Source: Candidatus Omnitrophota bacterium (GTDB taxonomy: Bacteria; Omnitrophota; Omnitrophia; Omnitrophales; Aquincolibacteriaceae). Taken from it: a stretch of DNA of 64,000 nt. Within the stretch, counting starts at the first letter, position 1, and every line of letters starts with the position of its first letter. A program made the translations under genes and the position numbers. Positions 1 to 64,000 of the stretch are shown here, piece after piece. Where the stretch lies: the NCBI GenBank assembly GCA_022711115.1, contig JAKLFP010000006.1, positions 86,214 to 150,213 on the forward strand, in the 5' to 3' direction. The notes under the pieces were generated by a model. That model saw only the letters and a program-made list of their open reading frames with translations, was not told where the DNA came from and did not search any database.

Positions 1-3000
1 TAAAGTGTTTGCGCCCAGTTGTTTTTCCAAACGGTTCATCAAAATATCCATGGGATCCAGAAGAGCGCTTTGATTTTTAACTTTTCCGGCCGTCTCTTTT
101 TCTATTTGGGCTTTCCTTCCCGCCAAGTTAATCGCTTCTTCCAGTCTCTGCAGACCCAGAACAAATTCATCCATACCCGGGAAAATAGGTTGGGCTTTAG
201 CTGCCTCCAGTTTGCTTTTTGATTTTTTCAGATCGTCTTTTGCTAAAGCGCCTTCGACACCTGCCAAGAAACTTTTTAAAATCTCATTCCGCCGCGTCCA
301 TTCCTGTATGTCCTGCCCGTTTCGGACAAATTTTCCGAGTGCTTCAAGTTCTGTTTCTGAAAGAAGCGAAACCATGGCTTCATAAATTCTTCCGGCTTCA
401 TAAAGTTTTTTCTTTTTGGAATCGACATCCTGCAAGGCGCCCCGCTCCTCCATAAGGGCAACCAGCATCTCAAGTTTTTCAAGTACTAGAAGCTCCTTCG
501 CGCTCTGTTCTTTTGATGTCGCGAGAAAAACCTCGGCGATTCGTTCAACGGACGCAAGATATTCCTGAGAAGTGACCCATGGCAAAATCGTTTGCCGAAA
601 ATTTGCGGCAGAAGTTGCCTTTTTTGTTTTCAACATTTGGATCGTTGCGGCAAGCCGCCCCGCCGCGCCGCCATGTCCGCTCAACGCATCCTCCCACGAA
701 GCTTTGAAAAGAGCGCTACGGCCTTCTTTTTCTTCAGAGAAACCTATTTGGATCCACTCATCCGCATTGGGCCATTGGCCGCTTGGATCGAAATATTCTT
801 TGAGAAAATCAAAAAATTTTGTCCGCACAGCGGAAAGCCGGGTTTCCTTCACGGTCCTTTGATCATCCAGGCCCATGCGCTTGAAAAAAGCCACATTAAG
901 CGCGATCAGAAAACGGTTCTTTTCTCCGGCGTCCGGAATGGCATCGAGATAACTCTGCATCTTCTCTGTCGCGGGAACCATATCGTCAAGAACCTTTTTT
1001 AGCGGTGGAAAAAGAGACGTCCCGCTGGAAAAACGGCCGAAATCTTTCTGAGTGATCAGTGCTTGTCTTGGGTTCTCCTGCATAGCAAGGAATAGACCGA
1101 GTACCGGCATATAGATTTCACGCATTTGTTCTGGAATCTCAAAAAGCCTTTGCCTTTCCGGGGGAACCTTGCCGAACTCCTTTTGAAGCCGTTCCAAAAG
1201 ACTTCGCTTGGGACGCGCCGCTTCTGACAAAGATTGGACGGTACGCGCGACCTGTTTATGAGCTTGTATCAAGGGGTAGAGCACTGAACGCAGTTCCGGA
1301 AAATCTTCGCGCAAGGCTTCATAGGCCTGCGCCGAATCTTGCGGGGTGCCCGTTTCAAGGGCTTTACGAAAATCAATCAGCCGTTGGAATTGAGCAAGCC
1401 GCACGTTTAGATCTTCCACGACACTTCTTAATTCACTGCGCGGCGTTTTAGTTTGCACCCATTGAAAAATAGCCTCCACGCTTTGGACAAAAGCATCTTG
1501 TGAACTTAAATCGAAAGACGGCGGGCTGTTCATTCTTTTTATTTCGCTAAGCTCGATAAGCCGGCGAACCTGTCCTTGATAAATCTCAAAAGCCTGGGTT
1601 AATTCCTTTAAAATTTTATTGGCATAATCAGCCGCCGCCAGATTTTTAATCTTTTGTTCGAGACCGGCCAGATTTTTTTGTTTTTCAAATTCACGAACCG
1701 CGCCATGCCAAGTCTTATAAAAAACGGGCGTTTCTCCGGCGTCCGGGGCATACTTCATCATGAAATCGTCCAACCGGTCTCTCAGCACTTCGCCATCGGA
1801 TGTTTTAAAGGCATCATTGGAATCCATTCCAAGAGAGGTCAAGAAGGCCAGATTGAGGGCAACATACAATTCCCTTGCGGTTTCCGGCTTCGCTTGAAAA
1901 CGCTTTAAGATTTCAGAAGATGCCTTCTCGATCCATGGGTTGATAATGCGGAATTTGGAGCGGAATGCATGCATGTCTTGTGGCTGCAACAGGAAAACAA
2001 CTTTTCCGCTTGTTTTATCGAGATAAGTCGCAAGGAGAAGTCCGAGAACAGGAAAAAAGTGATCGGCTATTGAAATGTATTCCGTGAAGAATCCCATCCG
2101 GCCTTCAAGACCGGAATAACTTTTTGCGGGATCCAATCCGAACTCCCGCATCAGATTTTCTTTGGAAGCTAGGGGTTTAAGCGCGCGGCGGATCTGTGTT
2201 TCGGCTTGATGAAATGCTTGCAGGATCTGTTGGGTAGAACCTGCGGGGATCGTTTCCGGAGAGTGGAGTTTAAAAACACGCCGCTCATACTGTAATTCTA
2301 CTTTCATATGGTCATAGGTGGCCTGTTTCTCTTCTTCGGTCCGGGTGATTTGATGTGAATAAGCAACAATGGCCGGGGAGTTTCGCCCATGCTGGCGCGA
2401 CTCCGGAAAAAGACGCCCGTGCAGGGCGACTTCGGTAAGGAGTTTTTTCAGAGTATCAAATTTTTCATCTGTGTTCATCCCTTCATGAAACGCATATTTT
2501 TGAACCTCCGTATCCGCATAGACCATATTGGGAATCTCCTGAATGTCAACGCTGGGAGAACGAAGCGGCGATTCCAAAAACGCTACGATGAGCTCCTTCA
2601 TGAAACTTGCTTTGCTTTCATGGCCATGGGCCTCTGCCGGGGGGTCGACGATAGGCTGGTTGAAAACCAGTTTTAAACGGGGCGGATAATGGATCAAAGG
2701 TGAGAACTCTTTGCCCAGAGGATCCGCCGGAACGGACGGAATAAACTGGATGTCTACCACGTTCTTCAAGGCACGTGCAATTTCATATTCGGAACGTAGC
2801 ACCGGTCGAAAACCAAGATTGAGCATGACCCACAGCAAGATGATATTGGCTGCTCTGGGACTGGGTGGTGTGAAGCGGGGTTTTTCTGACGATGGAAGCG
2901 ATTCCGGAAAAAGATTCAAGAGACGATAGGCGAGAAGTTCATTGTCCCGGAACGCGCTAACAGTCGTGATTTCATTCGGAGGCTTGGGTTTGTCGCCAAG

Positions 3001-6000
3001 AGACGGCACCTTCGGATCGATGTCCGTGTCCAAATTAGCCAGGATCCGCCGAACCTTGAAGGCATCCCGAAGAAGGACCCAGATGGGATGGTTTTGATCT
3101 GCTAAGAGCAAATTATATTTTTTTCTTGCCCCGACAAGAACATGCATTAACTGAACTAGATTTCCGGTCTTTCCTTTCGTAAGATACTCCTGATAGTACA
3201 ATTTTCTGGCCATTTCTTCTGTGGTAAAAAGATTTTTCCCCGCATTGAGCCGTTCCAGATCTTTGAGAACATATTGGAAAAAGATTCTATGTTGTTCTTG
3301 CAATTCAGGAACGTCATGAGGTGAAAGCGCCACACCCGGTCGCGAATCAATATCAAACAAGCTGATATCTTGAAGCAATTTCCGGTACTGCAAGCCTTCC
3401 TGAACCCGATTCAGTTGGTCCATGACATCGGGATTGATCCGAGAAACTTCTTGAGCTTCGACATGACCTTCGGCATCCATACTTAAATAGGAAATACCAT
3501 GGGGCTCCGAAGGAGCTTGGACGGCCATATGAATGCTTTTGTCGGCTCCAAAAACAAACCCGAAAATATGTTCAATGGTATTTTCTTTCGCATTCGACTG
3601 CGTTGTGATTTTAAGCACACCCGCGCCACTGACAGAAAACACATAAAAGTTTTGATCCGGGAAATCACTTCGAATCTCATTTATCCGCCTCTGGAGGGCT
3701 TTGGAATCCATCACGATTTTTCCGTTTGCCGCCGGAGCTTGCGACATTTTCGAAGAGCCTTCCCCGCTGCGCACTTCAGAACGTACAGGACCATCTGCTC
3801 GTGATTTTTCTACAGCCTTTGAAACAGCATAGATGACCGGCTCCCAGCTCACCTGACCCGCTTTATCTTCCAAGATGCTTGTTAGCTGGGTATGGACGTA
3901 ACTGCTTATCGCATTGTAATGAGGCCGGACTTCACCGCTGCGAACTCTTGCAACAAAAAACTCCACCCATTTTTGTCCGGAACCTTCGCCAAAAGCTTTA
4001 TCGATTTTTTCAAAAGAAGAACGCACCTCCGCTCGATGTATAGACCTATGTTTCGGTTGTAAGATTATCGCGGTCGCTCCCCCATCATAGAGTTGCTCAA
4101 TTTTTTTAGACGCATACCATTGGCCTTCAGGGTCGAGATGCTCAAGATATCGGCGATAGCGGTCTTGCAGCATTTGCCTGAAATAGGTATGCCTGCTGAT
4201 GGTGTTATCCCACAATGGAATATCCGCGTCCTTTTCGACAGAGCTTTTTTCCAACAGCAAATGGGATCTTAAACTATTAGCAATCACGGCCGCCTTGGGC
4301 AATTGGGTTAAAGAATGAAGCGACGCTGTGGTGATCCTGACTGCATTATCAAACGGGTCTCCTTCTTCACTCCCCCCCAGCGATAAAACTCCACTATTGA
4401 GAATAAGATCGAATTTTTTCCCATGAAAATATCCTTTCGTATCCATCAGGCGCGCATCACCGTTTCGGGCATCTATTCCATTTTCTCTTTTACCATTCCA
4501 TCCTCCGACCGTAAGGGTCGACATAGCGCCACCGGCTTTTTTCAGAATATCATTGAGGAAATTCTCAAACACTCCGTCCGAGCCAATCTCTAAAATGTTT
4601 TTGATGCCATAATGCCTGAGGAGAAAGAGCAGCCGGTCCTCGGGATCCGATGGAAGCTCACCGTCAAAATCGTGCTCAAGATGATAAAAAATCATTGCTA
4701 AAAGATGCACATAATTGAATCTGGGAAGCTCAAAGCCTTCTTCGCCTTTCTTAATCAGCAAAGCTCTTGCCAAATAGTAATATTTTTTGGTTTTTGAATC
4801 CGGGAATTCTACGTAATTGAGAGGAACGACAGTTTTCGAATCATAGCGTTGTTGCATGTCCGACTGCAGTTTCTGCCATAGAGTAGGTTCAACAATATTG
4901 GGATGCGAAATAATGGACTGGGATTCTTGCTTGTACATCTGTGCCACAACGGTTTTGGATTGATCGAAAATGGGAGTCAACTGACCTTCAAAAGGTAAAG
5001 TTGCATTTCTTATTTCGGAACGATCAAAGGTAAGGCCTTGATTTGCAACAGTGAGACCGTGCTCTTCCAGGACAAGGGGATCAAGTGAACGGAGTAAAGC
5101 GGCAAACGGATGGTCGGCATCACCGACCTCGCGAAGACCTGTATTCAAACCCTCCAAATATTGAGTCCCCATTGCTTCGCTGAGCTGTGACTGAATAGCG
5201 CCTAACCCCATGAGGAGTGTAGGTTGGCGAATCGTTGACCCTGCCAAGACCCGGTCTTTGATCTCATGCGCACGAAGCTTAAGACCGGGTCTTGATTGTT
5301 CGGTCATAAGCTTGAGATAGCACTTGCCGTCGATTTTTTTCGAAATCCTTGGCGTAACGCGTATAAAAGAAATCTGGTGATCCTTGAAATATTGCGAAAG
5401 CCCTTCCGAGTGAAAGCCCCCGGTTACGAGAACCGCGTTTGGTTGATTGAGTGATTTCATCCGCCGCAGCATTTTTTCGAACATAATTTTTTCGCGTGCT
5501 TCCGCCAGCTCATAGAATCGCAAAGCGTCCACTACCCTGTCTTGGACGGTTCCGTTCCCTGGCGGATTATGCTCAGCGTTCAAAAGACGGTTTTGATCGT
5601 TGCCCGCTGACCGTTTTTCTTTGATTGTTCGATATTCTTCCCTGCTTAGTTCCAGAGCAAAGAGCTTCTTCAACAACAAATAATCTTGGTAACGATGGAT
5701 CACTTCTTTTTCAAAAGTTGTCTTCCCGAGCTTCTCCAGAACTTTTTCATTAAGTTGTTCGATTTCCTTAAATAGATCCGTCGCTTGAAGTTCGCTGGAA
5801 AGAATCGCCACGCCTATCCGACGCGTAAGGTTGGGATAATCTTCGAAACGAAAACCTTTCGGGGCAACGATACTATAAAATTCTTCAAAAAAACTTCGGG
5901 ACTCAAGACTCGGGGCTGGGGACTTGACTAAAAACGTTTCAAAACCATCTGCCATGGTGCCCAGTTTATGATCTATGAGCCATTTTTTCAGTTTTTGTAT

Positions 6001-6942
6001 TTCAGATTCAACAAGGGACGAGTTCCGGGCAACAAGTTTCTGTAAATTTTGGATTTTAAAAAATCGAACTAGCATGGGCCATTCAATCTGATGGCGAGTA
6101 TCGTTAAAATCGTGCCCTAAATAATCACGGGCATATTTCTCAAGAAGCGTTAAATGCGAAAGGATATCCTTGCCGGCTTCTTCTTGAAAAATCCAGGCTT
6201 TAAAAAAATCTTTTAGCTCTTTATTCAGAACCTTCGAGCTCTGCACCATAATCTTTCGGCGCATCTCATTCAAAAAACGATCCGTTTCGTTCTTGTGGCC
6301 GTAAACATCTCGAAAGACTTCAAGGTTCTTGCGATAGAGCACTTCGTCTTCAACTCCATAGACCACAGACTGAAGACTGGCGACTGAAACTTTAAAGTCT
6401 TTGGCCTGACGTCTTTGGCCGGCAGTCTGTTTTGAAAGAAACCGCTCCACGCCGCCAACGAACCCGAGTTTCGTCAATGCATCGATATATTTTTGATTCA
6501 GTTTTTCATCTTTGAAAAAAGCAAGTCTTTCCGGTTTTAACTCTCCGAAGCCGCCTTCTAAAAGAATCGTGTCGAACCCGTAACGGTCCTTCAGATGATT
6601 GAGAATGCGTTCTGTCTTGATCTGTGCTTCCTCACTGCCGTGGGCATCTTCGATATGGACAACCAGACTGGAGACTGAAAATGGAAGACCGAAGCGAGAG
6701 GTATTGCCAATTTCGGGTTTATAAATCTCGTTGATGATACCGATTTCGGAAGGAATAGCGATTTGATCGACCAATGAGGAGATGCTAGTCTCTAGTCTCT
6801 GGTCTACAGTCTGTAGTCTTGGAATTGAAAGATCCGCAGGCGCAGCTTGGGTGATGGTGGTGGTGGTGAAAATAAATACAATGATTCCCGCCACCAAGCG
6901 AATAGGAAAAGAGAATCTGGCACTTTTCTCGACGAAGCGCAT
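1..6942 (-). CDS. Giant modular ORF, second copy. Only the 5' portion lies in the window: the ATG is at 6942..6940 and the ORF runs off the left edge, so at least 2,313 codons are in the window. Signal peptide plus TraB/GumN/Tiki-like N-terminal domain, then modules separated by R-S-E-h-R junctions at 5008..5022, 3769..3783 and 1426..1440.
   Basis: No in-frame stop between 6942 and position 1, since no complete long minus ORF is listed there. The N-terminus MRFVEKSARFSFPIRLVAGIIVFIFTTTT is signal-peptide-like. It is paralogous to the N-terminus of ORF 25993..61080 (VHIEDAH, LLEGG and VLVTGGFHSEG motifs). The same RSEIR, RSEVR and RSELR junction peptides occur in frame. Confidence 0.8.
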   Translation of the reverse strand, partial: MRFVEKSARFSFPIRLVAGIIVFIFTTTTITQAAPADLSIPRLQTVDQRLETSISSLVDQIAIPSEIGIINEIYKPEIGNTSRFGLPFSVSSLVVHIEDAHGSEEAQIKTERILNHLKDRYGFDTILLEGGFGELKPERLAFFKDEKLNQKYIDALTKLGFVGGVERFLSKQTAGQRRQAKDFKVSVASLQSVVYGVEDEVLYRKNLEVFRDVYGHKNETDRFLNEMRRKIMVQSSKVLNKELKDFFKAWIFQEEAGKDILSHLTLLEKYARDYLGHDFNDTRHQIEWPMLVRFFKIQNLQKLVARNSSLVESEIQKLKKWLIDHKLGTMADGFETFLVKSPAPSLESRSFFEEFYSIVAPKGFRFEDYPNLTRRIGVAILSSELQATDLFKEIEQLNEKVLEKLGKTTFEKEVIHRYQDYLLLKKLFALELSREEYRTIKEKRSAGNDQNRLLNAEHNPPGNGTVQDRVVDALRFYELAEAREKIMFEKMLRRMKSLNQPNAVLVTGGFHSEGLSQYFKDHQISFIRVTPRISKKIDGKCYLKLMTEQSRPGLKLRAHEIKDRVLAGSTIRQPTLLMGLGAIQSQLSEAMGTQYLEGLNTGLREVGDADHPFAALLRSLDPLVLEEHGLTVANQGLTFDRSEIRNATLPFEGQLTPIFDQSKTVVAQMYKQESQSIISHPNIVEPTLWQKLQSDMQQRYDSKTVVPLNYVEFPDSKTKKYYYLARALLIKKGEEGFELPRFNYVHLLAMIFYHLEHDFDGELPSDPEDRLLFLLRHYGIKNILEIGSDGVFENFLNDILKKAGGAMSTLTVGGWNGKRENGIDARNGDARLMDTKGYFHGKKFDLILNSGVLSLGGSEEGDPFDNAVRITTASLHSLTQLPKAAVIANSLRSHLLLEKSSVEKDADIPLWDNTISRHTYFRQMLQDRYRRYLEHLDPEGQWYASKKIEQLYDGGATAIILQPKHRSIHRAEVRSSFEKIDKAFGEGSGQKWVEFFVARVRSGEVRPHYNAISSYVHTQLTSILEDKAGQVSWEPVIYAVSKAVEKSRADGPVRSEVRSGEGSSKMSQAPAANGKIVMDSKALQRRINEIRSDFPDQNFYVFSVSGAGVLKITTQSNAKENTIEHIFGFVFGADKSIHMAVQAPSEPHGISYLSMDAEGHVEAQEVSRINPDVMDQLNRVQEGLQYRKLLQDISLFDIDSRPGVALSPHDVPELQEQHRIFFQYVLKDLERLNAGKNLFTTEEMARKLYYQEYLTKGKTGNLVQLMHVLVGARKKYNLLLADQNHPIWVLLRDAFKVRRILANLDTDIDPKVPSLGDKPKPPNEITTVSAFRDNELLAYRLLNLFPESLPSSEKPRFTPPSPRAANIILLWVMLNLGFRPVLRSEYEIARALKNVVDIQFIPSVPADPLGKEFSPLIHYPPRLKLVFNQPIVDPPAEAHGHESKASFMKELIVAFLESPLRSPSVDIQEIPNMVYADTEVQKYAFHEGMNTDEKFDTLKKLLTEVALHGRLFPESRQHGRNSPAIVAYSHQITRTEEEKQATYDHMKVELQYERRVFKLHSPETIPAGSTQQILQAFHQAETQIRRALKPLASKENLMREFGLDPAKSYSGLEGRMGFFTEYISIADHFFPVLGLLLATYLDKTSGKVVFLLQPQDMHAFRSKFRIINPWIEKASSEILKRFQAKPETARELYVALNLAFLTSLGMDSNDAFKTSDGEVLRDRLDDFMMKYAPDAGETPVFYKTWHGAVREFEKQKNLAGLEQKIKNLAAADYANKILKELTQAFEIYQGQVRRLIELSEIKRMNSPPSFDLSSQDAFVQSVEAIFQWVQTKTPRSELRSVVEDLNVRLAQFQRLIDFRKALETGTPQDSAQAYEALREDFPELRSVLYPLIQAHKQVARTVQSLSEAARPKRSLLERLQKEFGKVPPERQRLFEIPEQMREIYMPVLGLFLAMQENPRQALITQKDFGRFSSGTSLFPPLKKVLDDMVPATEKMQSYLDAIPDAGEKNRFLIALNVAFFKRMGLDDQRTVKETRLSAVRTKFFDFLKEYFDPSGQWPNADEWIQIGFSEEKEGRSALFKASWEDALSGHGGAAGRLAATIQMLKTKKATSAANFRQTILPWVTSQEYLASVERIAEVFLATSKEQSAKELLVLEKLEMLVALMEERGALQDVDSKKKKLYEAGRIYEAMVSLLSETELEALGKFVRNGQDIQEWTRRNEILKSFLAGVEGALAKDDLKKSKSKLEAAKAQPIFPGMDEFVLGLQRLEEAINLAGRKAQIEKETAGKVKNQSALLDPMDILMNRLEKQLGANTL
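1426..1440 (-). other. Junction motif RSELR in the truncated giant ORF. Ser is encoded by AGT.
   Basis: cgc agt gaa tta aga. This is the only copy using the AGY serine codon family. Confidence 0.85.
3769..3783 (-). other. Junction motif RSEVR in the truncated giant ORF.
   Basis: cgt tct gaa gtg cgc. Confidence 0.85.
5008..5022 (-). other. Junction motif RSEIR in the truncated giant ORF.
   Basis: cgt tcc gaa ata aga, in frame with the ATG at 6942. Confidence 0.85.
5023..6942 (-). other. Module 1 of the truncated giant ORF: signal peptide plus TraB/GumN/Tiki-like domain (640 aa).
   Basis: Motifs VVHIEDAHGSEEAQIKTERILNHL, ILLEGG and AVLVTGGFHSEGL align with the other two paralogs in the window. 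Confidence 0.5.
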
Positions 6943-7442
6943 CTTCTTTTTTGTAACTCCAATGAGGCTTGGTATTTAGAGCATGTAAAAGTTAACACAT
7001 GTTTTTAAGTCTTACAATGGACTTATAAAATTTATTTATAAAATATAACAAGCTTTGGATAAAAAAAACTATCTTAAAATAGCATTATTATTCATAAAAT
7101 CAGCAACCTGCTACCTGGAGTTATTTATGAAATCCTTGTGATTTTTAACAATATTTTTGAGACTTTACGATGATTTTTGTCATGCTATAATGCCTCTTCT
7201 TGAAATTGTAAAGGGGGACCTGAGCCATGCTGCAGATCGGCGAAACCGTTCCTGATTTTGAAATACCATTCATTTAAATGGGAACGAAGTCTTTCCGGCA
7301 GGCTGGCAACCCGATAAAAGGATATTTAGACTTAACCAAGCTTTGGTTAAAAAAATATAAAACCCAGCGATTAATTTCAGGCCATTGCGGTAGAAAACTT
7401 TTTACGGCTGTGTTTTTATCGCTTACAAAATGAGAGGTATTT
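6943..7442. promoter_or_regulatory. AT-rich 500-bp region between the start of giant ORF 2 (minus) and sod (plus). Presumed divergent promoters.
   Basis: Very AT-rich. Contains a TATAAT-like tgctataat at ~7185. Near-palindromic 'ccaagctttgg(a/t)taaaaaaa' occurs twice, at ~7048 and ~7336. Confidence 0.35.
7227..7345 (+). pseudogene. Degraded peroxiredoxin (Bcp/AhpC-like) N-terminal remnant upstream of sod.
   Basis: A good Shine-Dalgarno (aagggggac) precedes an ATG at 7227. The 16-codon ORF MLQIGETVPDFEIPFI* matches the canonical Prx N-terminus M..(V/I)G..(A/V)PDF.LP. After the stop, another frame continues with NGNEVF, resembling Prx D.NG.EVSL, which implies a frameshift and truncation. Confidence 0.3.
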
Positions 7443-8021
7443 ATGCCATTTTCACTTCCTGAACTCCCTTACGCCATGGACGCTCTCGCGCCTCACATCA
7501 GCAAGGAAACCCTCGAATACCATTATGGGAAGCACCATAATGCCTATGTCACGAATCTCAACAAACTTACGGAGGGAAAACCTGCGGCTGGAAAAACCCT
7601 TGAAGAATTGATCAAGACTGCCAAGGGACCTGTTTTCAATAATGCCGCCCAGGTTTGGAACCACACCTTTTATTGGAATTGTTTGAAAGCGAACGGCGGC
7701 GGCATTCCCACCGGGCCGGTAGCCGAAGCCATCAACGCTTCTTTCGGTAGTTTTGAAGAATTTAAAACTCTTTTTACAAATATGTCGGTCGGACTTTTTG
7801 GCTCAGGCTGGACATGGCTTGTCAAAGACAGCGACGGCTCTCTCGGCGTCGAAGCGCTCTCCAATGCCGGAAATCCGCTGACCAATGACCAGAAACCCCT
7901 TCTCACCTGCGATGTCTGGGAACATGCCTATTACATCGATTACCGGAATGAGCGCGCGAAATACGTGGAAACTTTCTGGAATTTGGTGAATTGGGATTTT
8001 GTGAATCAGCAACTCAGCTGA
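7443..8021 (+). CDS. Superoxide dismutase, Fe/Mn family.
   Basis: 192 aa. Has HYGKHH, NHTFYW and DVWEHAYYIDYRN, the canonical Fe/Mn-SOD metal ligands and signature. Preceded by a gagg SD. Confidence 0.93.
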   Translation: MPFSLPELPYAMDALAPHISKETLEYHYGKHHNAYVTNLNKLTEGKPAAGKTLEELIKTAKGPVFNNAAQVWNHTFYWNCLKANGGGIPTGPVAEAINASFGSFEEFKTLFTNMSVGLFGSGWTWLVKDSDGSLGVEALSNAGNPLTNDQKPLLTCDVWEHAYYIDYRNERAKYVETFWNLVNWDFVNQQLS

Positions 8022-8046
8022 GTCTGCAGGCTGAAGACTAGAGACT

Positions 8047-8086
8047 TAAGACTAAAACTGTGAAAAGCTTCAGTTTGTAGTCTTTG
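8047..8086. terminator. Putative bidirectional hairpin terminator between the convergent sod and TPR genes.
   Basis: Inverted repeat AAGACTAAAACTG ... CAGTTTGTAGTCTT followed by T-rich sequence. Confidence 0.35.
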
Positions 8087-8095
8087 GTCTTCCGG

Positions 8096-8662
8096 CTAAT
8101 TGAGCATGGATTCCATACGACTGATCGCTTTCGCCGCCAAAGTGTATTCCGTGTTTTGTTGAAGGGCATGACGATAAGCTTCAAGCGCCTTGCTCCAATC
8201 ACCCTGATGCTCCCAAACTCTTCCCAAGTTATACCACGCATAGAACCGACCGTCATAACGTTCCGCAGTGGTCGCCTTTTCAAGCCAGGGAAGCGCTTCC
8301 TGCCAACGGCCTGTTTCGATCAGATAGGCTCCGATATCGTTATAAGGATTCCCATATTGCGGATCAATCCGAATCGCTCTCTCGCATTCCCTGATGGCAT
8401 CCCCGTAACGGCCTTTGACACTGTAGGCCCATCCTAAAAAGGTATGTGCCTCAGCGGTCGGCTGAGAGGCTATGGATTGGAGATACAATGTGACGGCCTC
8501 GTCGACTTTTCCGGCCATTTGTTTTTCATAACCTTCCTGAAGATAGCGATTTGCGGTTTCTTGAGGGTTCGGGATATCGAAGTTTTCCATATTAAAATCG
8601 CATAAAAGGGTTGGTTTTCTTTTCGTGACCCATCGTTGACTCCTCAGCATCGCCATAGGCAT
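8096..8662 (-). CDS. TPR-repeat protein.
   Basis: 188 aa with repeated W/L/G/Y/A/F/A/P TPR consensus (AYYNLGRVWEHQGDWSKALEAY, AEAHTFLGWAYSVKGRYGDAIRE). The start may be an internal Met, because the 5' end overlaps the MBL gene. Confidence 0.6.
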   Translation of the reverse strand: MPMAMLRSQRWVTKRKPTLLCDFNMENFDIPNPQETANRYLQEGYEKQMAGKVDEAVTLYLQSIASQPTAEAHTFLGWAYSVKGRYGDAIRECERAIRIDPQYGNPYNDIGAYLIETGRWQEALPWLEKATTAERYDGRFYAWYNLGRVWEHQGDWSKALEAYRHALQQNTEYTLAAKAISRMESMLN

Positions 8663-9200
8663 GGCCTGGAAAAACCTTGAGAGTTTCTTTCAAACCGGCT
8701 AGTCGCTTCAAACTTTCCCGCATTTTCAGTTCACTGCCTCCCGGAAGGTCACAACGCCCGCAAGCCCCGACAAAAAGTGTGTCCCCGGTCACCAGCCTAT
8801 CCTCGACAAGAATACATTGAGATCCTTCCGTATGACCCGGCGTGTGTATCAATATCAACTCCACATTGCCGATCTTCAGCAGAAAGCCTTCATAAGTTTC
8901 CAGAAGACGCTCTTTGATATCCTTGAGATGCCTTGCCTCTTTTTCGTGGACATAGACAGGACCCGCTATTTTTTGAATAAGATCGTTGACGCCGTTGCAG
9001 TGATCAAAATGCGTATGCGTCAAGACTCCGGCCACAACCTTCATTCCATCTTTCTCGGCTTCGCTCAAAACCGCATCCACATCCCAGGCCGGATCAACCA
9101 CAACGCATTCTTTTTTGCTTTTGTCCCCGATCAAATAGCAAAAATTCTGCATATAGCCAACCGGTATTTGTTTAAAATAAAGATTGCCGCTGTTACTCAC
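8592..9200 (-). CDS. MBL-fold metallo-hydrolase (glyoxalase II / hydroxyacylglutathione hydrolase-like).
   Basis: 202 aa. THTHFDHCNG is the HxHxDH metallo-beta-lactamase motif, with a downstream GHTEGS motif. Confidence 0.8.
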   Translation of the reverse strand: MSNSGNLYFKQIPVGYMQNFCYLIGDKSKKECVVVDPAWDVDAVLSEAEKDGMKVVAGVLTHTHFDHCNGVNDLIQKIAGPVYVHEKEARHLKDIKERLLETYEGFLLKIGNVELILIHTPGHTEGSQCILVEDRLVTGDTLFVGACGRCDLPGGSELKMRESLKRLAGLKETLKVFPGHAYGDAEESTMGHEKKTNPFMRF

Positions 9201-9684
9201 CGCATGGACACCTTTTCGTCTGGATACGTTCGTAATAAATACTTTCTATCTTAGGCTGGTCGCATAAATTCAAACGGGATTGTTCCGAAAAAGAAAACGG
9301 AAGCGGTGGATAAAAAACATCGCCGTCATAATTCTGATGAATCCGCGTCATATAGACCCCATCAATGAGAGAAAGTGTTTGCATGAAAAGATCCGCTCCC
9401 CCAAGGATAAAAGCCTTTTGTGTTTTGATTTGCCCAAGGGCATCTCCGAGCGTATCGAAGAATTGCGGATTGTCACCTCCTGAGGGAAGAGATTTGCTCA
9501 GAACAAAATTCTGACAATCCGGCAACGGTTTGCCGAGACCTTCATAGGTTTTGCGACCCATGATCACCGTGCTCCCAATGGTCAACTTACTGCGGTGTTC
9601 CCTGTCTTCTGGAAAACACCAAGGTATTTTCTGGTTCTTTCCGATAATATGATTTTGAGCGACCGTCACGATATGAAATAGCAT
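9193..9684 (-). CDS. folA: Dihydrofolate reductase.
   Basis: 163 aa. N-terminus MLFHIVTVAQNHIIGKNQKIPW matches the DHFR signature (I.A...N..IG....LPW). FILGGADLF is the GG motif. Confidence 0.88.
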   Translation of the reverse strand: MLFHIVTVAQNHIIGKNQKIPWCFPEDREHRSKLTIGSTVIMGRKTYEGLGKPLPDCQNFVLSKSLPSGGDNPQFFDTLGDALGQIKTQKAFILGGADLFMQTLSLIDGVYMTRIHQNYDGDVFYPPLPFSFSEQSRLNLCDQPKIESIYYERIQTKRCPCGE

Positions 9685-9726
9685 AAGACCTTCCCTGCAG
9701 CAGCTACCTTAAAGAATTAAAAAGAC

Positions 9727-10221
9727 TCACGCTTGTTTCTCATAAAAAACAACTTCAAGCAAGGGATCGTCCTGCAGTTTTTCCCGTGATTTTTCTTTAA
9801 AGGCAGCCGGGATTTCCGGATAAAAAACATCGCCCTGGTAATCGGCGTGAATACGGGTGAGATAAATGCCGTGGGCTCGATTAATGGAAGTCCTGTAAAG
9901 CTCCGCACCCCCAATGATAAAAGCGCGCTCGGTCTTCACATTTTTCAAAGCGTCCTCGAGCGTGGAGAAATAGGTTTGACCTGGATAGGGATTTTGACCG
10001 CTCCGATCCAAAATAAAGTTTTGACGTCCCGGCAACGCCTTGCAACCAAGGCTTTCAAATGTCTTGAGGCCCATAATCACCGTCTGGCCTGTGGTCATTT
10101 TTTTGAAATGCTGCAGATCTTTTGAAAAATGCCAGGGGAGTTGATTCCCCTTCCCAATCACTCGGTTATTCGCAACAGCCACAATATGGTAAAGCACAAA
10201 ACCTCCAAACTTTTTGACCAA
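9727..10221 (-). CDS. folA: Dihydrofolate reductase, second tandem paralog.
   Basis: 164 aa with YHIVAVANNRVIGKGNQLPWHF and FIIGGAELY. Roughly 45% identical to the adjacent DHFR. Confidence 0.88.
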   Translation of the reverse strand: MVKKFGGFVLYHIVAVANNRVIGKGNQLPWHFSKDLQHFKKMTTGQTVIMGLKTFESLGCKALPGRQNFILDRSGQNPYPGQTYFSTLEDALKNVKTERAFIIGGAELYRTSINRAHGIYLTRIHADYQGDVFYPEIPAAFKEKSREKLQDDPLLEVVFYEKQA

Positions 10222-10277
10222 AGCTTATGGCTCATAGCTTAGAGCTAGCCGCTAGGGGCTATAGTCTATGGTCTGAT

Positions 10278-11072
10278 TTAAACAGCAACAGGTGCCTTGA
10301 TCGCCGGATGAGGGTCATAACCTTCCAGCTTAAAATCTTCGTATTTAAAATCAAAAATATTTTTTACCGAGGGATTCAGAACCATCTTCGGCAGAGTTTT
10401 CGGCTCGCGGCTCAACTGCAGCTGAACCTGTTCCCGATGATTCAGATAAATGTGCACGTCTCCAAACGTATGCACAAATTCGCCCGACTTCAGACCCGTC
10501 ACCTGTGCCATCATCATAGTCAGAAGCGCGTAAGAAGCAATATTGAAAGGCACCCCCAGAAAAACATCCGCGCTCCGCTGAAAAAGCTGGCAGGAAAGCT
10601 TCCCGTTCAGAACATAAAACTGGAAAAACGCATGGCAGGGCGGCAAAGCCATTCGGTCGATCTCCCCGGCGTTCCATGCGCTGACGATGATTCTCCGGCT
10701 GTCCGGATTGATTTTGATCATGTTAACCGCGTCCGAGATCTGGTCCACCGTCGTTCCGTCATTTTTTTTCCAAGACCGCCACTGAGCGCCATAAACCGGC
10801 CCAAGATCTCCGTTCGCGTCGGCCCACTCGTCCCAGATGGTCACACCGTTGTCTTTCAAAAATTTGATGTTCGTATCCCCTTTTAAAAGCCAAAGCAATT
10901 CATAGAAAATCGATTTGGTGTGGATTTTTTTGGTGGTCACTAGCGGAAACCCTTCCGCCAGATCAAACCGCATCTGATAACCGAAGGTGCTGATCGTCCC
11001 AACGCCCGTGCGGTCTTTTTTTTCGGTGCCGTTTTTGAGGATATGCCGTAGAAGATCAAGATACGGCTTCAT
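10278..11072 (-). CDS. thyA: Thymidylate synthase.
   Basis: 264 aa. Has [10 protein letters not shown] (catalytic Cys motif), [10 protein letters not shown] and the conserved C-terminal PAIKAPVAV. Confidence 0.95.
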
Positions 11073-12142
11073 GAAGCCTGTCCGGCAGCATTGAGCTCTT
11101 GCATCTTTGTCTTCTGCGAATCTGCGGGCGGCTGAGACTCTTTGAAAAAATGAGTGTCATCGATATTAAGATCTCCGAAGTAATAACCATTCACAAGAAA
11201 AATCGAGGATGCATCGGAGATCTTCGCATAATAACCCCCTGCTTTTTCGTCATTCACCCCTAGACTGATCGCGGTTTCTTTCCCCCCTGCCGTCACAGCG
11301 ATTTCTAACACCGGTTTCTCAAGGCCATACCCTTTTCCGTCCGGGTCCACGACATTCTTCGCTTTAATGCTGTTCAAAGTCGCGATAAAACGTATGACCT
11401 TATCCGGATCAATGGAGGAAGAAAGATCCTGCCTTAAAAATTTCCAGGAGTTTTTCGTGGGATCTGATTTATCGGTGACTAATTCTATTCCGGCAGCGCC
11501 CGTTTTCGCGCCGTTCTTTAACTGGAATACTGTTATTTTTTGAACGTTTTCGGGTTGAAACTTAAAAAGAGTCAAATCCGCCCAATAATCACTTGAGGGT
11601 TTCCCTTCTTCAAGGGGCGTATAGATCCCAAGGAGATCCGCCATGTTCACATCGGAGAAGTAAACCTCATCGCTGGCCGTTTGGCGCAAAAAACACCCCT
11701 GCATCCCGGCCTGTTTCGTGCCCACCTTCAGATCTAAAAGAACCTTTCCTCCGTCCCCTGAAATCACCATGGAAAAAGCATCTTCATTTTTTATTTTAAA
11801 ATCCTCAAAAAGCTTTTTTTCATTCCCGCGCAATTCGCCTTTGGCCGTACTAAGTTTTTCCAAAAGATGATTCACCTTCGTAACATCTGCCGGAACATCC
11901 CAAAGGCTTTTGACTCTCCAAAGATCCTTTTCTTTGACAAGTTCGACAGGCGGCATGGCCACACCGCGGCCGATCAGGATCTTTTTCGCTTTCGTCGAAT
12001 CGAAATGAAACAGCCTAGTCCCCTCCGCTGACTTCAAGGATGCAACAGTCGTGTCACCGGACCGAACCCAGTATTTCGCTAAGATACCGAGCGAAAGAAT
12101 TCCAAGGATCAAAACCAAAACGATTATTTGTTTTTTTTCCAT
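11069..12142 (-). CDS. DUF4340-like exported protein, as typically found with GldG-type ABC systems.
   Basis: 357 aa with an N-terminal TM/signal segment. Sits directly downstream of the GldF/G-like permease with a 4-nt overlap with thyA. Confidence 0.45.
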
Positions 12143-12193
12143 AGCAAGAGAGGCGCCAGAAGTTTGTTCCGCTGACGCTCGGTCTGAGGTCCG

Positions 12194-14701
12194 TTAAGCT
12201 GTCAAACTTTTCAGATACACCTGTTTTGCTCGACGCCGCCAATAAGCCCGTCCAAAACCAAGGATCGCAATAAGCAGCGGTACAAGAAGCGTCGCAAAAA
12301 AACGCCAAAACATTTTTTGAGTTGCCGAGATCTTCGGCAACATCCGATCCACAGGCCCTTTGGAACGGATCCCGATCAGGGCATCCCCTAACGTCAATAT
12401 ATCCATGGCATTAATGAAAAAGTTGAGATGACCGCCCCCCTGCATCAATTGTTTTTGAAAAGGAATAGAAGCACCGATTAAAATGAGTTTCCCCGGTTTC
12501 GGCTGAAGAGGGGGCGCATTTTTTTCCGAAGTTGCATTCGGTTCAGGAGGTGTCGAAGGCGGCTGTGTGGGTGTCGATTCGGCCCATTCAGGGATTTTTT
12601 GGTCTTTAAATGCATCGGCGAATTGGCCTTCCGCCATCACTGCCAACGGAAATGGCCCTTTGGGACTCTTGGGCTGAGACGCGAGAGATGCCGCGCCCAT
12701 AGGCTCTTTTTTAAACGGTACTGTCCAGGAGTTCTTCGACGATGTCAACAAAGTCTCGAGCTTAAGCTGCTGCTCGTTGATTTTCTTGGTATCGATCTTT
12801 AAGGCGCTCCCCCACATATAGAAAAAAGTCGAAAGACGAGAAGTGATGGAAACGTTTAAATTCATCTCCGCATCAGACAAGCGTATCTGAACCGGCAGTT
12901 TGACGGGAATAGAAAGACCCAGGAGTTCGGCACGGGCGCCGCCGCCAAGACTGATCACTTCACTCTGTTCATCCGCCAGAATGTTTTCATCCACTTGGAA
13001 TCCCCAATGTGAAAGCAGGTCATTTACTTCAGGCTCTTTGTTTTTGGGAACAAGAGACAAAGACCCCGTTGCCGAAGGCCGGTAGCTGAATTCATAATTT
13101 TGAACGGCCATGAAAACGGACCCGCCCTGGTAAAGGAACCTGTTGATCTCGTATTTTTGGCGTTCGCTCAATTTGTGAGGTTCGATAACGGCGAGAGTTT
13201 TCATCCCGTCAGGAATCGGCGTCTCTTTATCAAGGGCAATCCGCGCCACAGAATAGCCCTCATACTGCAATCCCAACTGGAGGAATTCATAAGGATCGTC
13301 CCGGTAACTTGGCGGGATCTGACCGCCTCCGAGCTGCTGCAGCAAAGCCATCAGGTTCGGGTCCATGGAACGCTCTTCATAGGGTGCCACCAGTGCGATC
13401 TTGGGAATTTCCGGCAAGGTCATGCGGTAAAGTTTTGAAACAATGGTGTATTCGAGCTCGTTGAGATTCCCGGGATGAATACGCGGCAAAACCTCCTCGG
13501 GCTTTTCTTTATAGGAAAGCGTGATCCCTGAATAAATCAACCGGACGCCCATTTCATCGGACTGGATGGATTCCACCTGAAAAGGCTCAATGCCTTTTTT
13601 GGAAATTTTTTCTTCCATCGTCTCTTCTTTCTTACTTCCTTCGACCGCGTTCGCCGCATCCATATGGAACACCTTATACTGAAAACGGCCTTCAGATACG
13701 GCGCGCAATTCCTCGAGTTTGTCGCGGACATCCTGCTCCAGGGTTTTCATGGCAGTCGGCATCTTATCGGCGGAGGAAATATAGAATTTTGCGATCACGG
13801 GTGATTTAAGATCCCGCAGGATCTTTTTCGTTGCCGTTGAGATCGTGTACATTTTCCCTTCGCTCAAATCAAAACGGCCAAGCGGAATCTCCGCCACAAA
13901 CCAATTGCTCAAAAGAAAAATAGCGGTGCAGATTACCGTCGTTGTTGTAAATATCGATACCGCTTTCGGACGCATCCGTCCTTCGACCCAAAACCCGTTC
14001 AGCACAAGCGCCACCGCGCTACCGACCACAAAATAAAGCACATCCCGGTTATCAACCACTCCTTTGGCAAAAGAAGCATAATGGTCCGCGGCCCCCAGAA
14101 AATGCCTGAGAAACGTGCCCAAACCCGAGACCCAGCCGTCGAGTGATGTGGCGACAAATTCCGTCCCGATCAGGAACAGGCCGAAGCAGATCATCATCGA
14201 GAGAATAAAAGAAACAATCTGATCGCGAAAAAATCCTGAAATAAGAATGCCCATAGCGAGAAAAAAACCTCCCAGAAATGCCGCACCGACATAACCGCTT
14301 AAGATGGCCCCGGTATCCGGACGGCCGAGCGCTTGAAGCATGACCGGGACGGGAAAAGTAGCGACAAGGGCGATTAGATAAAAAAGGAAGCTTGCAAAAA
14401 ATTTCCCGAGTACAAGTTCTTGAGGCTGCATCGGGAAAGTCAGCAGAAGCTCCTGAGTGTTCCCTCGTTTTTCTTCGGACCAAAGCCGCATCGAAACCGC
14501 GGGAATAAACGCGGCCAGCAAGAACGGCAACATATAAAAGAAAGTCCGCATATCCACACGGCCGATCAAAAAGAACTGGGTCATAAAAAGACCGCCGTTC
14601 AGAAGCGTAAAAATGATCAGGAAGATATAAGCGATGGGAGAATTGAAATAGGTTGCCATTTCCCGCCGCAGAATAATGGAAAGATTCGAAAGCGTTTTCA
14701 T
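12194..14701 (-). CDS. ABC-2 family permease fused to a GldG-like domain (gliding-motility-type ABC transporter permease/auxiliary).
   Basis: 835 aa. The N-terminal ~250 aa has six hydrophobic segments like ABC-2/GldF. A large extracytoplasmic domain follows, with a C-terminal TM. Translationally coupled to the upstream ATPase (overlap 14698..14701). Confidence 0.6.
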   Translation of the reverse strand: MKTLSNLSIILRREMATYFNSPIAYIFLIIFTLLNGGLFMTQFFLIGRVDMRTFFYMLPFLLAAFIPAVSMRLWSEEKRGNTQELLLTFPMQPQELVLGKFFASFLFYLIALVATFPVPVMLQALGRPDTGAILSGYVGAAFLGGFFLAMGILISGFFRDQIVSFILSMMICFGLFLIGTEFVATSLDGWVSGLGTFLRHFLGAADHYASFAKGVVDNRDVLYFVVGSAVALVLNGFWVEGRMRPKAVSIFTTTTVICTAIFLLSNWFVAEIPLGRFDLSEGKMYTISTATKKILRDLKSPVIAKFYISSADKMPTAMKTLEQDVRDKLEELRAVSEGRFQYKVFHMDAANAVEGSKKEETMEEKISKKGIEPFQVESIQSDEMGVRLIYSGITLSYKEKPEEVLPRIHPGNLNELEYTIVSKLYRMTLPEIPKIALVAPYEERSMDPNLMALLQQLGGGQIPPSYRDDPYEFLQLGLQYEGYSVARIALDKETPIPDGMKTLAVIEPHKLSERQKYEINRFLYQGGSVFMAVQNYEFSYRPSATGSLSLVPKNKEPEVNDLLSHWGFQVDENILADEQSEVISLGGGARAELLGLSIPVKLPVQIRLSDAEMNLNVSITSRLSTFFYMWGSALKIDTKKINEQQLKLETLLTSSKNSWTVPFKKEPMGAASLASQPKSPKGPFPLAVMAEGQFADAFKDQKIPEWAESTPTQPPSTPPEPNATSEKNAPPLQPKPGKLILIGASIPFQKQLMQGGGHLNFFINAMDILTLGDALIGIRSKGPVDRMLPKISATQKMFWRFFATLLVPLLIAILGFGRAYWRRRAKQVYLKSLTA

Positions 14702-15450
14702 GCATTCACCGTTTTCCGGGGGGCCAATAGCTGGATAAAAATATCTTCGAGGCTCAGCTCTTTTGCAGACTGACCTTGCGCTAAAACTTTTTCCGCCAGT
14801 TCTCTTTTCGTCCCCTGCGCCACCAATTTCCCTTCGTTGATGATCACAATCCGGTCCGCAAGAACTTCGACTTCTTGTAAAATGTGTGTGGAAAAAATAA
14901 TGGTCTTTTCTTTGGCAAGGCTTTTGATCAGGGAACGAATCCCGATGATCTGAATCGGATCCAGCCCGGAGGTCGGCTCATCAAGGATCAGAACTTTAGG
15001 GTCATGGATCAGCGCCTGCGCAAGCCCGACGCGCTGTCCATAGCCTTTGGATAACTCGCAAAGCAAATGTTTCCACACGGATTTCAGCTGACAAGCCTCT
15101 CTCACCCATCCGAGACGTTCCTGGAGACTCTTCGAAGAAAGTTCACGCGCCTTGCCGACAAAATTCAGATATTCCTCTACTTGCATATCGGCATAAAGCG
15201 GCAAGGTTTCCGGCAGATAGCCGATGCGTTTGCGGACTTCAAGCGGATTTTCCAGAATGTCGATCCCGTCGACCTTCGCGGTGCCCGAGGAAGGATAAAG
15301 GTAGGTCGTCAGAATTCTCATCGCCGTGGTTTTACCGGCACCATTCGGCCCCAAAAGACCGAGAATCTCTCCGGGATTTGCCTGAAAAGAAACCCCGTCA
15401 AGTGCGACCACGGGGCCGTACCGCATGGCTAAGGATTGAACATCTATCAT
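14698..15450 (-). CDS. ABC transporter ATP-binding protein (GldA-like).
   Basis: 250 aa. Walker A GPNGAGKTT, signature LSKGYGQRVGLAQAL and Walker B ILILDEPTSGLD. Confidence 0.92.
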   Translation of the reverse strand: MIDVQSLAMRYGPVVALDGVSFQANPGEILGLLGPNGAGKTTAMRILTTYLYPSSGTAKVDGIDILENPLEVRKRIGYLPETLPLYADMQVEEYLNFVGKARELSSKSLQERLGWVREACQLKSVWKHLLCELSKGYGQRVGLAQALIHDPKVLILDEPTSGLDPIQIIGIRSLIKSLAKEKTIIFSTHILQEVEVLADRIVIINEGKLVAQGTKRELAEKVLAQGQSAKELSLEDIFIQLLAPRKTVNA

Positions 15451-15491
15451 AAAAAATAAAATTCCTTAAAAAATATAGATCAAAGTTAAAT

Positions 15492-16199
15492 TTACCGGCG
15501 CCGTCCAAAAAGCCGGAGGAGAAACAGAAACATATTAATGAAATCGAGATAAAGCCTCAAGGCGCCCATGATCGCAAGCTGTTCCGGCGCATGGGACCCG
15601 CTCTGGTGGATCGCTTTCAGTTTTTGAGTGTCATAAGCCGTGAGACCGATAAAAACCGCGACCCCGACATAAGAGAGGATCCAGTCAAAGACCGGCGAGT
15701 GAAAGAAAATATTTACAACACTGGCAAGGATCACTCCCCAGAGAGCCATCCCGCAAAAACTGCCGACTGAAGTTAAATCTTGTTTGGTCACCCATCCGTA
15801 CAAGCTCACCCCTGCGAAGGTCATGGCCGTGATAAAAAAAGTCGCAGAGATCGACGCCATGGTGTAAATAAGGAAAATAGTCGCCATGGTAATGCCATTC
15901 AGCGCGGAATAAATAAGAAACCCGAGTACGGCCGTTTGTGCGGAAATCCTTTGGATGCTCGCGGAAAGCCATAGGACGATTCCGAATTCCGCGATAAAGA
16001 AAAGCCAAATACCGCCTTTTAAGAGAAACCGAAGTAAGGGAACATTGCCTGCCGTAAAAAAAGCGATAAGCCCTGTCAGTGCAAGCCCCATGGCCATCCA
16101 CTGATAGACGCGTTGCATAAAAGTCGAAAAAACGGCTCCGTGGGAATAGGAAAATTGGTTCTGTTCATTCTGCTCCATAAAAAAATCCTCCTTTGACAT
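15492..16199 (-). CDS. Bax-inhibitor-1 / YccA family membrane protein.
   Basis: 235 aa with seven hydrophobic segments. Has the FMQRVYQWMAMGL N-terminal motif and the charged C-terminus typical of BI-1/TMBIM. Confidence 0.7.
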   Translation of the reverse strand: MSKEDFFMEQNEQNQFSYSHGAVFSTFMQRVYQWMAMGLALTGLIAFFTAGNVPLLRFLLKGGIWLFFIAEFGIVLWLSASIQRISAQTAVLGFLIYSALNGITMATIFLIYTMASISATFFITAMTFAGVSLYGWVTKQDLTSVGSFCGMALWGVILASVVNIFFHSPVFDWILSYVGVAVFIGLTAYDTQKLKAIHQSGSHAPEQLAIMGALRLYLDFINMFLFLLRLFGRRR

Positions 16200-16291
16200 T
16201 ACTGATGTGCGTGTATTGTAGCTAAAAAAACACTCTTTCTCAAGACAGATGCGAGACCCACCCGCATGGAAGGAATAAAAGCTTTTTCAGA

Positions 16292-16693
16292 TCAAGCAAC
16301 CGGCGGCACGTCTGAAGTAACAGGAGGCGCCAGAAATTCCCTGATCTTTTTGGCCGGTCTCGCCACAATGGCCTTATCCCCCTTTTCCACAATCGGTCTT
16401 TGAAGAAGATCCGGATAAATTGCTAAAAGATCCAGCCATTGGTTTTCGGTAAGTTTTTTCTGGTTCAATTTCAAGTCAAGATACAGCTGGTCCTTTTTCC
16501 GGATCAGTTCTTCGATGGGAAGTCCGATCTTCTGAATGAGTTCCTTAAGTTTTGATTTCGGGATCGGGTCTGTAAAATAATCCACCGCTTCAAAATCTAC
16601 ATTGGATTCTTTCAGGATCTGATGAACTTCCTTACAAGTCGTGCAGGTAGGTTTCTGATAAACTGTGATCTCTGACATGCTTACTCCTTCCAA
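16292..16693 (-). CDS. ArsC/Spx-family thioredoxin-fold protein.
   Basis: 133 aa. ITVYQKPTCTTCKEV is the ArsC/Spx/YffB CxxC N-terminal motif. Confidence 0.7.
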   Translation of the reverse strand: MEGVSMSEITVYQKPTCTTCKEVHQILKESNVDFEAVDYFTDPIPKSKLKELIQKIGLPIEELIRKKDQLYLDLKLNQKKLTENQWLDLLAIYPDLLQRPIVEKGDKAIVARPAKKIREFLAPPVTSDVPPVA

Positions 16694-17280
16694 TCATTAG
16701 GCGGACGGATCTGACAGGAAGAAGGTCCTTGGTCAGGGTTTTGCTTTTCTTCCTTCACTTTGCGGTCCGCAAAGTAAATTTTTAAAAAATAGAGTCCTGT
16801 ATACACTTTCGGGTCCACAAGATAACCGTGTTTTTCCATGGTATGCAGCCACAAAGCCGCTCCCGTCAGAGGGACTTCATGGACGATGATGGATTCTGTC
16901 GCGTCCCCTCCGCCCGGCCCTTTTTTAACAACGCCGATGGCTTGATAGAATGTAATGATCTCGGAACTCAACCCGCTTGAAACAGGTCCCTCGACGATCA
17001 AGGAAAGATGTTCCGCTTCATAACCTGTTTCTTCCAAAAGCTCGCGCCGGGCCGCATCTTCCATGGTCTCGGGATCATGGGACAGCTTGTCATTGACGAG
17101 GCCGGCCGGGAATTCGATCACGTGAGATTTGACCGGTCGGCGAAACTGTTCGACAAAAAGAACCTTTTCTTCCCTCGTCACCGCCACAATGACCACGATA
17201 CCGCTGCAATTGGTCCTTTTGACGTACTCCCAGTTGTCTTCGCGAATCAAATCAAGATACTTCCCCTTAAAAAGAATCAT
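16681..17280 (-). CDS. NUDIX hydrolase (ADP-ribose pyrophosphatase-like).
   Basis: 199 aa. The Nudix box is GLVNDKLSHDPETMEDAARRELLEETGY (Gx5Ex7REUxEExGU). Confidence 0.85.
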   Translation of the reverse strand: MILFKGKYLDLIREDNWEYVKRTNCSGIVVIVAVTREEKVLFVEQFRRPVKSHVIEFPAGLVNDKLSHDPETMEDAARRELLEETGYEAEHLSLIVEGPVSSGLSSEIITFYQAIGVVKKGPGGGDATESIIVHEVPLTGAALWLHTMEKHGYLVDPKVYTGLYFLKIYFADRKVKEEKQNPDQGPSSCQIRPPNDWKE

Positions 17281-17318
17281 GCCTGGAATCTCCGTTTTCG
17301 ATGAATGGAAGCGGCTGC

Positions 17319-19085
17319 TTATAAAGTTTGCCGCGGATCACTTTCGCCCGCTATTTTACCAGAACTATCTTCAAAACAAATCATTTGTGCAGTACCGATC
17401 TTTTCCTTTTTCTCGATCTTATGGCCTAGAAGCTCAAGCTTGACCCGCATCGTCTCTTGCGCATAGATCCCCGGCTCCATCCATAAAATGCCCTCGCGAT
17501 CCAAAACACGTGAAGCCGCTATGGAATCAGCGCAGGTCCTGCCGAAATCGATCTTCTGGACAAAAAGATTCATCAGAACCGCCGCGGGATCTTCATCCCC
17601 ATAGGCATCCATCACAAGAAAAGGCTTCCCCTTTTCAAAGACCAGTGTCGAAACAACCGGAGCTCGCGGTCTCTGCCCGGGGGAAGGAATATTGACGGCC
17701 TCCCCCTTTTTGACAAGGTCGGGTGTGGCATTAAAATCTGTCAACTGGTTATTCAGGAAAAAACCATAACCGGGGACCATGACCGCAGAACCAAAGGCGT
17801 CTCCGAGCGTCATAGTTAATGCGGCGATATTCCCGTGAGTATCCGCAACAAGAACAGAAGACAGCATCTGTTTTCTGCCGGTCTCAGGGGTATTTTTTTG
17901 AGAATCTTTTAATCGGAGAACTTTATCAAATTTGATCGATTCCCTGAGTTCCTGAGCCCATTTTTCAGACAGAAGCTCCTCCAGAGGAACTTCAAAGACA
18001 TCCGGATCGGCAATGGCAAGGCCCCCGGTAAAAGCATGTTTTTGAGTTTCCTCCAAAATATGATAGGTCTCCGCGGTTTTTCCAAAACCCGCAAGTCCGA
18101 ACTGAGACAAAATATTGAGCGCACGAAAAAGCATGATACCGCCGGCCGCCGGAGGACTGACGCTGAAAACATCATACCCTTCATAGGTGATATGGATCGG
18201 GTCCCGCCTGGCTACACTGTAATCTTCAAGATCACGATAGTTTAGAAACCCCGGCCGAAAAGAATTTTTTTGGACCGTTTGCACTATCGCTTTGGCAATC
18301 TCTCCCTCGTAAAAAATCCGGATCCCTTTTGACTGTATGAGTCGAAAAGTTTTGGCAAGGTCGGGTTGAGAGATTTTGGATTCTGCGCTGACCGGTTGGT
18401 TGTTTTTTAAAAAAAGCCCGCGCCCCGCATCAAAAAGCGCCAGTCTTTCTTTGTGTTCCTGAATCGCTTGCGCCAACGATGCAGAAACAGCGGCCGCCCC
18501 ACCGGCTTCCTGGATGGCAGGATCAAAAAGTTTTGCAAAAGAAAATTTTTGAGTGCCATACCGCGCATGCACCTCCTCCAACAATTTCAGAAGCCCGGGC
18601 GTGCCGACAGGAAGTCCGCCGGTGTTCCGATCCGACCGATAAGGACGAAGTTCCCCTTTTTCATCAAAAAACATTTCCGCAAAGACCTCTGCCGGCGTTT
18701 GAACGCTGCCATCAAAAAAAAGGATCCGCCTTGTCCCGATATCATAAAAAAGGAGATACCCGCTTCCGCCAAGGCCGGACGACTGAGGCTGCACCACATT
18801 GAGAACCCAAGCCGCGGCTACCGCAGCATCAATCGCATTGCCTCCCTGCCCTAAAACTTCCGTGGCGGCTTTTGTCGCACGGAGATCTGAAGTCACAGCA
18901 ATAGCTTTATCACTCAGGGCTGCCTGAAGTACCGGAGAAAAAAGAAAGGTGAGAAAAAGGCTTCGTAAAACACAGGAAGCAACGGGGAAGGTATACTTTA
19001 GAAAAAACTTCATTTTAAGAGGCCCAGAACGCCGCACATCATGCGTTGGATAATTGAAAATTTTCATTCCGAAAATATTCTCCAC
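17319..19085 (-). CDS. ggt: Gamma-glutamyltranspeptidase.
   Basis: 588 aa with a signal peptide and GGT family motifs (GGNAIDAAVAAAWVLNVV, SGLGGSGYLL, and a TSHFSV-like catalytic Thr region DTHGNIAAL). The true start is probably the internal MKFFLKYTF. Confidence 0.85.
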   Translation of the reverse strand: MENIFGMKIFNYPTHDVRRSGPLKMKFFLKYTFPVASCVLRSLFLTFLFSPVLQAALSDKAIAVTSDLRATKAATEVLGQGGNAIDAAVAAAWVLNVVQPQSSGLGGSGYLLFYDIGTRRILFFDGSVQTPAEVFAEMFFDEKGELRPYRSDRNTGGLPVGTPGLLKLLEEVHARYGTQKFSFAKLFDPAIQEAGGAAAVSASLAQAIQEHKERLALFDAGRGLFLKNNQPVSAESKISQPDLAKTFRLIQSKGIRIFYEGEIAKAIVQTVQKNSFRPGFLNYRDLEDYSVARRDPIHITYEGYDVFSVSPPAAGGIMLFRALNILSQFGLAGFGKTAETYHILEETQKHAFTGGLAIADPDVFEVPLEELLSEKWAQELRESIKFDKVLRLKDSQKNTPETGRKQMLSSVLVADTHGNIAALTMTLGDAFGSAVMVPGYGFFLNNQLTDFNATPDLVKKGEAVNIPSPGQRPRAPVVSTLVFEKGKPFLVMDAYGDEDPAAVLMNLFVQKIDFGRTCADSIAASRVLDREGILWMEPGIYAQETMRVKLELLGHKIEKKEKIGTAQMICFEDSSGKIAGESDPRQTL

Positions 19086-19130
19086 CCAGGAAAAGTGTGA
19101 TCATCGGTACAAACCACGAGGGCCTAACGG

Positions 19131-20075
19131 TTATCGGCCAAGGATTTTTTTTGCAGTCTTGACAATATAAGGCGAAGTAAGATTGTATTTTTCCAAAAGC
19201 TCTTCGGGTTGACCGGATTCCGCGTAAGTATCCTGAATAGCCACAAATCCCACCTTGCAAGGATGTTTCCTGGCAAGCAATGTCGCAACCGCACTCCCGA
19301 GACCGCCCCAGATTTGATGTTCTTCCGCGACTACCACGTGCCCGGTCTTTTTAGCTTCTTCAAGGATCAGTTCGGCATCCAGGGGCTTTACAGTGTGCAT
19401 ATCAATGACGCTAGCTTGAATACCATCATCCTCGGCTAGTTTTTCTGCGGCGCATAGGGCTTCAAAAACAAGAAAACCGTTGGCGATAATCGTTAGGTCC
19501 TTTCCTTCGCGCATCCGAACGCCTTTACCGATTTTGAATGGGGTCGCGGCTTTATGAATGATCGGAGCTTTCGGCCGACCCGTACGGATATACACCGGAG
19601 CGGGATAATGAACCGCTTCCAAAACCAACGCGCGCGTTTCGACCTCATCGCTTGGAACCATGACCACAAAACCGGGCAGACTGGTCATCAAGGCAACGTC
19701 TTCGATGCTCATCTGCGAAGCCCCGTCTTCCCCCACCGTAATACCGCCATGGGAACCGACCACTTTGACATTGAGTTCTGAAAAAGCAACGCCCATGCGG
19801 AATTGGTCAAAACCCTTGCAAACCAAAAAAGACGCAAAACTGGAAATGAACGGGATCTTCCCGCAAGACGCAAGACCGGATGCAACACCGACCAGATTGG
19901 CTTCCTGGATTCCGACATTTAAAAAACGTTCCGGAAACACCTGGCTAAAAGCGTAGGATTTGGTGGATTTGGAAAGGTCTGCATCCAGCACCACCACATT
20001 CGGATTGGCTTTGCCGATCTCGACGATCGTTTCACCGTAAGCATCTCGTGTGGGCTTCCCGTATTTCTTTTCCAT
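19131..20075 (-). CDS. Transketolase, C-terminal (pyrimidine-binding) subunit.
   Basis: 314 aa with RDAYGETIVEIGKANPNVVVLDADLSKSTK and a conserved C-terminal domain. Adjacent to the N-terminal subunit, so this is a split tkt. Confidence 0.9.
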   Translation of the reverse strand: MEKKYGKPTRDAYGETIVEIGKANPNVVVLDADLSKSTKSYAFSQVFPERFLNVGIQEANLVGVASGLASCGKIPFISSFASFLVCKGFDQFRMGVAFSELNVKVVGSHGGITVGEDGASQMSIEDVALMTSLPGFVVMVPSDEVETRALVLEAVHYPAPVYIRTGRPKAPIIHKAATPFKIGKGVRMREGKDLTIIANGFLVFEALCAAEKLAEDDGIQASVIDMHTVKPLDAELILEEAKKTGHVVVAEEHQIWGGLGSAVATLLARKHPCKVGFVAIQDTYAESGQPEELLEKYNLTSPYIVKTAKKILGR

Positions 20076-20076
20076 T

Positions 20077-20895
20077 TTAAGTGAGTTCCTTCAAAGCTTT
20101 TTCCACTTCCGCCGGCGTCGGAGCCACCCCGTGATAATGATTATTCCCTTCCATGAATGAAACACCTTTGCCTTTAATCGTATGTGCCACGATCATTGCC
20201 GGTCGATCTTTGACCTTTTTGGCTTTTTCAACAGCGTTCAAAATCGCCTTGAGATCATGCCCGTCGATCTCCTGTACATGCCAGCAGAAAGATTCCCACT
20301 TTTTGATGACGGGTTCCATATCGCAGATCACGCGGGTGGCATCATCCAGCTGGAATTTATTATAGTCAAGGAACGCAATCAGATGATCCACCTTATGATG
20401 CGCAGCCATGGCCGCGGCTTCCCAGGTCTGGCCTTCATTCATCTCACCATCGCTTGTGACCACGTAGGTATAATAATTTTTTTTATCAAGACGCCGCGCA
20501 AGCGCCATCCCGATCCCCATCGATAATCCCTGTCCAAGAGACCCCGTGGAAGCTTCCACACCCGGTAGCTTCCGACGATCCGGATGCCCTTGAAGGGGGC
20601 TGCCAAATTTGCGAAAATCTTTTAACGTGCTAGGATCAAAATAGCCGGCCTCCGACAATACAGAATAAAGCGCCGGCGAGGCATGTCCTTTACTTAAAAT
20701 GCAGCGGTCACGGTCCGGCCAATGAGGATCCTGGGGGTTGTGGTCCATGAGGTTAAAATAGAGGGCGACCAGTATTTCAGTCGCGGAAAGCGAGCCGCCC
20801 GGATGACCGGAGGCTGCGGCACCCGTCATCTCGACGATATGTCGGCGAACCACTTTTGCCTTGGCCTTAAGCTGTTCTATCGAAAAATTTTCCAT
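20077..20895 (-). CDS. Transketolase, N-terminal (TPP-binding) subunit.
   Basis: 272 aa. GHPGGSLSATEILVALY and GSLGQGLSMGIGMA are the TPP-binding motifs. Confidence 0.9.
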   Translation of the reverse strand: MENFSIEQLKAKAKVVRRHIVEMTGAAASGHPGGSLSATEILVALYFNLMDHNPQDPHWPDRDRCILSKGHASPALYSVLSEAGYFDPSTLKDFRKFGSPLQGHPDRRKLPGVEASTGSLGQGLSMGIGMALARRLDKKNYYTYVVTSDGEMNEGQTWEAAAMAAHHKVDHLIAFLDYNKFQLDDATRVICDMEPVIKKWESFCWHVQEIDGHDLKAILNAVEKAKKVKDRPAMIVAHTIKGKGVSFMEGNNHYHGVAPTPAEVEKALKELT

Positions 20896-20996
20896 GAATA
20901 TAAGGACTGTCCTGACTGCTCATTAAAACACTTGTATAGGGGAATGAGGAATGAAGTTTAACGGCTTTCAGTGTTACCGTCAATGACTAAAAACCT

Positions 20997-22169
20997 GTGG
21001 TTTGTCCGTTGCGCGCCTTGCCCTCTGCGTGTTATTCTTACGACATGTCCAAACCAGCGGCTCTGATCATCGGCTCCAGCGAGAAAGATTCTGACCTTTT
21101 TTATGCAACAAAGTTCATCGCACCGGATCCTTTTATTTTTGTGGAGATCCGGAATAAAAAATATCTCCTCGCTAACGATCTTGAGATCGACCGTGCCAAA
21201 AAACAGGCCGCCGTTCATGCCGTGGTCTCAACCTCTGTTTTAAGCAAAGCCTACCGCGCAAAGTTCAAGAAAGCCGCACCCCTCGAGGAGAAGCTTTTCT
21301 GGTTCCTGAAAAAGCATCGGGTCAAGTCCTTGATCATTCCTGCGGATTTCCCAGTCCGGTATTACGAGCCTTTAAAGCGCGCGGGATTCCGGATTCGCTA
21401 CAAAAATCCTCCTTTTTATGAAAAGCGCAGCATCAAGAACCGCTATGAAATTGCGGCGATCAAACAAGCTCTTCGCGCCACGGAATATGCCGTCGCGAAA
21501 GCGATCCAGGTCCTGAAAAAAAGCGTCATCAAAAAAAACAGGCTTTATTACAAATCAAAGCTTCTCACCAGCGAATTTCTCAAAACGATCATCCATCAAT
21601 CTCTTCTGGAAAAAAGCTGCATCGGAGAACATACGATCGTTTCCTGCGGCCAGCAGACCATCGACCCGCATCACCGCGGCTCCGGCCCCCTTTACGCGCA
21701 CCAACCGATCATCATGGATGTCTTCCCCCGTCATGAGCAAACGCTTTATTACGCGGATTTCACGCGCACGGTTGTCCGCGGCAAAGCTTCGCCTGTGTTG
21801 AAAAGAATGTATGCTGCCGTCAAAGAGGGCCAGAAAATTGCCTTTCAAATGATCCGTGCGAGGATGGACGGGAAAAAAGTTCATGCCGCAATTCAAGAAA
21901 GATTCTCGCAATCCGGTTTCCAGACCGGAAACATGGGAGGTCGCATGCAAGGTTTTTTCCATAGCACAGGACACGGCCTCGGGTTGGATATCCACGAGCC
22001 GCCGCGCATCGGCGCCGCCACTGACCTCTTGAAGGCGGGGCAGGTGGTGACTGTGGAGCCCGGACTTTATTATAAGGGTATCGGCGGTGTACGTCTGGAA
22101 GATGTGGTGCTTGTCACAAAAAAAGGCTGCACCAACCTCACTAAATTTCCTAAATTCTTAGAACTCTAA
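20997..22169 (+). CDS. Xaa-Pro aminopeptidase / M24B peptidase.
   Basis: 390 aa. HSTGHGLGLDIHEPP and the VVTVEPGLYY metal-ligand motifs of the M24 family. Confidence 0.88.
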   Translation: MVCPLRALPSACYSYDMSKPAALIIGSSEKDSDLFYATKFIAPDPFIFVEIRNKKYLLANDLEIDRAKKQAAVHAVVSTSVLSKAYRAKFKKAAPLEEKLFWFLKKHRVKSLIIPADFPVRYYEPLKRAGFRIRYKNPPFYEKRSIKNRYEIAAIKQALRATEYAVAKAIQVLKKSVIKKNRLYYKSKLLTSEFLKTIIHQSLLEKSCIGEHTIVSCGQQTIDPHHRGSGPLYAHQPIIMDVFPRHEQTLYYADFTRTVVRGKASPVLKRMYAAVKEGQKIAFQMIRARMDGKKVHAAIQERFSQSGFQTGNMGGRMQGFFHSTGHGLGLDIHEPPRIGAATDLLKAGQVVTVEPGLYYKGIGGVRLEDVVLVTKKGCTNLTKFPKFLEL

Positions 22170-22298
22170 AGGTTGTTGGTGCTGCACTAAATTCCTTATT
22201 CAAAAAAATTAATGGGAGTCAGTGCTGCACCAACCTTACTAAATTTCCTAAACATTTGGAAATTTAAGATCCTGGCAATGCCGGGTACTGCAGAAGCT

Positions 22299-22664
22299 TT
22301 ATCGACCGCCTCTCATGACACCAGAAACAAGCGCTTCTTTTTTCTTCCTCGGCCATTCTTTGACTTCACATTCACGGACAAGGGCCTGTGTCCTATCTCC
22401 GCATTTCTCATGGTAGACCATTTCTACCGGTCGATGCACCCGCGTGTAACGAGAGGCCTTGCCGGTCTGATGCATTTTGAGACGCCGTTCCAGATCTTTA
22501 GTGATCCCCGTATAGAATGAATCGTCGCAGCATTTGAGAATATAAAGAAACCAATCTCCGCGGGTTTTTTCCCTCCGGGAAATCTTCTTCTTTTTTTGAA
22601 GCCCTTGAAGCATTTTTTTATAGGTTGGATGCATCTTAGAATCCGATCCACGTGCAAGGCGCAA
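22299..22664 (-). CDS. GIY-YIG nuclease family protein.
   Basis: 121 aa. WFLYILKCCDDSFYTGITKDLERRLKMHQ carries the GIY...YIG motif pair. Confidence 0.8.
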   Translation of the reverse strand: MRLARGSDSKMHPTYKKMLQGLQKKKKISRREKTRGDWFLYILKCCDDSFYTGITKDLERRLKMHQTGKASRYTRVHRPVEMVYHEKCGDRTQALVRECEVKEWPRKKKEALVSGVMRGGR

Positions 22665-22693
22665 GGTTAGAAGGTCTTTTAGACACGCGTTGC

Positions 22694-23146
22694 TTATTGC
22701 TTTTTTGGGTCTTTAACGCGATGATGATACTTTATCGTTACAAAAACAACCGCGGTGAAAAATATCAGGTTGCTGTATCCAAACAGCCTGAAACTTAATT
22801 CCTTGGACGCGAAAGTCGCCGGCAACATCAAAAGGATGCAAGTCCAGACCCCCAAAAGCCACACCAGACTGATATCGTCCGAGGATTTGCGTTTGATGAT
22901 CCTGAGGATCATGGGGATGTTGAAAAGCGGCATGACAGCTCCCGCATAGATGGCGATATGCTGAAAGATCTCCATTTTTACTTGTACCATTCCCTTGTGA
23001 TGGCTCTGACTTTTTCCTGAGCTTCCGCTACAATCTCCTCCGGCTGACGCTTCCCAGCGTTCATCCCCGACGCGGTCACGGCGCGAATGTCCGAAAATCC
23101 CATGAGTTGAAATTCCACTCTTGCCAGACTTACCGCGTGTTCCCAA
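22694..23146 (-). CDS. Small polytopic membrane protein, possibly PQ-loop/SemiSWEET-like. The start is probably internal.
   Basis: Three hydrophobic helices in the C-terminal ~95 aa (MEIFQHIAIYAGAVMPLFNIPMILRII...). The N-terminal 50 aa is low-complexity and overlaps the azoreductase gene. Confidence 0.35.
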   Translation of the reverse strand: MGTRGKSGKSGISTHGIFGHSRRDRVGDERWEASAGGDCSGSSGKSQSHHKGMVQVKMEIFQHIAIYAGAVMPLFNIPMILRIIKRKSSDDISLVWLLGVWTCILLMLPATFASKELSFRLFGYSNLIFFTAVVFVTIKYHHRVKDPKKQ

Positions 23147-23592
23147 GAGGCCATCGGCCCTTCATAAATCCCCCCGCTCGCCAAGAGAATCAGCGCTTTT
23201 TTCCCAGTCATAAGCCCTATGAATTTTCCGTCCTGGATATCCCAGGTCTCACTTTTGAGCAAAATAGAATCGAAATAAGTTTTAACGCATCCAGGCAAGG
23301 AGAAATTATGCATCGGTGTTGCCAGCACCACAATATCCGCCCCCTTGAACTGGGCGGTCATGCGGTCCATGGTTGCGATGGCCTTTTGATGAACGGCATC
23401 CAGCTTTTGTCCCATATAATTGCGTTGGATATAGGCCTCAAGACTTGTTTCCATGAAAAAGCCGGGGATATCTTTAAGAAGATCCAGAGATTCAATGGGT
23501 TGATTTTTTATGCCTTCCAAAAAAGCATCTGCTAACTTTTTTGTGTAGGATCGTTCTCCCCTTGGAAGATACGTCACCATCAGTGTTTTCAT
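22978..23592 (-). CDS. FMN-dependent NADH-azoreductase / NAD(P)H:quinone oxidoreductase (flavodoxin-like fold).
   Basis: 204 aa. The N-terminus MKTLMVTYLPRGERSYTKKL and the ADIVVLATPMHNFSLP motif are typical of AzoR/ACP phosphodiesterase-like flavoproteins. Confidence 0.7.
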   Translation of the reverse strand: MKTLMVTYLPRGERSYTKKLADAFLEGIKNQPIESLDLLKDIPGFFMETSLEAYIQRNYMGQKLDAVHQKAIATMDRMTAQFKGADIVVLATPMHNFSLPGCVKTYFDSILLKSETWDIQDGKFIGLMTGKKALILLASGGIYEGPMASWEHAVSLARVEFQLMGFSDIRAVTASGMNAGKRQPEEIVAEAQEKVRAITREWYK

Positions 23593-23680
23593 GATCAGTC
23601 TCCTCTTCGAATCTCTGTTTGTTCAAGATCCAGTCTCAAACCAGTTTGCGACCGGATCTTAAAACGGGCCATCTGCAAAG

Positions 23681-24280
23681 TCACTCAAGTTGATCTGCTA
23701 ATTTCTGGGCCAAGGTATCCATTTGTTTTAGTAGGTAATCCGGTACAAGATCTTCTTCTTCGAGCTGACTTTTCGCTGAGTTAAGAAAACCTATTAACCG
23801 CTTCAAAACGCCGTTTCGTTTTTGCTCCTTGGCTTCCGGAGTGTCTTTGGGCTTATGGACTTCAAGGATCTTTTTGACCTGGGCCCGAACTTCCTTGGAT
23901 TCTTTGCCTTCGTTTAAAACATCGTTGCGAAGTTCCGCGAATTCATTGGTAGGAATATTTTTATTATTTTTGGCGAGCCGGAGCAAATTCACAGCTTCAT
24001 AATCCGGGATCTTTCTCGGCGTTTCTTCTTCCGTGTAATCCGGCTTTACAATCCGGGGCTCTTCTTTTTCAAGAAAAGAGTAAGATTTGATCAGTTTGGA
24101 GGCTGTGGCCTCTTTAACGCCTAATTCTTTATGACAATAAGTCTCAAACGCTTGATAGCCCCATTCTTTATAAAGCTTGTTCTTGTAGATCGAAAAAAGG
24201 TGCTGCCCGAGCTCGATCCAGGAAGCTTTGTGTTTTTTAGCCACTTCGACTGTTTTAGCTCTCAACTCATCGCTTCCCAT
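23681..24280 (-). CDS. Hypothetical charged protein.
   Basis: 199-aa ORF rich in K/E with good coding periodicity. No motif recognised. Confidence 0.4.
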   Translation of the reverse strand: MGSDELRAKTVEVAKKHKASWIELGQHLFSIYKNKLYKEWGYQAFETYCHKELGVKEATASKLIKSYSFLEKEEPRIVKPDYTEEETPRKIPDYEAVNLLRLAKNNKNIPTNEFAELRNDVLNEGKESKEVRAQVKKILEVHKPKDTPEAKEQKRNGVLKRLIGFLNSAKSQLEEEDLVPDYLLKQMDTLAQKLADQLE

Positions 24281-24317
24281 GTTTTCCTTTCATGTAACTT
24301 AAAATAACTTTAAACCT

Positions 24318-24944
24318 CTAATTGTTGATTAAAAAAGGCCGTTTTTTAAGCGCCTTTGCCAAAAAAAATCCTAAATTATTTTTAAATAATTTATAAAATC
24401 TGTCCTTCATAGTATTCTTCCTTGGAAAGGCAATCCTCGGAATGGGCTTGCCTAGAAAAGGGCACAACGTCTTCCACCCTTCGCCGTCACAAATCCGAAA
24501 GATCAATAATTGACTCGGTTTTTCCTTAAAATAATGCAACACGTCCGAAGTGTGGTTTAGATATAAATCTTCGCATTTTTCCTTGTCAATTTTTAAAAAA
24601 TCAAACTTATAAAAAGGATCTTTGCGGTTTACCCAGGCGTGCACTTGATTGCTTCGCATCCAAGATTCAAAATCGCGGCCCGTAAAGATAAACTGGCTGT
24701 CGGGATACTGCTGATCCAGGATCTTATAAAACTTTTTTACATTAAACCCCAGAAAGGCATCATATGTTTCAAGGCCGTCTAAAAGTTTTTTACCCTGATT
24801 CATATTTTCTTGAAATAAATCCATGAGGCGTTTGCCTTTAAAAACGTCATGAAGACTCCGATATCCCAAAAGAATCAGAGCCTCATGAAGCGATAAAGTC
24901 CCTGTTTTTCTAAGGCCGATACAAAATATTTTTTTATTTCCCAT
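24318..24944 (-). CDS. Sulfotransferase-family protein (putative).
   Basis: 208 aa. The N-terminal P-loop-like IFCIGLRKTGTLSL resembles the sulfotransferase PAPS-binding (PK.GTT) motif. Confidence 0.4.
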   Translation of the reverse strand: MGNKKIFCIGLRKTGTLSLHEALILLGYRSLHDVFKGKRLMDLFQENMNQGKKLLDGLETYDAFLGFNVKKFYKILDQQYPDSQFIFTGRDFESWMRSNQVHAWVNRKDPFYKFDFLKIDKEKCEDLYLNHTSDVLHYFKEKPSQLLIFRICDGEGWKTLCPFLGKPIPRIAFPRKNTMKDRFYKLFKNNLGFFLAKALKKRPFLINN

Positions 24945-25023
24945 AATTCCTTATCCAAAAAAACAGTTTTATGCTTCCGGTTTGTGCGTTTTTATTCTGA
25001 AAAATCTCCGCCTTGAACTAAAA

Positions 25024-25902
25024 TCAAATAAATTCCAAAAGGACTTTTCGGGGAATCATGCAACATTGATATGCTTCATCCATCAATCTCTGAAATCCCT
25101 CTTCCCCTTTTATGCCAAGTTCTAGCGTAAAATCGTTCACATACATGCCGACAAAACGATCATTCAGGTCTTCCGAAATACCGCGGCCGTACTGAAGCGC
25201 GTATGCTAAGGCTTCGCGACGGTGCGTCAATGCATACTGAATGCTTGTCTTGAAAAGTCTGGCGAAATCCCTGATTGTTTCTTTTCCCAGGTCGCGACGG
25301 ATAATATCGATGCCAAGCGGCAACGGAAGTTTTGTTTTTTCATGCCACCAGACACCCAGATCCACGGCCTTGTTCAGCCCATGCTTTTCATAAGTGATCT
25401 GCCCTTCATGAATGATCAAACCGTAATCTACTTCACCGTTTTTGACAGCATCAAGGATCTTGTCGAAAGGAACAAAAACAGGCGCAAAATTTTTTTCAAA
25501 AAGCTGGAGGACGAGAAATGCCGTAGTTAATTTACCGGGAATCGCTATTTTTTTATTCTTTAAATCGTGCCCCGGCGAACGAGGAGCATCCCCCTTGCAA
25601 ACCAGAATGGGTCCGTAACCATCGCCCACGCTCGCGCCGGAACGCATCACGATATATGGATCCGCCAGATAAGCGTAGGCGTGACAGGAAACGGCCGTCA
25701 CCTCAAGCTCCCCTTGGAGTGCTCGCTGGTTCAGACTTTCGATATCCTCGATCACATGCTCAACCTCGAACCCGCATATATCGATCTTTTTTTTAGCGAG
25801 CGCATAAAACATGAAGGCGTCGTCAGGATCGGGGCTGTGGCCGATGCGGATAAGTTGTTTGCCTGTGGTTTTCATAGGGAAGGCATTATAACGCAATTTC
25901 AA
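25024..25902 (-). CDS. MqnA/MqnD-family protein (futalosine-pathway menaquinone biosynthesis).
   Basis: 292 aa. The conserved N-terminal IRIGHSPDPDDAFMFYAL resembles the MqnA/MqnD SPCPND(T)F motif. Has a periplasmic-binding-protein-like fold signature. Confidence 0.55.
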   Translation of the reverse strand: MKLRYNAFPMKTTGKQLIRIGHSPDPDDAFMFYALAKKKIDICGFEVEHVIEDIESLNQRALQGELEVTAVSCHAYAYLADPYIVMRSGASVGDGYGPILVCKGDAPRSPGHDLKNKKIAIPGKLTTAFLVLQLFEKNFAPVFVPFDKILDAVKNGEVDYGLIIHEGQITYEKHGLNKAVDLGVWWHEKTKLPLPLGIDIIRRDLGKETIRDFARLFKTSIQYALTHRREALAYALQYGRGISEDLNDRFVGMYVNDFTLELGIKGEEGFQRLMDEAYQCCMIPRKVLLEFI

Positions 25903-25992
25903 AAAAATCGGGACTAGTTCCTCGGATCTTGAAACTCTTTTTGGTTTTTTATTGAGACGAATCTCATGGAACGAAATCCGAATCCGTGCTTT

Positions 25993-28900
25993 TTACGCGC
26001 TTCTTGCCATCGCGAACTGCGCTTGGACTTCCGTCACAAGCGTATTGATGCGGTCCCCAGCAAGGGTGAGGAAATTCTTGAGCATTTTAGGCATCACCAG
26101 CATCGTATCCGGCCATTGCGCTTTCAGGGCCACGGCCAAAGGTTCGCTCGCATAGGCCAATGGCTTGAGATTTAAAGATAAAATACCGGTACTGCGCAGA
26201 CGCGCGGCTTCTATATCCAGGAGTTTTCTCGCTTCATCCAGATGATCGGCTGGAAGGATCGGCGGCCGATGGGCTTGGGCAAGCTGGATATTGATTTTTT
26301 CAAGGAAGCCGCGGTCTGCGGCATTACGTACTAATACGATAACAGGCGTATCGCCGAAAATCGGACGGATAGCCGCGATCAAGCCATGATCCAGCGCAAG
26401 TTCAGGAGCAAGGATCAAGGCATCGGAGGTGGAAATTGTTTTAATCCCAAGGGCTTTAAGCGCTTGGGTGAAACGAACTTTGTCCAGAACCTGTTGAGCC
26501 TTTTGCACCATAGAATCCGGCAAAAGCGATATGGCAAGTTCCGCCGCGTTAAAGGCATAAGCCTGAAGCGAAACAAGGCCATCAGTCAGCTTTTCCGTTA
26601 CTCCTTCGAAACCTTGCAGGTTCCCGCCACCTATTTTTCTGTTTTCCCTGATCAGGTCTTCGATAGTTTTCACGGCAACACGCTCTGGCGTAAAAGTCGT
26701 CAAAGTAACCGTAGGAAGCGGAACAGACAAAGGAACATTTCCAACAACGGCTGCTGTCATGGTGGGTGTTACCGTATGAATCGCCATGGTTTGCCGCACT
26801 TCCGAACGTGACGCCTTTCCTTTGTCTGCCTGTAATTCAGAATGGATAGGTTTAAGATGTAAAATTTGCGCATGATCCCCATCCCTGACCGGTACGCGAT
26901 GTTTCCAACCCGAAAGCAAGTTATCGCGTTCTCCATAGTTTTCCCAGGTTAACATATCCACTACTTGGTAACGGACGCCCGGGTCGATCATTCTTTCAAG
27001 ACCGTTTGTAAGTGTTGTCGATACTTTCCCGTCACCGGCTAATTCACCCTCCTGAATGCCGAAAATAATCGAGGCAAAAACCATTTGCCCAGAATCACTT
27101 TTCCTTGCGAAAACAAGAGAACTCTGATTGGAAGGATCAAAAACTGTCCATTGATGTCCTTCAGCATCGGAAAGATTGTCTCCAAAAACAGCTTTGATCT
27201 CTGTGACTGCCTTCCGAAGTTTTGAGTAATATCCCGGGTTCCAATGTGCAACTTCGGATTTTTCTAGAAGTTCCGGTCTAAAAAGAGCTATCAGGGTCAT
27301 TAAGGGCTTTATGTTTTCTCCAAAGTAATGGGCCGCATCTTTAGCCGAAAAACTGGCCATGATCGCCAATTGTTCAAAAAAGTGGTCCGACCGTACAACA
27401 CCGTCTGTTAAAGTGTACCCTCTGCCTTTTTGGCGGACGAGTTGTTTCATAAGCGCCATCGCAGAGGTTTCACGGTTTCGGATCTTTTCCGCAATATTGG
27501 CAACTTCCGGCAACTCAATGGCCTCCCATTCTTGGACTTCCACAGCGATGGGCATCGAGATCGACGCAGGAACTTCCGAAGCGACTTCATCGCTATGTTG
27601 AATGGTGTGCTTTTTCTCGTATTTGGGGTCCGAGATTCGAACAAGAGGAACATTGCCCGTTTTTCCGACCAACCCGGCAAAGATAGCCGGATCGATGGCG
27701 ATGGAAGTCCGAGACTTGAAAAGTTTCCCCCCGCTCGAGGGGACTTCTTCTCTCACAGGAGCACCTGTATTAATATTCACCTGAAGCGGTTTTCCTCCTC
27801 GTGGAGTAAAAATGAAAGATTGGATCTCGGTGCGCCGGCTCTTTAGGGGTTTGGCGGCCGGATGACCTTCAAGGTAACGCACAATATAAACAGCCCAAGG
27901 CTGATATTTGGGACTGACGTTTTGCGTCAATTCTTTTCTTAGTTTATGGGCTTCCGCGGGAGAAGCTTGCATGTAACGTTCAAACCAATCACCCGCCATA
28001 CGAAGCAACAGTTCTTCTGTCAGATCCAAAGCTTCCAAATTAAGCCGGATTCTTGTCTTTTCATCTGCCGTTTCCGCTTCCGCGGCTAATTGTCCGATCC
28101 GTTTTTTAAAGGGCTCCAATCCTGAAGAAAATTTGGTGAGGACTTGCTCGCGTAAATATCTGAAGATATCATCGTAATAAACATGATGCCGTAAGCTGTT
28201 TAAGGCTTCAACGCCGCGCGAAGAAGGGCTTCCCGTGGGCTGCCATGTTTTGATTTCTCGAAATGAACGGAACATCCCGAAAAGCCCCAAGCCTTCAGCT
28301 GAATGTTTTCGGAATCTGCTTAAACCCTCCCACACAAAATCAGGCGCCTGCACAGGAACCGCATAATCGGAAAACTGATATTGAAGCTGGCTAAATAACG
28401 CTTCCCGCTCTTCATTTTCCTTGAGCATATTTTCAAACAAATAGGCGTGCCCCATGGCCTGTCCTGTCACCATATCCACACGCCAGGCGGCCGCTACGGA
28501 TTGATACATACGTTCACGGCGGGTCGCAGGATCTTTTCTTAATGCTTTGACTGTTTTCAAGGCTTCAAAGAGACTGCGGGCCGAAGGGCGCCTCCCCCCG
28601 CCTTCCTGGCTACTTTTCTCGCTATCGTCATAGGCTACAAAAACACCGCTCAAAATCTCCCAGTCACCGCTTCTTAAACGTTCCCTCAAAATGTCCTGAG
28701 TGATCACTTTGGTGTTCGGTTCCCCTTTTTCATTCAAGACATCGATCATCGCCCCTGTTTTTCTGTCGCGGATCACCCAAACCTCGGGGTTGCTTCCGGC
28801 AAAAGGTCCGACAACTTCGCCTCCGTTGGCCATGACTTTCATCATGCTCGTGGCGGAAGCTTCCAGATCTTCATCGGACAGCATAACTCCTGCTTGGGCT

Positions 28901-31900
28901 CCTCGAAAAATAATTTGCGCTTCGTAATAGGTGTAATCTTCGAGAGTGGCTATCCGGTCTTCCAATCCGAGAAGTTCCGTCATAAAACGTATATAAAGAA
29001 AACGGTCATGCGCGTCGTCTGCAAAAGTACGCCCGCCGATCAACAGGCGAGACATGGTACGCCGCAAAACTTCAACTGCCGGCTGGTTTTTAAGACGTTC
29101 CCGAAGCCCTTCAAAATCATTTTTATAGCGTCCATGATTTTGATCCCTTCCATCTCTATACGCTTTCCAAAAAAGAAAAAGTTGATCGAAAGGCCTTGCA
29201 AAAGGGCCGGAAAATTCCACTTTAAGCCCGGCTTGAGTCACCGCTTCTTCCACTCTTCGTTTGAGCGTTTCTTCGGCTTCTACGGCTGTCATGATAGGTT
29301 TTTTTATCTTTTGGGCGGCTTCGTCTGCGGCTTTGGCAGCGGTGTCTTTCAATCTTTCTTCATATTTATCCGGACCTTTATAAGGTACCTGGCGTCTGAC
29401 ATTCGATGAAATAGGATCGCCAAGAAGCAGATCGCGGGCTTTCCCATAATTTTGTTCAAGTGTCGCCCAGTTTTCTGGTCGGTTTTCTTGAATCGCTGTC
29501 GAAAAAAGTTCCTGCATTTCTCTTAAATGTCCCGCCAGCTGCGTGTCATCTAAATGGCGTTCCGTTTGATAATCTCTAAACGTGCTCCCAAGCCAGTCGC
29601 TCGCGCCTTTGAAACCGCGTTTTTCGCGGAGCCAGATCAGAAGCTGGGCTGCATCGGCCGCGCTGACCCATTCATTTTGAATCTTGAATTGTTCGCGCAG
29701 ATCCGAATGTTTTTCAAGCTCCTGGAAAAATTGCCGGTCGTTGGCTTCTGAAGGAAGTCCGTTTTCCGGTTTTGGGATCTGAAGTTCTTGCTTAAAACGT
29801 TCGATCAAAAGCCTTCTTGCCGGAGACTGCCAACGCGGCAGAAAAACACCGTTCGTACTTCGAATACCTTTAGAAGGATCATAAAAACCTTTGACGCGAT
29901 GCCATGCGGCGCGAAAAATATTTTTTAGAAGCGCCGGTAAGTGTTCCACAAGATTGACGCCGGAAATGAGATGAAAAACCTCTGCCGTAAACCCGGCAAT
30001 ATCGATCATACCGTCATGAACCAGCGTGGAGCGCAACCATTCGGGGAATCCCAAAAGCTCGTAGTGACCTTCCCAGGCTTCAAAAAGACCCGGACGAAAA
30101 ACCGTATGGTTCAGTGTCACTCGCTTCGCACTCTTGAGATGCCGCACCGGGAGGCTCACGAACACTTCATGGTCCAGAAGAATGATGTTCTGGGGATTGT
30201 TTTGATTTTCAAGGATTTGGATCAGACGTTCGCTCGCGGCGCTGAAGAAAGCCATATCAATTTCGCGATTACCCGTATCGTCGTAAACCTCCAAAAAGGC
30301 CGGCGCTTCTTCTTGTCCATTCGGACCTTTGACATAGGCGTCCAGATAATACTGCGGTGATTTGTGAAATTGAAAATAAGTTTTGTAAACCCGGAAAGAG
30401 ACCGTTCTGGGAACTCCTCTCACGGGAAGTGTGACCTCCAAGGCAATATCGGTAGGATCTAAAAACTTTTTGATGATCTGACCGAGAAGTTTCCGCTGAT
30501 GATGATCATAACCTTTGCCGGGCTTATTTTTGATGAAGTTCCAAAGCGGATGAATCCCGGTTACATTCATCCCGAGCGCAGCCCAGGCTTCAAAAAGGTC
30601 CGGCATCAAAGCTCCAAGGCCGCCTGTCAAAGTTGTTTGGGAAGCTTCCCCTGCAGTCCAAGCGCTCATCTCCGCAGCGATTTTTTCCAGAACAGGCATC
30701 GGAAGACCGCATTCGAATTGCCGGCTATAAATATGCTGTTTATGAACTCGGGGCGTATTAACTTCGACCCACTTTGGCACCTTTTGCTCCCGCAATTCTG
30801 AACGTGGAAAAGACGGGGTTATCCCGAGTGTTTTGAAATCAATATTGATCAGGCGGGGATGGCTTAAAAAATCCAACGCGACATCCCAGGATTTCAGCGC
30901 AAGACCCGCTGCGACAAGATTTAAAACGGTCCTGCGGTACAACTCAAAATCCGGACGGTCGACAAGCTCATAAGCTTCCATGCCCTCATAGAAAGATCCA
31001 TGGCCTGCAGCGGCAAGCTTTTGGATCCCTGCCAGGAAATGGGTCTTGGTGTTTTCTTCGAAAATCTTTTTTCTGACCCAAACGATTGTTTTCCCTCTCA
31101 CACCGTAATACCAGCTTGTCTTCATATCCACTTCGACAAATTCATCTGGCTCCGACGGCCGCTCATAGGTCACAAGCCACTGAAGCATACCGGCTAAATA
31201 GTTCGGAGTAATAACGGAATGGTCTATCAAGCTTCGCACCTCGGATCGCCGGTAACGAATGGTTACTTTGGAATTGTTGATCACGGTGTTTTCCCAACCG
31301 CGGGAAGAAGCAGTGACCGATTGGGTTCCCCAGCTTACGGAAACAAACCGGTATCTATTCATATCTGAAATGCCCGCAGCCCTGATTCCGTCAGCACCTT
31401 CAAAATGATTGTCAATGAATTGCCTCACGGTCAGTCCGCGCGGCACATTGATAAAATTGATTGCGATCAGATTTGAAGCGGGCGCAGAAGGTTTCGGCAT
31501 CTCTTGTTGTTTAGGCGCCGGCGGAAGTATTCCCATAATCTTCGCCGCCATTGCTTCCCCGGCAGCTTTCGCTTTTGTTTCATCCGCCACAGTTAAAGGT
31601 ATTTCTTTTTGAACTGGTTCGACGGGTGTTGTTTTTACCGTTGGCACAGACGGTGTATTCCGGGAAGATAGCGCGGCAGCTTCTTCGGTTTTGGACAAAG
31701 CTTGTATGACAAAATGGAGCTCATTCGTCCACGGGTGATCAGGTCGACGGTCTAAAATAGTAAGCGCTTGGATCCGATGGAGAGGATAATGCTCAGGCTG
31801 GTCTCGAAGCATACGGCGCACCGCTTCAGCAATACGTTCCGGAGCTTCGCCCATGCCCACATGATGCACAAGCTTGCGATTGCTATAGCTTGTATCCGTG

Positions 31901-34900
31901 GACGTTTCAAAACTAATCTCATCAATCCTCATCTTCACCTGGAACATAAGCCGATACACAGCATCCCGGACCTCAGAAGGCGTACGTGCAAACACCTCCA
32001 TAGACTTGGATTCTGCTAATGTTTCCGAAACCTTTTTTGGGCTAATTTTCTCTGAAACAGTCATCACGTCGATCTTCTGCCCGATTTGAAACTCGGGTTT
32101 AGGCGCGACAGTCGGTTGAAGTGTGAGCGTGATCTCGCCTTTGTTGTTCTCGGCAGTCAATAAGAACCATCCGTATATTTCTTGGTGGGATGGCACATTC
32201 GCGAAAAAGTCGTTGCCCGTATCGTTCCAAAATGCTGAGGATTGAATCCGGCGACCTGCGCTTTGATAAATAACTTCAATGGCGTGGTCCCGCGCGATAT
32301 TCCACCGATCACCGATTTGGCGCAATGCGTCGGAAATCCGGTCAAATGTCAGCGGTTCAGAGGTCCACGTGTCTTTAGACGGAGCATAAGAAACGCTTAC
32401 AATGCGGTTCGCGTTATAACCGGTTGAACCGGCTTTCTCTTGGATATAAAGCGTCCCGCCTATCAATGCCTCGAATTTTCCTTCGTAAACAGTTCCATCC
32501 TGCATGGAAAGCTTCAACATCGTCCCCAAAGCGACATTTCCCGCTTGAGCATCCGTTTTAAATTGCGCGAACGGGACTTTGGCAAGCAACGTTTCCGCTA
32601 TGTTTTTGGCCATCCCTTCCGGCTTTGGTTGCTCTTCACCGCGCACTTCCGAGCGTTTGGAATCCACATAGGTTAGTGAGGGAGAGAGACGATCATCGGC
32701 AAAATGCAGCCAAAAAATTTCGCCTTTCTGAATAAGAATATCTCGCCATTCCATCGGACGGCTATAAGCATAACGCTGGCCTTTGCTAGAAACCTCTGCA
32801 CCGACCAGGGCCTTATCACTGAGCGAACGAAGACGGATAAGAGATTCCATCAGATCCGCGAGAGACGATTTCTTTAACGCCTTGACTTTTATGAGTGCTT
32901 CCGAGCCATGGATTATCTGGACAGCCTGCTGCGAAGCGCTAAGCCCGGAACCCGGACTCACTAGGCTTCTCAATTCCGAGCGGGACTCGGCGATGAGGAA
33001 GGAATCGCCGGCTCCGGCAATTTCGAAAGTTTTCAAATCCGGATTCAGAAAAGAGCGCCGGAACGCTTCGCCCAAGGACATCCGTCCCGCACTATCCAAT
33101 TCAATAAAAATGGCCCTGCGATGAATTTGATCCATATAGTCTCTTGCCGCAACCGGATCTTGAGGCGTTGTTTGCTCAACCATTTGCTGCCATGCTGTCG
33201 AAGGATAAACCCGCAAGGCTTTGCCTGCCTTTTCCGATACAGCGATAAGTTGAGTCTCCTCTCCTAACATGGTTCGGAAAGGTGCGGGAAGTTGGATCCT
33301 ATTTTTATCATCCACCTTGAAGGTATAAGAGCTGGTGAAGATCACCGGCGCCCGCACTTCAGAGCGGGAAATCACGGGTAAGAGACCTTTATATTTAAGA
33401 TCAGGTCTTTGTATGCCAAGAGAAAAATTTGAACTGCCATCCGCGTACCGGATCACCCATGGTTTTTCGGTTTTGCTTTGGGCTTCCAGCAGTTCAGAAA
33501 GCGATGGTAACTTCACCGGTTGGCCGTTCTTGAACCATTCCAAAACTCGGTTTTGCTGCGACGTATAGCCCAATTTTTTTGCTAGGGTCTCGCGAAGCGC
33601 TTGGGAATCCATGAACTTCATGGGCCAAGGAGCTTTAAGATCAGGCGGGAACCTTGGATTGGTGCGAATCCCGTATACTTGTTTAATTTCACCATCCTGG
33701 GTGATAAAAATTGCCTGGAGAGGGAAACGGCCGTCAAAGCTGCTTCGTAATTGGTCACCGTCAAAAAACCTGGTTTTAAACCGGCCAAAGTGAACGGAAA
33801 TGTTTTTGGCGCCGGTCCGATAAACGAGTTCATGGTCAGGTCCAAGATAAAATCCTTCGAATTCCGGGCTTCTCGGGTCCTGCGTTCCGTTGAACGCGAC
33901 AACTCCCTGCTCAACCGGCTGCTGATACTTCTGCGCCAAATCGAACAGGATTTGTTCTCCTTCAAAATAAGTGACATACGGATCAAGCGCCTGCGCGAGG
34001 TCCCTGTCCCCGAAAAGATTGCCGACGATTTTGACCGTAACGGGTTGCACTGCCTTTGCCCCTTCCGCTTGAGCAAGGCTGATGATCTCGATGCTGTTCG
34101 GATCCTTCGCAGGTTTAAAATCCACGCCCTCGATCAAATAAAGTTTGTCGCGCCAGGCCTGAAGCTGGCTAATCAATTCATTGATAGTGATCTGCGGTCC
34201 GGTTAATGGTTTCAACGTAATCCTCGATTGCCCGATCTGTATCCACCTTGTCGGGCTCGTCACGGACCGGCTGTAAAGAACTTGGGTTTCCGGTAACGCA
34301 ATGGCCGGTTCGGGTTTCTGTTCAACGGGTTCTGTTTTCTTGACTTCTTCTACAGGGGCTTGCGCTGTCTGAACCGGGGTCTTGGGAGAAGCAAATCCCT
34401 GCCGTTGCTGAGCCGCTTTCTCACGGAGTTCTTGCTCTTTCTGAGCTACTTTTGACACCCTGACATCCCACTGCCCGCTACGGCGGGCGTCGTCTTTATT
34501 CATTCGCACTTCAGAGCGGGAGGTAAGCTCGACAATTTGGACGGTAAGTCTTTTCATTTTCTCTTCAGCGGAAGTATTGAGTAATCGATAGGCCGTAAAC
34601 GGTCCCGCAAGCATTTCCGTCACTTCTTGAAAGCCATATTGCCTGACCTTCGGAATAGCGTAATTGAATTCCACAACCGTGACAGTTTGAGAAGCGCTAT
34701 CGACTTTAGCGATCACTCTTTTCCATGAAATGGAGCCGAGATTGGAATTGTCGATGCGCCAATCCTTAGAGATCAACACGCTATTTTCTAAAGTATCGAA
34801 GTCCCCTGCCGAGGTTTGAGAAGTGATCCTGCCGCTTGCCGTATTATTTTCAAGGAGCTTCAGAAGATCGCCATACGGGATGAATCTAACTTCCCCTTCC

Positions 34901-37900
34901 GCTTGCGAAATAACAAGATAAGATTTGTATGCGTCGTGTTCTTGTTCTGCGACAAAAAAGCTAAGATCGCCTGTGGTTTCATCTTTTTGGAAGTCAAGGA
35001 TCCGTTTCCCGGCAAGGAATGTTTCGATTTCTTTTTGAAGTTCCGCGGCAGAACGCCCATTCGCGGCCTCAAATTCAACCTGCCGTTCACCTTGCTTCAC
35101 GATTAATTTTTGTCCGGATTGTTCAATGATAATTGCCGGCGGCGCTGAGTAAGGCCCACCCCACGGAATGCGTCCTTTTCGGGACAGGCTGCGTACTTCC
35201 GAGCGCAACGCAGGTTTTTCCTGCGGTAATTTTCCCAAAACCGCTCTGGCCGCATCATGAACAAGGCTTTTTCCTTTTTCATCAAGACGATTTCCTGAAA
35301 CAAGCTGCTGGACAACATTGGTCACACGGGCATTTACAAAATCGATGAGATCCTGGACCGTCAAACCTGAAAATTCATAATAGGCCGGTTTGCTTTTGGC
35401 CTGCAAGGCGGCTTCATCCGTTTTTGTGATTTCGATGCCGAATCTTTCTTCGAGAGACTGCATCAGACTCATTTCATCCAGGGAATCCATGCCGAGATCT
35501 TCTACTAACCGATCCGTCAGACGAATTTCTTCCTCGATCGCGGGAGGTAAAACCTCTTTTAAAATATCGATGACCTCTTGATCAATATTTTCACTCACCG
35601 TTCCCCGCATTTCCGAGCGACTGGCCTTTCTTCTTTCATTGATGGCGTGCTGAAAGGCATTCGAAAGTATTTTGTAGGGATTTTGCGAATAAAAATAATT
35701 TTGCCACAACCAATGCGCCAGACCTGAAATCCCGATAAAAATCATGCTAAACGCAACCACGCGGGGGATCTGTTCCTCCGCCGGCAAGAAGAATGTTGCC
35801 GTCCCGATAAGAGGAAATATAATCCCCACCAGGACCTTCATAAAAGCACTGCTCCGTCGGAATTGGAGTTCAGCAAGAAAAGAGGTGGGGTTACCGTTTT
35901 CCGCTTTTTTGTAATTGTCGGCATATCGGTTTTTCATTTTTTCCCACAATTGTTCTAAGCGGTCTAAGGTTATCCGGTTTTTACTATTTGATCGGAGATA
36001 TGCTCTGACCGATTCATCAAGAGAGCGCAATTCAGACCTTGCTTCCGTAAAGAGAACAGGATTGATTAAGTCATGGCTTAAATTAAGGGCATCATATTTC
36101 AAAGCTTTTTTTTGCTGTAAAAGTTGAATGCTTTTTGAAGGAATAGTTCGAAACTCAATACGATCAAACTCTGGGACTGTTTCTGTCCTGACGTTTTTGG
36201 TCGGTTTGATGCCCATGGAAGATATCCAGCCTTCAAAGGTTGTTTCCCCTGCTTCTTCCTGAAAGAAGTAAAAACGAAGTTTGAACGGCCCTTGAACAAT
36301 GTCCTCGGGTCCCAATTCGCGGGACCGGATGGTCCCGGCAGCCCCCGCTAACCATGAAAACCACACAAGATGGGAAAATTGTGTCCTTGGCAAATGTTCG
36401 TGGTGGGAATTATAAAGTTTATCGGGAAGTGCGAGATAGTGCTGTACCGCCTTACGGTTCTTAAACAACGTGATCATAAGACCTAAGGATCCTTGCTCAT
36501 CACCTTCAAAGTCATGGGCATCCAACCGAAGCTCCCGCTCCCATCCGATGCCTCCATTTCTCATATTCCAAACAAGCGGTTGGTGGACCAGATCCGACAG
36601 TTTGAATAAAGGTCCCTGAACAGCCCGTACTTCGGAACGAGTTTCCAGCTTCCTTGGCATAAAGAAATTTCCCGCATCGTCCTTCGAATCCCCCATAGAA
36701 AGCTGCTCGATGCCTTTAAAAACTTCGGCAAAAAACTTTTTTGCTTCGGCCTGTCTTATAGATTTTGAAGCGATAGAAAATTCCACTGTGATATCACGGC
36801 CATAGCTATTCAGCATCGCCTGCGTGTGATAGTTCAAGCCTAAAAGGGTCATCTCGTCCCACGACAAAAGATTAAATCTCTGTCCGTCGCTGCGAATAAT
36901 GGCTGCTTGAAAACTCTTGTCTTGAACAAGATATTTTCTTTCGAGAAGATGTTTGGTTCTGGCGGTAGGCGCCGTGTGAAGCCCGAGAGCGTTTCCGATG
37001 CTGTATTTCTTTGCCGCGATCCAGCGATCTCCTATTTTTGTCAGCTTAAAATCAGTTTTTCTTAATTCGGAGCGCTGATCGTTCATGTAATTCGGCTTGC
37101 GGGTCACCGGAAAAGCAGGCTCGGCGGTTTTTCGGGCATATGCAAGCAGGTATTTCTGCATTTTTTCGTATTTTGTACCGACGTTGATCGGGCCTTCGAT
37201 CCCACGGATGGGCTCCGTCAGTGTGAATCCCGCGGCCCGAAGAAGTGTTTCGAAATAACTCGGCGTGACAGTAAAGACCCAGCCATTGAGAAGTCGATCG
37301 CCGCTTAATTTTTGATTTTTAGGCTTGAAGATATTTCCCCCCGGGGCCCATCGGACAAAAAGAGGCGCGTCTTTTTCGAGAAGGTCCCTGAGCGAAAGTA
37401 ATGCGTTTAGCTGTTCTTCGGGCGAAAAATAAAGGAGCACATCGCTGATAAAAATCCCTCCGAAAGTTTTCCCGTTGAAATCAGCCGTTCGGAAATCGGC
37501 GGTCATGAACCTGTCTTTAGACATGTCCCCGAAAGAGGGATCTTCGAGAGCGGCTTTGATAAGCGACGGCGAGATGTCCGTTCCCCAAAGGTCGGTAAAT
37601 CCCTGTTCCTTAAATTTCTTGAGCGCCCTTCCGATGCCCATACCCACATCAAGAATGCTTTTATCCTTGCCGGCCATCAACGCCAGGAACTGATCGATCG
37701 TTTCTTGATGCGGAGAAACGTTCCAATCGCGGAGCTTATGGCGTTCAAAATCAAGGGAGAATTCATCATCCGTCCAGTACCGGACATTGCTGATCGCCGG
37801 GTCGGGGGGTGATTTTCTGAAGGTTTCTACCGCCGCCTGGAATTCCGGAGAAGTTTCCATCAGCGTTGCCAAAACCCGGGCAAATTCCGGATGATGTCTT

Positions 37901-40900
37901 ATCTCGGAACGTTTTGGGGAAGCTGGGACTGCGGAAGATACAGGCAGCAACGGTATGAGCGGCTCATAATAATGTGGCGCCGGATTGTAGTAAGAAGAAA
38001 CGTCTTCTGTTTCTTGTGCGCGTAATTCATTGCGCGGTGGAGCAATGTAGATACCGTCAAAAACAAGTTTGCCAACCAGATTGGTCCCGGCGTATTCTCT
38101 TTTTACAATAAAATCTATCTGGGCAATGCCACCATCTAAATACAGTATTGGCACCTCTACTATTTGATTTGCATATACCCTGGGAATGTCTCTCCCATCA
38201 CTTCCATGCAGTTGTATTCTAAACTGGCTGGGCACATTAATTGTTTCAGCGCCAACATGAAGTCTCAGTATAGTATTAGTCGGCCAACTTGCCAGTGATA
38301 CGTAATTAATTTTCGCCCATGCCCCTTCCCAGTTGCCTTGCCTAAAATCAAAATTAATTGTCCATTTACCCCCTGAGATACTTTCAGTCACTCCGCTCCA
38401 AAGAATGCCATGACTGGTAACTAACGGGATCAGGGATATGTTTCCTGAGGCACTAAAAAATTCCTTCTCGAGCTCTGTGGAATTCAAAGGGCGGGTAAAG
38501 GATGCGTCTCCGTTTTTGCCGGGAACATTCGTAAGGACTGCGGAGGATCCCGTAAAATTAGCCGGATAAGTTCGTATGTCATAAGCGTTGTAATTGGTGG
38601 GGCCGGTAATATTCATCGTGACTTGATTTGTCGCAGGTCCTTTTCTGATCGACATCAGTATATTCGTCATCTGTGCCAGCGCGCTTTGCGCCTGAAGTCC
38701 GAGCACGAGCAGGCCGGTTATGACAAGTTTTGAGATCGCGCTCATCCGTACTTCAGAGCGGCCGGCGTTATTGTTGTCGTTCAGTATCTCCAGTAGTTTT
38801 AGAATGTTTGGCTGAAGAATATCTTCTGTTGAAACATACTTCCGAAGAATGGTTTCGACTTGAGCAACCCGTAAGGTCCTTTGAGCCGCTAAATCCCGTA
38901 TATCTCCGTAAAGAACACTTGCAACGCCCCCCAACCCAAAAGCAATAAGGAATGCTACTGCGCCAAATCCGAAAAGACCGATGCTCCCTATTCCTAAAGC
39001 CAACGCGAAAAGCTTATGACGTTTTAATTGGGATTCTGTTTTAAAGGAAAGCTCATTCATCCAAAACGTATATAAAACGGCTATCTGGGCAAAATCAACC
39101 TGCGCCTCCTCACCCTCCATTTGAGCCCATTTGTATATACTTTCCGCGATCTTATTCCATTCTTCTTCTTGATAAATCGTAAGCCGTTGTTTTACCCATT
39201 GAAGATCGACTTTCTCAATTGGTTTACGGGAAGCCGCCATAGATAGAATGTCATCAATAGCGCGCAAGGAATAAGGATGCGAAATTCTTCCTTTTTTGAT
39301 TGATTCGTTTAAAAAATTGATCCCCTTAAAAACTTCGGTTCTTCTTTCATCTATGAGAGGGGAAACTTCACCTGCAGGGAATGCCTCTCCACGCACCTCG
39401 GAACGTTTTTGAGAAACAGGAACTGTGGCAGGCATGAGTGATAGCCGATGACCGCTCCGGTTATAAATCACTCCATTGAGTGTTAGTGTTTGATCGTCAT
39501 TAAAATGGACGCTCTCAAGAGGAGCCTCTAAGGTTGCCCATTGGATTCCTAAATTGGGATAAGGATTGAACATGTCTATCAGATGGATCCCCGCCAAGTA
39601 ATTAGTCATACCTCCGGCGCGGACCCATTCTCCCCAAACTACCACCTTGCCATCCGGCGAAACATCCCAAACATTAGGAACCAATCCGCGATCTTCCGCT
39701 GAATCATGTAACTTAAACGTTCTCCAGGTATGCGAGCGCGGGTTTCGAAGATCAACCATTTGAAGCGTTTGAATGCCAGAGGGTAAACCTGGACCTACTT
39801 GCACCCATGTTCTAAGCTCAAAATCAGGATTGGAAGTAGCCCGGATAAAAGGTGTTGGCGAATATTGAATCAGTGGAAAAACCTGATCTGTTTTGACACG
39901 ATAAAAAGCCTCAGCCCAGTAAGGCGTCATATTCACTACGGTTTGGGTTGCTCCCACAATGCCGGCCTGTGCCGTGAACCAAGTCCCGGAAGCAAGATTG
40001 GTCGAGATCTGAACCCAGTAAGTACGGTTGGTGGAACTTTTAAAACCCATGCCCATGACTGAACCATTTTTTACAAAAGAAATTATTTCGACCAGATTCG
40101 TCATCTGTGCCAGCGCGCTTTGAGCCTGAAGTCCGAGCACAAGAAATCCAAGCAAGGCAATCTTGGAAATCGTCTTGGCGCGCATTTCGGAACGTGTCTT
40201 TGAATGATAAGTTCCGGGCAAATGATAAGTACCGGGTAATAGCTTTATATAAGTTTGCTGCCCCGGAGAAATAAAAGCCAGTTTCTCATCAAGTTTCGCC
40301 GTCACATCCACTATGTTTTCTTGCAAATTCCATGATGAGATAGCCTTAACAGTAAACAAAGGCCCTTCAGATTTCCAGGAGGGCGCACTCATCATCACAA
40401 ATCCCATCGCACTAAACGCTTCTATCGCATCCTTTTCGAATTCAGCCCTGGAATACGAACGGGCCGTCCGCGCCTCGGAACGCCGGATTCCGTTGCGGTC
40501 ATACGTCCTGTTGCCATTCAGAGTGATGGTTCCGTTTTCATTGAAGCGGATTGATTGCAACGGATCCGGAAGATCAAGAAAGATTCTTTGCTTGGTAGCT
40601 GGTTTATAAAAAACAGCACGATTGCCTAAGATTCCATAGACAACAATGACTCCATCCTGGGAAACATCCCATGGGAAAGCTGAAATACGCGCATAGTAAG
40701 CGTCATCAGAAATGATTGTCCATGTTCGATTACGCAAATTCATCATGTCAAAAAAGATATCCCATGATGTTCCCCCTGTCGTCCGCGGATCAATTCGAAA
40801 AGCGAAATCAGGGTTGGATGGGGCTCGGGTCCAACTAACAATAGATCCGGGTGATGAAGGCACAGCATACAAAGAACCGGCTTGTATTTTAAGAAACCCT

Positions 40901-43900
40901 TTCCCGGTAAAAGATCCGAACAACTGAACAGATGTTTGTGGGGTGCTAATGAAACCCGCCCAGGCAAAATTCCATGTGGGATTTGCCGTAAGATTCGTTG
41001 CAGTTAAAACGCGATGTGCGATATTGGTCCCGAAATTCGTTTCGCTGAGAAATCGTAGCCAAAGATTTGTCGGCGAGTAAGCAAACGAAGTGATCACCGG
41101 CGGGTTTATCTGCGGGATTGCGGGATACCCGATAGCACGGAAAAATCTCTGGCTTGGATTTAGAGCCAATCGATTTAAATAGAGGGCGACAGAATCCACA
41201 TAAGATTCTCGGCCGTAACCGCTGCCCATTACGTCAACTGACGTAACCGTATCGCCTTCCGCAAGTCCGAGCTCCTGAACCGTAAAAGTTCGGGTCACCC
41301 ACTGATTCTGCGGAACTAAAACAAAATTGGTATTGCTGGCTGAATTTTCATCATGCCTGTAATTAAAGTACCTGGCTACCTGATAGGCCGAGCCGTTGTT
41401 TCTCAAGCCATTCAATCGGAAATAAACTGGCGCTTCCCTCCCCGAACCGTCTCCAGTAAGTGGGGCTGAAACAATTTTGAAAGTTATATCAAATCGGCTG
41501 AAATTACTCAGCGTAATCGGTGTGTTATATTCCTGCATCATAAAACGGCCTTCACCGTAATCGGGAGGACGTGACAGGCTAACAACTCCTGTGCGTCCAT
41601 CGTAAGAAGAAAAATATCTGGGAACAGTTTCCGCATTAGTCGAATATGGGACCCAACTGTCTGGCAGGCTATTGGTAGATGATCTTTGAAGAAAATCCCC
41701 ATTGACGACCCCATCAACCACATCCGACGGAACCGTAAAGGTATAAGAAGCTGAACCATTCGTTGCCGCAACATTGGCAAAATGAAGAAAATTTGTGGCT
41801 GTCCCGTTGAAAAGCCGCTCAGCGCTTTGGATCTCATAGGTTTTGTTGGTCGCCGGCCCCGTGATGCCCAGCGTGAATTGATTGGTCGCAGGCCCTTTTC
41901 TGATCGACATCAATATGTTCTGCGCCCATCCTCCGACAGAGGACAGCATCAGGCCAATAAGAGCGGTAATCGCTAATTTGCCCCGCACTTCGGAGCGAGG
42001 TGCGACCGGAGCTGCGGAAGAAGTAGGCGGAGATTCTATTAGCGGCTCATAATAATGCGGCGTCGGGTTGTAGTAAGAAGAAACGTCTTCCGTTCCTTGT
42101 GCGCGCAATTCGTTGCGGCGTGGTGCGACATAGATGCCATCAAACACAATCCTCCCGACCATGTTGGTTCCCGCGTCTCTTTTGTCCAGAACAAAAGCAA
42201 GCTCGTTATGCGCAGTTGGCTTAAGCGGCAACTCTATAATCTGTCCCGCTTGTGGATTATGAACCCCTAGAATTTGCGTATTGGGCTTAAATTCGATTTT
42301 GATATAGGTCGGCAGATTTGTCGTACCGGCGCCAAAATGCAGCCTCAAAACCCTGTCGGCGGGAATGTACATTATATCTCCATACTTCAATCTCCCCCAC
42401 GCGCCGACTAAGCTGCTAATGTTAAAATCAAAGTCGATTGTCCATTTTTTGTCCGCTGAAATTCTCTCGACCACACCTGTCCAAATGATGCCATGGTAAT
42501 AAAATAACGGAATCCACGAGACATTCCCTACGGCACTAAAAAATTCGTGGTCTAATTGGCTCGAATTTAAAGGATGGACATAGGAGGCAATTCCACCCGT
42601 TGCGCGAATATTTGTTAAAACCATGGGTGAGCCTACGAAATTAGGGGGATAAGTTCGCAGATCATAAGCATTGTAACTTTTAGGACCAGTAATGTTCATC
42701 GTGACTTGATTTGTCGCAGGTCCTTTTCTGATCGACATCAAGATATTCGTCGCCTGCGCTAGCGCGCTTTGAACTTGAAGCCCGAGCGCAAGCAGTCCGG
42801 CCATGGCGAGTTTCGAAACCACTCCAACCCGCACTTCGAAGCGGGCGAAAGAAGTGATGAGTTGGCGGACTTCCCTGTGAACGGCAGGAGCCCCTAAAAG
42901 AGCTGAGAGGTTAAAGCGCGGAGAATTGACTTTTTTAAGATTGATATTGTCAAAACGCATCGGAAAGATTGGATCACCGTTCTCAAGAGTCGCTTCTCCA
43001 CCGGCCTTCAAGACCAGAAACGCTCCCTGAACAATATCCCAGATTGACGGAGTGGGTTTCATGTAAAAGATCTCAGGGTCTCCTTGGTTATAAACACCGC
43101 TTGAAATGACGCGCCCGATATTGATAAACCCGGATTCTCCTTTATTGAAGATCACTGAACGAGCCGCCGCCTGAACGGCCGCATAGTAAGGCGCCGGAGA
43201 AACTCCGGCTTTATCGGATTGATAAATAGCAACCCTGGCATTTGCAAGGGTACCGGCTGCAGGATCGATCCAAACGGGTTTTCCGTTCAATAAAACTCCG
43301 GGCCGATCCCGGGTGGCGGTCCACATCGAGCTGCCTGTTCCGTCAACATCGTATTCGGGAGCAAAAATAACTGAAAGGACCGGCATGCCGTCTTCAAGCA
43401 GAAGAAGCGCGGTATCATAGCCTTTCTTTTTTGTCTCATAAGCTTTAGTGCCATCAATAGGGTCCACGATCCAGACATGCTTCGCTTTCTTGGCATTCTC
43501 GATCAGCTGCCTGTTCGCTTCCAGATCGGCATCGTCCTGAGAAAAATTTTCTTCACCGAGGACCACAGAATCAGGCACGATCCTGGGAAGTTCAAGATTG
43601 AAGAGATTCTGAATGTCTCGATCAGCCTTTGTTTGCCCTGAGTTGTCACTTTTGACGACGCGATCCAGATCGGAAGACTGAAGGGCTTTTCGCATAATTT
43701 CACCGGCTTGTCTGGCTAGGCTTTCAACTTCACTCAGCGCTTTTTGAACTTCGCCCGGTGTTAAATCCCGCATTTCGGAACGAGATTTTGGTTTTCCGAG
43801 ACGGACGAAAAATTTATGATCCATGTGACCAATGGCGGTTGTCCGTGCTACCGGACGATCTCGATAAGTCTCATCGATCTTGTGCACCCGCAAACCTTTG

Positions 43901-46900
43901 GGAGCTTCCACGCTCAAGTTTGCCGTTTGAAGATCCGCCACTTGCCGCAAAGAAATCTTAACAACACCTTTTCCTGTCTCGATTACAAGCGGTTGGGACA
44001 ACGAAACCTCAAAAATTTGTCCGGCCAAAATCGCCACACCGCCTTTTGTGATCATCGAACCGTCCTTGATTAAAGGAATGGAAACCATCATCCTTTGCTG
44101 TTGTGAAGACAATGTATCGATCTGGACCCGGAAGATCCCGGGGCCGAAAACAAGTTTATGCCCGCGGGAAACGCGCATTGTCTCTGTGGTAAGGATAGTG
44201 GGCTTTTCCGGATTTCGCATTTCCGAACGATGCTTTTTTTCAATTCCTATTTCAGCATACAAAGGCTGCCCTGTGTCCTGGACTTTATGAAGATGAACAA
44301 TAATATCACCGACGGAAATGCTTTCTCCGGCAATCCGTCTGCCCTCTTGGATTACTTGGCCCTCCTTTAAAATTTGCAAAAAAGCGGCAGGCAGACTATC
44401 CCAACCATAACGACCGGGATAAGCTTCAACATCTACGGTCAAAGATAATCCATGGTCTAATTCGATAGTTTGCTGATCTTCAACACGTTTTAAGGATAGT
44501 TCTATTTCATTCGACACTTCAAGTTTTTGTCTTTGGGGACGGTTTTTATAAAGTTCTTTTATTCCTATCACGATCATCCCTAAGATCGCAGCCGGTGCAA
44601 CAATCCTGGCCAGAACAACCAGGGAATTGACCCAATCGATATCCATCCGCAATTCCGAGCGACGAAAATGAGGCGCTTCGTCCATTTCCGGGGCCAAAAG
44701 ATCTTGAGTTTGCTCCACCGCGGCCCTGACAACCGACATTTCATCAAGATAGCGGCGATAAGCGCGCGTGGTCACGGGATCGGCCGGCGATTCCTCGGAC
44801 AAAGATTCGATTTTCTTTTCCAGACCCTGAAGCCAGCTCGCCCATGCCGCAGAAGCCGCGTAGAGCCATCCCAGAGTTCTTACAAGATTTTCGACGTTTT
44901 CCGGTTTTGCGTTTTGACGGTCCGACAGAAGCCGTTCGGCCGCAGGATTGAATTTACGAACCAACGGATCCCGGATCTGGCTAAGCATGCTCGGTTGGTC
45001 CAGCCGGTTATCCTGGAGATGCCTTCCGATCTCTGTCTTGATCCTCACAGGGTCCGTGGAAGGATTCCCGTTGTGCGGCGCGAGCGCAAATAAAGCGTTG
45101 GAAACTTCTCGGAGCGCGGACAAAGCGTCGGCGTGAACCTGTTCCGGTAACAATTTATTTTGATAAATCTCTTCCAGACTCAACAGCCTGTCCATAAGAG
45201 ACGCGGTATTTGAACCGATAAAATCAAGCCCTTCCTCTCCGGCTACCGCCTCTTGTCCTTCTTTTTCAAGAAAACGCTGCGCTTCCCGTCTGCTCTGAAA
45301 GATCAAGGCCGTTTCATTTTCAATCCGCAACTCCGAGTGAGGCGTTTGGGAAGCCGTGTCCCCGCCCGTAAGCGAGAACAACCGCCCGCGCAACACCTCG
45401 AGCCGGCTCGATAAAACCTTCCGGCTACGTTCCAAATTTATCCGTTCTTGTAAAGAGGTTGCTTGGCGAAACTTTACAGCAAAAGATTTTGAGCTGGATT
45501 CCAAATTGGCGATCCTCAAACGAATCTCTTGTTCGTCAACTGGAATCCCCGGATCCGGATCTTCGGCACGCGCCTCCGACCGGGAGATCTTAGTCATGTC
45601 CGGAATATTCCCGAGCAGCTCTCCGACAGCACGGGCTATGCGAACCCGGGAATTGTTGGGATCATCACCGAAATTCCCGGCATTGCTCTGCACTATTCCG
45701 ATCAAGTCAGAGACAACTTCCGCTTGTTTACGGACAGCCTCGGGAAATCCTTCCGTGGAAATCACGTCGAACAGCCCGCCTTTATTTTCCGTAATAGCCA
45801 GGAAAAGTTCCTTCAGCTTTTCACGATCCCCTTTGAAATTTTCCTTGATGCCGGTCATGTCGGGATTAACGCTCCGGACCAAAAGCCTCAAAAGGATCTC
45901 GGCCTTGATTTCAGAAGTCAATGTCCGGTTGCTCATAATATCGTTCAGGACTTTTGCCCGCCGCTCCGCCTCAGAAAAACCCGTCATGGATTCAGGCAAT
46001 GATTCTCCGAGATTCAGAGCCTTGGATTTTTGTTCCTGCGCGTGAAACTCATAGGCCGAGGCCACGATCAGATCCAACCCACGCTGTGCCCGCCAAGCCA
46101 GTTTCCGCGTCGCCAATTCACTGCTGGCACGAAGAACATCCGGATCGCCCTGCCGGCGCGGACCGTAATCCACCACTAATTTGCCGCGCTCTGCCGCGGG
46201 AAGCACTTTCCTGAAACTTTCAACGATCTGATTATTGGAGGTTGGGGTTCCTGTCCCTAAGGTAAAGACTTCGCCTACTTTTTTATTCTCTGTCTTGGCT
46301 TGATAAGACAGTGACAAAGATTTCATAATCGCGTGACCAATGTCCAGAACATGGATATAATCCCGGATATTGGTGCCATCGGGCGTCTGATAATCTTTCC
46401 CAAAGATCTGGAACGGAACCTTTTCTTTTCCGTAAAGGAAATATTTGATGAGCCTCGGGATGAGGTGCGTCTCCGGACCGATATGCCCTTCCCCGACCCA
46501 CTCTCCGATCTCCTCCCAGTAAAACGCTCCTGCCAGATTGAAAAAACGCAGCGCCGCGAAATTAACGCCCTGCGCTTGATAGGCCTGCATCAGGCGTTCC
46601 ATCAGATATTTGGTCTCTCCGTAAGGGTTCATCGGTTTTGCCGGGATCTTTTCATCAAGCAATCCGTATTTATTGAAATTCTTTCCTTCAAAAACACCAG
46701 CGCTCGAGGCGAACGCCAGGGGGATCCCCAGTTCCTTCGCGACTTCTTCCACATCCAGCGTACCAACCACATTATTGTCAAAGTACGTCGCCGGAAAATT
46801 TCCGGAGACCCCAGCGGCAATGTAAGCCGCCAAATGAACAATGCTGTCCGCGTGATGTTCCATCGCGACCTGCTTCAAAAGATCGCGGCTTGCGATATTT

Positions 46901-49900
46901 CCTTCCACCACTGAAACTCTTCCAGGGTAGGCCGCCTGGACCTTCCGCAGATAGGCCTTCCGCTTGGGTGTGAGCATGTTGTCAAAAAGGACGACCCTGG
47001 ACCCGTTGGAAAGCGCTTCATACATGACCCCTGAGGCTACATAACCAAAACCTCCCGTGATCAAGACGGTCTTTCCTTCATGGATTTTAGGATCCACATT
47101 CGGAGCCACCGGGCTTTCGATCATGGATTTCTGCCAATTTAAAAAGTAGAGACGCTCGTCATCTTTAGGAAGGATCTCAAGTTCCCAGTTCTCTTTGATC
47201 AAAATTCCGCCGAGCTCATAAGATTTCTTGGAAGCCAGAAAGGCCGCGATCTTTTCAGGGATCCCTTTTTCCCGAAGTTTGCGTCCCAATTCTTCAGAAG
47301 ACATGTAAAAAGCTTCCTGGGCCGCGATCTCGACAGCGATATGATCGTCTTGCGTCACCTCCACGCCTCCGATGCTGCCAAGACTGGCCTGAAGACGTTT
47401 TTTCCAGTAATGAGACTGCGCCAGATACGAAGTAGCGACCGTTTCCACCACGGCTACGGCATCGGGCTTTTTGATCGGTTCGAAAGTATCTTCGCGCGTC
47501 AGCCCGACCAGAGGAGATTCCGGTCTGCGGGGCCTGTCATCGCTCGCACGTTCTAATTTTTTGACAGTTCTTGTATTCCCCTCGAAATCCACCTGCGGTT
47601 TGGTGTCAAGCCGCCACGGCGTTCGGCTGGACGCTTTGAGACTTTTTCTCCACAACACGCGAAAACTCGGGTCCCCCCACAGCACTGTGTCCTTAATGGC
47701 GTCCGTGGCGTTCCCGTAGCCGATATGGCGCCACTGCCCGTCGGAGGTTTTGATCTGGTTCCCAAGCCGGTCATCGCGATTATTTTTCTTCACAACACCC
47801 AATGCGATATGGGCTCGGTCATCCTGATTGCCGGGATTCCATGTCATTTGCCCGTAGCCGATCAATCGCTCATCCGCGATGGGGTTCAGCTGATTGTCCA
47901 CATTAAGGTACTGGACCACTTCAACGCCGAAGGAATCGAGAAAAGCGTTCACATCCTCCCGGAGAAGAACATCATCAAACGTATCCCCATGACCGGTTCC
48001 CCCTGTCGCGATCTCGCCGTTCTTGTTCAGAAAAGGCATTCCTGTTTTCGCGTCAAAAAGCGGCATCACGCCCTGTTGGGCGATAAAGATCCGGTCTTTC
48101 ATCCCGAACCACTGATTTTCCTCAAAGAACTGTATCGTTTTTTCATGGGTGATATCGCTTGTCATGATGATGACGGGAAAAGACGCGTCGTGACCGTAAT
48201 ATTTTGCTGCGGCCTGGATCTTCTTGATGATCCCGGCATAAAGCGGGAGCTGGCTCAAGGGTGTTCCGGGCAAAAATCCCTTGGGGTCAGGGCTCTTAAA
48301 CTCAGACCCCGAACCTCCGGCCGCCAGGACAAGCGCAAATCTTGATTTCCCGGGCATCGCCGGATCCGCCCGCAAAACTTTTTCCCGGGCCAGACGCTTT
48401 GCGGCGGCATCCTCCGCTGCTCCCGGTTCATGAACAGGAACGGTGAACGTTTCCGGAACTTCCGGCTTCGGCACTCCCGGCATCACAATCGTGTCCCGGA
48501 GTCGCTTGGCCTCTCTCCACAGAATTGTTTTAATCTGTCCGAGTATTTTTTTCTGCTGCTTTTCGCTTAAGGAATCCCACGGCGCCAGCAGGTGCTCCCA
48601 GCCGACTTCCTTGAGGCTTTTCATGGCCCAGGATGGGATTTCCGCGGCAACGCGTACTTCGGAACGTTTCTGCGAACCGCTTGCCGGAACAATCCCGCTA
48701 AGAATATCTTTTTCCCCCGCCGTCAGAACGGCATACGCTTGCGCGTGTTGTTCCGCAATGTCTCGCAAAACTTCTTCAGCGTAGTCTTCATCATCAACTT
48801 CCGGATCAAGACTTTGCATGACTTCTTTAAGAACGCTGGCGAATACTCTCGTGTTGAATTTCCCGTCGGCAAAAGTCTTCGGCAAAAGTTTCCCTTCCGC
48901 CAATTCCTCGGGAGAAAGGTCAAGTTTGGAGATCGCCTTTGCCGCGGCCTCTTCCATAACATGTAGTTTCAGGTCTTTCAGTGTCGGCACATCACGCAGC
49001 GCCCTGAAAATGGCCGGAAAACTGTAGCTGTTGTTCAAGGTGCTTCCCTGCGGGTATCCAAAAGCGCCTGTTGCGATAAAACGGATGTTCGGCATTTTTT
49101 TGAGTTCTGCCGGGTCCGCTTCGGGAGTCGGGTTCGAGCCCATAAAAGCACTGGCCTGGTCCTTCATGCCAGAAAAGATCGATTCCTTGCCCCACAAAAA
49201 CCCAGGCTCGGATAATCCTATAAAAGCATCCGCCCCTTGCAGTCCTTCCGCCAAACGCCCCTGATCGATCAAAGAAAGGACTATTTGGTTAATCTCGGGC
49301 ATAAGATCGCCGTATTTTTCGCTGAGAAATCCCGCGATGTTCTCCGGCAAACGGCCTTGTTTCTGCAGGGCCTCCATCGCGGCCAATCTTTCTGCCGCGG
49401 CATGGGCAACATGCTTTTTATCTCCTCCCTGCTCGACTTCGGCTAAAGCCAGTTCATGGGCCTTCGCAACCGAAAACTCCAGGCTTCCTTTAAATCCCTG
49501 AATGTTCAAAGCCGCCAGGTCATTTTTATGCTCTTCAAAGATTCCTTTTCGGCCCGAATAAAGAGGGCCCTTGGTGTCGTATACGATAATATTGCCACCC
49601 CCTGTTTTATCCATACCGAAACCGAGACGTTTCAGGAGAAGTGCTGTCGCGGTGGCAGAGGCCCCGGCGCCGGCGATCACCACTTTCATTTTAGAAATAT
49701 CACGGTTGGTTTCTTTCGCGGCCCGTAGAAGAGCTCCCGCAAAAACCATCGCGGTCCCGTGCTGATCGTCATGAATGGTCGTGATCCCTGTTTCGTTCAG
49801 TTCTCTTTCCAGCGGAAAACAGACCGGCGACCCGATATCCTCCAGCATCACCACAACCTCAAGTCCTTCCTCCTCGCGAACCTTGGTGACATAAGCCTGG

Positions 49901-52900
49901 ACTTGCTGTTTGATCTTTTCCTTAATCTCAAACGCTATTCGTTTTTTCGCCCCGGGATCTTTTTCTGCCTTGTATTTGAGCCACATGTCCCGCGTATCCA
50001 CAAACGCGATGTCCACGTTCACGCCGCCGAACCACTTCAGCAAAATCCTTTTCCCTTCCGATACCGCGCGCATCACGGCCGGCCACTGCAGTCCGATCCC
50101 AAGCACCGCGGAAGCGTCCGAAAAAATCACGATCTTTCTTTTTTGAGCCGGGAAAGACAAAGGCTTTTTGCCGTAAAGCGGCGTTTCAAGGTCCAGGCCT
50201 TTTTTCAGCGCGTCCGCGATCGCTTCACAAACGGCTCCCACGCCGGGGGTATAAACCGTCTTCATCGCTTCGATCACATCGACCGGGACAATGCCGTGCT
50301 TAAAAAATATGTCGATGAGTTTTTTGTAAGTCTGATATTCCGATGGGATCGCCGCCGGCAAGCTGTCCTCAGATGTCTCCCGAACTTCAGACCGGGGTCT
50401 GCTTTCCATACTAACCGCTACTTTGCAATTATTTGTGTCGGCCCGGGTCCTTACGCGGACATTTTCCCATCCCAATCGGGTAAGGTTTTTGAATGGAATA
50501 TCAAAGACAACCCAAGTTGTCCGATTTGAATCTACAATAAGCGAAGCTTCTTCTATCAATGCGTGGATATCTCCGTAGATATCAGCAGGCCTTTTCCCGG
50601 AAGGATCCACGTATAACCGCATAGGGATCCGGATCCGATCGTCCGGCTCAATGAGTTCGACTTGAAGTTGTTTGTGATCCTTAAAGAAGGATTGCTTAAC
50701 AAAAATATTGACGGCTTTGTCGTTTGTTTCGACGAAACCCGGAACCAAAAGGCTGATATCCTGTGCGGGTAAATGCCATTGGGGGCCTATGAAATCTCCC
50801 AGCGGCTCCCGAAAACTCCATGCCGTCAGCGCAAGAATTAACAACGCCATAGCCATACTTAGGTTTAAGAAAATAGCCCGTGAACTTAGGTTTGGATTCC
50901 ACCAGCGCCTTATCTGGGTGTCTGTGCGTGAAGCTTCTGGGATGGCAGCAACAGAACCGCCTTTCGGGGGCATGGTTCGTATTTCGGAACGGCGTCCAAA
51001 AGCTTTGGTAAGCGCTTCGGCAAGGGCTTTCGGATTGTCCCATGGAGCAAGATGTAATGAGGAATCTTTTTTGGGGTTTTTAAAAACAATTTTTTTCTGG
51101 AAAGGTTCAAGGCTTCGTTTTTCTCCTGACTGTATGACAGACACTTGTTTTGAGTTCAATCCAAGCGCCCGCTGTAATGTTAAAACAAGGTCTTCCGGAC
51201 TTTGCACAAAATCCAACGGGGCCATGTCAATGCCCACCCAAATACCGTTTCCAGCCTGATGAAAAGTTACCTCATACCCAAGTACTTTTGCCGTCTCACC
51301 CCGCATTTCGGAACGGCCCAGGTTTTGGCTTGGATCTGTTCTACCATTTGCGCGCTGATGAACGTTGATGATCGTTTGGGCGATCTCCATGGAGTTCATA
51401 ACAAAACCGTCTTTCATCACCGGTTTTACATTTTCGGTAACAAACTCCGAGGGACCCTGAGCGTAAACAAGCAACTGGCCGTCTTCGCTCTCAATAACAT
51501 GAATCCCATTCGGCAATGTCCTTCCCATACCTTGGATCAATCCTGCGAGCTGTTTTGCCGAGAAAACCGTGGTGTAATCACCGATGACCGCCGCAAGAGA
51601 TGTCGGATCTTTCCGGCTAGCGGCCCTCACTTCAGCCCGTTGAATGGCAGCAATTGCATTTTTTGCACTTAGGTGAACGGATGGATCTGAATCATTCAGC
51701 GCTGAGTAGAGCGCTGAAAGCGCTGGTTGGGCCTGGGGACCAATTTCCCCAAGTGTGATAATGGTCTGCTCACGAATCTCCGGAGAAGGGTCCCTCAATT
51801 GGGGCATTAACTGCCAAACTGCATCGCCCGCCTCAGAACCCAAGGCGCCAATAGCGGCAATGGCCTTTAAACGCACCTCTTTTTCCGGGTCGCCGATTAA
51901 ATGAAGCCAATCACTCACATTTTTCGGCATAGCCGTTTCAGACGTACTCCTCATTTCAGAGCGATTGTCCGCGGGATGTTTTCCTTCGAAGTGTGATGGT
52001 TTTTTGACAAAGGTGACTTTAGCGGTTGTCCCTTTAGGATAAGGATGTTTCAGGGTTTCGGGATTTTTTAAATCAACTGCTTTATGGCCGGGAGATGGAA
52101 TGATGCTGGCAATGTATTCACCGCCGCCTAGATTTTCACGTACCTCAACGGCTCGCTTGATAGCCTTGAGCGTCATGGTTGCCTCAAGTTTATAGATTTT
52201 AAAATGAAGGGCGTCGTCAGCTTTCACTTCCGTTAGCCCTTTGACCTTCGTCCTCATCTCGGACCTGGCAGAACGGCTTTTCAGGGTATCTATTTTTCTT
52301 TGACCCTCTTGATCTTCCGGTTGGATATAGCGGTGCAGAAAATGCCAAAGAAGAGATTCAGGAGTGAGAAGCGACTGGTCCCAAACCGGCATGTCTTTAA
52401 AAATCGTCTTGAATCGTTTCAGGACGTTGAATACAAAATCATTCTGCTTTCTCTGGAATTGCTGGGCATAGGCGATTTCGATTAACGGCCCCAAAAAACG
52501 GTTAAGAAACGGCAGTTCATAAGCAAGTTGTGTATTAATGGAACGATGCGCTTTTTTCATGGTTTTAAAGCTACGTTCCGTTTCTTCGAATCTCATCTTT
52601 TGCCATCTCCGGATCACCTCGGCAACCGTATGCTCCGGTCCCACCACCAAACTTGCGAGGATATCCCGCATCAAGCGGATGTCATAACCTGTCAGGATAT
52701 TATTGCCGTAAAGCAGCATATCAGGACTTGTATAAAGAAAGATCCCATAATGTGTTTCTTCAGGTTTCAAAACGGCCAACAACTCATCACTCAAAGCTTC
52801 AACCCCTGTCACAATCAAGGTCTCGTCCGGCGCAAGCTGCAAAAGCTGTTTTTCTCCTCGGTCGTCTTTAACGCGGATTTTCTTCCCGTCCAAAGCATTA

Positions 52901-55900
52901 CGGACATCCCACGGATTGGCAAATTCAAGGTCCAAATGTTTCAGCTTAAGACCTGCTTGAGCGAGCATTTCAGAGAGCTCTTCGGTGATTCCATGTTTGC
53001 CCGAAGCGCGCATGCCACCGATCAAGATCACCTTGGGTTTTTTCTCAAGGATCTCACGGATAACCTCCTCGGTCTGTTGCTTTTTGGATCGATCCACCTT
53101 TTCGACCAATGCTTTTCTTTCCTCTTCGGTTTTGATCGCTCGAAGTTCGTCGAGAGTTTCGGGCAGAAGTTCCAGGCTCATGCCTTCAAGGTCATAAGGT
53201 TTTTGGCCCTCAAGTTTTTTCGCCCATGCTTCGGGATGGCGCGCCAATTCCGCATTCATAATACGGATGACGGCCAAAATAAAGGCTGCTTTTCGAAGAC
53301 TTATTTTTTTCGCGTCGGCAATACGAACAACATTGTTAAAAGCGCTGATAATTTTATCTTCCATAATGCGGTTCACGGCATCTTCCGGCCATTGTTCACG
53401 AACAAGGTTCTGCCGCCATTCCAGGTAAGAAACGATCACGCCGCCCGCATTGGCAACCACATCCGGAACAACGATGACACCTTTTTGCTTCAAAATTCCG
53501 TCGGTTTCCTTGTTTTTGATCGGTCCGTTGGCTGCTTCAATCACCAATTTGACCCGGAGCAAACGGGCAATGCGTTCATCAATGGTATTTTCGAGTGCGG
53601 CAGGCACTAGGGTATGAACCTCGCTGGCCCAAAATTCTTCCTCGGAGATCACTTTCACTTCTTCGGGGTATTCTTTTGCATAATCCAAAATGGTTTTCCT
53701 GGGAAGCATGTTGCCGGCCGCGTCTTTCCTGGGTGCCAGGAATTCCAGAATCTTGGGAATGTTCAAACGTTCACCGGTTTTGGTCGCAATAGCGCCTTCT
53801 TTTTCTTTCACGGCCATAATCCTTGCTCCATTTTCATGAAAGATTTGCGCGCCATGCCCGCCCACATTGCCGAGTCCTTCAAACGCAACGGTTTGTTTTT
53901 CTATCTCTGTCCCGATGCCGAGCCGGGCTCCAAAAACTTTGACTGCTTCGCGCCAGACAAAAAACACCCCACGGCCTGTTGCTGCAGTCCGACCATGTGA
54001 ACCGCCTTTTTTCTCGGGCTTGGCGGTCACCACAGCAATGGGAGATCCTTCTACCATTGGAATTTTATGCTTTTCAGGATTTGCTAAATACGCGTCTAAA
54101 TAGGGTGTGTCGACATCTTTGGAATTGCTTAGTTTCCACCGAAATTCGATTGTTTTTTTGAATAATTTGTCATGCTTAATCTTTAAAAATTCATCTGCCA
54201 TCCATGCCATTTCCTTTTCTCCAGTGCCGACATCCGGAGCCGGAATATCATTCAAAGGACCGATCGCATCGGCATCTTTGGCAAGCAAAGCCTTCACATA
54301 ACCTCGAGTCAATCGTGCGAGCTCGCCTTCTGAAAGCTCGCGCGGATTCACGGCAATGCCTCCCTTGCCCCCTCCGTAAGGAAGCCCTGTGATGGCATTT
54401 TTGATGCTCATCCACATGGAAAGAGCCTGCACATCCTCAAGATCGACATTCGATTTATAGCGCACACCGCCTTTTCCCGCCCCCCGCGCATCATTGTGAT
54501 AGACGCGATAGCCTTTAAAGATCTTTGTGGTGCCATTATCCATACGCACCGGAATATTTACTTCAAGGATACGATAAAAGCTGAGGAGCCATTCAAGAAG
54601 TTGGGGATCAAGGTGGATCAGCTCTGCGACCTCCGAAACCTGACGCTTTGCATTATCAAGGGCCACCTGACCTTCGGATGCTTTTGCCTGTGCTTCTTTT
54701 TCTGCTCGCACTTCGGACCGTCCTTCAAGTTGGCCGGGCATGTCGGCCATCAAAATTCCCTCGTCATCTGACAGCAACGTCTGCTGACCGCCAGGCGCTA
54801 CATAGCGCGACACCGGCCTGCTGAGTTTTTTTCCTCCGCTGAAATTCAGGAAAGCGATCGGTTTCCGGTTGAATTTTTCAGAAAGTTTGGAAGCCCAAAA
54901 ATCAGCGCTAAACTGATCCGTTCCGGCCACTACCAAAATCTGGTCTGCTTCTGATAATTCGTTAAATAACCTGTCGGGAGGTGAAGTGATGTCGATGGCC
55001 CATTCACTCTCATTGCAGATGAGCAGTGCCAGTTTGAATTTTTGATTCAATAAAATGATTCGCGATTCTTGGTTATGAGCGTATTTCTTGAATTCTGTTT
55101 TTTGAACTCGACCCGTTCCATCGGAAAGGAAAAAGACATAGAAAGCCCTTAAGTACTCCAGCCCTTCGGGAGGGATCCTCTCCAAACCGTAGCCGACCGA
55201 AATTCCAAGACGCCGGACCGTTTCTGAGAGAATTCTTTCTCTTTCTTTTTCGCGTTCCGGAGTGTAGCTGTTCCAACCCACAACTTCATCCGGGCTTTCA
55301 GGGAAAACAACAAGATCGGGGGCATTTGTTCCGAATTTATCTTTGAGCCCTTGCAGAATCCCCGCCATTCTGGCTGTGCTCGCATCAAAATCATTTTCCT
55401 TCATTTGGACCCAAGCGATCCTTGGAGCGTCACTTTTTGCCTTTTCGTCAAGCCACACAATCTGTGCGGGTAACGCTTCTTCTTTTTTTCTCACTTCGGA
55501 ACGAGAAGAAACTTCGGGCGGCTGTTCTTCAAAAAGAAGATCAAGGGCCAACTGACCTTCTTGACCATAACCTTTCTGCCGAAACAGATCTTCTAAGCGA
55601 GGGCGTTGTACGAGGTCGCTGAAATCCGCATCTTCGGAAATTTGGTCTTGTATGGTCTTGCGAAGCAATTCCAGAATCCTTCCCGCGGATGAATAATCAG
55701 AACCACGTTGAGTCTTACGAATAAGAGAATCTGTTAACGCCGTAAAAATATTAGCGAGAAAAATAGTGTCTCGAGCTTCCTGAGAGATATTGGCAGGAAC
55801 ACGGCTGGCTGGTTTTTGATCCTGCATTTTTGCCCTCGCAATAGCACTTTGAATCCAGTCCATGACCGTTTTCTTGGTTTTGTTTTCAGTCCTCACTTCA

Positions 55901-58900
55901 GAACGAACTGTGGCAGAAACCGTCATCTTTTCAAGAAGCTTTTGAGGTACAGGACGGCCCTCCTCAAAAAAATTGGCTGTCGCCCAATCATAAATGGCAC
56001 CCCCTACGGATTTTTGGGCTTGGAAAAAGTTTTCTTCTTTATTGCCGGGAAATTTTGATAACGTTTCGCCGGCTACCTTTAAAAACTCACTTTCAAGAAA
56101 TGTTTGCATCTCCTTTTTTCGCTTGGATAAATCCTGAAAAAATTTTCTTTCTTCTGCACTTGCGGTTTCTTCTATGTTTTTGGGGCGTTCAAGGAGTCTT
56201 TCGATAAAAAGCTTGGCGTAGAATTGCGCCATTTCGAGGTTAATCTTGTCCCATTTTAAATTTTTAAGCTCTTCGAGGGCTTTCTGCGCTTGCTGCCCCG
56301 CCGTCGTCAAAGCATCTTTTTTGGATAGGGCCAATTTTTGCCAATATTCGGAAGGCATACTCGCGATCATTTCGGGCGTTAGGTCATCCGCGCGAGTTGC
56401 GTTTTTGATTTTTTCCCAAGCAGCTTCGTTTTGTGCTAGGAATGCAGCTTCAGCTTCTCTTTTTTCAGCTTCAACGGCTTCCAGCTCTTCGATCTCCTTG
56501 TTTGTCACATCGAGTAAGAGGCGGCTCTTTTTCTCTAGAGCTTTTTGTTTTAACTCAGGAGTCGGCAACGCTTCGATGATTTCTTTTGTGATTTCTCCTG
56601 GCTCTGTTGCGTTCTGAACTACGGTGAGAGCATTCTTTACAGCCTGTCGCTTATTTTGCTCAACAACGCGCATGTAGTCTGTTTGAACCTGACCCATTTG
56701 CTTTGCTGTCCTGGTTTCTCCTTCTTGCATCAGTTTGGCTGTCGCTAATGCCTTTTTTTTAGCCCTTGCTAATTCCTGCCAATATCCGGATGGCATCCTT
56801 GCGATCATGGCTGGGGTGATGCTTTTGCTGCTTGTGGCTGTCCGGATGGTTTCCCAAACTTTTTTATTTTTTTCTGCTTGGACATCACCGGATCTCCGGA
56901 CTTCAGCTTCTTCAGATTCCATCTTCGAAATTTCCGCAGCTGTTATCTCCGAGAAAAGACGGCTTTTTGTCGCGATGGCTTCCTGTTTCAACGCCTGCGT
57001 CGGCAGTGCGTCGATAATTTCTTGCGTGATTTCTCCGGGCTCCATGGCACGCCGCACTACTTCTAAGGCATTTTGGATGATTTGCCGATCGTGCGCCTGA
57101 AGTTCGCGAGTCTGTTGCTCAAGCAAGGCTGTCTGACGAGCTTCACCGGCCGCTATGACTTTCCCCCATGACAATTGAGAAGCTTTTATTGCCGCTTTTT
57201 GGGCCTTTTGAACAGCAGCTTCTTTTGCAGCTTTTTCATCGGCCTTTTTCTTCGGTAAGGCAGCTCCCTGGGCAAGTTTCGACTTTTGAGCTGCTTCTTT
57301 GGATTTCTGAGTTTCTTGTTTCTCCCTTTCTTTTTGTTCCTTGGCCAACAAAGTAGCTATCTTCAAGGCTTCTGCCTTTTGAGCCGCCTCCTTGGCTTTT
57401 TGAGCCGCTTTTTCTTCCTCTTCTCTTTGTTTTTTTTCTAAAGCAGCTATTTTCGCAGCTTCTGATTTTTGAGCTGCTCTTTCTTCTTTTTCTTTTTCCT
57501 TTTTTTCAAGAGCGGCTAATTGGGCTTCGGACAAGCTTGGCTTTGCCGGTCGCGAAGTAATAATCTTTGGCTCTCTCCTTTGAGCCCGTTCAACCAAATA
57601 AGTTTTAAGAACCTCGCTTTCGGGATACATCTGCTGCAACTGGGTCATGGCACCATGGATCTGCTCCATGGTTCCCGTTTTTTGGATCTGGCGCACGCGG
57701 GCTTCTACTGCATTCCGAACGGTTTGAATATACATGTCCCTGTCACGCCGCTGCCTTTGTTTGATCTGTTGCAGATCCAAAAGTTTTTCGGCTGTCTTTT
57801 TTAAATCAGGATGTTTCGCGACCCACTGAGCCAATGCTTCTTGGAAGCGCCGGCCAATAAACACATTTCTTTTGCCAAAAAAAACATCCGCATTCCCTTT
57901 CCCATAGATTTGATTGATCTTCCGTCCGATACTTGTTGTTTCGATGACGCGCAGTTCGTTGGCGAGTATTTCAAGAGGAACGGGCATATTTTTGAATTGC
58001 GGGTTTCCATAATCGCGGATTCTTTTCAAAGCGCTATCCACTAATTCTGTGAAATCTTTATTTTCACTCGGAAGATGCAGTCCCCAAACTCCCATCTCCC
58101 TGAAATCCACTTCAAAACGGTGGATCGTGGAAGCTACAATCCCCGTTGTTTTTTCAAGGGCTTCCTTCAAACGAAGAAGCGTCAGCTTTTGATCTTTCGC
58201 GAGTTCTTTTTCGAGGTCTTCGACAGTCTTTATCACGGTATCGAACGTCAGCGTGACATGGCCGAGATTGACCTTTGTTTCCTTTGCTTTCTTTGCTCTT
58301 ACCTCGGAGCGAGAATGCGAAAGAAAAAGTTCCTGGATAGCCGACTTCTGATAATTCATGTCGGCGGGCCAGTCCTTTCCAAGAACGCCGTGGGCCCATT
58401 CGTGAAGATCCGCAAGAATATCCAAGAAAAATGCTTCTTTGGGATGGAGATCCGCAAGCTCGTGCGCGTAACCGATAATAGAAAACCGTTTGAGTGAATC
58501 AAGAAAAGTCAGTGCGCCATGAAAATTTGTATCCGCCGTACCGGCCTCAAGCGCCAAAAAAAGATCTTCCGATTCCTGGATCAATCGCTCAAGAAGTGGC
58601 CGCCAAATTTGATGCGCGGGAGTAGAGCTCGAGAGATTCCATTGTTGCAGGACCTTTACAAGTCGATTGTTGGTCCGGTCTAAAAGGCTCTTCAGCTCCT
58701 TGATGGATTTTTCATCCGCAGGCGAAAAAGAAATATTCCTGGAAAAAACAACCCCATAGAAATTTTTATCCGGTATCGGAGAAATCCCAGGGACATGCTG
58801 CCTGGTGAACATATCCAATGCCTCAAGCCATAAACCTGAAAGCTGATAATAAACTGCTCCAAAATGCGCCAAAAGCACGTCACCCTCTTTGGCATTCCCT

Positions 58901-61080: not shown

Positions 61081-61395
61081 GAAATAGGTTGTCTTTCCTT
61101 ATTTCCGATCTGGATCTTTAGGTATGAGAAAACTCGCTGAAAGCGTAACATATTTTTTTATAATTTCAAGTTCTTGAAAAAGGATTTATTAATGCATGCA
61201 TTAAGATTTTAAATTTCGTTACTAATGACACTCCATTGCTATATACTGCTAGAATAAGAAAATTCATGGCAGGAGCTGTCTCTACTCCGTGTTGATTTTA
61301 GACACGATCTGGGCTATATATATTGTGCATTGCGCGAGAGTTCCAAGGTACACTGCAATAAAATTACGTAATGCTGTTTCCAAAATGAGGACACG
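61081..61395. promoter_or_regulatory. AT-rich divergent intergenic region between the giant ORF (minus) and its stand-alone TraB-like paralog (plus). Presumed bidirectional promoters.
   Basis: 315 bp, strongly AT-rich (tataatttcaagttcttgaaaaagg..., ctatatact...). Both flanking ORFs have SD-like sequences adjacent to their ATGs. Confidence 0.4.
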
Positions 61396-63573
61396 ATGCG
61401 TCATCCTATTTCCTATAAAAGCGCTAGTGTGGCATTGGCTGCTATTTCAATGTTCCTTTTTTACAACTGGACTGCCACGGCGGAAACAACTCCTTCGTTA
61501 CCTTTAGAAAATCTTGCAATCCCTGAGTCCTTAGGCAAGGTTCAGGAACGTTTCGTCGGTTCCGGAAACCGCATCATTATTCAGATTCAGGATGTCCATG
61601 CACACGCCGCCGCACAGGAAAACATCGCGGCCATTCTGGAGCATCTTCAAATTGTCGGCAGGATCGATAAAGTCGCCTTGGAGGGTGCCTGGATCACAAC
61701 TGATTTGCCGAAAAGCCACGCTTTACCGACTTCCAGAGAAAAACAACTTCTCGCCAGATCCCTGCTGAGCGATGATCTTATTTCAGGCCCTGTCTACGCC
61801 TCCCTGATTGCCCCCTCCCCCTTGATGCTGATGGGGATGGAAGATGCGGAGTTGTATGAAAAAAACCGCGATCTTTTCATTAAACATCTTGAAGCCGCAC
61901 CAGCCATTGATTCGAAAGTTCGTGCTTATGGAGAAAGATTGCAAAACCTGCAAAAACAAGCCTGGAACCAGGATCTTCTGACTTTTGGAATTGCTTTTTC
62001 AAAATTTGAAGAAGCGATGGATTATGGAAAATTTTTTCCTTTCTTAATAGAAATTTCAGGTTCTCACAACGTTGATTTTTCAGACCTCGCTCAGATTGTT
62101 TTAACACGGGACATTATGGCTTTCGAAAAATCCATCTCGAAAGAACGCCTCGAGAAAGAGGCCAAACAGCTTATGCGTCAATTCAAGGACACTCCCTGGA
62201 CGCTGGAAGAATTGATTCGAGGCAATAAAATCCCGTCCGAACAGCTGGGTTTTTATCCGGAAATAAAAAAACTCCTCCACTTATTCAAACTTAGAGATCG
62301 GGTTTCTCTAACCGAGCTCATGTCTCAGACGGAAACCCTCATCAGTCGTATCCTCAAAATGCTTATTCAGACACCGGAAGAAGAGGCTTTGTGGGGAAAA
62401 AGTGAAAGATTTTTCCTGGCGAAACGGATTCTTCTTCTCAAGGCAGCGCCAGATGACCTCAAAACTTATGAGGATGAAAAAGCGGCTCTGGAGGCGGATC
62501 TTCAAGAGGCCGGACTTTCCGAGGGATTAGATCTTTCCTTGAAATTTTATGAAGTTGTTAAAAAACGCGATGAAATCTTTTATGACAAGATCGTTAATGG
62601 CCCCGCGTTCGCGGGTCCCCTTGCCGTCGTCACGGGGGGATTTCATACGGATGGTCTCTCCAAAAAATTTCGCGCCGCAGGAATCTCATATATCACGATT
62701 GCTCCCGAACTCGGGAACACTTCTATGGATGAAAAGCTTTATGTTGAGAGAATGCGTTCTTCAAAACCAGCGCAATACCAGGATTTGCCGCCCTTGGCAG
62801 ATCCCGGTATTGCCGAGGGTAAAACGGAAACTCTCTCGGAGCTTCGCAATGCTATTGCTTGGATCGACGAAAGATTTTTCGAGGCTTATGAGGTCTTGAT
62901 GCAAACCAAGGATGTACGAAAAGCCGTTGCTGCTTTTTCCGGAACAACCGTCACTATTTCTAACGCGCAAAAGATATCGTATGCCTATTCTGCGGGCAAA
63001 GTTGTTTCGGCAAGAAAGACAGGGGGAACCACCATTCCGGCCATTCATGAAGCTGAATTCCTAGCCAGCACGCGACAGGAACAATTAGCCGTTGTGCAAG
63101 GATGGCTTGATAAAGCTCCCCGCGTCGATCAAAAGGCCATGCTGGTCTCTTCTGTCAGTGTTCTTAAAAAATTGCTTTCGGACGAAAAAGTTCCAGGGCT
63201 GATCGAAAAAATCACTAAAAACGGGGATTTGCTTGTACTCCTGCAGGATATTCCCTTAACCGAAGTGCCTGAATCTTTGATGACAGCACGAGGGATCGAT
63301 CGTTTTGATGCGCCGGATTTCCAGCACTTGCTCCAAAATATGCCGCGTTTTCAAAGGCTTGCTAAAAAATATCCTTTTGCAATCATGAAAGAGGGCTACC
63401 GAAGCCAGGCCTATGTGGTGCTTCCGGAAGATCCGGCCTCATTAATCCTTTACCGAATCGTCACCTTAAGCCCAAGCCTTTATCAGGCTGCCAAAAACCC
63501 TCGCTTTCTTAATCTTTTGAAGGAGCTTGTTGCAGAGATCTTGTCCGAAGAGCTTCCTAAAAAATCCGTTTAG
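61396..63573 (+). CDS. Stand-alone paralog of the giant-ORF head domain: secreted TraB/GumN/Tiki-like protein (725 aa) with a unique C-terminal ~230 aa. No junction motif.
   Basis: gagga SD 5 nt upstream. The hydrophobic N-terminus MRHPISYKSASVALAAISMFLFYNWTATA is followed by IIIQIQDVHAHAAAQENIAAILEHL, ALEGAW and LAVVTGGFHTDGL, aligning with module 1 of both giants. Ends with a normal stop. Confidence 0.8.
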   Translation: MRHPISYKSASVALAAISMFLFYNWTATAETTPSLPLENLAIPESLGKVQERFVGSGNRIIIQIQDVHAHAAAQENIAAILEHLQIVGRIDKVALEGAWITTDLPKSHALPTSREKQLLARSLLSDDLISGPVYASLIAPSPLMLMGMEDAELYEKNRDLFIKHLEAAPAIDSKVRAYGERLQNLQKQAWNQDLLTFGIAFSKFEEAMDYGKFFPFLIEISGSHNVDFSDLAQIVLTRDIMAFEKSISKERLEKEAKQLMRQFKDTPWTLEELIRGNKIPSEQLGFYPEIKKLLHLFKLRDRVSLTELMSQTETLISRILKMLIQTPEEEALWGKSERFFLAKRILLLKAAPDDLKTYEDEKAALEADLQEAGLSEGLDLSLKFYEVVKKRDEIFYDKIVNGPAFAGPLAVVTGGFHTDGLSKKFRAAGISYITIAPELGNTSMDEKLYVERMRSSKPAQYQDLPPLADPGIAEGKTETLSELRNAIAWIDERFFEAYEVLMQTKDVRKAVAAFSGTTVTISNAQKISYAYSAGKVVSARKTGGTTIPAIHEAEFLASTRQEQLAVVQGWLDKAPRVDQKAMLVSSVSVLKKLLSDEKVPGLIEKITKNGDLLVLLQDIPLTEVPESLMTARGIDRFDAPDFQHLLQNMPRFQRLAKKYPFAIMKEGYRSQAYVVLPEDPASLILYRIVTLSPSLYQAAKNPRFLNLLKELVAEILSEELPKKSV

Positions 63574-63893
63574 ACTTTTTCCGCCAGTTCTTTCCAGTTT
63601 GCAAGCGTCGTTTCAAAGCTTTGTTCGAGAATGTCTCTGACCTTCTGCTCGCCGAGAATCATACCTGCAATCCCCAGATCCCAGGCCACTTCAATGGCAA
63701 CCTGAACACCGTCTGAAACCGGCTGAAAGTCGTGCGTTCTTTTCATGACACCATTCATCGGAAGCTTGCTCTGAATGACCGCATGGCGCATCGGTTCCCA
63801 AACCATCATTTCATGCTCAGCTTCGATATGCTGCCGGCCAAGTTCACAGGATTCGCGCCAGCACAGGCCTTTCCCTTCCACGATCTCACCCAT
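63570..63893 (-). CDS. Hypothetical protein. The N-terminus may lie beyond the right edge of the window.
   Basis: 107-aa ORF with coding-like composition, convergent with and overlapping 4 nt of the 61396..63573 gene. No motif recognised. Confidence 0.35.
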   Translation of the reverse strand: MGEIVEGKGLCWRESCELGRQHIEAEHEMMVWEPMRHAVIQSKLPMNGVMKRTHDFQPVSDGVQVAIEVAWDLGIAGMILGEQKVRDILEQSFETTLANWKELAEKV

Positions 63894-64000
63894 CCGTTCG
63901 GTTTCCTTGACACCATCGATCCATTCGGGATACCGGCGGACATCGGCAAGCAGTCCCCAAACTTTGTCAAGAGACGCATTGATGAAAATTGATTTTTTAA

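Follow-up and report, generated by a model that had tools for sequence, protein, structure and literature searches.

To our knowledge, the polyprotein as a strategy of gene expression has previously been known only from viruses, and in potyviruses (NIa), picornaviruses (3C) and nidoviruses (3CLpro) a protease embedded in the chain cuts it at a short consensus sequence. The genes described here resemble these systems in that a single ORF encodes many unrelated proteins, with a consensus at each junction and one protease-like domain in the chain. They differ in being cellular chromosomal genes with ordinary bacterial neighbours, up to ten times longer, with a different protease fold and with a cleavage that is presumptive. 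Repeated cuts at defined points that release several products also occur in the gingipain/HagA polyproteins of Porphyromonas and in multi-core RiPP precursors such as PatE, whose products are few and functionally related, whose recognition logic and proteases are others, and whose scale is smaller by orders of magnitude. MARTX toxins are analogous polyproteins in which an own cysteine protease domain cuts after Leu residues; they have neither an RSExR-type consensus nor an N-terminal head, their repeat regions are absent from the Omnitrophota chains, and the modules found here look metabolic and not toxic.

Reports of giant ORFs in Omnitrophota go back to 2022, with a published threshold of >20 kb or ≥10,000 aa; Seymour et al. 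(2023, PMC10066038) called their nature 'poorly understood'. C39 and S8 peptidase domains were indicated by West-Roberts et al. (2023, bioRxiv 10.1101/2023.11.21.568195), who stated that the cleavage points were unknown. The words cleavage, motif, proteolysis and polyprotein do not occur in a preprint on a 'multi-enzyme metabolic cluster' (bioRxiv 10.64898/2026.06.07.730766). The genes studied here share with these published ORFs the phylum, as indicated by the closest relatives of the head, which are all Omnitrophota MAGs, a length of more than 10,000 aa (in ORF A as estimated from a gene call), an N-terminal signal or transmembrane segment and many unrelated enzyme domains per chain. They differ by a TIKI-fold head and a junction motif, neither of which is reported in those papers or, as far as we could find, elsewhere in the literature on giant Omnitrophota ORFs.

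A giant gene beside a superoxide dismutase gene

We analysed a 64-kb stretch of Omnitrophota DNA, here called the window, which contains the beginning of one giant gene (ORF A) and a sister gene (ORF B). Their features, with amino acid (aa) positions counted along ORF A, are:

1..6942, minus strand: ORF A, first 2,314 codons; the gene exits the window at its left edge
1..1425, minus strand: module 3, first 475 aa; it runs to an RSEMR at aa 2542, outside the window
1426..1440, minus strand: junction 3, RSELR, aa 1835-1839 (CGC AGT GAA TTA AGA)
1441..3768, minus strand: module 2, aa 1059-1834 (776 aa), an orphan without Pfam, NCBIfam or database homologue
3769..3783, minus strand: junction 2, RSEVR, aa 1054-1058 (CGT TCT GAA GTG CGC)
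3784..4020, minus strand: module 1b, aa 975-1053 (79 aa), an orphan by module search
4021..4035, minus strand: probable extra junction, RAEVR, aa 970-974, absent from the original prediction
4036..5007, minus strand: module 1a, aa 646-969, an orphan that holds ILEIGSDGV (4570-4596) and, downstream, FDLILNSGVL
5008..5022, minus strand: junction 1, RSEIR, aa 641-645 (CGT TCC GAA ATA AGA), at the family-typical site directly behind the head
5023..5337, minus strand: stretch between head and junction 1, aa 536-640, of mixed pLDDT
5338..6774, minus strand: head domain, aa 57-535, predicted α/β core with a large helical insertion (~aa 200-497)
5410..5424, minus strand: TGGFH motif, aa 507-511, with invariant H511, the second candidate catalytic His
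6349..6351, minus strand: invariant residue E198 at the C-terminus of core strand 193-197
6556..6558, minus strand: E129, invariant, 28 residues after H101
6640..6657, minus strand: HIEDAH motif, aa 96-101, with invariant H101, a candidate catalytic His
6850..6942, minus strand: basic stretch and hydrophobic helix, MRFVEKSARFSFPIRLVAGIIVFIFTTTTIT (from a predicted helix at aa 12-31 and a hydropathy scan)
6943..7442, no strand: divergent, AT-rich intergenic spacer that separates ORF A from the superoxide dismutase gene
7443-8021, plus strand: Fe/Mn superoxide dismutase gene (sod), neighbour of ORF A
25993..61080, minus strand: ORF B, sister gene of 11,695 aa with a homologous head, 33 RSExR and one RAExR

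The original prediction had ORF A open from the ATG at 6942 to position 1 for at least 2,313 codons, and translation of 6942..1 on the minus strand gave 2,314 codons without a stop. Thirteen codons upstream of this ATG the frame is closed by a stop, and GGAG and AAGAAG stand directly 5' of the ATG, within the AT-rich spacer. An in-frame stop immediately to the left of position 1, which would have left a gene of modest size, is absent: the same contig in a public metagenome continues with 852 further open codons that carry two further junctions (RSEMR and RSEVR), bringing the directly read part of ORF A to 3,166 codons. From the JGI gene call (9,554 aa, with an internal start at window position 4773, in one assembly), we infer a full length of ~10,277 aa and an end ~23.9 kb to the left of position 1. 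The part in the window would be the 5' quarter of a gene of ~10,000 codons.

ORF A might be suspected of being artefactual, through mis-assembly or chimerism of the contig or as a frame that is non-coding or pseudogenised. This suspicion finds nothing in its favour except the internal start that the JGI caller chose in one assembly. It is effectively refuted by the sequence across the head-sod junction, which is 100% identical in four independent assemblies and also disposes of a mis-assembly onto the sod locus, by a stop-free run of >3,166 codons at 47.6% GC (ORF A with its extension), and by the retention of the head in thousands of relatives. An artefact of stop-codon recoding was rejected too, as the frames contain no stops at all.

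The N-terminal helix of ORF A, which has comparable counterparts in ORF B and in homologues, is predicted to serve as a signal peptide or as a signal anchor, and the positive-inside rule suggests that the head and the modules behind it would be exported. Such an export conflicts with the content of ORF B, whose modules are typical cytoplasmic, nucleotide-dependent enzymes.

The head domain

The head of ORF A (640 aa) is 31% identical to that of ORF B over 586 aa (E 1e-68) and 42-46% identical to heads in Omnitrophota MAGs; the homologous heads, together with the common junction peptide, bear out the proposal that the two genes have the same architecture. A profile of the head retrieved 9,151 cluster representatives at E≤1e-3 (4,861 at ≤1e-30), with ORF A itself as the top match (E 1e-262), and GGFH and TGG.H as the most over-represented words of the family. 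It forms the N-terminus of proteins of up to 7,818 aa. At least 549 head loci occur in species-representative genomes, with up to five copies per MAG among the best 80 loci, so the gene class is indeed recurrent and no one-off fusion; all named loci belong to Omnitrophota, to which the family appears to be restricted.

Sequence models place the head nowhere. It matched no Pfam or NCBIfam family at E≤0.1 apart from a chance-level hit to Peptidase_M60 (E 0.097), the head profile gave zero matches among PDB sequences, and there was no match to the TraB/PrgY/GumN HMM (PF01963) or to the sister Pfam families of the TIKI superfamily. AF2 with a 35-row protein alignment yielded a model (pLDDT 82) with a parallel β-sheet core and flanking helices, as in solved TIKI/Ere/ChaN/TraB members, and the best fold match was to TIKI/erythromycin-esterase/ChaN/TraB. 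Confidence falls below that of the head core in aa 536-640, where block pLDDT ranges from 46 to 85 with segments <50. On the strength of the model, the head is assigned to the TIKI/Ere/ChaN/TraB structural superfamily, a fold that also covers esterases and a haem-binding protein.

The two His and two Glu residues H101, E129, E198 and H511 are invariant in 113/113 heads, and in the model each of them lies at the C-terminal end of a core strand. H101 and E129 are separated by 28 residues, which is the spacing of the His-Glu pairs H85/E113 in Bcr135 and H3902/E3930 in RRSP (PMC6254334); RRSP and Tiki are endopeptidases (PMC6254334). By its model and sequence, the head would have in common with the TIKI, TraB, PrgY, erythromycin-esterase and ChaN proteins the α/β core with a helical insertion, the His and Glu at strand ends and this spacing. 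It stands apart by the failure of every family sequence model to match it, by an insertion of ~300 aa that is far larger, and by its constant fusion to a multi-module tail.

The junction peptide

RSEIR, RSEVR and RSELR, originally proposed as the junctions of ORF A, are all present at the three positions listed above, as against 0.05 RSExR expected from composition. In 2,000 shuffles of ORF A, RSE.R occurred 0.046 times on average and twice at most (Poisson P(≥3) ~2e-5). The 33 RSExR of ORF B compare with 0.23 expected, and the other five frames of the whole window contain only six RSE.R in total. Counting the probable RAEVR, a form (RAE.R) that is 15-fold over-represented in the family, ORF A has four known junctions in the window, the first at aa 641, and two in the 852-codon extension. 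The junction peptide here has the form R-[S/A]-E-[V/L/M/I/A]-R. The excess extends to 150 relatives, which contain 715 RSExR (10 expected) and in which RSE.R is the top over-represented gapped word once the motifs of the head itself are set aside. At a median position of aa 615, their first junction follows closely on the head, and across relatives a module measures 216 aa at the median.

These peptides go with the head. We counted 408 R-type junctions in 97 head-bearing ORFs (222,017 aa) and 49 in 354 headless ORFs of ≥300 aa from the same loci, 40 of the latter in nine ORFs that either lose their N-terminal end at the locus edge or carry on a head ORF past an apparent frameshift. The junction peptide is essentially confined to head-bearing ORFs. 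Other lineages carry RAExR, RPE[SA]R or [AG][AS]SLG at the same positions, mutually exclusive with RSExR; the type is uniform inside each genome, and the SLG type goes with one clade of heads.

Junctions also tend to coincide with the limits of homology. Of the homology blocks between different polyproteins, 35% begin no more than 30 aa behind a junction (11% at random), 37% finish no more than 30 aa ahead of one (11% at random) and 28% span one (53% at random). Some modules open with a hydrophobic helix directly after the junction. Over 713 sites the flanks showed no conservation, except for a small residue at -1. Internal translation starts behind the junctions were considered and rejected, with Met at +1 in only 3/38 contexts and outside the five commonest +1 residues at the 713 sites. 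A role of the Ser as autoproteolytic nucleophile or phosphorylation site was also rejected: Ala or Pro takes its place in other lineages, a replaceability that argues against phosphorylation. Judged from these variants, the junction serine is not essential.

Codon usage at the junctions is uneven. Among the 38 RSExR junctions of ORF A, ORF B and the extension, serine is encoded by TCN in 37, the AGT of junction 3, already singled out in the original prediction, being the sole AGY codon; the first Arg is CGY in 31/38 and the Glu GAA in 30/38. This bias may reflect some nucleotide-level or common-descent effect. Because third codon positions differ between junctions, Arg is spelled with CGN as well as with AGR codons, and in the two ORFs the DNA pattern turns up solely in frame and on the coding strand, we conclude that selection acts on the junction peptide and not on the DNA. 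The same observations make it highly implausible that the junction works at the level of nucleotides, for instance as a module-shuffling recombination site or an mRNA-processing site, with the peptide as a by-product. Codon bias would suit such an element, as would the position of junctions at homology-block boundaries, which module shuffling would yield. Against it stand the free variation at third positions and the presence of AGR and AGT alternatives. An Rfam scan gave no match, and the TCN bias is also expected from single-step interconversion between Ser, Ala and Pro.

Modules of ORF A and ORF B

Module sizes of 408, 776 and more than 475 aa had been predicted for ORF A. All three are correct as distances between RSExR junctions, with the refinement that RAEVR probably divides the first into 324 and 79 aa. 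None of the modules could be annotated. Pfam and NCBIfam returned nothing for the four ORF A segments in the window, and at E≤1 the six junction-delimited modules gave only sub-threshold Pfam matches to methyltransferases, located in a module outside the window. A word-indexed protein search matched the head three times and the modules not at all, and BLAST of the modules against 230 other polyproteins gave no match outside the head. ORF A shows no self-similarity and none to ORF B beyond the head, and a tandem-repeat scan found no repeats.

The peptide ILEIGSDGV had been read as class-I-methyltransferase-like. It is present at 4570-4596, and the methyltransferase reading lacks statistical support: the module that contains it has no Pfam match at E≤1, no PDB match at E≤10 and no database homologue, nor does it resemble the two real methyltransferase modules. 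ILEIGSDGV followed by FDLILNSGVL resembles a class-I methyltransferase at the level of motifs only.

Modules of ORF B contain whole enzymes: a glutamate dehydrogenase, a malic enzyme, UDPGP with an epimerase, an inositol monophosphatase, a methyltransferase, an ACP-like module and MraZ. Several are as long as the corresponding free-standing protein, among them MraZ with 128 aa, the ACP-like module with 138 aa, the methyltransferase with 279 aa and the malic enzyme with 576 aa. None of the Pfam domains in ORF B crosses a junction. Some domain boundaries in ORF B have no junction, for example those between glutamate dehydrogenase and a P-loop kinase-like region and between UDPGP and the epimerase. 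ORF A belongs to the same family, with a homologous head, recurrent junctions and mutually unrelated, non-repeated modules.

Proposed processing of the chain

These genes have an N-terminal signal or anchor, a ~500-aa head of predicted hydrolase fold, and then unrelated modules of protein size separated by a pentapeptide. We consider it probable, judging from the sequences, that they encode cellular polyproteins cut at the junctions, with the head as the leading candidate for the enzyme that cuts them or for a partner which that enzyme cannot do without. The whole gene would be translated as a single chain, cuts at the junction peptides would then release the separate proteins, and the head, present once per chain, would do the cutting or assist the enzyme that does. 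The sequences show the ORF itself, the homology and fold of the head, the excess of the motif, its confinement to ORFs with a head, its place at module and homology-block boundaries and its lineage variants; we infer the cleavage at junctions, the head as its agent and the cellular site where it would take place. On the other side of the balance, some domain boundaries carry no junction, 28% of the homology blocks span one, no head residues specific to a clade were found near the putative active site, the predicted export sits badly with the cytoplasmic enzymes of ORF B, and the codon bias at junctions may point to a nucleotide-level or common-descent effect. The single junction type per genome would fit a genome-wide trans-acting protease equally well.

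Such a protease, encoded elsewhere, could cut the polyprotein while the head serves in tethering, export, quality control or as an esterase. One motif type over all copies in a genome is what a common enzyme predicts. Moreover, the TIKI superfamily also holds non-proteases (PMC6254334), and a comparison of SLG-clade with RSE-clade heads found five weakly differing positions, none of them near the putative active site, and hence no specificity-determining head residues there. We nevertheless regard this alternative as unlikely. Each junction-rich ORF of known N-terminus has its own head, which purely trans processing would make unnecessary; the set of two His and two Glu is invariant in all heads examined; and the SLG-type junction tracks a head clade.

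It is quite improbable that the giant protein stays uncleaved, as a membrane-tethered multi-enzyme or adhesin-like scaffold in which RSExR serves for linking, docking or modification, for example as a site that the head binds or modifies. Published descriptions do treat these proteins as single polypeptides, and both the fused domains without intervening junction and the homology blocks with a junction inside would agree with an intact chain. However, the junction consists of five residues alone, of which R, E and R are invariant; it lacks any structure on either side, recurs between unrelated modules, and is swapped wholesale for the unrelated [AG][AS]SLG at the same positions in other lineages. 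Protease sites typically behave in this way, whereas a structural linker would be hard to reconcile with it.

Implications for Omnitrophota

Cutting of the chain at its junctions by or with the head, which we prefer to a separate protease and to an intact giant, would make sense of genes that have so far been difficult to interpret. Head and junction code together provide predicted cut sites, candidate cutting residues and units for annotation and structure prediction, and the missing cleavage points had explicitly been called an obstacle (bioRxiv 10.1101/2023.11.21.568195). Should the chains stay whole, it is still worth recording that a family of more than 9,000 cluster representatives lacks a Pfam or NCBIfam model. 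If cleavage is confirmed, these genes would be a very-large-scale cellular counterpart of viral polyproteins, and the head would found a new sequence-specific protease family with its recognition site, a potential tool.

A broader proposal, which we advance tentatively and with somewhat less than even confidence, is that Omnitrophota encode much of their proteome as polyproteins: a single passage of the ribosome would yield tens of unrelated enzymes and membrane proteins, which the N-terminal TIKI-fold head would excise at a lineage-specific five-residue code (RSExR, RAExR, RPESR or [AG][AS]SLG). If true, polyprotein expression at the scale of a proteome would involve thousands of genes, would explain the giant genes of this phylum and would predict every one of their cleavage points.

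An open frame beyond the left edge of the window

Translation of window 6942..1 on the minus strand yielded ORF A, a giant ORF running off the left edge with 2,314 stop-free sense codons. Its ATG is preceded by GGAG and AAGAAG with an AT-rich spacer, and an in-frame stop lies 13 codons 5' of it. The open frame, the positions of the three RSExR junction peptides separating its modules, and the AGT serine codon of one of them were borne out as originally predicted; a probable fourth junction, RAEVR, had been overlooked.

ORF A junctions, neighbouring gene and sister ORF (window coordinates)
7443-8021: Fe/Mn superoxide dismutase gene (sod), adjoining ORF A
5008-5022, minus strand: junction RSEIR
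4021-4035, minus strand: probable junction RAEVR
3769-3783, minus strand: junction RSEVR
1426-1440, minus strand: junction RSELR, serine encoded by AGT
25993..61080, minus strand: ORF B, sister giant ORF of 11,695 aa

From the composition of ORF A, 0.05 RSE.R matches are expected (Poisson P(>=3) ~2e-5), and 2,000 shuffled versions contained 0.046 on average and 2 at most. Over the entire window, the remaining five frames together contain only six matches; an RSExR-coding 15-mer at 61097-61111 (minus strand), 17 nt 5' of the ORF B ATG (31 nt from its first base) and in a frame differing from that of ORF B, is probably such a chance match. No other-frame ORF of >=150 aa overlaps positions 1-6942, and scans revealed no Rfam match or tandem repeat.

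The window is 100% identical to contig Ga0116241_10000037 (462 kb) of JGI metagenome 3300010429, whose locus L081 has its position 2559 at window position 1. A stop at this position, envisaged in the original prediction, does not occur: the frame is open over all 852 further codons that can be read and contains two more junctions, RSEMR and RSEVR. The JGI gene call on this contig (L081 1-7331) starts internally, at window 4773 (aa 724), giving a 9,554-aa product without the conserved N-terminal domain (hereafter the head), from which we infer a total length of ~10,277 aa from the ATG at 6942. In the other assembly matching the window (L082), the call begins at the 6942 ATG. Surveys built on gene calls may thus overlook the heads of some giants. 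Mis-assembly with the sod locus, the other possibility raised, fails since the passage from head to sod is identical in independent assemblies, namely a second one (3300025706) and two short ENA contigs. Farther along lie tandem dihydrofolate reductase genes (9193-9684 and 9727-10221, minus strand), the second with a TTG start and a length called differently in two assemblies, beside a thymidylate synthase gene (10278-11072, minus strand). A 725-aa ORF without Pfam match (61396-63573, plus strand) is divergent from ORF B.

A widespread head with a TIKI-like fold

The first 566 aa of ORF B are homologous to the head of ORF A (31% identity, E 1e-68), with no similarity between the two ORFs outside it; this homology and the common junction peptide support the predicted identity of architecture. 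Among 1.84 billion cluster representatives, a profile built from five heads matched 9,151 (E<=1e-3), of which 4,861 reach E<=1e-30. The head was N-terminal in the best 150 matches, in proteins of up to 7,818 aa. At least 549 loci encode it in GTDB (one genome per species), so that the gene class is recurrent, as had been proposed. Every named locus in the best 80 comes from an Omnitrophota MAG or SAG, and a single MAG has as many as five. The ORF A head shares at most 46% identity with the species-representative heads listed, which leaves the species of the window outside this set and makes its taxon an inference.

The head sequence has no match in Pfam, NCBIfam or PDB. AF2 modelling reached a pLDDT of 65.6 with 5 sequences at first, then a pLDDT of 82 and a pTM of 0.78 with 35. 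Compared with known structures, the head model scored 9.2 with EreC, 9.0 with HopBA1, 8.5 with ChaN, 7.9 with a TraB-family chain, 7.5 with RRSP and 6.4 with PMT, which assigns the predicted fold to the TIKI superfamily. The original label "TraB-like" is therefore right at the fold level and wrong as family membership. H101, E129, E198 and H511 are invariant in 113/113 heads, each at the C-terminal end of a core strand in the model. H101 and E129 are 28 residues apart, as are the paired His and Glu in Bcr135 (H85/E113) and in RRSP (H3902/E3930); RRSP and Tiki are endopeptidases dependent on a 2His/2Glu set (PMC6254334).

A junction peptide coupled to the head

Across 150 representatives plus ORF A and ORF B, RSE.R occurs 715 times compared with 10 expected, the top over-represented gapped word besides the head's own motifs, and RAE.R 215 times compared with 14; variants altered at R1, E3 or R5 show no enrichment in this set. 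The logo consists of R-[S/A]-E-[V/L/A/M/I]-R alone; outside it, the one conserved feature is that residue -1 is small. The first junction lies at a median residue of 615 (quartiles 579-662), and successive junctions are 216 aa apart at the median (quartiles 106-408), a size distribution like that of proteins.

When a head HMM was used to sort every ORF of >=300 aa from 80 loci plus the window, 408 R-type junctions fell in 97 head ORFs (222,017 aa) and 49 in the 354 others (181,892 aa). Forty of these 49 are confined to nine ORFs, all either cut at the N-terminus by the locus edge or continuing a head ORF past an apparent frameshift; hence, junction-rich ORFs with a visible N-terminus all have the head. 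At four loci (L001 12079-21837, L023 13404-18158, L030 13066-21570 and L042 1993-4284), a head ORF ends early and is continued, across its stop, by a junction-rich ORF in another frame, reflecting either assembly frameshifts or real frameshifting. At five others (L005, L026, L033, L045 and L078), junction-rich ORFs in the upstream 10 kb end just 5' of a head ORF on the same strand, so that these putative polyprotein genes often follow one another in tandem.

The R-type junction is missing from one head clade (12 neighbouring leaves in a UPGMA ordering, and two more), which carries [AG][AS]SLG at equal density, first at aa 577-611 (P0099, P0125, P0129 and others; loci L031, L037, L045, L048 and L062). 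This type occurs in MAGs JAKQXH and JACROU and in the SAG Omnitrophus fodinae, and an RPE[SA]R type in MAG CAYQTU (L020, L025, L044).

We compared 1,078 BLAST blocks shared by different polyproteins (<60% identity, >=80 aa) with randomly placed segments: 35% started <=30 aa after a junction (11% at random), 37% ended <=30 aa before one (11%), and 28% spanned one (53%). The effect is large, though the blocks are mutually dependent.

At the 38 RSExR junctions of the contig, third codon positions vary and the last Arg has the same AGR share as the ORFs overall. Within ORF A and ORF B, the degenerate DNA pattern occurs in frame only, and matches elsewhere are at chance level. We read these sequence patterns as selection acting on the peptide. 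A minor role at the nucleotide level is conceivable in view of the codon bias: Ser is TCN in 37/38 junctions and AGT once (AGY makes up 31% of Ser codons in ORF A and ORF B), and the first Arg is CGY in 31/38 compared with 40% overall. The preference for TCN agrees with single-step changes among Ser, Ala and Pro codons, and the junction bias may stem from such changes or from common descent of linkers.

Modules of ORF A and ORF B

The in-window modules of ORF A are orphans, with no homologues in Pfam, NCBIfam, a 5.8-billion-protein index or 230 other polyproteins; the PDB search, which covered module 1a only (aa 646-969), gave no match. ILEIGSDGV (4570-4596), predicted to be a methyltransferase motif, and FDLILNSGVL downstream resemble motifs I and IV of these enzymes without statistical support, and no Pfam, NCBIfam, PDB or protein-index match backs the assignment. 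A module in the extension has a clear SAM-binding motif, VVEIGSGSG, and resembles Methyltransf_23 at E 2.7e-4, under the Pfam threshold.

ORF B contains 33 RSE[VMILA]R junctions and one RAExR, compared with 0.23 expected, and no internal repeats. Its modules include whole enzymes (glutamate dehydrogenase, malic enzyme, UDP-glucose pyrophosphorylase (UDPGP) with NAD-epimerase, inositol monophosphatase and a methyltransferase) as well as an ACP-like module, MraZ and HEAT repeats. Junctions never interrupt a Pfam domain, several modules are as long as their free-standing counterparts, and in several a hydrophobic TM- or signal-like helix comes right behind the junction (e.g., aa 5487, 7444). Some domain boundaries lack a junction, among them UDPGP to epimerase, and glutamate dehydrogenase to a P-loop kinase-like region. 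This region of ~325 aa (aa 2614-2938, ~nt 52267-53241), with the P-loop GGMRASGKHG, looks uridine-kinase-like by eye.

A putative polyprotein system

The most economical reading of these sequences is that ORF A and ORF B encode polyproteins: one chain would be cut at the junction peptides into protein-sized products, and the head would be the processing hydrolase or an obligatory partner of one. All copies within one genome share one junction type, which would fit processing in cis or in trans alike. The positive-inside rule would place the head outside the cytoplasm, whereas the ORF B modules are cytoplasm-type enzymes.

The feature joins two known kinds, giant Omnitrophota ORFs, already described (PMC10066038), and protease-processed polyproteins. 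West-Roberts et al. 2023 (bioRxiv 10.1101/2023.11.21.568195) suspected cleavage via C39/S8 domains, with cleavage points unknown. A June 2026 preprint (bioRxiv 10.64898/2026.06.07.730766) treats 'multi-enzyme metabolic cluster' giants as single polypeptides and mentions no cleavage, motifs or polyproteins. Within the searchable corpus, we found no relevant literature on Omnitrophota polyproteins, Omnitrophota TraB or bacterial polyproteins with a cleavage motif, and the head family and junction code appear undescribed there. With head and junction code, a question so far open yields predictions that are specific and can be checked.

Follow-up and report, generated by a model that had tools for sequence, protein, structure and literature searches.

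The window, the whole stretch of 64,000 nucleotides analyzed here, holds two giant open reading frames among genes of normal length. ORF1 (25993-61080, minus strand) runs for 35,088 nt from one ATG start to one stop and encodes 11,695 aa. ORF2 (1-6942, minus strand) is cut by the edge of the window; its stop-free frame begins at 6975, with an ATG at 6942. The first-pass annotation had described ORFs of more than 30 kb, and ORF1 proved to be such a gene in complete form, while the second giant enters at the window's left edge. The JGI call for the ORF2 gene is 9,554 aa long, and because this call begins at an internal start (about window position 4773), we infer from it and the window's ATG that the full ORF2 spans roughly 31 kb and encodes some 10,300 aa. 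The 11,695-aa ORF1 was called identically in ENA ERZ27257456, JGI 3300009838, JGI 3300025706 and NCBI GCA_035390585.1. Since the same gene is found in four independent assemblies, ORF1 is not an assembly artefact; it is a real gene.

The remaining genes that had been listed in the first pass were all located in the window, packed as described. Directly downstream of ORF1 lies an MqnA/MqnD-family gene of the futalosine pathway (25024-25902; Pfam VitK2_biosynth, PF02621, E = 2.6e-73), and beyond it are the N-terminal (20077-20895) and C-terminal (19131-20075) subunits of a split transketolase, an ABC ATPase (14698-15450) and, after it, a fused ABC-2 permease/GldG-family protein (12194-14701), and the lineage marker thyA (10278-11072), whose product is identical to HOW59619.1 (Candidatus Omnitrophota bacterium). 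This set lies nearly entirely on the minus strand, the strand of every coordinate given in this text. The lineage had been guessed as Omnitrophota, and the guess was correct: the window is part of a MAG of Candidatus Omnitrophota. Seven flanking proteins are identical to NCBI entries within HOW59601-HOW59624, titled “MAG TPA: ... [Candidatus Omnitrophota bacterium]”, and NCBI labels the MAG GCA_035390585.1 as Candidatus Omnitrophota. The best 80 genomic loci encoding a relative of the first ORF1 module are on contigs titled Omnitrophota or Omnitrophica or on unlabelled “uncultured bacterium” MAGs; none of the 80 bears the name of another phylum, and no result placed the window in a well-studied phylum.

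ORF1 consists of 38 modules, about 38 unrelated proteins in a chain, which are separated by a pentapeptide delimiter, RSE[VMLIA]R or a variant of it, at the end of each module; the closing delimiter is given below with length and position. The chain opens with M01, the leader (631 aa, 59188-61080), whose RSEVR occupies 59188-59202, and closes with M38, the terminal module (266 aa, 25996-26793), which ends in ARSA before the stop codon. Several modules are recognizable enzymes. M06 (818 aa, 52252-54705, RSEMR) is a complete glutamate dehydrogenase (GDH), matching Pfam ELFV_dehydrog_N and ELFV_dehydrog over full profile length, with a C-terminal P-loop-like domain, and M12 (576 aa, 48652-50379, RSEVR) is a malic enzyme (Pfam malic, Malic_M). 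M13 (1028 aa, 45568-48651, RSEAR) joins a UDP-glucose pyrophosphorylase-like part (Pfam UDPGP), a GalE-type epimerase (Pfam Epimerase) and a C-terminal extension; its epimerase half shares 39% identity with a segment of a giant ORF at another locus (L015). The parts of M06 and of M13 are joined without a delimiter, so that both are true fusions. M18 (313 aa, 42829-43767, variant RFEVR) belongs to the inositol monophosphatase family (Pfam Inositol_P, 9-246 of 271), and M25 (279 aa, 37060-37896, RSELR) is a SAM-dependent methyltransferase (Pfam Methyltransf_25/23/11) that shares 57% identity with a module of the L009 giant ORF. M37 (1332 aa, 26794-30789, RSEVR) has weak Pfam and NCBIfam matches indicating similarity to alpha-glucan phosphorylase and starch synthase, and L009 and L012 contain modules that match it along its entire length with 57% identity. 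M29 (138 aa, 35191-35604, RSEVR) is an acyl carrier protein (ACP; Pfam PP-binding) with a DSLD phosphopantetheine site, M32 (128 aa, 32968-33351, RSELR) is MraZ-like (Pfam MraZ, 1-56 of 72), with MraZ modules also present in the L010 and L016 giant ORFs, and M08 (108 aa, 51625-51948, variant RAEVR) contains HEAT repeats.

Other modules carry membrane or export signals of their own. Signal peptides lie directly past the delimiter in M19 (282 aa, 41983-42828, RSEVR), a secreted protein whose signal ends SALAQ, in M20 (505 aa, 40468-41982, RSEAR) and in M22 (263 aa, 39391-40179, RSEVR); in M24 (283 aa, 37897-38745, RSEIR) a Met start precedes the signal peptide. M19 and M24, both secreted, are the sole evident paralogues, and nearly all other modules differ from one another. 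A transmembrane (TM) anchor starts 34 aa past the delimiter in M11 (199 aa, 50380-50976, RSEVR) and is N-terminal in M16 (144 aa, 44215-44646, RSEMR), which has a Met start; M23 (215 aa, 38746-39390, RSEVR) is a membrane protein with TM helices near residue 137, and M28 (140 aa, 35605-36024, RSEMR) has two TM helices.

Modules of unknown function are M02 (297 aa, 58297-59187, RSEVR), M03 (802 aa, 55891-58296, RSEVR), which has Lys/Glu/Ala-rich stretches and an internal duplication, M04 (134 aa, 55489-55890, RSEVR), M07 (101 aa, 51949-52251, RSEMR), M09 (108 aa, 51301-51624, RSEMR), M10 (108 aa, 50977-51300, RSEIR), M15 (226 aa, 44647-45324, RSELR), M17 (149 aa, 43768-44214, RSEMR), M26 (145 aa, 36625-37059, RSEVR), M27 (200 aa, 36025-36624, RSELR), M30 (229 aa, 34504-35190, RSEVR), M31 (384 aa, 33352-34503, RSEVR), which has a Met start, M33 (109 aa, 32641-32967, RSEVR), M35 (244 aa, 31234-31965, RSEVR) and M36 (148 aa, 30790-31233, RSELR). 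M05 (261 aa, 54706-55488, RSEVR) is without a Pfam match. The chain is completed by M14 (81 aa, 45325-45567, variant HSELR), M21 (96 aa, 40180-40467, RSEMR) and M34 (225 aa, 31966-32640, variant PSEVR). Both M09 and M21 have homologues in L017.

The delimiter is conserved as a peptide, far above chance. ORF1 contains 33 strict RSE[VMLIA]R sites versus 0.07 expected from composition, which bears out the earlier description of a conserved pentapeptide between modules, and the maximum count in 2000 shuffles of ORF1 was 2. Five variants (RAEVR, RFEVR, HSELR, PSEVR and, twice, RNELR) occupy comparable positions. ORF2 carries RSEIR (5008-5022), RSEVR (3769-3783) and RSELR (1426-1440). In 146 other leader-bearing proteins we counted 753 R[SAP]ExR sites versus 21 expected. 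Leader ORFs have 1.81 sites per 1000 aa versus 0.18 in other stop-free frames of at least 200 aa from the same loci, and the sites outside leader ORFs are mostly concentrated in a few further giant ORFs. Each delimiter position varies synonymously (CGC/CGT/CGG/AGG for the first Arg, TCA/C/T/G for Ser, GAA/GAG for Glu and, for the final Arg, six different codons), as under selection on the peptide. Some genomes have delimiter variants of their own: all three loci of CAYQTU01 carry RPEx[RK], DAOPYQ01 and JBMONI01 carry RAExR, and locus L023 of MHFO01 carries LSDxR. Such a pattern is expected if the recognition site co-evolves with whatever reads it.

The residue following the delimiter is also constrained. 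At 20 of the window's 33 strict sites it is A, G, S or T (p = 6e-5), whereas L, F, W and Y are absent (0/33, p = 0.0014). Among 204 sites from 78 other loci the small residues occur 94 times (p = 6e-9), and L/F/W/Y are depleted, with 11 occurrences (p = 3e-8). This bias fits either the P1' preference of a protease or avoidance of N-degrons.

Delimiters coincide with the ends of complete proteins: the GDH, malic enzyme, UGPase-GalE, IMPase, ACP and MraZ units lie between them, as do secreted proteins that bring their own signal peptides. The clearest comparison is with a monocistronic, free-standing 796-aa GDH gene of another genome (P0186), which is collinear with M06. Its residue 3 lies opposite the third residue past RSEVR, which puts its Met1 at the first residue; the alignment stops 17 aa before its C-terminus, with 28 aa left in M06. 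GDH chains in the PDB align to M06 from about chain residue 9 to about 412, residue 3 of a PDB ACP chain aligns to residue 8 of M29, and position 1 of the Pfam MraZ profile falls about 4 aa past the delimiter in M32. Six of 12 hydrophobic segments start no more than 35 aa past a delimiter (p = 0.001), and four of those six are classical signal peptides with AxA-type sites.

The two end modules recur in relatives across the phylum. The leader family comprises 9,791 clusters, and in nearly all of the best 150 representative proteins the leader lies at residue 1; the modular architecture is widespread in Omnitrophota. The leader that opens ORF2 is a paralogue of M01, with 33% identity. The terminal module lies at the extreme C-terminus of proteins 1164-6908 aa long, and internal module content differs among relatives of ORF1. 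M01 has an N-terminal signal peptide or anchor followed by an alpha/beta core, into which a large helical segment is inserted; residues H84, E112 and H503 are invariant. We propose a predicted EreA/ChaN/TIKI/TraB-like hydrolase fold with an invariant His, Glu and His. None of the sequence models of the EreA/ChaN/TIKI/TraB/GumN/RRSP superfamily matches the leader, and a Foldseek search with it gave nothing significant; the leader differs from these hydrolases in that a helical insertion of about 300 residues splits its core.

Taken from the sequence comparisons above, the reading we consider probable is that the ORF1 product is a proteolytically processed polyprotein. ORF1 would be an operon-sized gene whose translation yields a single chain of some 38 unrelated proteins, among them cytosolic enzymes, the DNA-binding MraZ, ACP, membrane proteins and secreted proteins that each carry a signal peptide. 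The chain would be cut at R-S-E-[VMLIA]-R, most probably right past the last Arg, freeing proteins of ordinary size. It would always start with the signal-anchored leader and, in ORF1's subfamily, close with the conserved terminal module, and the modules in between would be gained, lost and shuffled.

An alternative that we regard as unlikely, yet the most serious of those considered, is that the giant stays whole as a membrane-tethered multi-enzyme scaffold or “metabolon”, with R-S-E-x-R as a linker, docking or modification motif (for example, for Ser phosphorylation). This reading is implicit in Nielsen & Lui 2026 (bioRxiv 10.64898/2026.06.07.730766), whose topology predictions handle each such protein as one SP+TM chain with many TM helices. 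The delimiter-free fusions in M06 and M13 speak for it as well, since they show that covalent multi-enzyme chains do occur in ORF1. However, classical cleavable signal peptides lie right past four internal delimiters, interleaved with cytosolic enzymes, ACP and MraZ, which makes a single chain topologically incoherent. Moreover, the delimiters match the start and end of free-standing homologues exactly, and the depletion of L/F/W/Y and enrichment of small residues past the motif would have no obvious reason in a linker.

Separation could also be co-translational and protease-free, by peptide-bond skipping (2A/StopGo-like) or by ribosome pausing or drop-off at the delimiter; we find this improbable. 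In its favor, proteases can be named only as candidates, and there is a hint of a translation-level component. Delimiter codons are non-random, favoring CGY-TCC-GAR-NNG-CGG, with AGY for Ser at 0 of 35 sites, and RNA folding around the delimiters is slightly stronger than in synonymous resamples (z = -0.3 to -0.5), so that some RNA-level or translation-level role of the delimiter is possible. However, the delimiter does not resemble the 2A consensus, D(V/I)ExNPGP, conservation is limited to five residues with none upstream of them, and lineage variants such as LSDxR and RPExK would all need the same ribosomal effect.

Still less probable is a signal in the RNA, in which the 15 conserved nucleotides would mark places of mRNA processing or of internal initiation, NTG at codon 4 being the start. 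Codon 4 is indeed GTG, ATG or TTG at 22 of 35 window sites; of the 6 Leu codons there, 5 are TTG (p = 0.002), and of the 18 Val codons, 10 are GTG (p = 0.012). In other genomes, however, the commonest codon 4 is GCG (Ala; 45/204 sites), and the RPE[AS][RK] and LSD[SAT]R variants are without a start codon there. The modules share one stop-free frame, so mRNA cutting would yield non-stop transcripts; an Rfam search gave no match, and every codon position of the delimiter varies synonymously. That ORF1 is an assembly chimera, a pseudogene or a false ORF created by a reassigned stop codon was considered solely for its extreme size and is hardly credible: we found no evidence favoring it, at least four independent assemblies hold the identical gene, TAA, TAG and TGA are all absent from the 11,695 codons (so that reassigning one stop cannot explain it), the flanking genes are of normal length, and module proteins are conserved across genomes, M37 with 57% identity over 1,332 aa being an example.

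If the chain is a processed polyprotein, something must read the delimiter. The leader is a tentative candidate for the protease; a separate trans-acting protease, one per genome, is at least as likely. With its signal peptide, whose n-region is positively charged, the leader would lie outside the cytoplasm and be kept apart from the cytosolic modules that it would have to free. Within a single genome, leaders about 30-50% identical to M01 share one delimiter variant, for which a single trans-acting reader is a simpler explanation than the parallel co-evolution of many leaders. Upstream of a 3,773-aa gene that lacks RSExR sites, a distant homologue of the leader is encoded as a gene of its own; what the leader does may thus have to do with giant proteins at large and not with cleavage.

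The first-pass annotation had taken the reported giants to be surface proteins and the enzyme modules to be a distinct phenomenon. The enzyme content is not new. West-Roberts et al. 2023 (bioRxiv 10.1101/2023.11.21.568195) describe glycolytic-enzyme domains inside “Archaeovorins” and speculate on cleavage, and among the Omnitrophota giants Nielsen & Lui 2026 distinguish a class named “multi-enzyme metabolic cluster”. What stands as distinct is the delimiter and the end modules: keyword searches of both preprints returned no mention of a delimiter peptide, an N-terminal leader or a C-terminal module. Like those published giants, ORF1 is from Omnitrophota, exceeds 10,000 aa, contains many enzyme Pfam families with none dominant, and combines an N-terminal signal peptide with TM helices dispersed through it; at 11,695 aa it is far under the Archaeovorin threshold of 30,000 aa or more. 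The two preprints see their giants as single surface or membrane chains, or put forward C39 or S8 peptidase domains to process them. A Pfam search found neither peptidase domain in ORF1.

Under the polyprotein reading, the “giant proteins” of Omnitrophota would be precursors cut into ordinary proteins, like a viral polyprotein. In picornavirus-like viruses, flaviviruses and potyviruses, one ORF encodes many unrelated mature proteins with a short conserved peptide at the junctions, as in ORF1, and the leader, a candidate hydrolase in cis, stands first in the chain like viral N-terminal autoproteases. Unlike these systems, ORF1 lies on a bacterial chromosome with housekeeping neighbors, its modules are housekeeping enzymes and secreted proteins, its cleavage is a deduction, and the leader fold is unrelated to the chymotrypsin-like or papain-like viral proteases. 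Plastid-targeted polyproteins of Euglena and dinoflagellates (LHCP, RuBisCO small subunit), whose short conserved linkers are removed by a dedicated protease, share with ORF1 a cellular genome and units set apart by a short peptide. In those precursors one protein recurs many times, whereas the 38 modules of ORF1 are nearly all different.

ORF1, the larger of the two giant open reading frames in the window, runs from 25993 to 61080 on the minus strand as one uninterrupted frame with an ATG start and encodes 11,695 aa. It is punctuated by a pentapeptide, R-S-E-[VMLIA]-R (RSExR), which we call the delimiter. The strict form occurs 33 times, compared with 0.07 expected from composition and a maximum of 2 in 2000 shuffles, and five near-variants stand at equivalent positions; the conserved pentapeptide that the first-pass annotation reported between modules is real. 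Cutting ORF1 at the delimiters yields 38 modules of 81–1,332 aa, numbered M01 (the leader) through M38 (the terminal module) from the N-terminus. The second giant, ORF2, is a minus-strand stop-free frame with its ATG at 6942 that continues past the left window edge; JGI, in its assembly of this contig, calls a gene of 9,554 aa for it from an internal start, and the full length of ORF2 would be ∼10,300 aa. In the reading frame of ORF1, the strict sites of the window are confined to these two giant ORFs, and none of the window's four additional matches, which are in other frames, is in the reading frame of a gene.

Codons vary synonymously at all five delimiter positions, indicating that conservation acts on the peptide, and we rejected the possibility of a conserved DNA repeat on the same ground. 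The delimiters of ORF1 and 204 sites in related loci of other genomes (L004–L081) share a codon preference, CGY-TCC-GAR-NNG-CGG; the Ser is encoded by AGY in none of the 35 window sites and in 17 of the 204 sites elsewhere, and the first Arg codon is CGC or CGT in ∼80% of sites. Compared with synonymous resamples, RNA folding at the delimiters is slightly stronger (z −0.3 to −0.5), and an Rfam search matched no known RNA family. The codon bias and folding could stem from a shared ancestry of the junctions, from pausing of the ribosome or from a small hairpin. A 15-mer coding for RSEIR in another frame (∼61097–61111, minus strand) precedes the start codon of ORF1 by ∼30 nt and may be what is left of an older junction after a frameshift.

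The residue following the final delimiter Arg is also constrained. In ORF1 it is Ala, Gly, Ser or Thr in 20 of 33 cases (p 6e-5) and never Leu, Phe, Trp or Tyr (0/33, p 0.0014). At the sites in other genomes (78 loci), the corresponding counts are 94/204 (p 6e-9) and 11/204 (p 3e-8). This constraint points to cleavage directly after the final Arg, and, as a sequence pattern, it would fit either the P1' preference of a protease or the avoidance of destabilising N-termini.

We used Pfam to identify the modules of ORF1. M06 contains a full glutamate dehydrogenase (GDH; ELFV_dehydrog), M08 HEAT repeats, M12 malic enzyme (malic), M13 a UDP-glucose pyrophosphorylase (UDPGP) plus a GalE-type epimerase (Epimerase), M18 an inositol monophosphatase (Inositol_P), M25 a SAM methyltransferase (Methyltransf), M29 an acyl carrier protein (ACP; PP-binding) and M32 MraZ, and M37 gave a weak glucan-phosphorylase-like match (Phosphorylase-like). 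Each of these families is present in one copy, and most other modules had no Pfam family match. The ACP, GDH and MraZ modules cover the full length of their domains. PDB chains of GDH align with M06 from chain residue ∼9 to ∼412; in M29, residue 8 of the module is opposite residue 3 of the ACP chain, and the DSLD phosphopantetheine site is intact. The MraZ module had no match among PDB sequences. M06 is also collinear with P0186, a 796-aa GDH-plus-C-domain protein from another metagenome whose gene is monocistronic between opposite-strand genes: Met1 of P0186 falls at the first residue past RSEVR, and the distance from its end to the following delimiter is no more than ∼10 residues. Judged from these alignments, the delimiters are located at native protein termini, and one ORF encodes proteins that, as M06 and free-standing P0186 illustrate, are autonomous elsewhere. 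Delimiter-free fusions also occur within modules; M06 (52252–54705) joins GDH to a P-loop-like domain, a fusion likewise free-standing in P0186, and M13 (45568–48651) joins its pyrophosphorylase and epimerase to an extension. Three successive modules, M08, M09 and M10 (50977–51948), are each exactly 108 aa including the delimiter; they are not evidently similar to one another, one being the HEAT-repeat module and two having no assigned family.

Along ORF1, cytosolic enzymes, a DNA-binding protein, and membrane and secreted proteins are mixed in order. Classical signal peptides are found directly at the start of M19, M20, M22 and M24, transmembrane (TM) anchors are found at the start of M11 and M16, and 6 of the 12 hydrophobic segments in ORF1 begin no more than 35 aa past a delimiter (p 0.001). 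Each of these proteins is predicted to have its own N-terminal targeting information. M19 (41983–42828) and M24 (37897–38745) are paralogous secreted modules which share with M20 an N-terminal motif, 'ILMSIRKGPATNQ', behind the signal peptide. Both also carry an additional RNELR, a near-variant of the delimiter, 35–36 aa ahead of the true one; if this were also cut, a short Pro/Ser-rich peptide would be freed.

The end modules of ORF1 define a large family. The leader consists of ∼560 aa and a tail, and the module that opens ORF2 is its paralogue (33% identity). When 1.84 billion representative proteins were searched with HMMER, leader-like sequences were found in 9,791 clusters (at 50% identity) at E ≤ 1e-3 and in 6,744 at E ≤ 1e-30. 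In nearly all of the best 150 of these 9,791, the match starts at or near residue 1, in proteins of up to 7,498 aa. Past the leader, 146 leader-bearing proteins contain 753 R[SAP]ExR sites against 21 expected. Delimiter density is 1.81 sites per 1000 aa in leader ORFs versus 0.18 in other long stop-free frames of the same loci, among which a few further giant ORFs with delimiters stand out. An M38-like module, ending in …ARSA or similar, closes at least 18 leader-bearing proteins, 1,164–6,908 aa in length, at their extreme C-terminus. Both end modules are kept among relatives while the inner modules differ: locus L009 has M37-like, M25-like and M38-like modules, locus L010 has two MraZ modules followed by M37-like and M38-like ones, and the smallest family members have only one or two inner modules. 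At five loci (L025, L027, L033, L036 and L048), the 10-kb flanks of the leader ORF hold other plus-strand ORFs of 1,631–3,278 aa with 3–9 delimiters each. These are probably parts of neighbouring polyproteins, and giant polyprotein genes may therefore cluster in tandem, as in the window.

RSExR is the delimiter in most genomes, and a minority use variants of it: RPE[AS][RK] in all three loci of genome CAYQTU01, RAExR in DAOPYQ01 and JBMONI01, and LSD[SAT]R in locus L023 of MHFO01. Paralogous polyproteins within one genome use the same variant, although their leaders are only ∼30–50% identical to M01. From these sequences, the variation looks like that of a recognition site co-evolving with a reader shared genome-wide.

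The most economical reading of these sequence data is that ORF1 is a polyprotein. A single very long translation product would be made from ORF1. We infer cleavage, its exact position and a protease; the chain would be cut at R-S-E-x-R into proteins of ordinary size, and the released proteins would then fold, insert or be exported independently. Ribosomal skipping, which would require no protease, is a rival to cleavage, but the delimiter has no similarity to known skipping peptides. An uncleaved scaffold would sit poorly with cleavable signal peptides inside the chain and with delimiters that coincide exactly with native termini. RNA-level processing and internal initiation both conflict with the other delimiter variants and with the lack of stop codons; for a start at delimiter position 4, NTG is enriched in this genome, but elsewhere GCG is the predominant codon and other variants lack a start codon at that position, and we rejected this candidate. 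An artefact of assembly or of stop-codon reassignment is excluded, because the identical 11,695-aa gene is found in ENA ERZ27257456, JGI 3300009838, JGI 3300025706 and the NCBI MAG, and because TAA, TAG and TGA are all absent from its 11,695 codons, which no single stop reassignment can produce. A 462-kb JGI contig and a Logan assembly also contain the flanks of ORF1, and its modules are kept as proteins in other genomes (e.g., M37, 57% identity over 1,332 aa).

Extended from ORF1 to the phylum, the polyprotein reading would have Omnitrophota make a substantial share of their proteome as operon-scale polyproteins, each headed by a TIKI/EreA-like leader and comprising dozens of unrelated housekeeping, membrane and secreted proteins, cut by a dedicated protease at lineage-specific RSExR, RPExR, RAExR or LSDxR sites; we consider the case for this broader proposal to be evenly balanced. 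If it is true, cells would have an equivalent of the polyprotein expression of viruses, and the record-size 'giant proteins' of Omnitrophota would be precursors and not functional megaproteins.

The leader gave nothing meaningful in searches of Pfam (E ≤ 1) and NCBIfam or in a PDB profile search, and specifically no match to Pfam TraB, Cofac_haem_bdg or Erythro_esteras even at E ≤ 1. Its AlphaFold2 model (pLDDT 79.6, pTM 0.71) has an alpha/beta core split by a ∼300-residue helical insertion. Residues H84, E112 and H503 are invariant in two leader alignments (A1 and A3), and each lies just past a beta-strand. The leader may belong to the EreA/ChaN/TIKI/TraB superfamily: the three residues match its conserved catalytic His, Glu and His, follow the catalytic layout of erythromycin esterases and are putative equivalents of the catalytic residues of EreB/EreC. 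A Foldseek search of the model against the PDB gave no significant match (E above 0.06). From its N-terminal signal peptide, the leader is predicted to be extracytoplasmic. P0010 (593 aa), a distant homologue, has a gene of its own, which is followed after 21 nt by a 3,773-aa gene (locus L088, 2207–9988; GCA_900206355.1, OBEQ010964001.1). The 3,773-aa protein carries a signal peptide of its own, RSExR is absent from the 1,993 aa of it that are available, and this arrangement may be an ancestral 'leader plus giant' operon. Because Foldseek does not confirm the esterase likeness, because the leader has a signal peptide, and because its distant homologue is separate and beside an RSExR-free giant, the leader is a candidate processing enzyme and not an established one.

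Enzyme modules had been considered by the first-pass annotation to be distinct from anything reported in Omnitrophota giants; this was wrong. West-Roberts et al. 2023 (bioRxiv 10.1101/2023.11.21.568195) noted glycolytic-enzyme domains in Omnitrophota giants and proposed cleavage by C39/S8 domains, stating that the cleavage points were not known. Nielsen & Lui 2026 (bioRxiv 10.64898/2026.06.07.730766) describe a 'multi-enzyme metabolic cluster' class among Omnitrophota giants, which reach 147,155 aa; they read this longest example as one chain with signal peptide and TM segments, comprising 147 TM helices. ORF1 resembles that class in being at least 10,000 aa long (11,695 aa) on an Omnitrophota contig and in having many distinct Pfam families, none dominant by copy number. 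It does not qualify, at 11,695 aa, as an archaeovorin (at least 30,000 aa, with a C39 or S8 peptidase, SecA-like and glycosyltransferase/TPR domains), and Pfam found no Peptidase_C39, S8 or SecA match in it at E ≤ 0.01. ORF1 therefore belongs to an already known kind, the enzyme-rich Omnitrophota giant gene. In keyword searches, neither paper was found to mention a motif, linker, leader or cleavage site, and full-text literature searches on the RSEVR peptide, Omnitrophota polyproteins and bacterial polyproteins found nothing relevant. The conserved pentapeptide is real and phylum-wide, and apparently undescribed; the delimiter, the conserved end modules and the precursor reading appear to be new.

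Whether Omnitrophota giant genes encode single megaproteins or precursors is an open puzzle, and the pentapeptide makes the question of cleavage directly testable. Hundreds of times above chance, exactly at the termini of autonomous proteins and variable between genomes, it supplies concrete cut sites to test and offers a means of dividing giant ORFs into modules when they are annotated or their structures predicted. Should cleavage be confirmed, polyprotein expression would be mainstream in a bacterial phylum and not limited to viruses and some eukaryotic precursors; published topologies such as "147 TM helices" would have to be reinterpreted, and the large, uncharacterised leader family, with 9,791 clusters and lacking a Pfam model, would be given a context.

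The first-pass annotation had also inferred an Omnitrophota lineage from the architecture of the window, an inference which is correct and ordinary in itself. Seven window proteins are exact matches to HOW59601–HOW59624, labelled 'Candidatus Omnitrophota bacterium' (matching NCBI assembly GCA_035390585.1, contig DAOOUA010000012.1). We scanned one genome per GTDB species using a 9-sequence leader alignment as query, and the best 80 of at least 549 leader loci, often several per genome, are on contigs titled Omnitrophota or Omnitrophica or on unlabelled 'uncultured bacterium' MAGs.

The gene content and giant ORFs that the first-pass annotation described are all present, and the window carries no ribosomal marker genes. 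Ordinary genes, nearly all on the minus strand, lie between and around the two giants: an MqnA/D-family gene (25024–25902, minus strand; PF02621, E 2.6e-73), a split transketolase (20077–20895 and 19131–20075), an ABC ATPase with a GldG-family permease (12194–15450), a DUF4340 gene, thyA (10278–11072) and, adjoining it, two tandem DHFR genes (163 and 164 aa; 9193–10221). Read from a TTG start, the MqnA-like ORF has no exact database match, and its called start is probably a different one. The window also encodes a sulfotransferase, a flavodoxin-like protein, a GIY-YIG protein, an M24 peptidase, gamma-glutamyltranspeptidase, NUDIX, ArsC/glutaredoxin, Bax1-I, a metallo-beta-lactamase-fold protein, a TPR protein and SOD. 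Divergent from ORF1 on the plus strand is the gene for a 725-aa hypothetical protein, HOW59601.1 (61396–63573), with no significant Pfam family. Between the GldG-family gene and DUF4340, the spacer reads 'ARSEVR' followed by a stop on the plus strand (12180–12197).

Follow-up and report, generated by a model that had tools for sequence, protein, structure and literature searches.

How can a single reading frame of 35 kb, holding dozens of mutually unrelated proteins, be used by a bacterium, in which one protein per open reading frame (ORF) is expected and co-expression is achieved through operons? The question is raised by the minus strand of the window, as we call the whole 64,000-nucleotide stretch of Candidatus Omnitrophota DNA analysed here, where a frame of 11,695 codons ends in a single terminal stop.

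25993..61080 (-): giant ORF; ATG at 61080-61078, stop at 25995-25993; 39 modules, 38 R-S-E-x-R junctions, 5 Cys in total

We estimate the chance of a stop-free run of this length at ~1e-260, given ~5% stops per random codon at the local base composition. The same 11,695-aa product was called identically in four independent assemblies (ENA ERZ27257456, JGI 3300009838, JGI 3300025706 and NCBI GCA_035390585.1), which stem from differing samples and pipelines and whose DNA is identical to that of the window over the first 9.7 kb of the ORF. A natural strain variant (Logan ERR7850085 and ERR7850084) differs from the window by 43 SNPs, 26 synonymous and 17 non-synonymous, and by one 9-nt in-frame indel, with zero stops in the giant ORF, a pattern suggestive of purifying selection and of a frame kept between strains. 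An artefact, be it an assembly chimera, a computational concatenation or synthetic DNA, is therefore next to inconceivable: the oddity of the structure is all that was found to speak for it, whereas, in addition to the concordant assemblies and the mostly synonymous variation, homologous genes in Omnitrophota genomes number thousands and giant genes have been published in long-read complete genomes. The uninterrupted 35-kb ORF described in an earlier sequence-only reading of this DNA is thus borne out, and the chimeric or synthetic assembly that it had allowed for is rejected. Its ~36 modules of ~320 aa were right in kind; the actual numbers are 39 modules with a mean length of 300 aa and junctions spaced 40-1,332 aa apart. 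The ORF contains at least 10 unrelated Pfam families, one copy each, and hydropathy, the only basis of this count, reveals an N-terminal signal peptide and ~10 internal hydrophobic segments.

Modules and junctions

The modules are delimited by a short peptide, R-S-E-[VMLIA]-R, present in 38 copies including near-variants. The strict form RSExR occurs 33 times in the giant ORF, against 0.21 expected and a maximum of 3 across 2,000 shuffles. The sequence-only reading had mentioned possible neo-N-termini right after an Arg; the full motif was missing from it. From the N-terminus onwards, the modules are as follows.

59188..61080 (-): m1, 631 aa; signal peptide/anchor MGYFKKLKRLL-SSIVVITFSITNTI, then a TIKI/TraB/erythromycin-esterase-fold domain; end ...EARSEVR
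58297..59187 (-): m2, 297 aa; no family match; end RSEVR
55891..58296 (-): m3, 802 aa; no family match; E/K/A-rich helical stretch; end RSEVR
55489..55890 (-): m4, 134 aa; no family match; end RSEVR
54706..55488 (-): m5, 261 aa; weak nitrilase/Lnt-like signal only (TIGR00546, E 0.011, below cut-off); end RSEVR
52252..54705 (-): m6, 818 aa; full-length glutamate dehydrogenase (GDH) and ~320-aa C-terminal domain; 0 Cys; end RSEMR
51949..52251 (-): m7, 101 aa; end RSEMR (RSEIR in the strain variant)
51625..51948 (-): m8, 108 aa; HEAT repeats; end RAEVR
51301..51624 (-): m9, 108 aa; homologous module in the L028 giant ORF; end RSEMR
50977..51300 (-): m10, 108 aa; end RSEIR
50380..50976 (-): m11, 199 aa; hydrophobic helix 33 residues past the junction; end RSEVR
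48652..50379 (-): m12, 576 aa; malic enzyme; end RSEVR
45568..48651 (-): m13, 1028 aa; UDP-sugar pyrophosphorylase, NAD-dependent epimerase and C-terminal extension; end RSEAR
45325..45567 (-): m14, 81 aa; end HSELR
44647..45324 (-): m15, 226 aa; end RSELR
44215..44646 (-): m16, 144 aa; first residue Met; hydrophobic helix 10 residues past the junction; end RSEMR
43768..44214 (-): m17, 149 aa; end RSEMR
42829..43767 (-): m18, 313 aa; full-length inositol-monophosphatase (IMPase) family member; end RFEVR
42103..42828 (-): m19, 242 aa; secreted paralog; signal peptide directly past the junction; end RNELR
41983..42102 (-): m20, 40-aa tail; m26 paralog; end RSEVR
40468..41982 (-): m21, 505 aa; secreted paralog; signal peptide at +2; end RSEAR
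40180..40467 (-): m22, 96 aa; homolog in the L028 giant ORF; end RSEMR
39391..40179 (-): m23, 263 aa; secreted paralog; signal peptide at +2; end RSEVR
38746..39390 (-): m24, 215 aa; internal hydrophobic helices; end RSEVR
38020..38745 (-): m25, 242 aa; secreted m19 paralog (54% identity); Met and signal peptide first; end RNELR
37897..38019 (-): m26, 41-aa tail; end RSEIR
37060..37896 (-): m27, 279 aa; SAM methyltransferase; end RSELR
36625..37059 (-): m28, 145 aa; end RSEVR
36025..36624 (-): m29, 200 aa; end RSELR
35605..36024 (-): m30, 140 aa; two hydrophobic helices; end RSEMR
35191..35604 (-): m31, 138 aa; acyl-carrier-protein-like (PP-binding, DSL site); end RSEVR
34504..35190 (-): m32, 229 aa; end RSEVR
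33352..34503 (-): m33, 384 aa; first residue Met; end RSEVR
32968..33351 (-): m34, 128 aa; MraZ, Pfam match from module residue 4; end RSELR
32641..32967 (-): m35, 109 aa; end RSEVR
31234..32640 (-): m36, 469 aa; end RSEVR
30790..31233 (-): m37, 148 aa; end RSELR
26794..30789 (-): m38, 1332 aa; conserved core module; weak phosphorylase/starch-synthase-like signals only; end RSEVR
25996..26793 (-): m39, 266 aa; conserved C-terminal module, ~40% identical in L007, L016, L018 and L026

Judged by homology, the junction-delimited modules are equivalent to free-standing genes. GDH in m6 covers profile positions 1-239 of 241 (E 1e-57), with module residue 18-21 aligned to residue 9-11 of solved GDHs, and the two-domain architecture of m6 is found also as a free-standing, monocistronic gene of 796 aa (P0159). 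The malic enzyme of m12 has a PDB match at E 8e-36, the IMPase match of m18 spans profile positions 9-246 of 271, with an alignment from residue 8-22, and the MraZ and ACP matches start 4-10 residues past a junction. The modules also seem to behave like cassettes. The two halves of m13 (UDPGP and epimerase) are found apart in the relatives L025 and L024, a module 57% identical to m27 likewise begins directly past a junction in L016, and MraZ modules are present in the L014, L018 and L026 giants too. Thirteen related loci carry m38; the four best copies are 55-59% identical to it, and in those orthologs that were inspected the module has junction motifs on either side. Across orthologous giants, m1, m38 and m39 are retained while the modules in between vary, with module ends falling at junctions.

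Most identities assigned from the sequence alone were confirmed by Pfam or PDB matches, namely GDH, malic enzyme, UDPGP plus epimerase, IMPase, SAM methyltransferase, ACP with its DSL site, MraZ and the HEAT-repeat protein. Two were not: the sole basis for a CN-hydrolase is an Lnt match below threshold (E 0.011), and that for an alpha-glucan phosphorylase consists of sub-threshold Phosphorylase and GT5 matches and a 59-aa PDB match. Paralogous secreted modules do exist, but they number four (m19, m21, m23 and m25) rather than the five or more claimed, and the expectation that every inter-junction segment would prove a full-length family member holds for several, such as GDH and IMPase, whereas m2, m3 and m4 have no match.

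The motif codons vary synonymously: at the fixed positions Ser is encoded by each of the four TCN codons, Glu by both of its codons and Arg by five or six, which marks conservation at the peptide level; a codon bias within the motif (CGY at P5, TCN for 91% of Ser, NNG at P2) hints at some nucleotide-level influence. This bias, as well as the use of GTG, ATG or TTG as the variable motif codon at 25 of the 38 sites in the window, would suit a separation of the proteins without proteolysis, by ribosome skipping (StopGo/2A-like) or by mRNA processing and internal restart. We consider such a separation very improbable. Shine-Dalgarno-like sequences precede 8 of the 38 module starts, against a background of 17% and 15 of 24 for real genes; the residue after the motif is Met at just 3 of this ORF's 38 sites and at ~2% family-wide; the variable residue in relatives is often Thr, Ser or Ala, which is not start-like; third codon positions vary freely; a search of Rfam gave no family match; and an mRNA cut would leave non-stop fragments. 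Moreover, the motif is just five residues long and diverges widely between genomes (RSExR, RPESR, LSDSR), which fits a fast-evolving protease-substrate pair and not the conserved ribosome. The motif codon data, the genome-specific variants and the lack of Shine-Dalgarno enrichment also make a stop-less gene array with an unknown decoding mechanism, another of the options first raised for this locus, unlikely.

The surroundings of the sites resemble those of protease substrates. Small residues are preferred at P6 (51%) and P1' (44%), residues destabilising under the N-end rule make up 14% at P1' against a background of 31.5%, and in the structure model m1 ends in a disordered junction tail (pLDDT 24-40). 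The small-residue preference is symmetrical, so that context does not pin down the scissile bond. In the family as a whole, the first 15 residues past a junction show a 2.4-fold enrichment in hydrophobic segments. In the four secreted paralogs, the signal peptide lies 2-8 residues past the junction with no return helix in between and, by signal-peptide topology rules, a single uncleaved chain cannot put all four outside the membrane.

Related genes and the fate of the chain

A profile search with m1 yielded 9,846 cluster representatives (50% identity clusters) with lengths of up to 7,498 aa, and m1 forms the N-terminus in all 150 representatives listed out of these clusters. It also heads 63 of 67 motif-rich open segments in related loci, an ascertainment-biased count. 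In 158 family proteins, 607 RSExR sites were found within 390,916 aa. The same architecture was indeed found in other genomes of the lineage, in 79 related loci, most of them labelled Omnitrophota/Omnitrophica and the remainder only 'uncultured bacterium', where m1-headed ORFs mostly exceed 3,000 aa and carry many motifs. The window itself includes one more such gene, which has an m1-type N-terminal domain, the junctions RSEIR, RAEVR, RSEVR and RSELR, and 1 Cys in a 2,325-aa open segment.

1..6942 (-): second putative polyprotein gene of the same kind; ATG at 6942; at least 2,314 aa long, continuing beyond the left edge of the window

The motif takes genome-specific forms: RSESR in 4 genes of CAZDVO, RPE[SA][RK] in 3 genes of CAYQTU, RAExR in 3 genes of DAOPYQ and LSDSR in 11 copies in L030; some family members, e.g. 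P0140 and L029, contain no recognisable junction motif. Paralogous giants of one genome share the same variant though they are only 27-50% identical, indicative of a trans-acting reader that co-evolves with many sites. Since Ala or Pro replaces the motif Ser in some genomes, modification of this Ser is excluded as a general function.

A second family trait is the near-total lack of Cys, which accounts for 0.04% of residues in the giant ORF and 0.10% family-wide, against 1.06% in flanking genes; m6 has none, whereas free-standing GDHs have 3.3 on average. Very large secreted or surface proteins, such as RTX and autotransporter proteins, are typically depleted of Cys to this extreme degree, and the depletion points to export or extracellular life of the whole chain. 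Together with the N-terminal signal peptide and the internal hydrophobic helices, it favours a chain that stays intact as a single giant membrane-anchored multi-enzyme protein, in which RSExR would be a linker, hinge or docking motif and its reader a non-proteolytic partner (chaperone, secretion factor or modifying enzyme). This is also the current published reading (bioRxiv 10.64898/2026.06.07.730766). We regard it as unlikely: the four N-terminal-type signal peptides past junctions are incompatible with one topology, the modules match complete free-standing genes, including the obligate homo-oligomers GDH and MraZ, and the site context (small P1' and P6, disordered flanks) is protease-like. 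Assembly of GDH hexamers and of MraZ rings is difficult for units inside a 1.3-MDa chain.

Instead, we propose that the giant ORF probably encodes an operon-scale polyprotein cut at its junctions by a dedicated endopeptidase. From one start, translation would yield a single chain comprising about 39 complete proteins, among them soluble enzymes, membrane proteins, signal-peptide proteins and a DNA-binding protein. Each junction would be a short flexible linker with the recognition peptide [small]-R-S-E-[V/M/L/I/A]-R-[small], on which a sequence-specific endopeptidase would act in trans, co-evolving with the motif in each genome. The cut would probably fall after the second Arg, probably before or during membrane targeting; the released signal-peptide modules would be exported and the remainder would be ordinary soluble proteins. 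The sole protease-fold candidate that we found is m1, which may otherwise serve in membrane targeting of the nascent chain or have another hydrolytic role. The polyprotein, or operon-as-one-ORF, interpretation advanced earlier for this locus is thus the one that comparison favours most, on the strength of the motif, its co-variation, the signal peptides, the match of modules to genes and the protease fold, while the occurrence of cleavage, its position and its agent are what we infer. Several observations sit uneasily with the processed polyprotein. The model leaves the Cys lack unexplained. The symmetry of the small-residue preference, the codon bias inside the motif and the family members without a recognisable motif also count against it, as do the published view of intact membrane-anchored giants and the absence of visible co-variation between m1 and the motif. 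In addition, m1 is predicted to be extracytoplasmic, while the mixture of modules with and without signal peptides argues for cytoplasmic cleavage.

The N-terminal module

The fold of m1 is that of TIKI/EreA/TraB/RRSP: alpha/beta, its core formed by a parallel beta-sheet, as is characteristic of this superfamily. Residues H79, H84, E112, E187 and GGFH (500-503; H503) are invariant in 121 sequences, and H84 and E112 are spaced exactly like H85 and E113 of Bcr135. These His and Glu residues appear to match the 2His/2Glu catalytic set of the TIKI superfamily, which includes true endopeptidases (PMC6254334), and their catalytic role in m1 is putative. None of the curated models (Pfam TraB, Cofac_haem_bdg and Erythro_esteras; NCBIfam) matched m1 even at E 0.1-1, so that any superfamily relationship shows only in the fold. 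A free-standing paralog adjoins the giant gene.

61396..63573 (+): m1 paralog, free-standing, 725 aa; divergently transcribed; IQDxHA / LEGA / TGGFHTDG motifs as in m1, N-terminal hydrophobic segment

In a specific version of the processed-polyprotein explanation, m1 is itself the junction protease, cutting the downstream chain in cis or at the translocon in the manner of viral leader proteases. The constant N-terminal position of m1 among the representatives listed, a fold that matches TIKI-superfamily hydrolases including the endopeptidase RRSP, the invariant His and Glu residues and the adjoining paralog all favour this role; besides m1, we found no protease candidate in the window, and Pfam detected no peptidase domain in the giant ORF. 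We nevertheless hold it to be possible but doubtful. The m1 paralogs of one genome are as divergent as noted above, yet their genes share its motif variant, and m1 copies from variant-motif genomes have no genome-specific substitutions in common. The predicted N-in/C-out signal peptide/anchor would place m1 outside the cytoplasm, the junction tail is not docked on m1 in the structure model, and the superfamily holds esterases and non-enzymes too.

Implications and comparison with known systems

Extended to the phylum, the processed-polyprotein model leads to a tentative proposal, for which our confidence falls a little short of even: Omnitrophota may produce a large share of their proteome in virus style, as operon- to genome-island-sized polyproteins with a genome-specific junction code, a dedicated co-evolving endopeptidase, cassette-like modules and Cys-poor products for export or host delivery. 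If so, at least 42 of the 64 kb of the window would be encoded as polyproteins, the published 'giant proteins' (up to 147,155 aa) would mostly be strings of ordinary proteins, and their TM-helix counts, topology models and size records, which all assume one chain, would need rereading. Fusion of dozens of unrelated genes followed by post-translational separation would amount to a way of organising cellular genes in its own right. The lack of cleavage points is said to block module-by-module annotation (bioRxiv 10.1101/2023.11.21.568195); the junction motif would supply them, making the modules predictable and annotatable singly. The analysis also defines a large uncharacterised family (~9,800 clusters at 50% identity) with a TIKI-fold domain at its head and a simple peptide code open to direct testing on synthetic substrates, and the Cys-free composition may bear on protein delivery by these host-dependent nanobacteria.

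The closest known systems are in the same phylum. Giant Omnitrophota genes were published by West-Roberts et al. 2023 (bioRxiv 10.1101/2023.11.21.568195), who speculated on cleavage by C39 or S8 domains and called the cleavage points unknown, and the 11,695-aa gene belongs to the 'multi-enzyme metabolic cluster' class of giant proteins of Nielsen & Lui 2026 (bioRxiv 10.64898/2026.06.07.730766). Like this gene, Omnitrophota giants have ORFs of >10,000 aa with many unrelated Pfam families, none dominating, among them methyltransferase and starch-synthase-like domains, and a signal peptide and/or TM helices. Both preprints take the giants as single membrane-anchored proteins; text searches turned up the junction motif and the cysteine depletion in neither, and TraB was not found in the 2026 preprint. 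The novelty initially claimed for a bacterial polyprotein needs to be qualified: giants with speculated cleavage, the multi-enzyme class and processed multi-effector proteins such as the MARTX toxins came before.

Viral polyproteins (picornavirus, potyvirus, flavivirus) similarly consist of one ORF with many unrelated proteins, short conserved junction peptides followed by a small residue, a protease-fold domain encoded within, and products of which some are soluble, some membrane proteins and some secreted; a formal similarity exists between the RSExR junction and the flavivirus site, (K/R)R then G/S/A. In contrast to these, the gene described here is cellular and chromosomal, spans 35 kb, encodes housekeeping-type enzymes, is one of several such genes per genome, is almost Cys-free and shows no homology to viral proteases; its putative protease would probably act in trans genome-wide.

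MARTX toxins are likewise bacterial chains of several thousand residues from which unrelated effector modules are freed by site-specific proteolysis, and one of their effectors, RRSP, has the same TIKI fold as m1. Unlike them, the giant ORF has 0 GGxGxD motifs, no RTX repeats, no cysteine protease domain and 5 Cys, a different junction motif, far more modules, and contents that are metabolic or housekeeping-like and not toxins. Identity as a MARTX toxin was ruled out, given that RTX glycine-rich repeats are absent and Pfam detects no peptidase domain, as was an NRPS/PKS megasynthase (a single PP-binding match; no C, A, KS or AT domains).

In the plastid polyproteins of Euglena and dinoflagellates (LHC, RuBisCO small subunit), mature units are joined by conserved decapeptide linkers that a dedicated protease removes; these differ in being nuclear-encoded eukaryotic tandem copies of one protein, processed after organelle import. 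Bacterial precursors cut at repeated recognition sites are represented by the gingipain/HagA polyproteins of Porphyromonas, with gingipains cutting after Arg or Lys, and by multi-core RiPP precursors (PatE), which yield few related domains or short peptides and not dozens of mutually unrelated full-length enzymes.

An uninterrupted giant gene and its strain variant

The giant open reading frame (25993..61080, minus strand) comprises 11,695 codons in a single frame, with the terminal stop codon as its only one. At its base composition, stops are expected to make up ~5% of random codons, so that an open frame of this length cannot be due to chance. A search with a flanking gene led to four further assemblies (one in ENA, two JGI metagenomes and the NCBI MAG GCA_035390585.1), in which a product of exactly 11,695 aa is called at the same locus; the DNA of the other assemblies was 100% identical to that of the window over the comparable 9.7 kb. 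Two Logan assemblies, ERR7850085 and ERR7850084, contain a natural strain variant that differs by 43 SNPs (26 synonymous and 17 non-synonymous) and a single in-frame indel of 9 nt and is free of stops, a pattern that, judged from the sequences, is that of a gene under purifying selection. The SNPs are concentrated at 51.6-54.2 kb, one of them turning a junction RSEMR into RSEIR (aa 3043), and the indel lies at window position ~53033 (minus strand), in the C-terminal domain of m6, the glutamate dehydrogenase (GDH) module. The 35-kb, single-frame ORF described in the sequence-only reading is confirmed by the same product in independent assemblies, and the strain variant carries neither the stops nor the frameshifts that re-sequencing might have revealed. 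Independent assemblies and the natural variant also exclude the chimeric or synthetic assembly considered earlier, leaving a negligible probability that the gene is an artefact.

An alternative genetic code or stop reassignment was rejected, as the flanking genes are of normal size and use standard stops. The Rfam search of the window returned no matches, and scanning the flanks for promoters and terminators was uninformative. Two antisense ORFs inside the gene, at 52528..53610 (plus strand, 360 aa) and 60136..61140 (plus strand, 334 aa), probably shadow the long sense frame without coding for protein. Between 56001 and 58000, the AT skew is strong (-0.36), over a Glu/Lys/Ala-rich helical stretch of m3 (~aa 1180-1300 of the giant protein).

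Gene-like modules separated by a conserved peptide

The strict motif RSExR occurs 33 times in the giant ORF, versus 0.21 times in shuffled sequence (maximum 3). Adding single-residue variants (RAEVR, HSELR, RFEVR and two RNELR) yields 38 junctions separating 39 modules, numbered m1 to m39 from the N-terminus, of 40-1,332 aa (mean 300 aa). At the fixed positions, all four TCN serine codons, both glutamate codons and five or six arginine codons are used, indicating that the peptide is conserved rather than a DNA element; the varying third codon positions likewise rule out that the junctions arose from a DNA repeat or a mobile element. Codon usage within the motif is biased at the junctions of the giant ORF and at 307 sites in the related loci L007-L085: the first Arg codon is CGY in 80% (background 41%), the Ser codon is TCN in 91% (background 67%), the variable codon (P2) ends in G in 63% and the last Arg codon is AGR in 43% (background 26%). 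In the giant ORF itself, the variable codon is GTG, ATG or TTG at 25 of the 38 sites. Cassette exchange by microhomology might be the source of this bias.

Most module identities proposed from sequence alone were borne out by Pfam or PDB matches, namely glutamate dehydrogenase, malic enzyme, UDP-sugar pyrophosphorylase with epimerase, inositol monophosphatase (IMPase), SAM methyltransferase, an ACP-like carrier, MraZ and HEAT repeats, with the CN-hydrolase and alpha-glucan phosphorylase assignments depending on sub-threshold hits. Residues 18-21 of the GDH unit align with residues 9-11 of solved GDHs, and the IMPase, MraZ and ACP matches begin 4-15 residues past a junction. A monocistronic, free-standing counterpart of the entire two-domain GDH module (818 aa), itself 796 aa long, lies amid ordinary genes. 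The limits of the modules are, in these comparisons, those of native proteins. In four paralogous modules, m19, m21, m23 and m25, a signal peptide begins 2-8 residues past a junction, and hydrophobic targeting segments within 15 residues after a junction are 2.4-fold enriched family-wide. No homologs were found with the secreted paralog m25-m26 as query. The consecutive modules m8 (HEAT), m9 and m10 (50977..51948, minus strand) are each 108 aa long, without BLASTP-detectable similarity to one another.

The junction motif is uniform within a genome and differs between genomes, even for paralogous giants whose m1 modules are only 27-50% identical. Four genes of one MAG (CAZDVO) carry RSESR, three genes of another (CAYQTU) carry RPE[SA][RK] and three genes of a third (DAOPYQ) carry RAExR. 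Locus L030 has 11 copies of LSDSR and no R-x-E-x-R; in L083, L038 and protein P0143, (G/A)A-SLG-x-E is recurrent, a possible SLGxE junction variant, with L083 and L038 lacking R-x-E-x-R. No obvious junction motif was seen in the m1-headed L029 and P0140 (the latter 7,376 aa, 0 Cys). A reader of the peptide that acts in trans and co-evolves with its sites would be expected to shift numerous junctions in several genes together in this way. Since whole genomes carry Ala or Pro at the serine position, mechanisms requiring the serine hydroxyl, such as Ser autoproteolysis or Ser phosphorylation, are excluded as a general solution.

The m1 family and cysteine depletion

At 631 aa, the first module, m1, begins with a signal peptide or anchor. 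The window contains two further genes of interest in this respect, as well as a thymidylate synthase and dihydrofolate-reductase group:
61396..63573, plus strand: free-standing 725-aa m1 paralog, divergent from the giant gene, no Pfam match
1..6942, minus strand: second polyprotein-type gene, ATG at 6942, truncated by the left edge of the window, >=2,314 aa
10278..11072, minus strand: thymidylate synthase, upstream of two dihydrofolate-reductase paralogs
9193..9684 and 9727..10221, minus strand: two tandem dihydrofolate-reductase paralogs, immediately 3' of thymidylate synthase

The second polyprotein-type gene has its own m1-type N-terminal domain, four junctions (RSEIR, RAEVR, RSEVR and RSELR) and a single Cys in an open segment of 2,325 aa. 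Neither Pfam nor NCBIfam matched this gene, m1 or the ~1,000-aa m1-family proteins. A profile search with m1 retrieved 9,846 cluster representatives; among the matches listed, m1 was N-terminal in 150 of 150, with protein lengths reaching 7,498 aa. Scanning a genome collection with an 8-sequence alignment uncovered 79 related loci, the majority labelled Omnitrophota and the others 'uncultured bacterium', whose m1-headed ORFs usually exceed 3,000 aa or run off the fetched DNA, contain many junction motifs and have 0-0.5% Cys, mostly <=0.3%. Collectively, 158 family proteins contain 607 RSExR motifs in 390,916 aa, with 0.10% Cys. In orthologous genes (3,218-3,750 aa), m1 comes first and m38 and m39 last, the intervening modules differ and the module boundaries are located at the motif. 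Many Omnitrophota genomes also encode m1-family proteins of ~1,000-1,060 aa devoid of junction motifs (for example, L033, L039, L050, L063 and P0035-P0058).

The giant chain itself contains 5 Cys (0.04%), compared to 1.06% in the flanking genes, and its GDH module has none, versus an average of 3.3 in 120 free-standing homologs. Selection against pre-stop codons was rejected as the cause, as normal amounts of Trp, Tyr, Glu, Lys and Gln are present. Cytoplasmic processing does not account for the depletion, which points to export or to a role outside the cell. The closest free-standing homolog of the GDH module (P0160, L088:105-1589; 494 aa) carries a signal peptide at its N-terminus and contains 0 Cys; after its gene come separate genes for a glycosyltransferase and for glycogen debranching. 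A glutamate dehydrogenase that appears to be exported is in itself unusual.

Proposed processing of the chain and comparison with known systems

The comparative evidence strongly suggests a putative polyprotein, in which a dedicated endopeptidase would cut at the junctions, as the best-supported explanation; this agrees with the sequence-only reading, the cleavage being the part that we infer. The four consecutive signal-peptide modules, with no return helices between them, could all be exported only if each had its own free N-terminus. Obligate homo-oligomers such as GDH and MraZ would be hard to build within a 1.3-MDa chain. The published view, an intact giant multi-enzyme membrane protein, is unlikely, being hard to reconcile with the way in which the signal peptides are arranged, with modules equivalent to genes and with the protease-like context of the sites. 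Small residues are favoured beside the motif (51% at P6 and 44% at P1', counted from its second Arg, versus 27% background) and N-end-rule destabilising residues are avoided at P1' (14% versus 31.5%); the small-residue preference is symmetrical and hence singles out no one scissile bond. The junction tail of m1 is disordered in the predicted structure.

Separation of the modules by ribosomal skipping, or by RNA processing and re-initiation, is highly improbable: no Shine-Dalgarno-like enrichment precedes the modules, which also led us to reject internal translation starts, Met rarely follows the motif (3 of the 38 sites), the variable residues of relatives are not start-like and the motif is diverse between genomes. 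For the putative polyprotein, m1 is the only protease-fold candidate for the cleaving enzyme, an assignment that we consider doubtful. Counting against it, m1 is predicted to face outward, the junction does not dock on m1 in the model, and m1 neither co-varies with the motif variants nor shows genome-specific substitutions in the variant-motif genomes.

The giant gene belongs to the recently described Omnitrophota giant genes, in the 'multi-enzyme metabolic cluster' class. One paper speculates that C39 or S8 domains cleave the chains, with the cleavage points stated to be unknown (bioRxiv 10.1101/2023.11.21.568195), and another reads the proteins as intact and membrane-anchored (bioRxiv 10.64898/2026.06.07.730766). 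Text searches found neither the junction motif nor cysteine depletion mentioned in either paper, nor TraB in the latter, and searches of a literature collection returned nothing relevant on the motif, Omnitrophota polyproteins or bacterial polyproteins of this kind. The earlier claim of complete novelty is accordingly weakened, giant multi-enzyme ORFs having already been published. What this analysis adds is the junction code and its co-variation from genome to genome, a TIKI-fold domain as the hallmark of the N-terminus and a composition free of cysteine, which together make the polyprotein question directly testable. In function, the nearest counterparts are viral polyproteins and, on the bacterial side, the MARTX toxins, whose defining RTX repeats and cysteine protease domain are absent from the giant gene.

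Follow-up and report, generated by a model that had tools for sequence, protein, structure and literature searches.

A 35-kb ORF of 11,695 codons from an uncultured member of Candidatus Omnitrophota resembles a polyprotein of the viral type, to be cut by a protease, as about 38 unrelated and normally separate proteins lie in one chain with a five-residue signal, R-S-E-[V/M/L/I/A]-R (RSEhR), at the joints. The best reading, to which we give a probability of roughly 0.7, is a cellular polyprotein that would be cut at its RSEhR junctions, with an enzyme of the family forming its N-terminal (head) module as the candidate cutter. Use of polyproteins with a regular junction signal looks to be phylum-wide and appears not to have been described before. 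Cleavage, the exact scissile bond, the cutting enzyme and the cellular location are all four things that we infer. The features found in the whole 64,000-nucleotide stretch of DNA that was analysed (the window) are listed in Table 1.

Table 1. Features of the giant ORF, the head paralogue and the second polyprotein, with positions counted from the first nucleotide of the window.
Feature	Position	Strand	Remark
Giant polyprotein ORF, 11,695 aa	25993..61080	(-)	head, ~36 cargo modules, tail; 0 in-frame stops
Head module M01, aa 1-626	59203..61080	(-)	putative Tiki/TraB/EreA/ChaN-fold hydrolase, candidate processing protease
Head N-terminal signal peptide or signal anchor	60979..61080	(-)	MGYFKKLKRLLSSIVVITFSITNTISPSSVSYAQ; read from sequence
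Head motif HIQDAH, aa 79-84	60829..60846	(-)	H84 invariant; alignments A1 and A6
Head motif LLEG	60742..60753	(-)	E112, G113 invariant
Head motif GIEN	60517..60528	(-)	G185, E187 invariant
Head motif FYQGAIER	59656..59679	(-)	F468, R475 invariant
Head motif TGGFH	59572..59586	(-)	G500, G501, F502, H503 invariant
RSEVR, head/M02 (junction 1)	59188..59202	(-)	in relatives first junction also after head, ~aa 590-720
RSEVR, M02/M03	58297..58311	(-)	
RSEVR, M03/M04	55891..55905	(-)	
RSEVR, M04/M05	55489..55503	(-)	
RSEVR, M05/M06	54706..54720	(-)	M06 glutamate dehydrogenase
RSEMR, M06/M07	52252..52266	(-)	M06 ends within ~6 aa of P0161 C-terminus
RSEMR, M07/M08	51949..51963	(-)	M08 HEAT repeats
RAEVR within M08, probable extra junction	51625..51639	(-)	homologous module of L035 starts within 5 aa
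RSEMR, M08/M09	51301..51315	(-)	
RSEIR, M09/M10	50977..50991	(-)	
RSEVR, M10/M11	50380..50394	(-)	M11 malic enzyme
RSEVR, M11/M12	48652..48666	(-)	M12 UDPGP plus epimerase
RSEAR, M12/M13	45568..45582	(-)	
HSELR, M13/M14	45325..45339	(-)	possible degenerate junction
RSELR, M14/M15	44647..44661	(-)	M15 begins Met + TM helix
RSEMR, M15/M16	44215..44229	(-)	
RSEMR, M16/M17	43768..43782	(-)	M17 inositol monophosphatase family
HREVR, near-copy	42865..42879	(-)	7 aa upstream of RFEVR
RFEVR, M17/M18	42829..42843	(-)	degenerate; signal peptide directly after
RSEVR, M18/M19	41983..41997	(-)	then signal peptide GKLAITALIGLMLSSVGGWAQ
RSEAR, M19/M20	40468..40482	(-)	
RSEMR, M20/M21	40180..40194	(-)	then signal peptide
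RSEVR, M21/M22	39391..39405	(-)	
RSEVR, M22/M23	38746..38760	(-)	then Met + signal peptide
RSEIR, M23/M24	37897..37911	(-)	M24 methyltransferase
RSELR, M24/M25	37060..37074	(-)	
RSEVR, M25/M26	36625..36639	(-)	
RSELR, M26/M27	36025..36039	(-)	
RSEMR, M27/M28	35605..35619	(-)	M28 acyl-carrier-protein-like
RSEVR, M28/M29	35191..35205	(-)	
RSEVR, M29/M30	34504..34518	(-)	M30 begins MNKDD
RSEVR, M30/M31	33352..33366	(-)	M31 MraZ
RSELR, M31/M32	32968..32982	(-)	
RSEVR, M32/M33	32641..32655	(-)	
PSEVR, M33/M34	31966..31980	(-)	possible degenerate junction
RSEVR, M34/M35	31234..31248	(-)	
RSELR, M35/M36	30790..30804	(-)	M36 starch-synthase/phosphorylase-like, 1,332 aa
RSEVR, M36/tail (last junction)	26794..26808	(-)	
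Tail module M37, 266 aa	25996..26793	(-)	ends ...ARSA; C-terminal module conserved in this polyprotein group
Free-standing head paralogue, 725 aa	61396..63573	(+)	own signal peptide; divergent from giant ORF; hhalign 100%, E = 4e-40
Second (left-hand) polyprotein ORF, at least 2,314 aa	1..6942	(-)	ATG at 6942; runs past left window end
Head of second polyprotein, paralogue group B	5023..6942	(-)	31% identical to M01, E = 2e-65
RSEIR, second polyprotein, head/next module	5008..5022	(-)	
RSEVR, second polyprotein	3769..3783	(-)	
RSELR, second polyprotein	1426..1440	(-)	Ser = AGT

Giant ORFs in metagenomic sequence such as this are sometimes artefacts, and a false one could arise from an assembly error, a chimeric contig or the wrong genetic code; the chance of that here is negligible. 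The 11,695-aa gene recurs, with the genes around it, in at least four independent assemblies or sources (ENA, two from JGI, and NCBI), and on that ground the ORF is real. Furthermore the adjoining genes use ordinary stop codons, the Pfam domains of the ORF belong to unrelated enzymes that all lie in a single frame, and homologous ORFs with the same architecture number in the hundreds.

The original prediction listed 33 canonical in-frame copies of the motif (V 17, M 7, L 5, I 2, A 2) where about 0.06 were expected by chance; recounting returned exactly these numbers and the same end coordinates, with 0.074 copies expected from composition, a mean of 0.068 and a maximum of 2 in 2000 shuffles, and a Poisson probability of 5e-75 for at least 33 copies. 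All four of its degenerate copies (HSELR, HREVR, RFEVR and PSEVR) were found again, so that the ORF has a short conserved site at its junctions with otherwise unconstrained flanks, whilst two RNELR copies within paralogous modules and the RAEVR within M08 had been missed. This RAEVR is probably a real junction, RAExR being a junction type in other lineages. The proposed comparison with ordinary genes gave 0 copies in the 6,466 aa of the window's ordinary ORFs, and in 30 related loci a density of 1.84 per 1000 aa within polyproteins vs 0.017 in neighbouring ORFs. Elsewhere in the window, across all six frames, there are four canonical copies that are off-frame or antisense, and the second polyprotein ORF has three that are in-frame.

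Selection at the motif acts on the peptide, because the codons vary synonymously, the flanking nucleotides are not conserved (~0.1 bit per base outside the 15 nt), the consensus fold of the sites has 0 RNA pairs and there is no Rfam match. At the amino-acid level information is ~4 bits within the motif vs ~0.5 bit per residue in the flanks, and third codon positions within the 15 nt carry 0.3-0.4 bit. It could be supposed that the 15-nt unit is a nucleic-acid element that happens to be translated, such as an integron-attC-like recombination site, an RNA processing site or a repeat, as the modules behave like mobile cassettes bordered by it and its first two codons are mildly biased. This is scarcely credible given that only ~8 of the 15 bases are fixed and these are codon positions 1 and 2, that Arg draws on both of its codon families and Ser likewise in the left-hand ORF and in other genomes, and that, apart from the four stray copies, the motif keeps to a single frame and strand; there is no inverted repeat, and the nucleotide conservation or secondary structure that would mark a CRISPR, REP or attC-like element is absent from the sites. 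The earlier claims of peptide-level selection and of no extended nucleotide conservation therefore stand, whereas the claim that all five codons vary synonymously stands in part: variation is seen, but Ser is TCN in 33/33 copies and the first Arg is CGY in 27/33. The same bias occurs in 244 sites from other genomes, and relative to background the first two codons are CGY in 77% vs 42% and TCN in 89% vs 67%, which peptide selection alone does not explain.

A literature match of the pentapeptide to the PL7 alginate lyase signature R(S/T)E(L/V)R was set aside as coincidence, there being no alginate-lyase Pfam match and the flanks being mutually unrelated; in a PL7 enzyme the signature would sit within the catalytic domain, alongside QIH and YFKAG motifs.

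Judged by sequence, every cargo module amounts to a whole protein of the sort that normally has its own gene. The cargo includes glutamate dehydrogenase (GDH), malic enzyme, inositol monophosphatase (IMPase), MraZ, an acyl carrier protein (ACP) and secreted proteins, and the median module length of 226 aa is similar to that of ordinary proteins. M06 is collinear over its full length with P0161, a free-standing gene of 796 aa, residue 3 aligning with residue 3, and the GDH and IMPase modules begin within ~10 residues of the N-termini of solved (PDB) homologues, with residue 10 of M17 aligning with chain residue 11 of its homologue; together with the Pfam matches these alignments identify, in a single ORF, proteins that are independent elsewhere. 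Met is kept at +1 in three modules. In the modules so aligned the N-termini that follow the motif are the expected ones, as had been claimed, and its placing between modules is borne out both by P0161 and by homologous modules that have other neighbours and keep a motif at both ends.

MraZ, M36, M20, M24 and the halves of M12 recur in other polyproteins at other positions and beside other neighbours, flanked by the motif at identical offsets. MraZ modules are bounded in this way in P0038, L020 and P0031, as are the orthologues of M36 in P0039, L022 and L020, whose neighbours differ. The M20 homologue in L035 has RSEKR and RSEVR borders at the same offsets, the M24 homologue in L022 has RSETR at both borders, and in P0112, L032 and P0030 the counterparts of the N-terminal half of M12 begin directly at a motif (offset 0), whilst L031 has a motif between two domains that M12 has fused without one.

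The head profile matches 9,995 cluster representatives, which are proteins of 1,000-6,300 aa and in every case carry the match at residues 1 to ~600, and among the best 80 loci all named genomes are Omnitrophota. In 96 long members the top pentapeptide pattern found de novo was RSE.R (38/96), with RAE.R in 7/96; about half of the long head-bearing proteins have no obvious pentapeptide. In other lineages RPESR, RAELR, LSDSR, RSESR or A[AS]SLG replaces RSEhR, the first copy again lying just after the head. The site thus co-varies with lineage, its type tracking the genome and not the head paralogue, and the preference at position 4 shifts together across the paralogous polyproteins of one genome, the heads of which are only ~28% identical.

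That flanking residues show no conservation, as first stated, is true of their overall information content but not in detail: across 806 sites both flanks are rich in small residues and in Pro (Pro 1.3-1.8x), and directly after the second Arg, at +1, Pro falls to 0.11x, the only position that excludes it. Tyr, Trp and Arg are also excluded at +1. Segments resembling signal peptides directly follow the motif 3.5-fold more often than random positions (p = 1e-9). The concerted lineage variants, the exclusion of Pro at +1 and the signal-peptide enrichment favour a protease site that would be cut after the second Arg, and it is quite likely that RSEhR is a proteolytic processing site. The interpretation given in the original prediction is thereby supported in each of its testable parts.

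It might instead be held that there is no cleavage and that the ORF makes one giant membrane-associated multi-enzyme protein, with RSEhR as a linker conserved between domains or as a site for docking or modification. Nielsen and Lui treat such giants as single membrane-anchored polypeptides (bioRxiv 10.64898/2026.06.07.730766), and this view is implicit in the published surveys of Omnitrophota giant proteins. The roughly half of head-bearing giants that have no obvious motif would also fit a protein left whole. The view would nonetheless seem improbable, as a strict five-residue motif with unconstrained flanks is unlike a passive linker, and Pro, which is common in linkers and enriched in these flanks, is excluded at exactly one position. 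Without cutting, the signal peptides after the motif would be non-functional or would impose alternating topologies on the paralogous M18, M19, M21 and M23. GDH, malic enzyme and MraZ belong to oligomeric families and, like a carrier protein, are hard to square with permanent tethering. Furthermore the motif switches its sequence between lineages and keeps its position.

The original prediction also raised a signal read on the nascent chain, by which the pentapeptide or its codons would make the ribosome release the upstream product and continue, as in 2A/StopGo, with no protease. The unexplained bias at the first two codons could be taken in its favour, yet such translational separation is very improbable. 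Known StopGo sequences have ~18 residues and end in NPG/P, whereas conservation here extends over only 5 residues and +1 excludes Pro; related lineages, for all the strong conservation of the ribosome, have unrelated motifs such as LSDSR and AASLG; and the junctions have no conserved mRNA structure, RBS or start codon.

To return to proteolysis, the chain would be translated as one polypeptide and an endopeptidase would cut it on the C-terminal side of the second Arg (...[S/A/P]-R-S-E-h-R / x, with x any residue but Pro), freeing each module with a near-native N-terminus, so that modules with their own Sec signal peptide or those that need to form oligomers could then function. The most likely enzyme would be the head itself and/or its free-standing paralogue, and cutting is likely to be in trans, since a single site type is common to all the polyproteins of a genome.

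The head, like its free-standing paralogue, is, with moderate confidence in the fold assignment, a divergent putative member of the Tiki/TraB/EreA/ChaN hydrolase superfamily, the members of which have conserved His, Glu, Arg and Gly-x-x-His residues in that order. It shares the alpha/beta fold and the ordered residues, and H84, E112, R475 and G500-G501-F502-H503 are invariant among 40 sequences and lie at the C-terminal ends of predicted strands. The earlier description of the module as TraB-like is upheld to that extent and not by sequence thresholds: the window's head does not match the Pfam clan families PF01963, PF04187 and PF05139 at E <= 10, and no superfamily member was reached at Pfam, NCBIfam or PDB thresholds. 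Sub-threshold matches to PF04187 occur in 6/40 head relatives (best E 0.0046). The free-standing paralogue, which the original prediction had named as its second candidate, keeps the motifs as IQDVH, LEGA, GMED, FY..KRD and TGGFH, and is syntenic upstream of group-A polyproteins at 22 or more loci. Unlike other members of the superfamily (the Wnt-cleaving metalloproteases TIKI1/2, the Ras/Rap1 endopeptidase RRSP, erythromycin esterases and ChaN) the head has its core split by a helical insertion of ~300 residues. We know of no member that forms the head of a polyprotein, nor, to our knowledge, is Arg-directed specificity found among them.

That a head-family enzyme is the protease that would cut the junctions is judged at a little short of even odds. 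The putative fold of the head includes two known endopeptidases and its putative catalytic residues are invariant, whilst its predicted location is extracytoplasmic: 118/130 heads (91%) begin with a signal peptide or an N-in anchor, in which the hydrophobic core is preceded by a net charge of +3, and as these heads and the free-standing paralogue carry such signals the candidate protease is predicted to lie outside the cytoplasm. This predicted export conflicts with a mostly cytoplasmic type of cargo (GDH, malic enzyme, MraZ, ACP and nucleotide-sugar enzymes). The internal signal peptides make sense only with cutting in the cytoplasm.

Some other endopeptidase might then cut the junctions, such as a cytoplasmic enzyme specific for Arg whose gene lies elsewhere in the genome, leaving the head to target the nascent chain to the membrane or to act as an extracytoplasmic hydrolase. 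Such an arrangement would suit the mismatch between a head and paralogue predicted to be exported and the cytoplasmic-type cargo, some of which needs a free N-terminal signal peptide, and one shared trans-acting enzyme would account for a motif type that follows the genome over the head paralogue group; the fold assignment is moreover moderate, and several superfamily members (EreA-C, ChaN) are not proteases. We regard it as rather unlikely, since no element other than the head is shared by all ~10,000 family representatives, in which it is always N-terminal, its putative catalytic residues do not vary, its paralogue is conserved in synteny, and Pfam finds no other protease domain in or beside the giant polyprotein except an M24 aminopeptidase-type gene at 20997..22169.

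With the head family as candidate cutter, a close comparison is with viral polyproteins (picornavirus 3C, potyvirus NIa, flavivirus NS2B-NS3, nidovirus Mpro), in which a single ORF likewise encodes a series of unrelated proteins and the junctions are marked by short conserved sites whose flanks are otherwise free. The viral protease is part of the polyprotein, as the candidate head would be here, and from one lineage to another the sites change along with it; stoichiometric expression of the products would be a further likeness. Viral polyproteins differ in that the gene here is a chromosomal one of a cellular bacterium, with a cargo of housekeeping and secreted cellular proteins and a Sec-type signal peptide at its start; several polyproteins per genome exchange cassettes, and the candidate protease is Tiki/TraB/EreA/ChaN-like where the viral enzymes are chymotrypsin- or papain-like. 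Processed cellular polyproteins are known, among them the gingipain/adhesin precursors of Porphyromonas, nematode polyprotein allergens and polyubiquitin. These likewise have regularly spaced, often Arg-directed processing sites between the units of a precursor, but are repeats of one or a few related units as opposed to dozens of unrelated enzymes. The MARTX toxins of Vibrio (RtxA) have glycine-rich repeat regions, type I secretion and 3-5 toxin effectors in place of dozens of metabolic enzymes. Their internal cysteine protease domain (CPD) is caspase-like, with cleavage after Leu and activation by inositol hexakisphosphate (PMC2780291). Identity with a MARTX toxin was rejected, Pfam finding neither RTX repeats nor a Peptidase_C80 domain in the giant ORF.

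Giant ORFs are a hallmark of Omnitrophota, with published examples of 85,000-147,000 aa whose function has been called 'poorly understood', and surveys name prediction of the proteases and motifs involved as an obstacle. The published giants (Nielsen and Lui 2026, 'multi-enzyme metabolic cluster'; West-Roberts et al. 2023; Seymour et al. 2023) are very probably genes of the same kind, being multi-kiloresidue ORFs tiled by distinct Pfam families (starch synthase, methyltransferase and HEAT among them), most with a signal peptide or TM helices. These papers describe no junction motif, conserved head or cassette structure; cleavage points are stated as unknown by West-Roberts et al., and cleavage and motifs are not mentioned by Nielsen and Lui.

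A wider proposal, for which the balance is even, is that Omnitrophota run a cellular polyprotein expression system in which a self-processed head/tail ancestor became an insertion platform, complete genes for housekeeping and secreted proteins were captured as in-frame cassettes with the genome's own cleavage signal and are exchanged between the polyproteins of one genome, and a sizeable share of the proteome would be cut from giant precursors by a new Tiki-like branch of endopeptidases. If true, this would show where the largest known proteins are cut (precursors of up to >100,000 aa in published genomes), a map that has been lacking. With a junction signal and its variants in other lineages, and with a candidate protease, the cleavage question becomes directly testable, and metaproteomes that already exist can be searched for the predicted neo-N-termini. 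If cleavage were confirmed, no cellular organism would earlier have been seen to use polyproteins on a large scale, and the Tiki/TraB superfamily would gain a new protease specificity. Meanwhile the giants can be divided computationally into modules, which can then be annotated and their structures predicted, and the R-S-E-h-R site with its orthogonal variants might serve stoichiometric multi-protein expression.

The junction pentapeptide RSE[VMLIA]R (RSEhR) is, with a probability that we would put at about 0.75, a proteolytic processing site of a polyprotein, and sequence analysis, as far as it can reach, supports the original prediction to this effect. The giant ORF of the window, which runs for 11,695 codons with no in-frame stop, contains exactly 33 copies in its own frame (V in 17, M in 7, L in 5, I in 2 and A in 2), a recount identical to the first one. 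The near-zero chance expectation that was attached to it also holds, with 0.074 copies expected from the ORF's own composition, a mean of 0.068 and a maximum of 2 in 2000 shuffles, and a Poisson probability of 5e-75 for at least 33 copies. The four degenerate copies already described (HSELR, HREVR, RFEVR and PSEVR) are all present, and to these can be added an RAEVR, probably a true junction, as well as two copies of RNELR that lie inside paralogous modules. Elsewhere in the window there are only four off-frame or antisense copies, together with three further ones that share the frame of another long ORF, the second of the window, which lies at its left edge. The ordinary ORFs of the window have 0 copies in 6,466 aa, and across 30 related loci the long ORFs contain 1.84 copies per 1000 aa against 0.017 per 1000 aa in their neighbours. 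PL7 alginate lyases also have a signature region R(S/T)E(L/V)R, which is a chance pentapeptide likeness without bearing here.

Conservation is at the level of the peptide and not of the nucleotides, as was first proposed: at the 33 sites none is found beyond the 15 nt, alignment of the sites with 25 nt each side gives no consensus RNA structure, and Rfam has no match in the window. An RNA or DNA element was ruled out on these grounds, and we give hardly any credence to the motif being a nucleic-acid element of whatever kind. The synonymous variation that had been described is nearly free at third codon positions, but codon use is biased at the first Arg and the Ser, where CGY is used in 27/33 and TCN in 33/33 copies within the giant ORF. 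When the window's 33 sites and 244 sites from scanned loci (L013-L092) are considered, the first Arg is CGY in 77-82% (background 40-42%) and AGR in 5% (background 25%), and TCN encodes the Ser in 89-100% (background 67-69%). The bias is confined to these first two codons, with the last Arg and the Glu at background, and selection on the peptide alone does not account for it.

Assemblies from ENA, JGI (two samples) and NCBI (MAG GCA_035390585.1) all have this 11,695-aa product beside the same neighbours; the giant gene is natural, and given this agreement an artefact need scarcely be entertained. The neighbours are ordinary chromosomal genes for menaquinone biosynthesis, a sulfotransferase, a flavodoxin-like protein, an M24 peptidase and a transketolase. 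Cutting in silico at the motif yields 37 modules (M01 to M37), the shortest of 81 and the longest of 1,332 aa (median 226 aa), and Pfam finds unrelated families, all in the one frame: glutamate dehydrogenase (GDH), HEAT repeats, malic enzyme, UDP-glucose pyrophosphorylase and epimerase, inositol monophosphatase (IMPase), a methyltransferase, an acyl-carrier-type domain, MraZ and a starch-synthase/phosphorylase-like protein.

The boundaries of these modules are gene boundaries, in agreement with the position first assigned to the motif. M06 (818 aa) is a GDH with an extension of ~320 aa, and a free-standing gene surrounded by ordinary genes encodes a 796-aa homologue (P0161) that can be aligned with it end to end, residue 3 with residue 3 and with the ends falling within ~6 residues. 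Solved GDH chains begin ~9 residues into M06 and IMPase-family chains at residue 10 of their module; a PDB search with the MraZ module gave no match. Three modules have Met as their first residue and in four paralogous ones, M18, M19, M21 and M23, a signal peptide follows directly after the motif. More widely, 4.7% of sites have a signal-peptide-like segment that begins no more than 15 residues past the motif, compared to 1.4% for random positions (odds ratio 3.45, p = 1e-9). We propose that one polypeptide would be made and then cut after the second Arg of each motif, which would free modules with near-native N-termini, some to be exported via their own signal peptides and others to form their usual oligomers. 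The four secreted modules constitute a paralogous family, M18 and M23 being 57% identical, with signal peptides that end in ...QSALAQ or ...GGWAQ; the RNELR near-motifs of M18 and M23 lie 40 aa from the end and are followed by a Pro-rich tail.

Coordinates of features in the window
Feature	Coordinates	Strand	Remarks
Giant ORF	25993..61080	-	head M01, cargo modules, tail M37
N-terminus of the head	60979..61080	-	predicted signal peptide or N-in anchor
Outermost motif copies of the giant ORF	59188..59202 to 26794..26808	-	
RAEVR	51625..51639		additional junction, probable
M12	45568..48651		
M18, M19, M21, M23	37897..42828		paralogous secreted modules
RNELR in M18	42103..42117		internal near-motif
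RNELR in M23	38020..38034		internal near-motif
C-terminus of the giant ORF	25996..26007		...ARSA
Free-standing head paralogue	61396..63573	+	
LSELR in the paralogue	62833..62847		near-motif
Second polyprotein ORF	1..6942	-	start 6942, runs off the window's left end; group B head, three junctions
Junctions of the second polyprotein	5008, 3769, 1426	-	
Gene divergent from the second polyprotein	7443..8021	+	

Other polyproteins contain homologues of MraZ (M31), M36, M20, M24 and each half of M12, at other positions and with unrelated neighbours, and these recurring cassettes have the motif at an identical offset on both ends. M12 joins UDP-glucose pyrophosphorylase-like and epimerase parts with no junction, whereas at the related locus L031 (aa 640-680) the epimerase part is a module of its own after RAELR, so junctions can be gained or lost between the same two proteins. 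Long ORFs that lack RSEhR have another regularly repeated pentapeptide, whose first copy is just past the head, the N-terminal module of ~600 aa that typifies the family; these variants are RPE[SA]R (L015), RAE[LRKV]R (L032), [LF]SDSR (L037), RSESR (L018 and L061) and A[ASQG]SLG (L039, L040, L074 and L076). The last of these ends in Gly within the same head-first architecture, which would imply that the enzyme either is another one or has a very different specificity. The heads form paralogue groups, A and B among them, with 26-31% identity between groups. In the genome CAZDVO01 each group is represented by one polyprotein; both polyproteins favour Ser at position 4 (8/14 and 9/9), and the orthologues of both in the genome JAZDJU01 have Val or Met there. 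The motif tracks the genome and not the head, as one shared reader per genome would be expected to produce.

The residues that flank the motif had been described as without conservation, which does not hold across 806 R[SA]ExR sites. There, Pro is over-represented by 1.3-1.8-fold at -4 to -1 and +3 to +6, Ser, Ala, Pro and Gly are favoured at -1, hydrophobics are depleted on both sides, and at +1, the first residue after the second Arg, there is depletion of Pro (0.11-fold), Tyr (0.05), Trp (0.2) and Arg (0.24). This pattern fits an exposed linker in which the cut would fall directly after the second Arg. The view implicit in published work, that such proteins are uncleaved giant scaffolds, seems to us improbable, as it does not account for a strict motif with free flanks, the exclusion of Pro at a single position, the internal signal peptides or the switches of motif between lineages. 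Separation on the ribosome in the manner of StopGo is a good deal harder to credit, with only five residues conserved, Pro excluded at +1 and a motif that turns into unrelated sequences among related bacteria.

The head profile matches 9,995 cluster representatives (7,074 with E <= 1e-30), and in the best 150 listed the match is nearly always N-terminal (residues 1 to ~600), most of these proteins being 1,000-6,300 aa long. A scan for loci, with one genome per species and a head alignment of 8 sequences, identified 156 relatives; those named among the best 80 are all Candidatus Omnitrophota, often with several per genome. Most of their ORFs pass the 10-kb flank and are therefore longer than 3,900 aa, with 0-12 in-frame copies of RSEhR per relative and almost none in the other frames. 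In 96 long representatives the top pentapeptide found de novo was RSE.R in 38, RAE.R in 7, KSE.R in 2, and RPE.R and RSD.R in 1 each, and ~45 of the 96 have no obvious pentapeptide (for example P0056, P0065, P0073, P0077 and P0079); these may be uncut, may use a degenerate site or may be giant proteins of another kind. The second long ORF of the window also encodes a polyprotein, its head being 31% identical to M01 (E = 2e-65), and the two ORFs together make up 66% of the window; the gene divergent from it is 74% identical to the gene at the same position beside the head of L091. Polyproteins at the orthologous loci L013, L022, L024 and L033, which match the window in the upstream paralogue, the tail and the downstream MqnA-like gene, are only 3,218-3,750 aa as opposed to 11,695 aa, so the cargo at one locus varies more than three-fold between related species.

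Searches with the head (aa 1-626) against Pfam, NCBIfam and PDB sequences gave nothing at threshold. The known proteins listed for the head are HopBA1 (9.8), a TraB-family protein (9.3), ChaN (8.5), EreC (8.5) and RRSP, the MARTX Ras endopeptidase (7.9). A Foldseek search against the PDB was likewise not significant, with EreC, BcR135 and ChaN among the weak top hits, and when 40 family members are scanned individually the Pfam family matched by the largest number is PF04187 ('Tiki superfamily, ChaN'), sub-threshold in 6/40 with a best E of 0.0046. Invariant in 40 sequences are H84 (in HIQDAH), E112-G113, G185-E187, Y192, F468, R475 and G500-G501-F502-H503, which are located at the ends of predicted strands. 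The order His...Glu...Arg...Gly-x-x-His is the signature of the Tiki/TraB/EreA/ChaN superfamily, and on these findings the 'TraB-like' label originally given to the head is supported at the level of the fold, but not of the family. What had been suggested as a second candidate protease proves to be a paralogue of the head that stands free (hhalign probability 100%, E = 4e-40); it keeps all the head motifs, begins with a signal peptide of its own, has ~270 aa of further sequence at the C-terminus and contains only a near-motif. It is divergent from and upstream of the orthologous (group-A) polyprotein in at least 22 loci.

The cutting enzyme would most likely come from the head family, either the head acting in cis or trans, the free-standing paralogue, or both; that a head-family enzyme is the protease is nevertheless a tentative proposal, to which we give slightly less than even odds. 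The main difficulty is topology. Among heads with a called start 118/130 have a hydrophobic core from ~residue 10, with a net charge of +3 before it and -1 after it, and the N-terminus of the head (in 91% of heads), like that of the paralogue, is a predicted signal peptide or N-in anchor, yet the cargo is mostly of cytoplasmic type and some of it has its own signal peptide. If the head-family enzymes act outside the cytoplasm then export of the polyprotein would be needed, which fits neither cytoplasmic-type cargo nor internal signal peptides. Cutting in the cytoplasm, on the other hand, would require that the head act before its own export or that another enzyme do the cutting. It is rather unlikely, though worth serious consideration, that a different protease cuts the junctions, as this would agree with both the topology problem and the concordance of motifs within a genome, but would leave a universal N-terminal head without explanation.

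Under the proposed processing the giant ORF would resemble a viral polyprotein, in that modular cargo is freed by cutting between modules. Among bacterial proteins it would work like a MARTX toxin, whose modular cargo is likewise cut free; the giant ORF belongs to neither kind, and Pfam finds no RTX repeats and no C80 protease in it. The candidate protease differs in fold from its viral and MARTX counterparts. Protease-processed polyproteins are a known kind, and what would be new is the occurrence in a cellular genome, the site, the candidate protease family and the scale of a phylum. The window's polyproteins very probably belong to the 'multi-enzyme metabolic cluster' giants of Omnitrophota, a class described in June 2026 (bioRxiv 10.64898/2026.06.07.730766), and very probably also form part of the giant ORFs in earlier surveys. 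The Omnitrophota giant-protein papers report no junction motif, conserved head or cassettes; one giant-ORF survey states the cleavage points to be unknown, one Omnitrophota giant-protein paper never mentions cleavage, and a general survey of huge proteins names missing protease motifs as the obstacle. Literature searches on Omnitrophota polyproteins, cleavage sites, Tiki/TraB or the motif strings turned up no earlier description. The question of what these giant proteins are can now be turned into a set of simple tests.

Finally, the tail module M37 (266 aa) takes the C-terminal position in all 20 of its homologues, whose lengths are between 1,164 and 11,695 aa; it folds as a generic alpha/beta domain, for which there is no specific match. 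Many family members, of only ~1,000-1,060 aa, consist of a head and a tail region, some with a single junction between them, which suggests an ancestral self-processed two-part protein that was later given inserted cargo cassettes. Two free-standing heads of ~590 aa, P0010 and P0012, end in ...ASESR plus 8-9 residues, much like a vestigial junction that is followed by a short peptide. Like the giant ORF, 28/32 of the stop-ended head-bearing ORFs (L013-L092) end in Ala (p = 3e-25), mostly as x-[S/A]-A (ARSA, AVSA, AKSA, AIRA, TQAA and others) after an amphipathic helix, and this holds even among tails with no detectable homology; such an ending could act as a degron, as a tag recognised at the C-terminus or as a signal for secretion.
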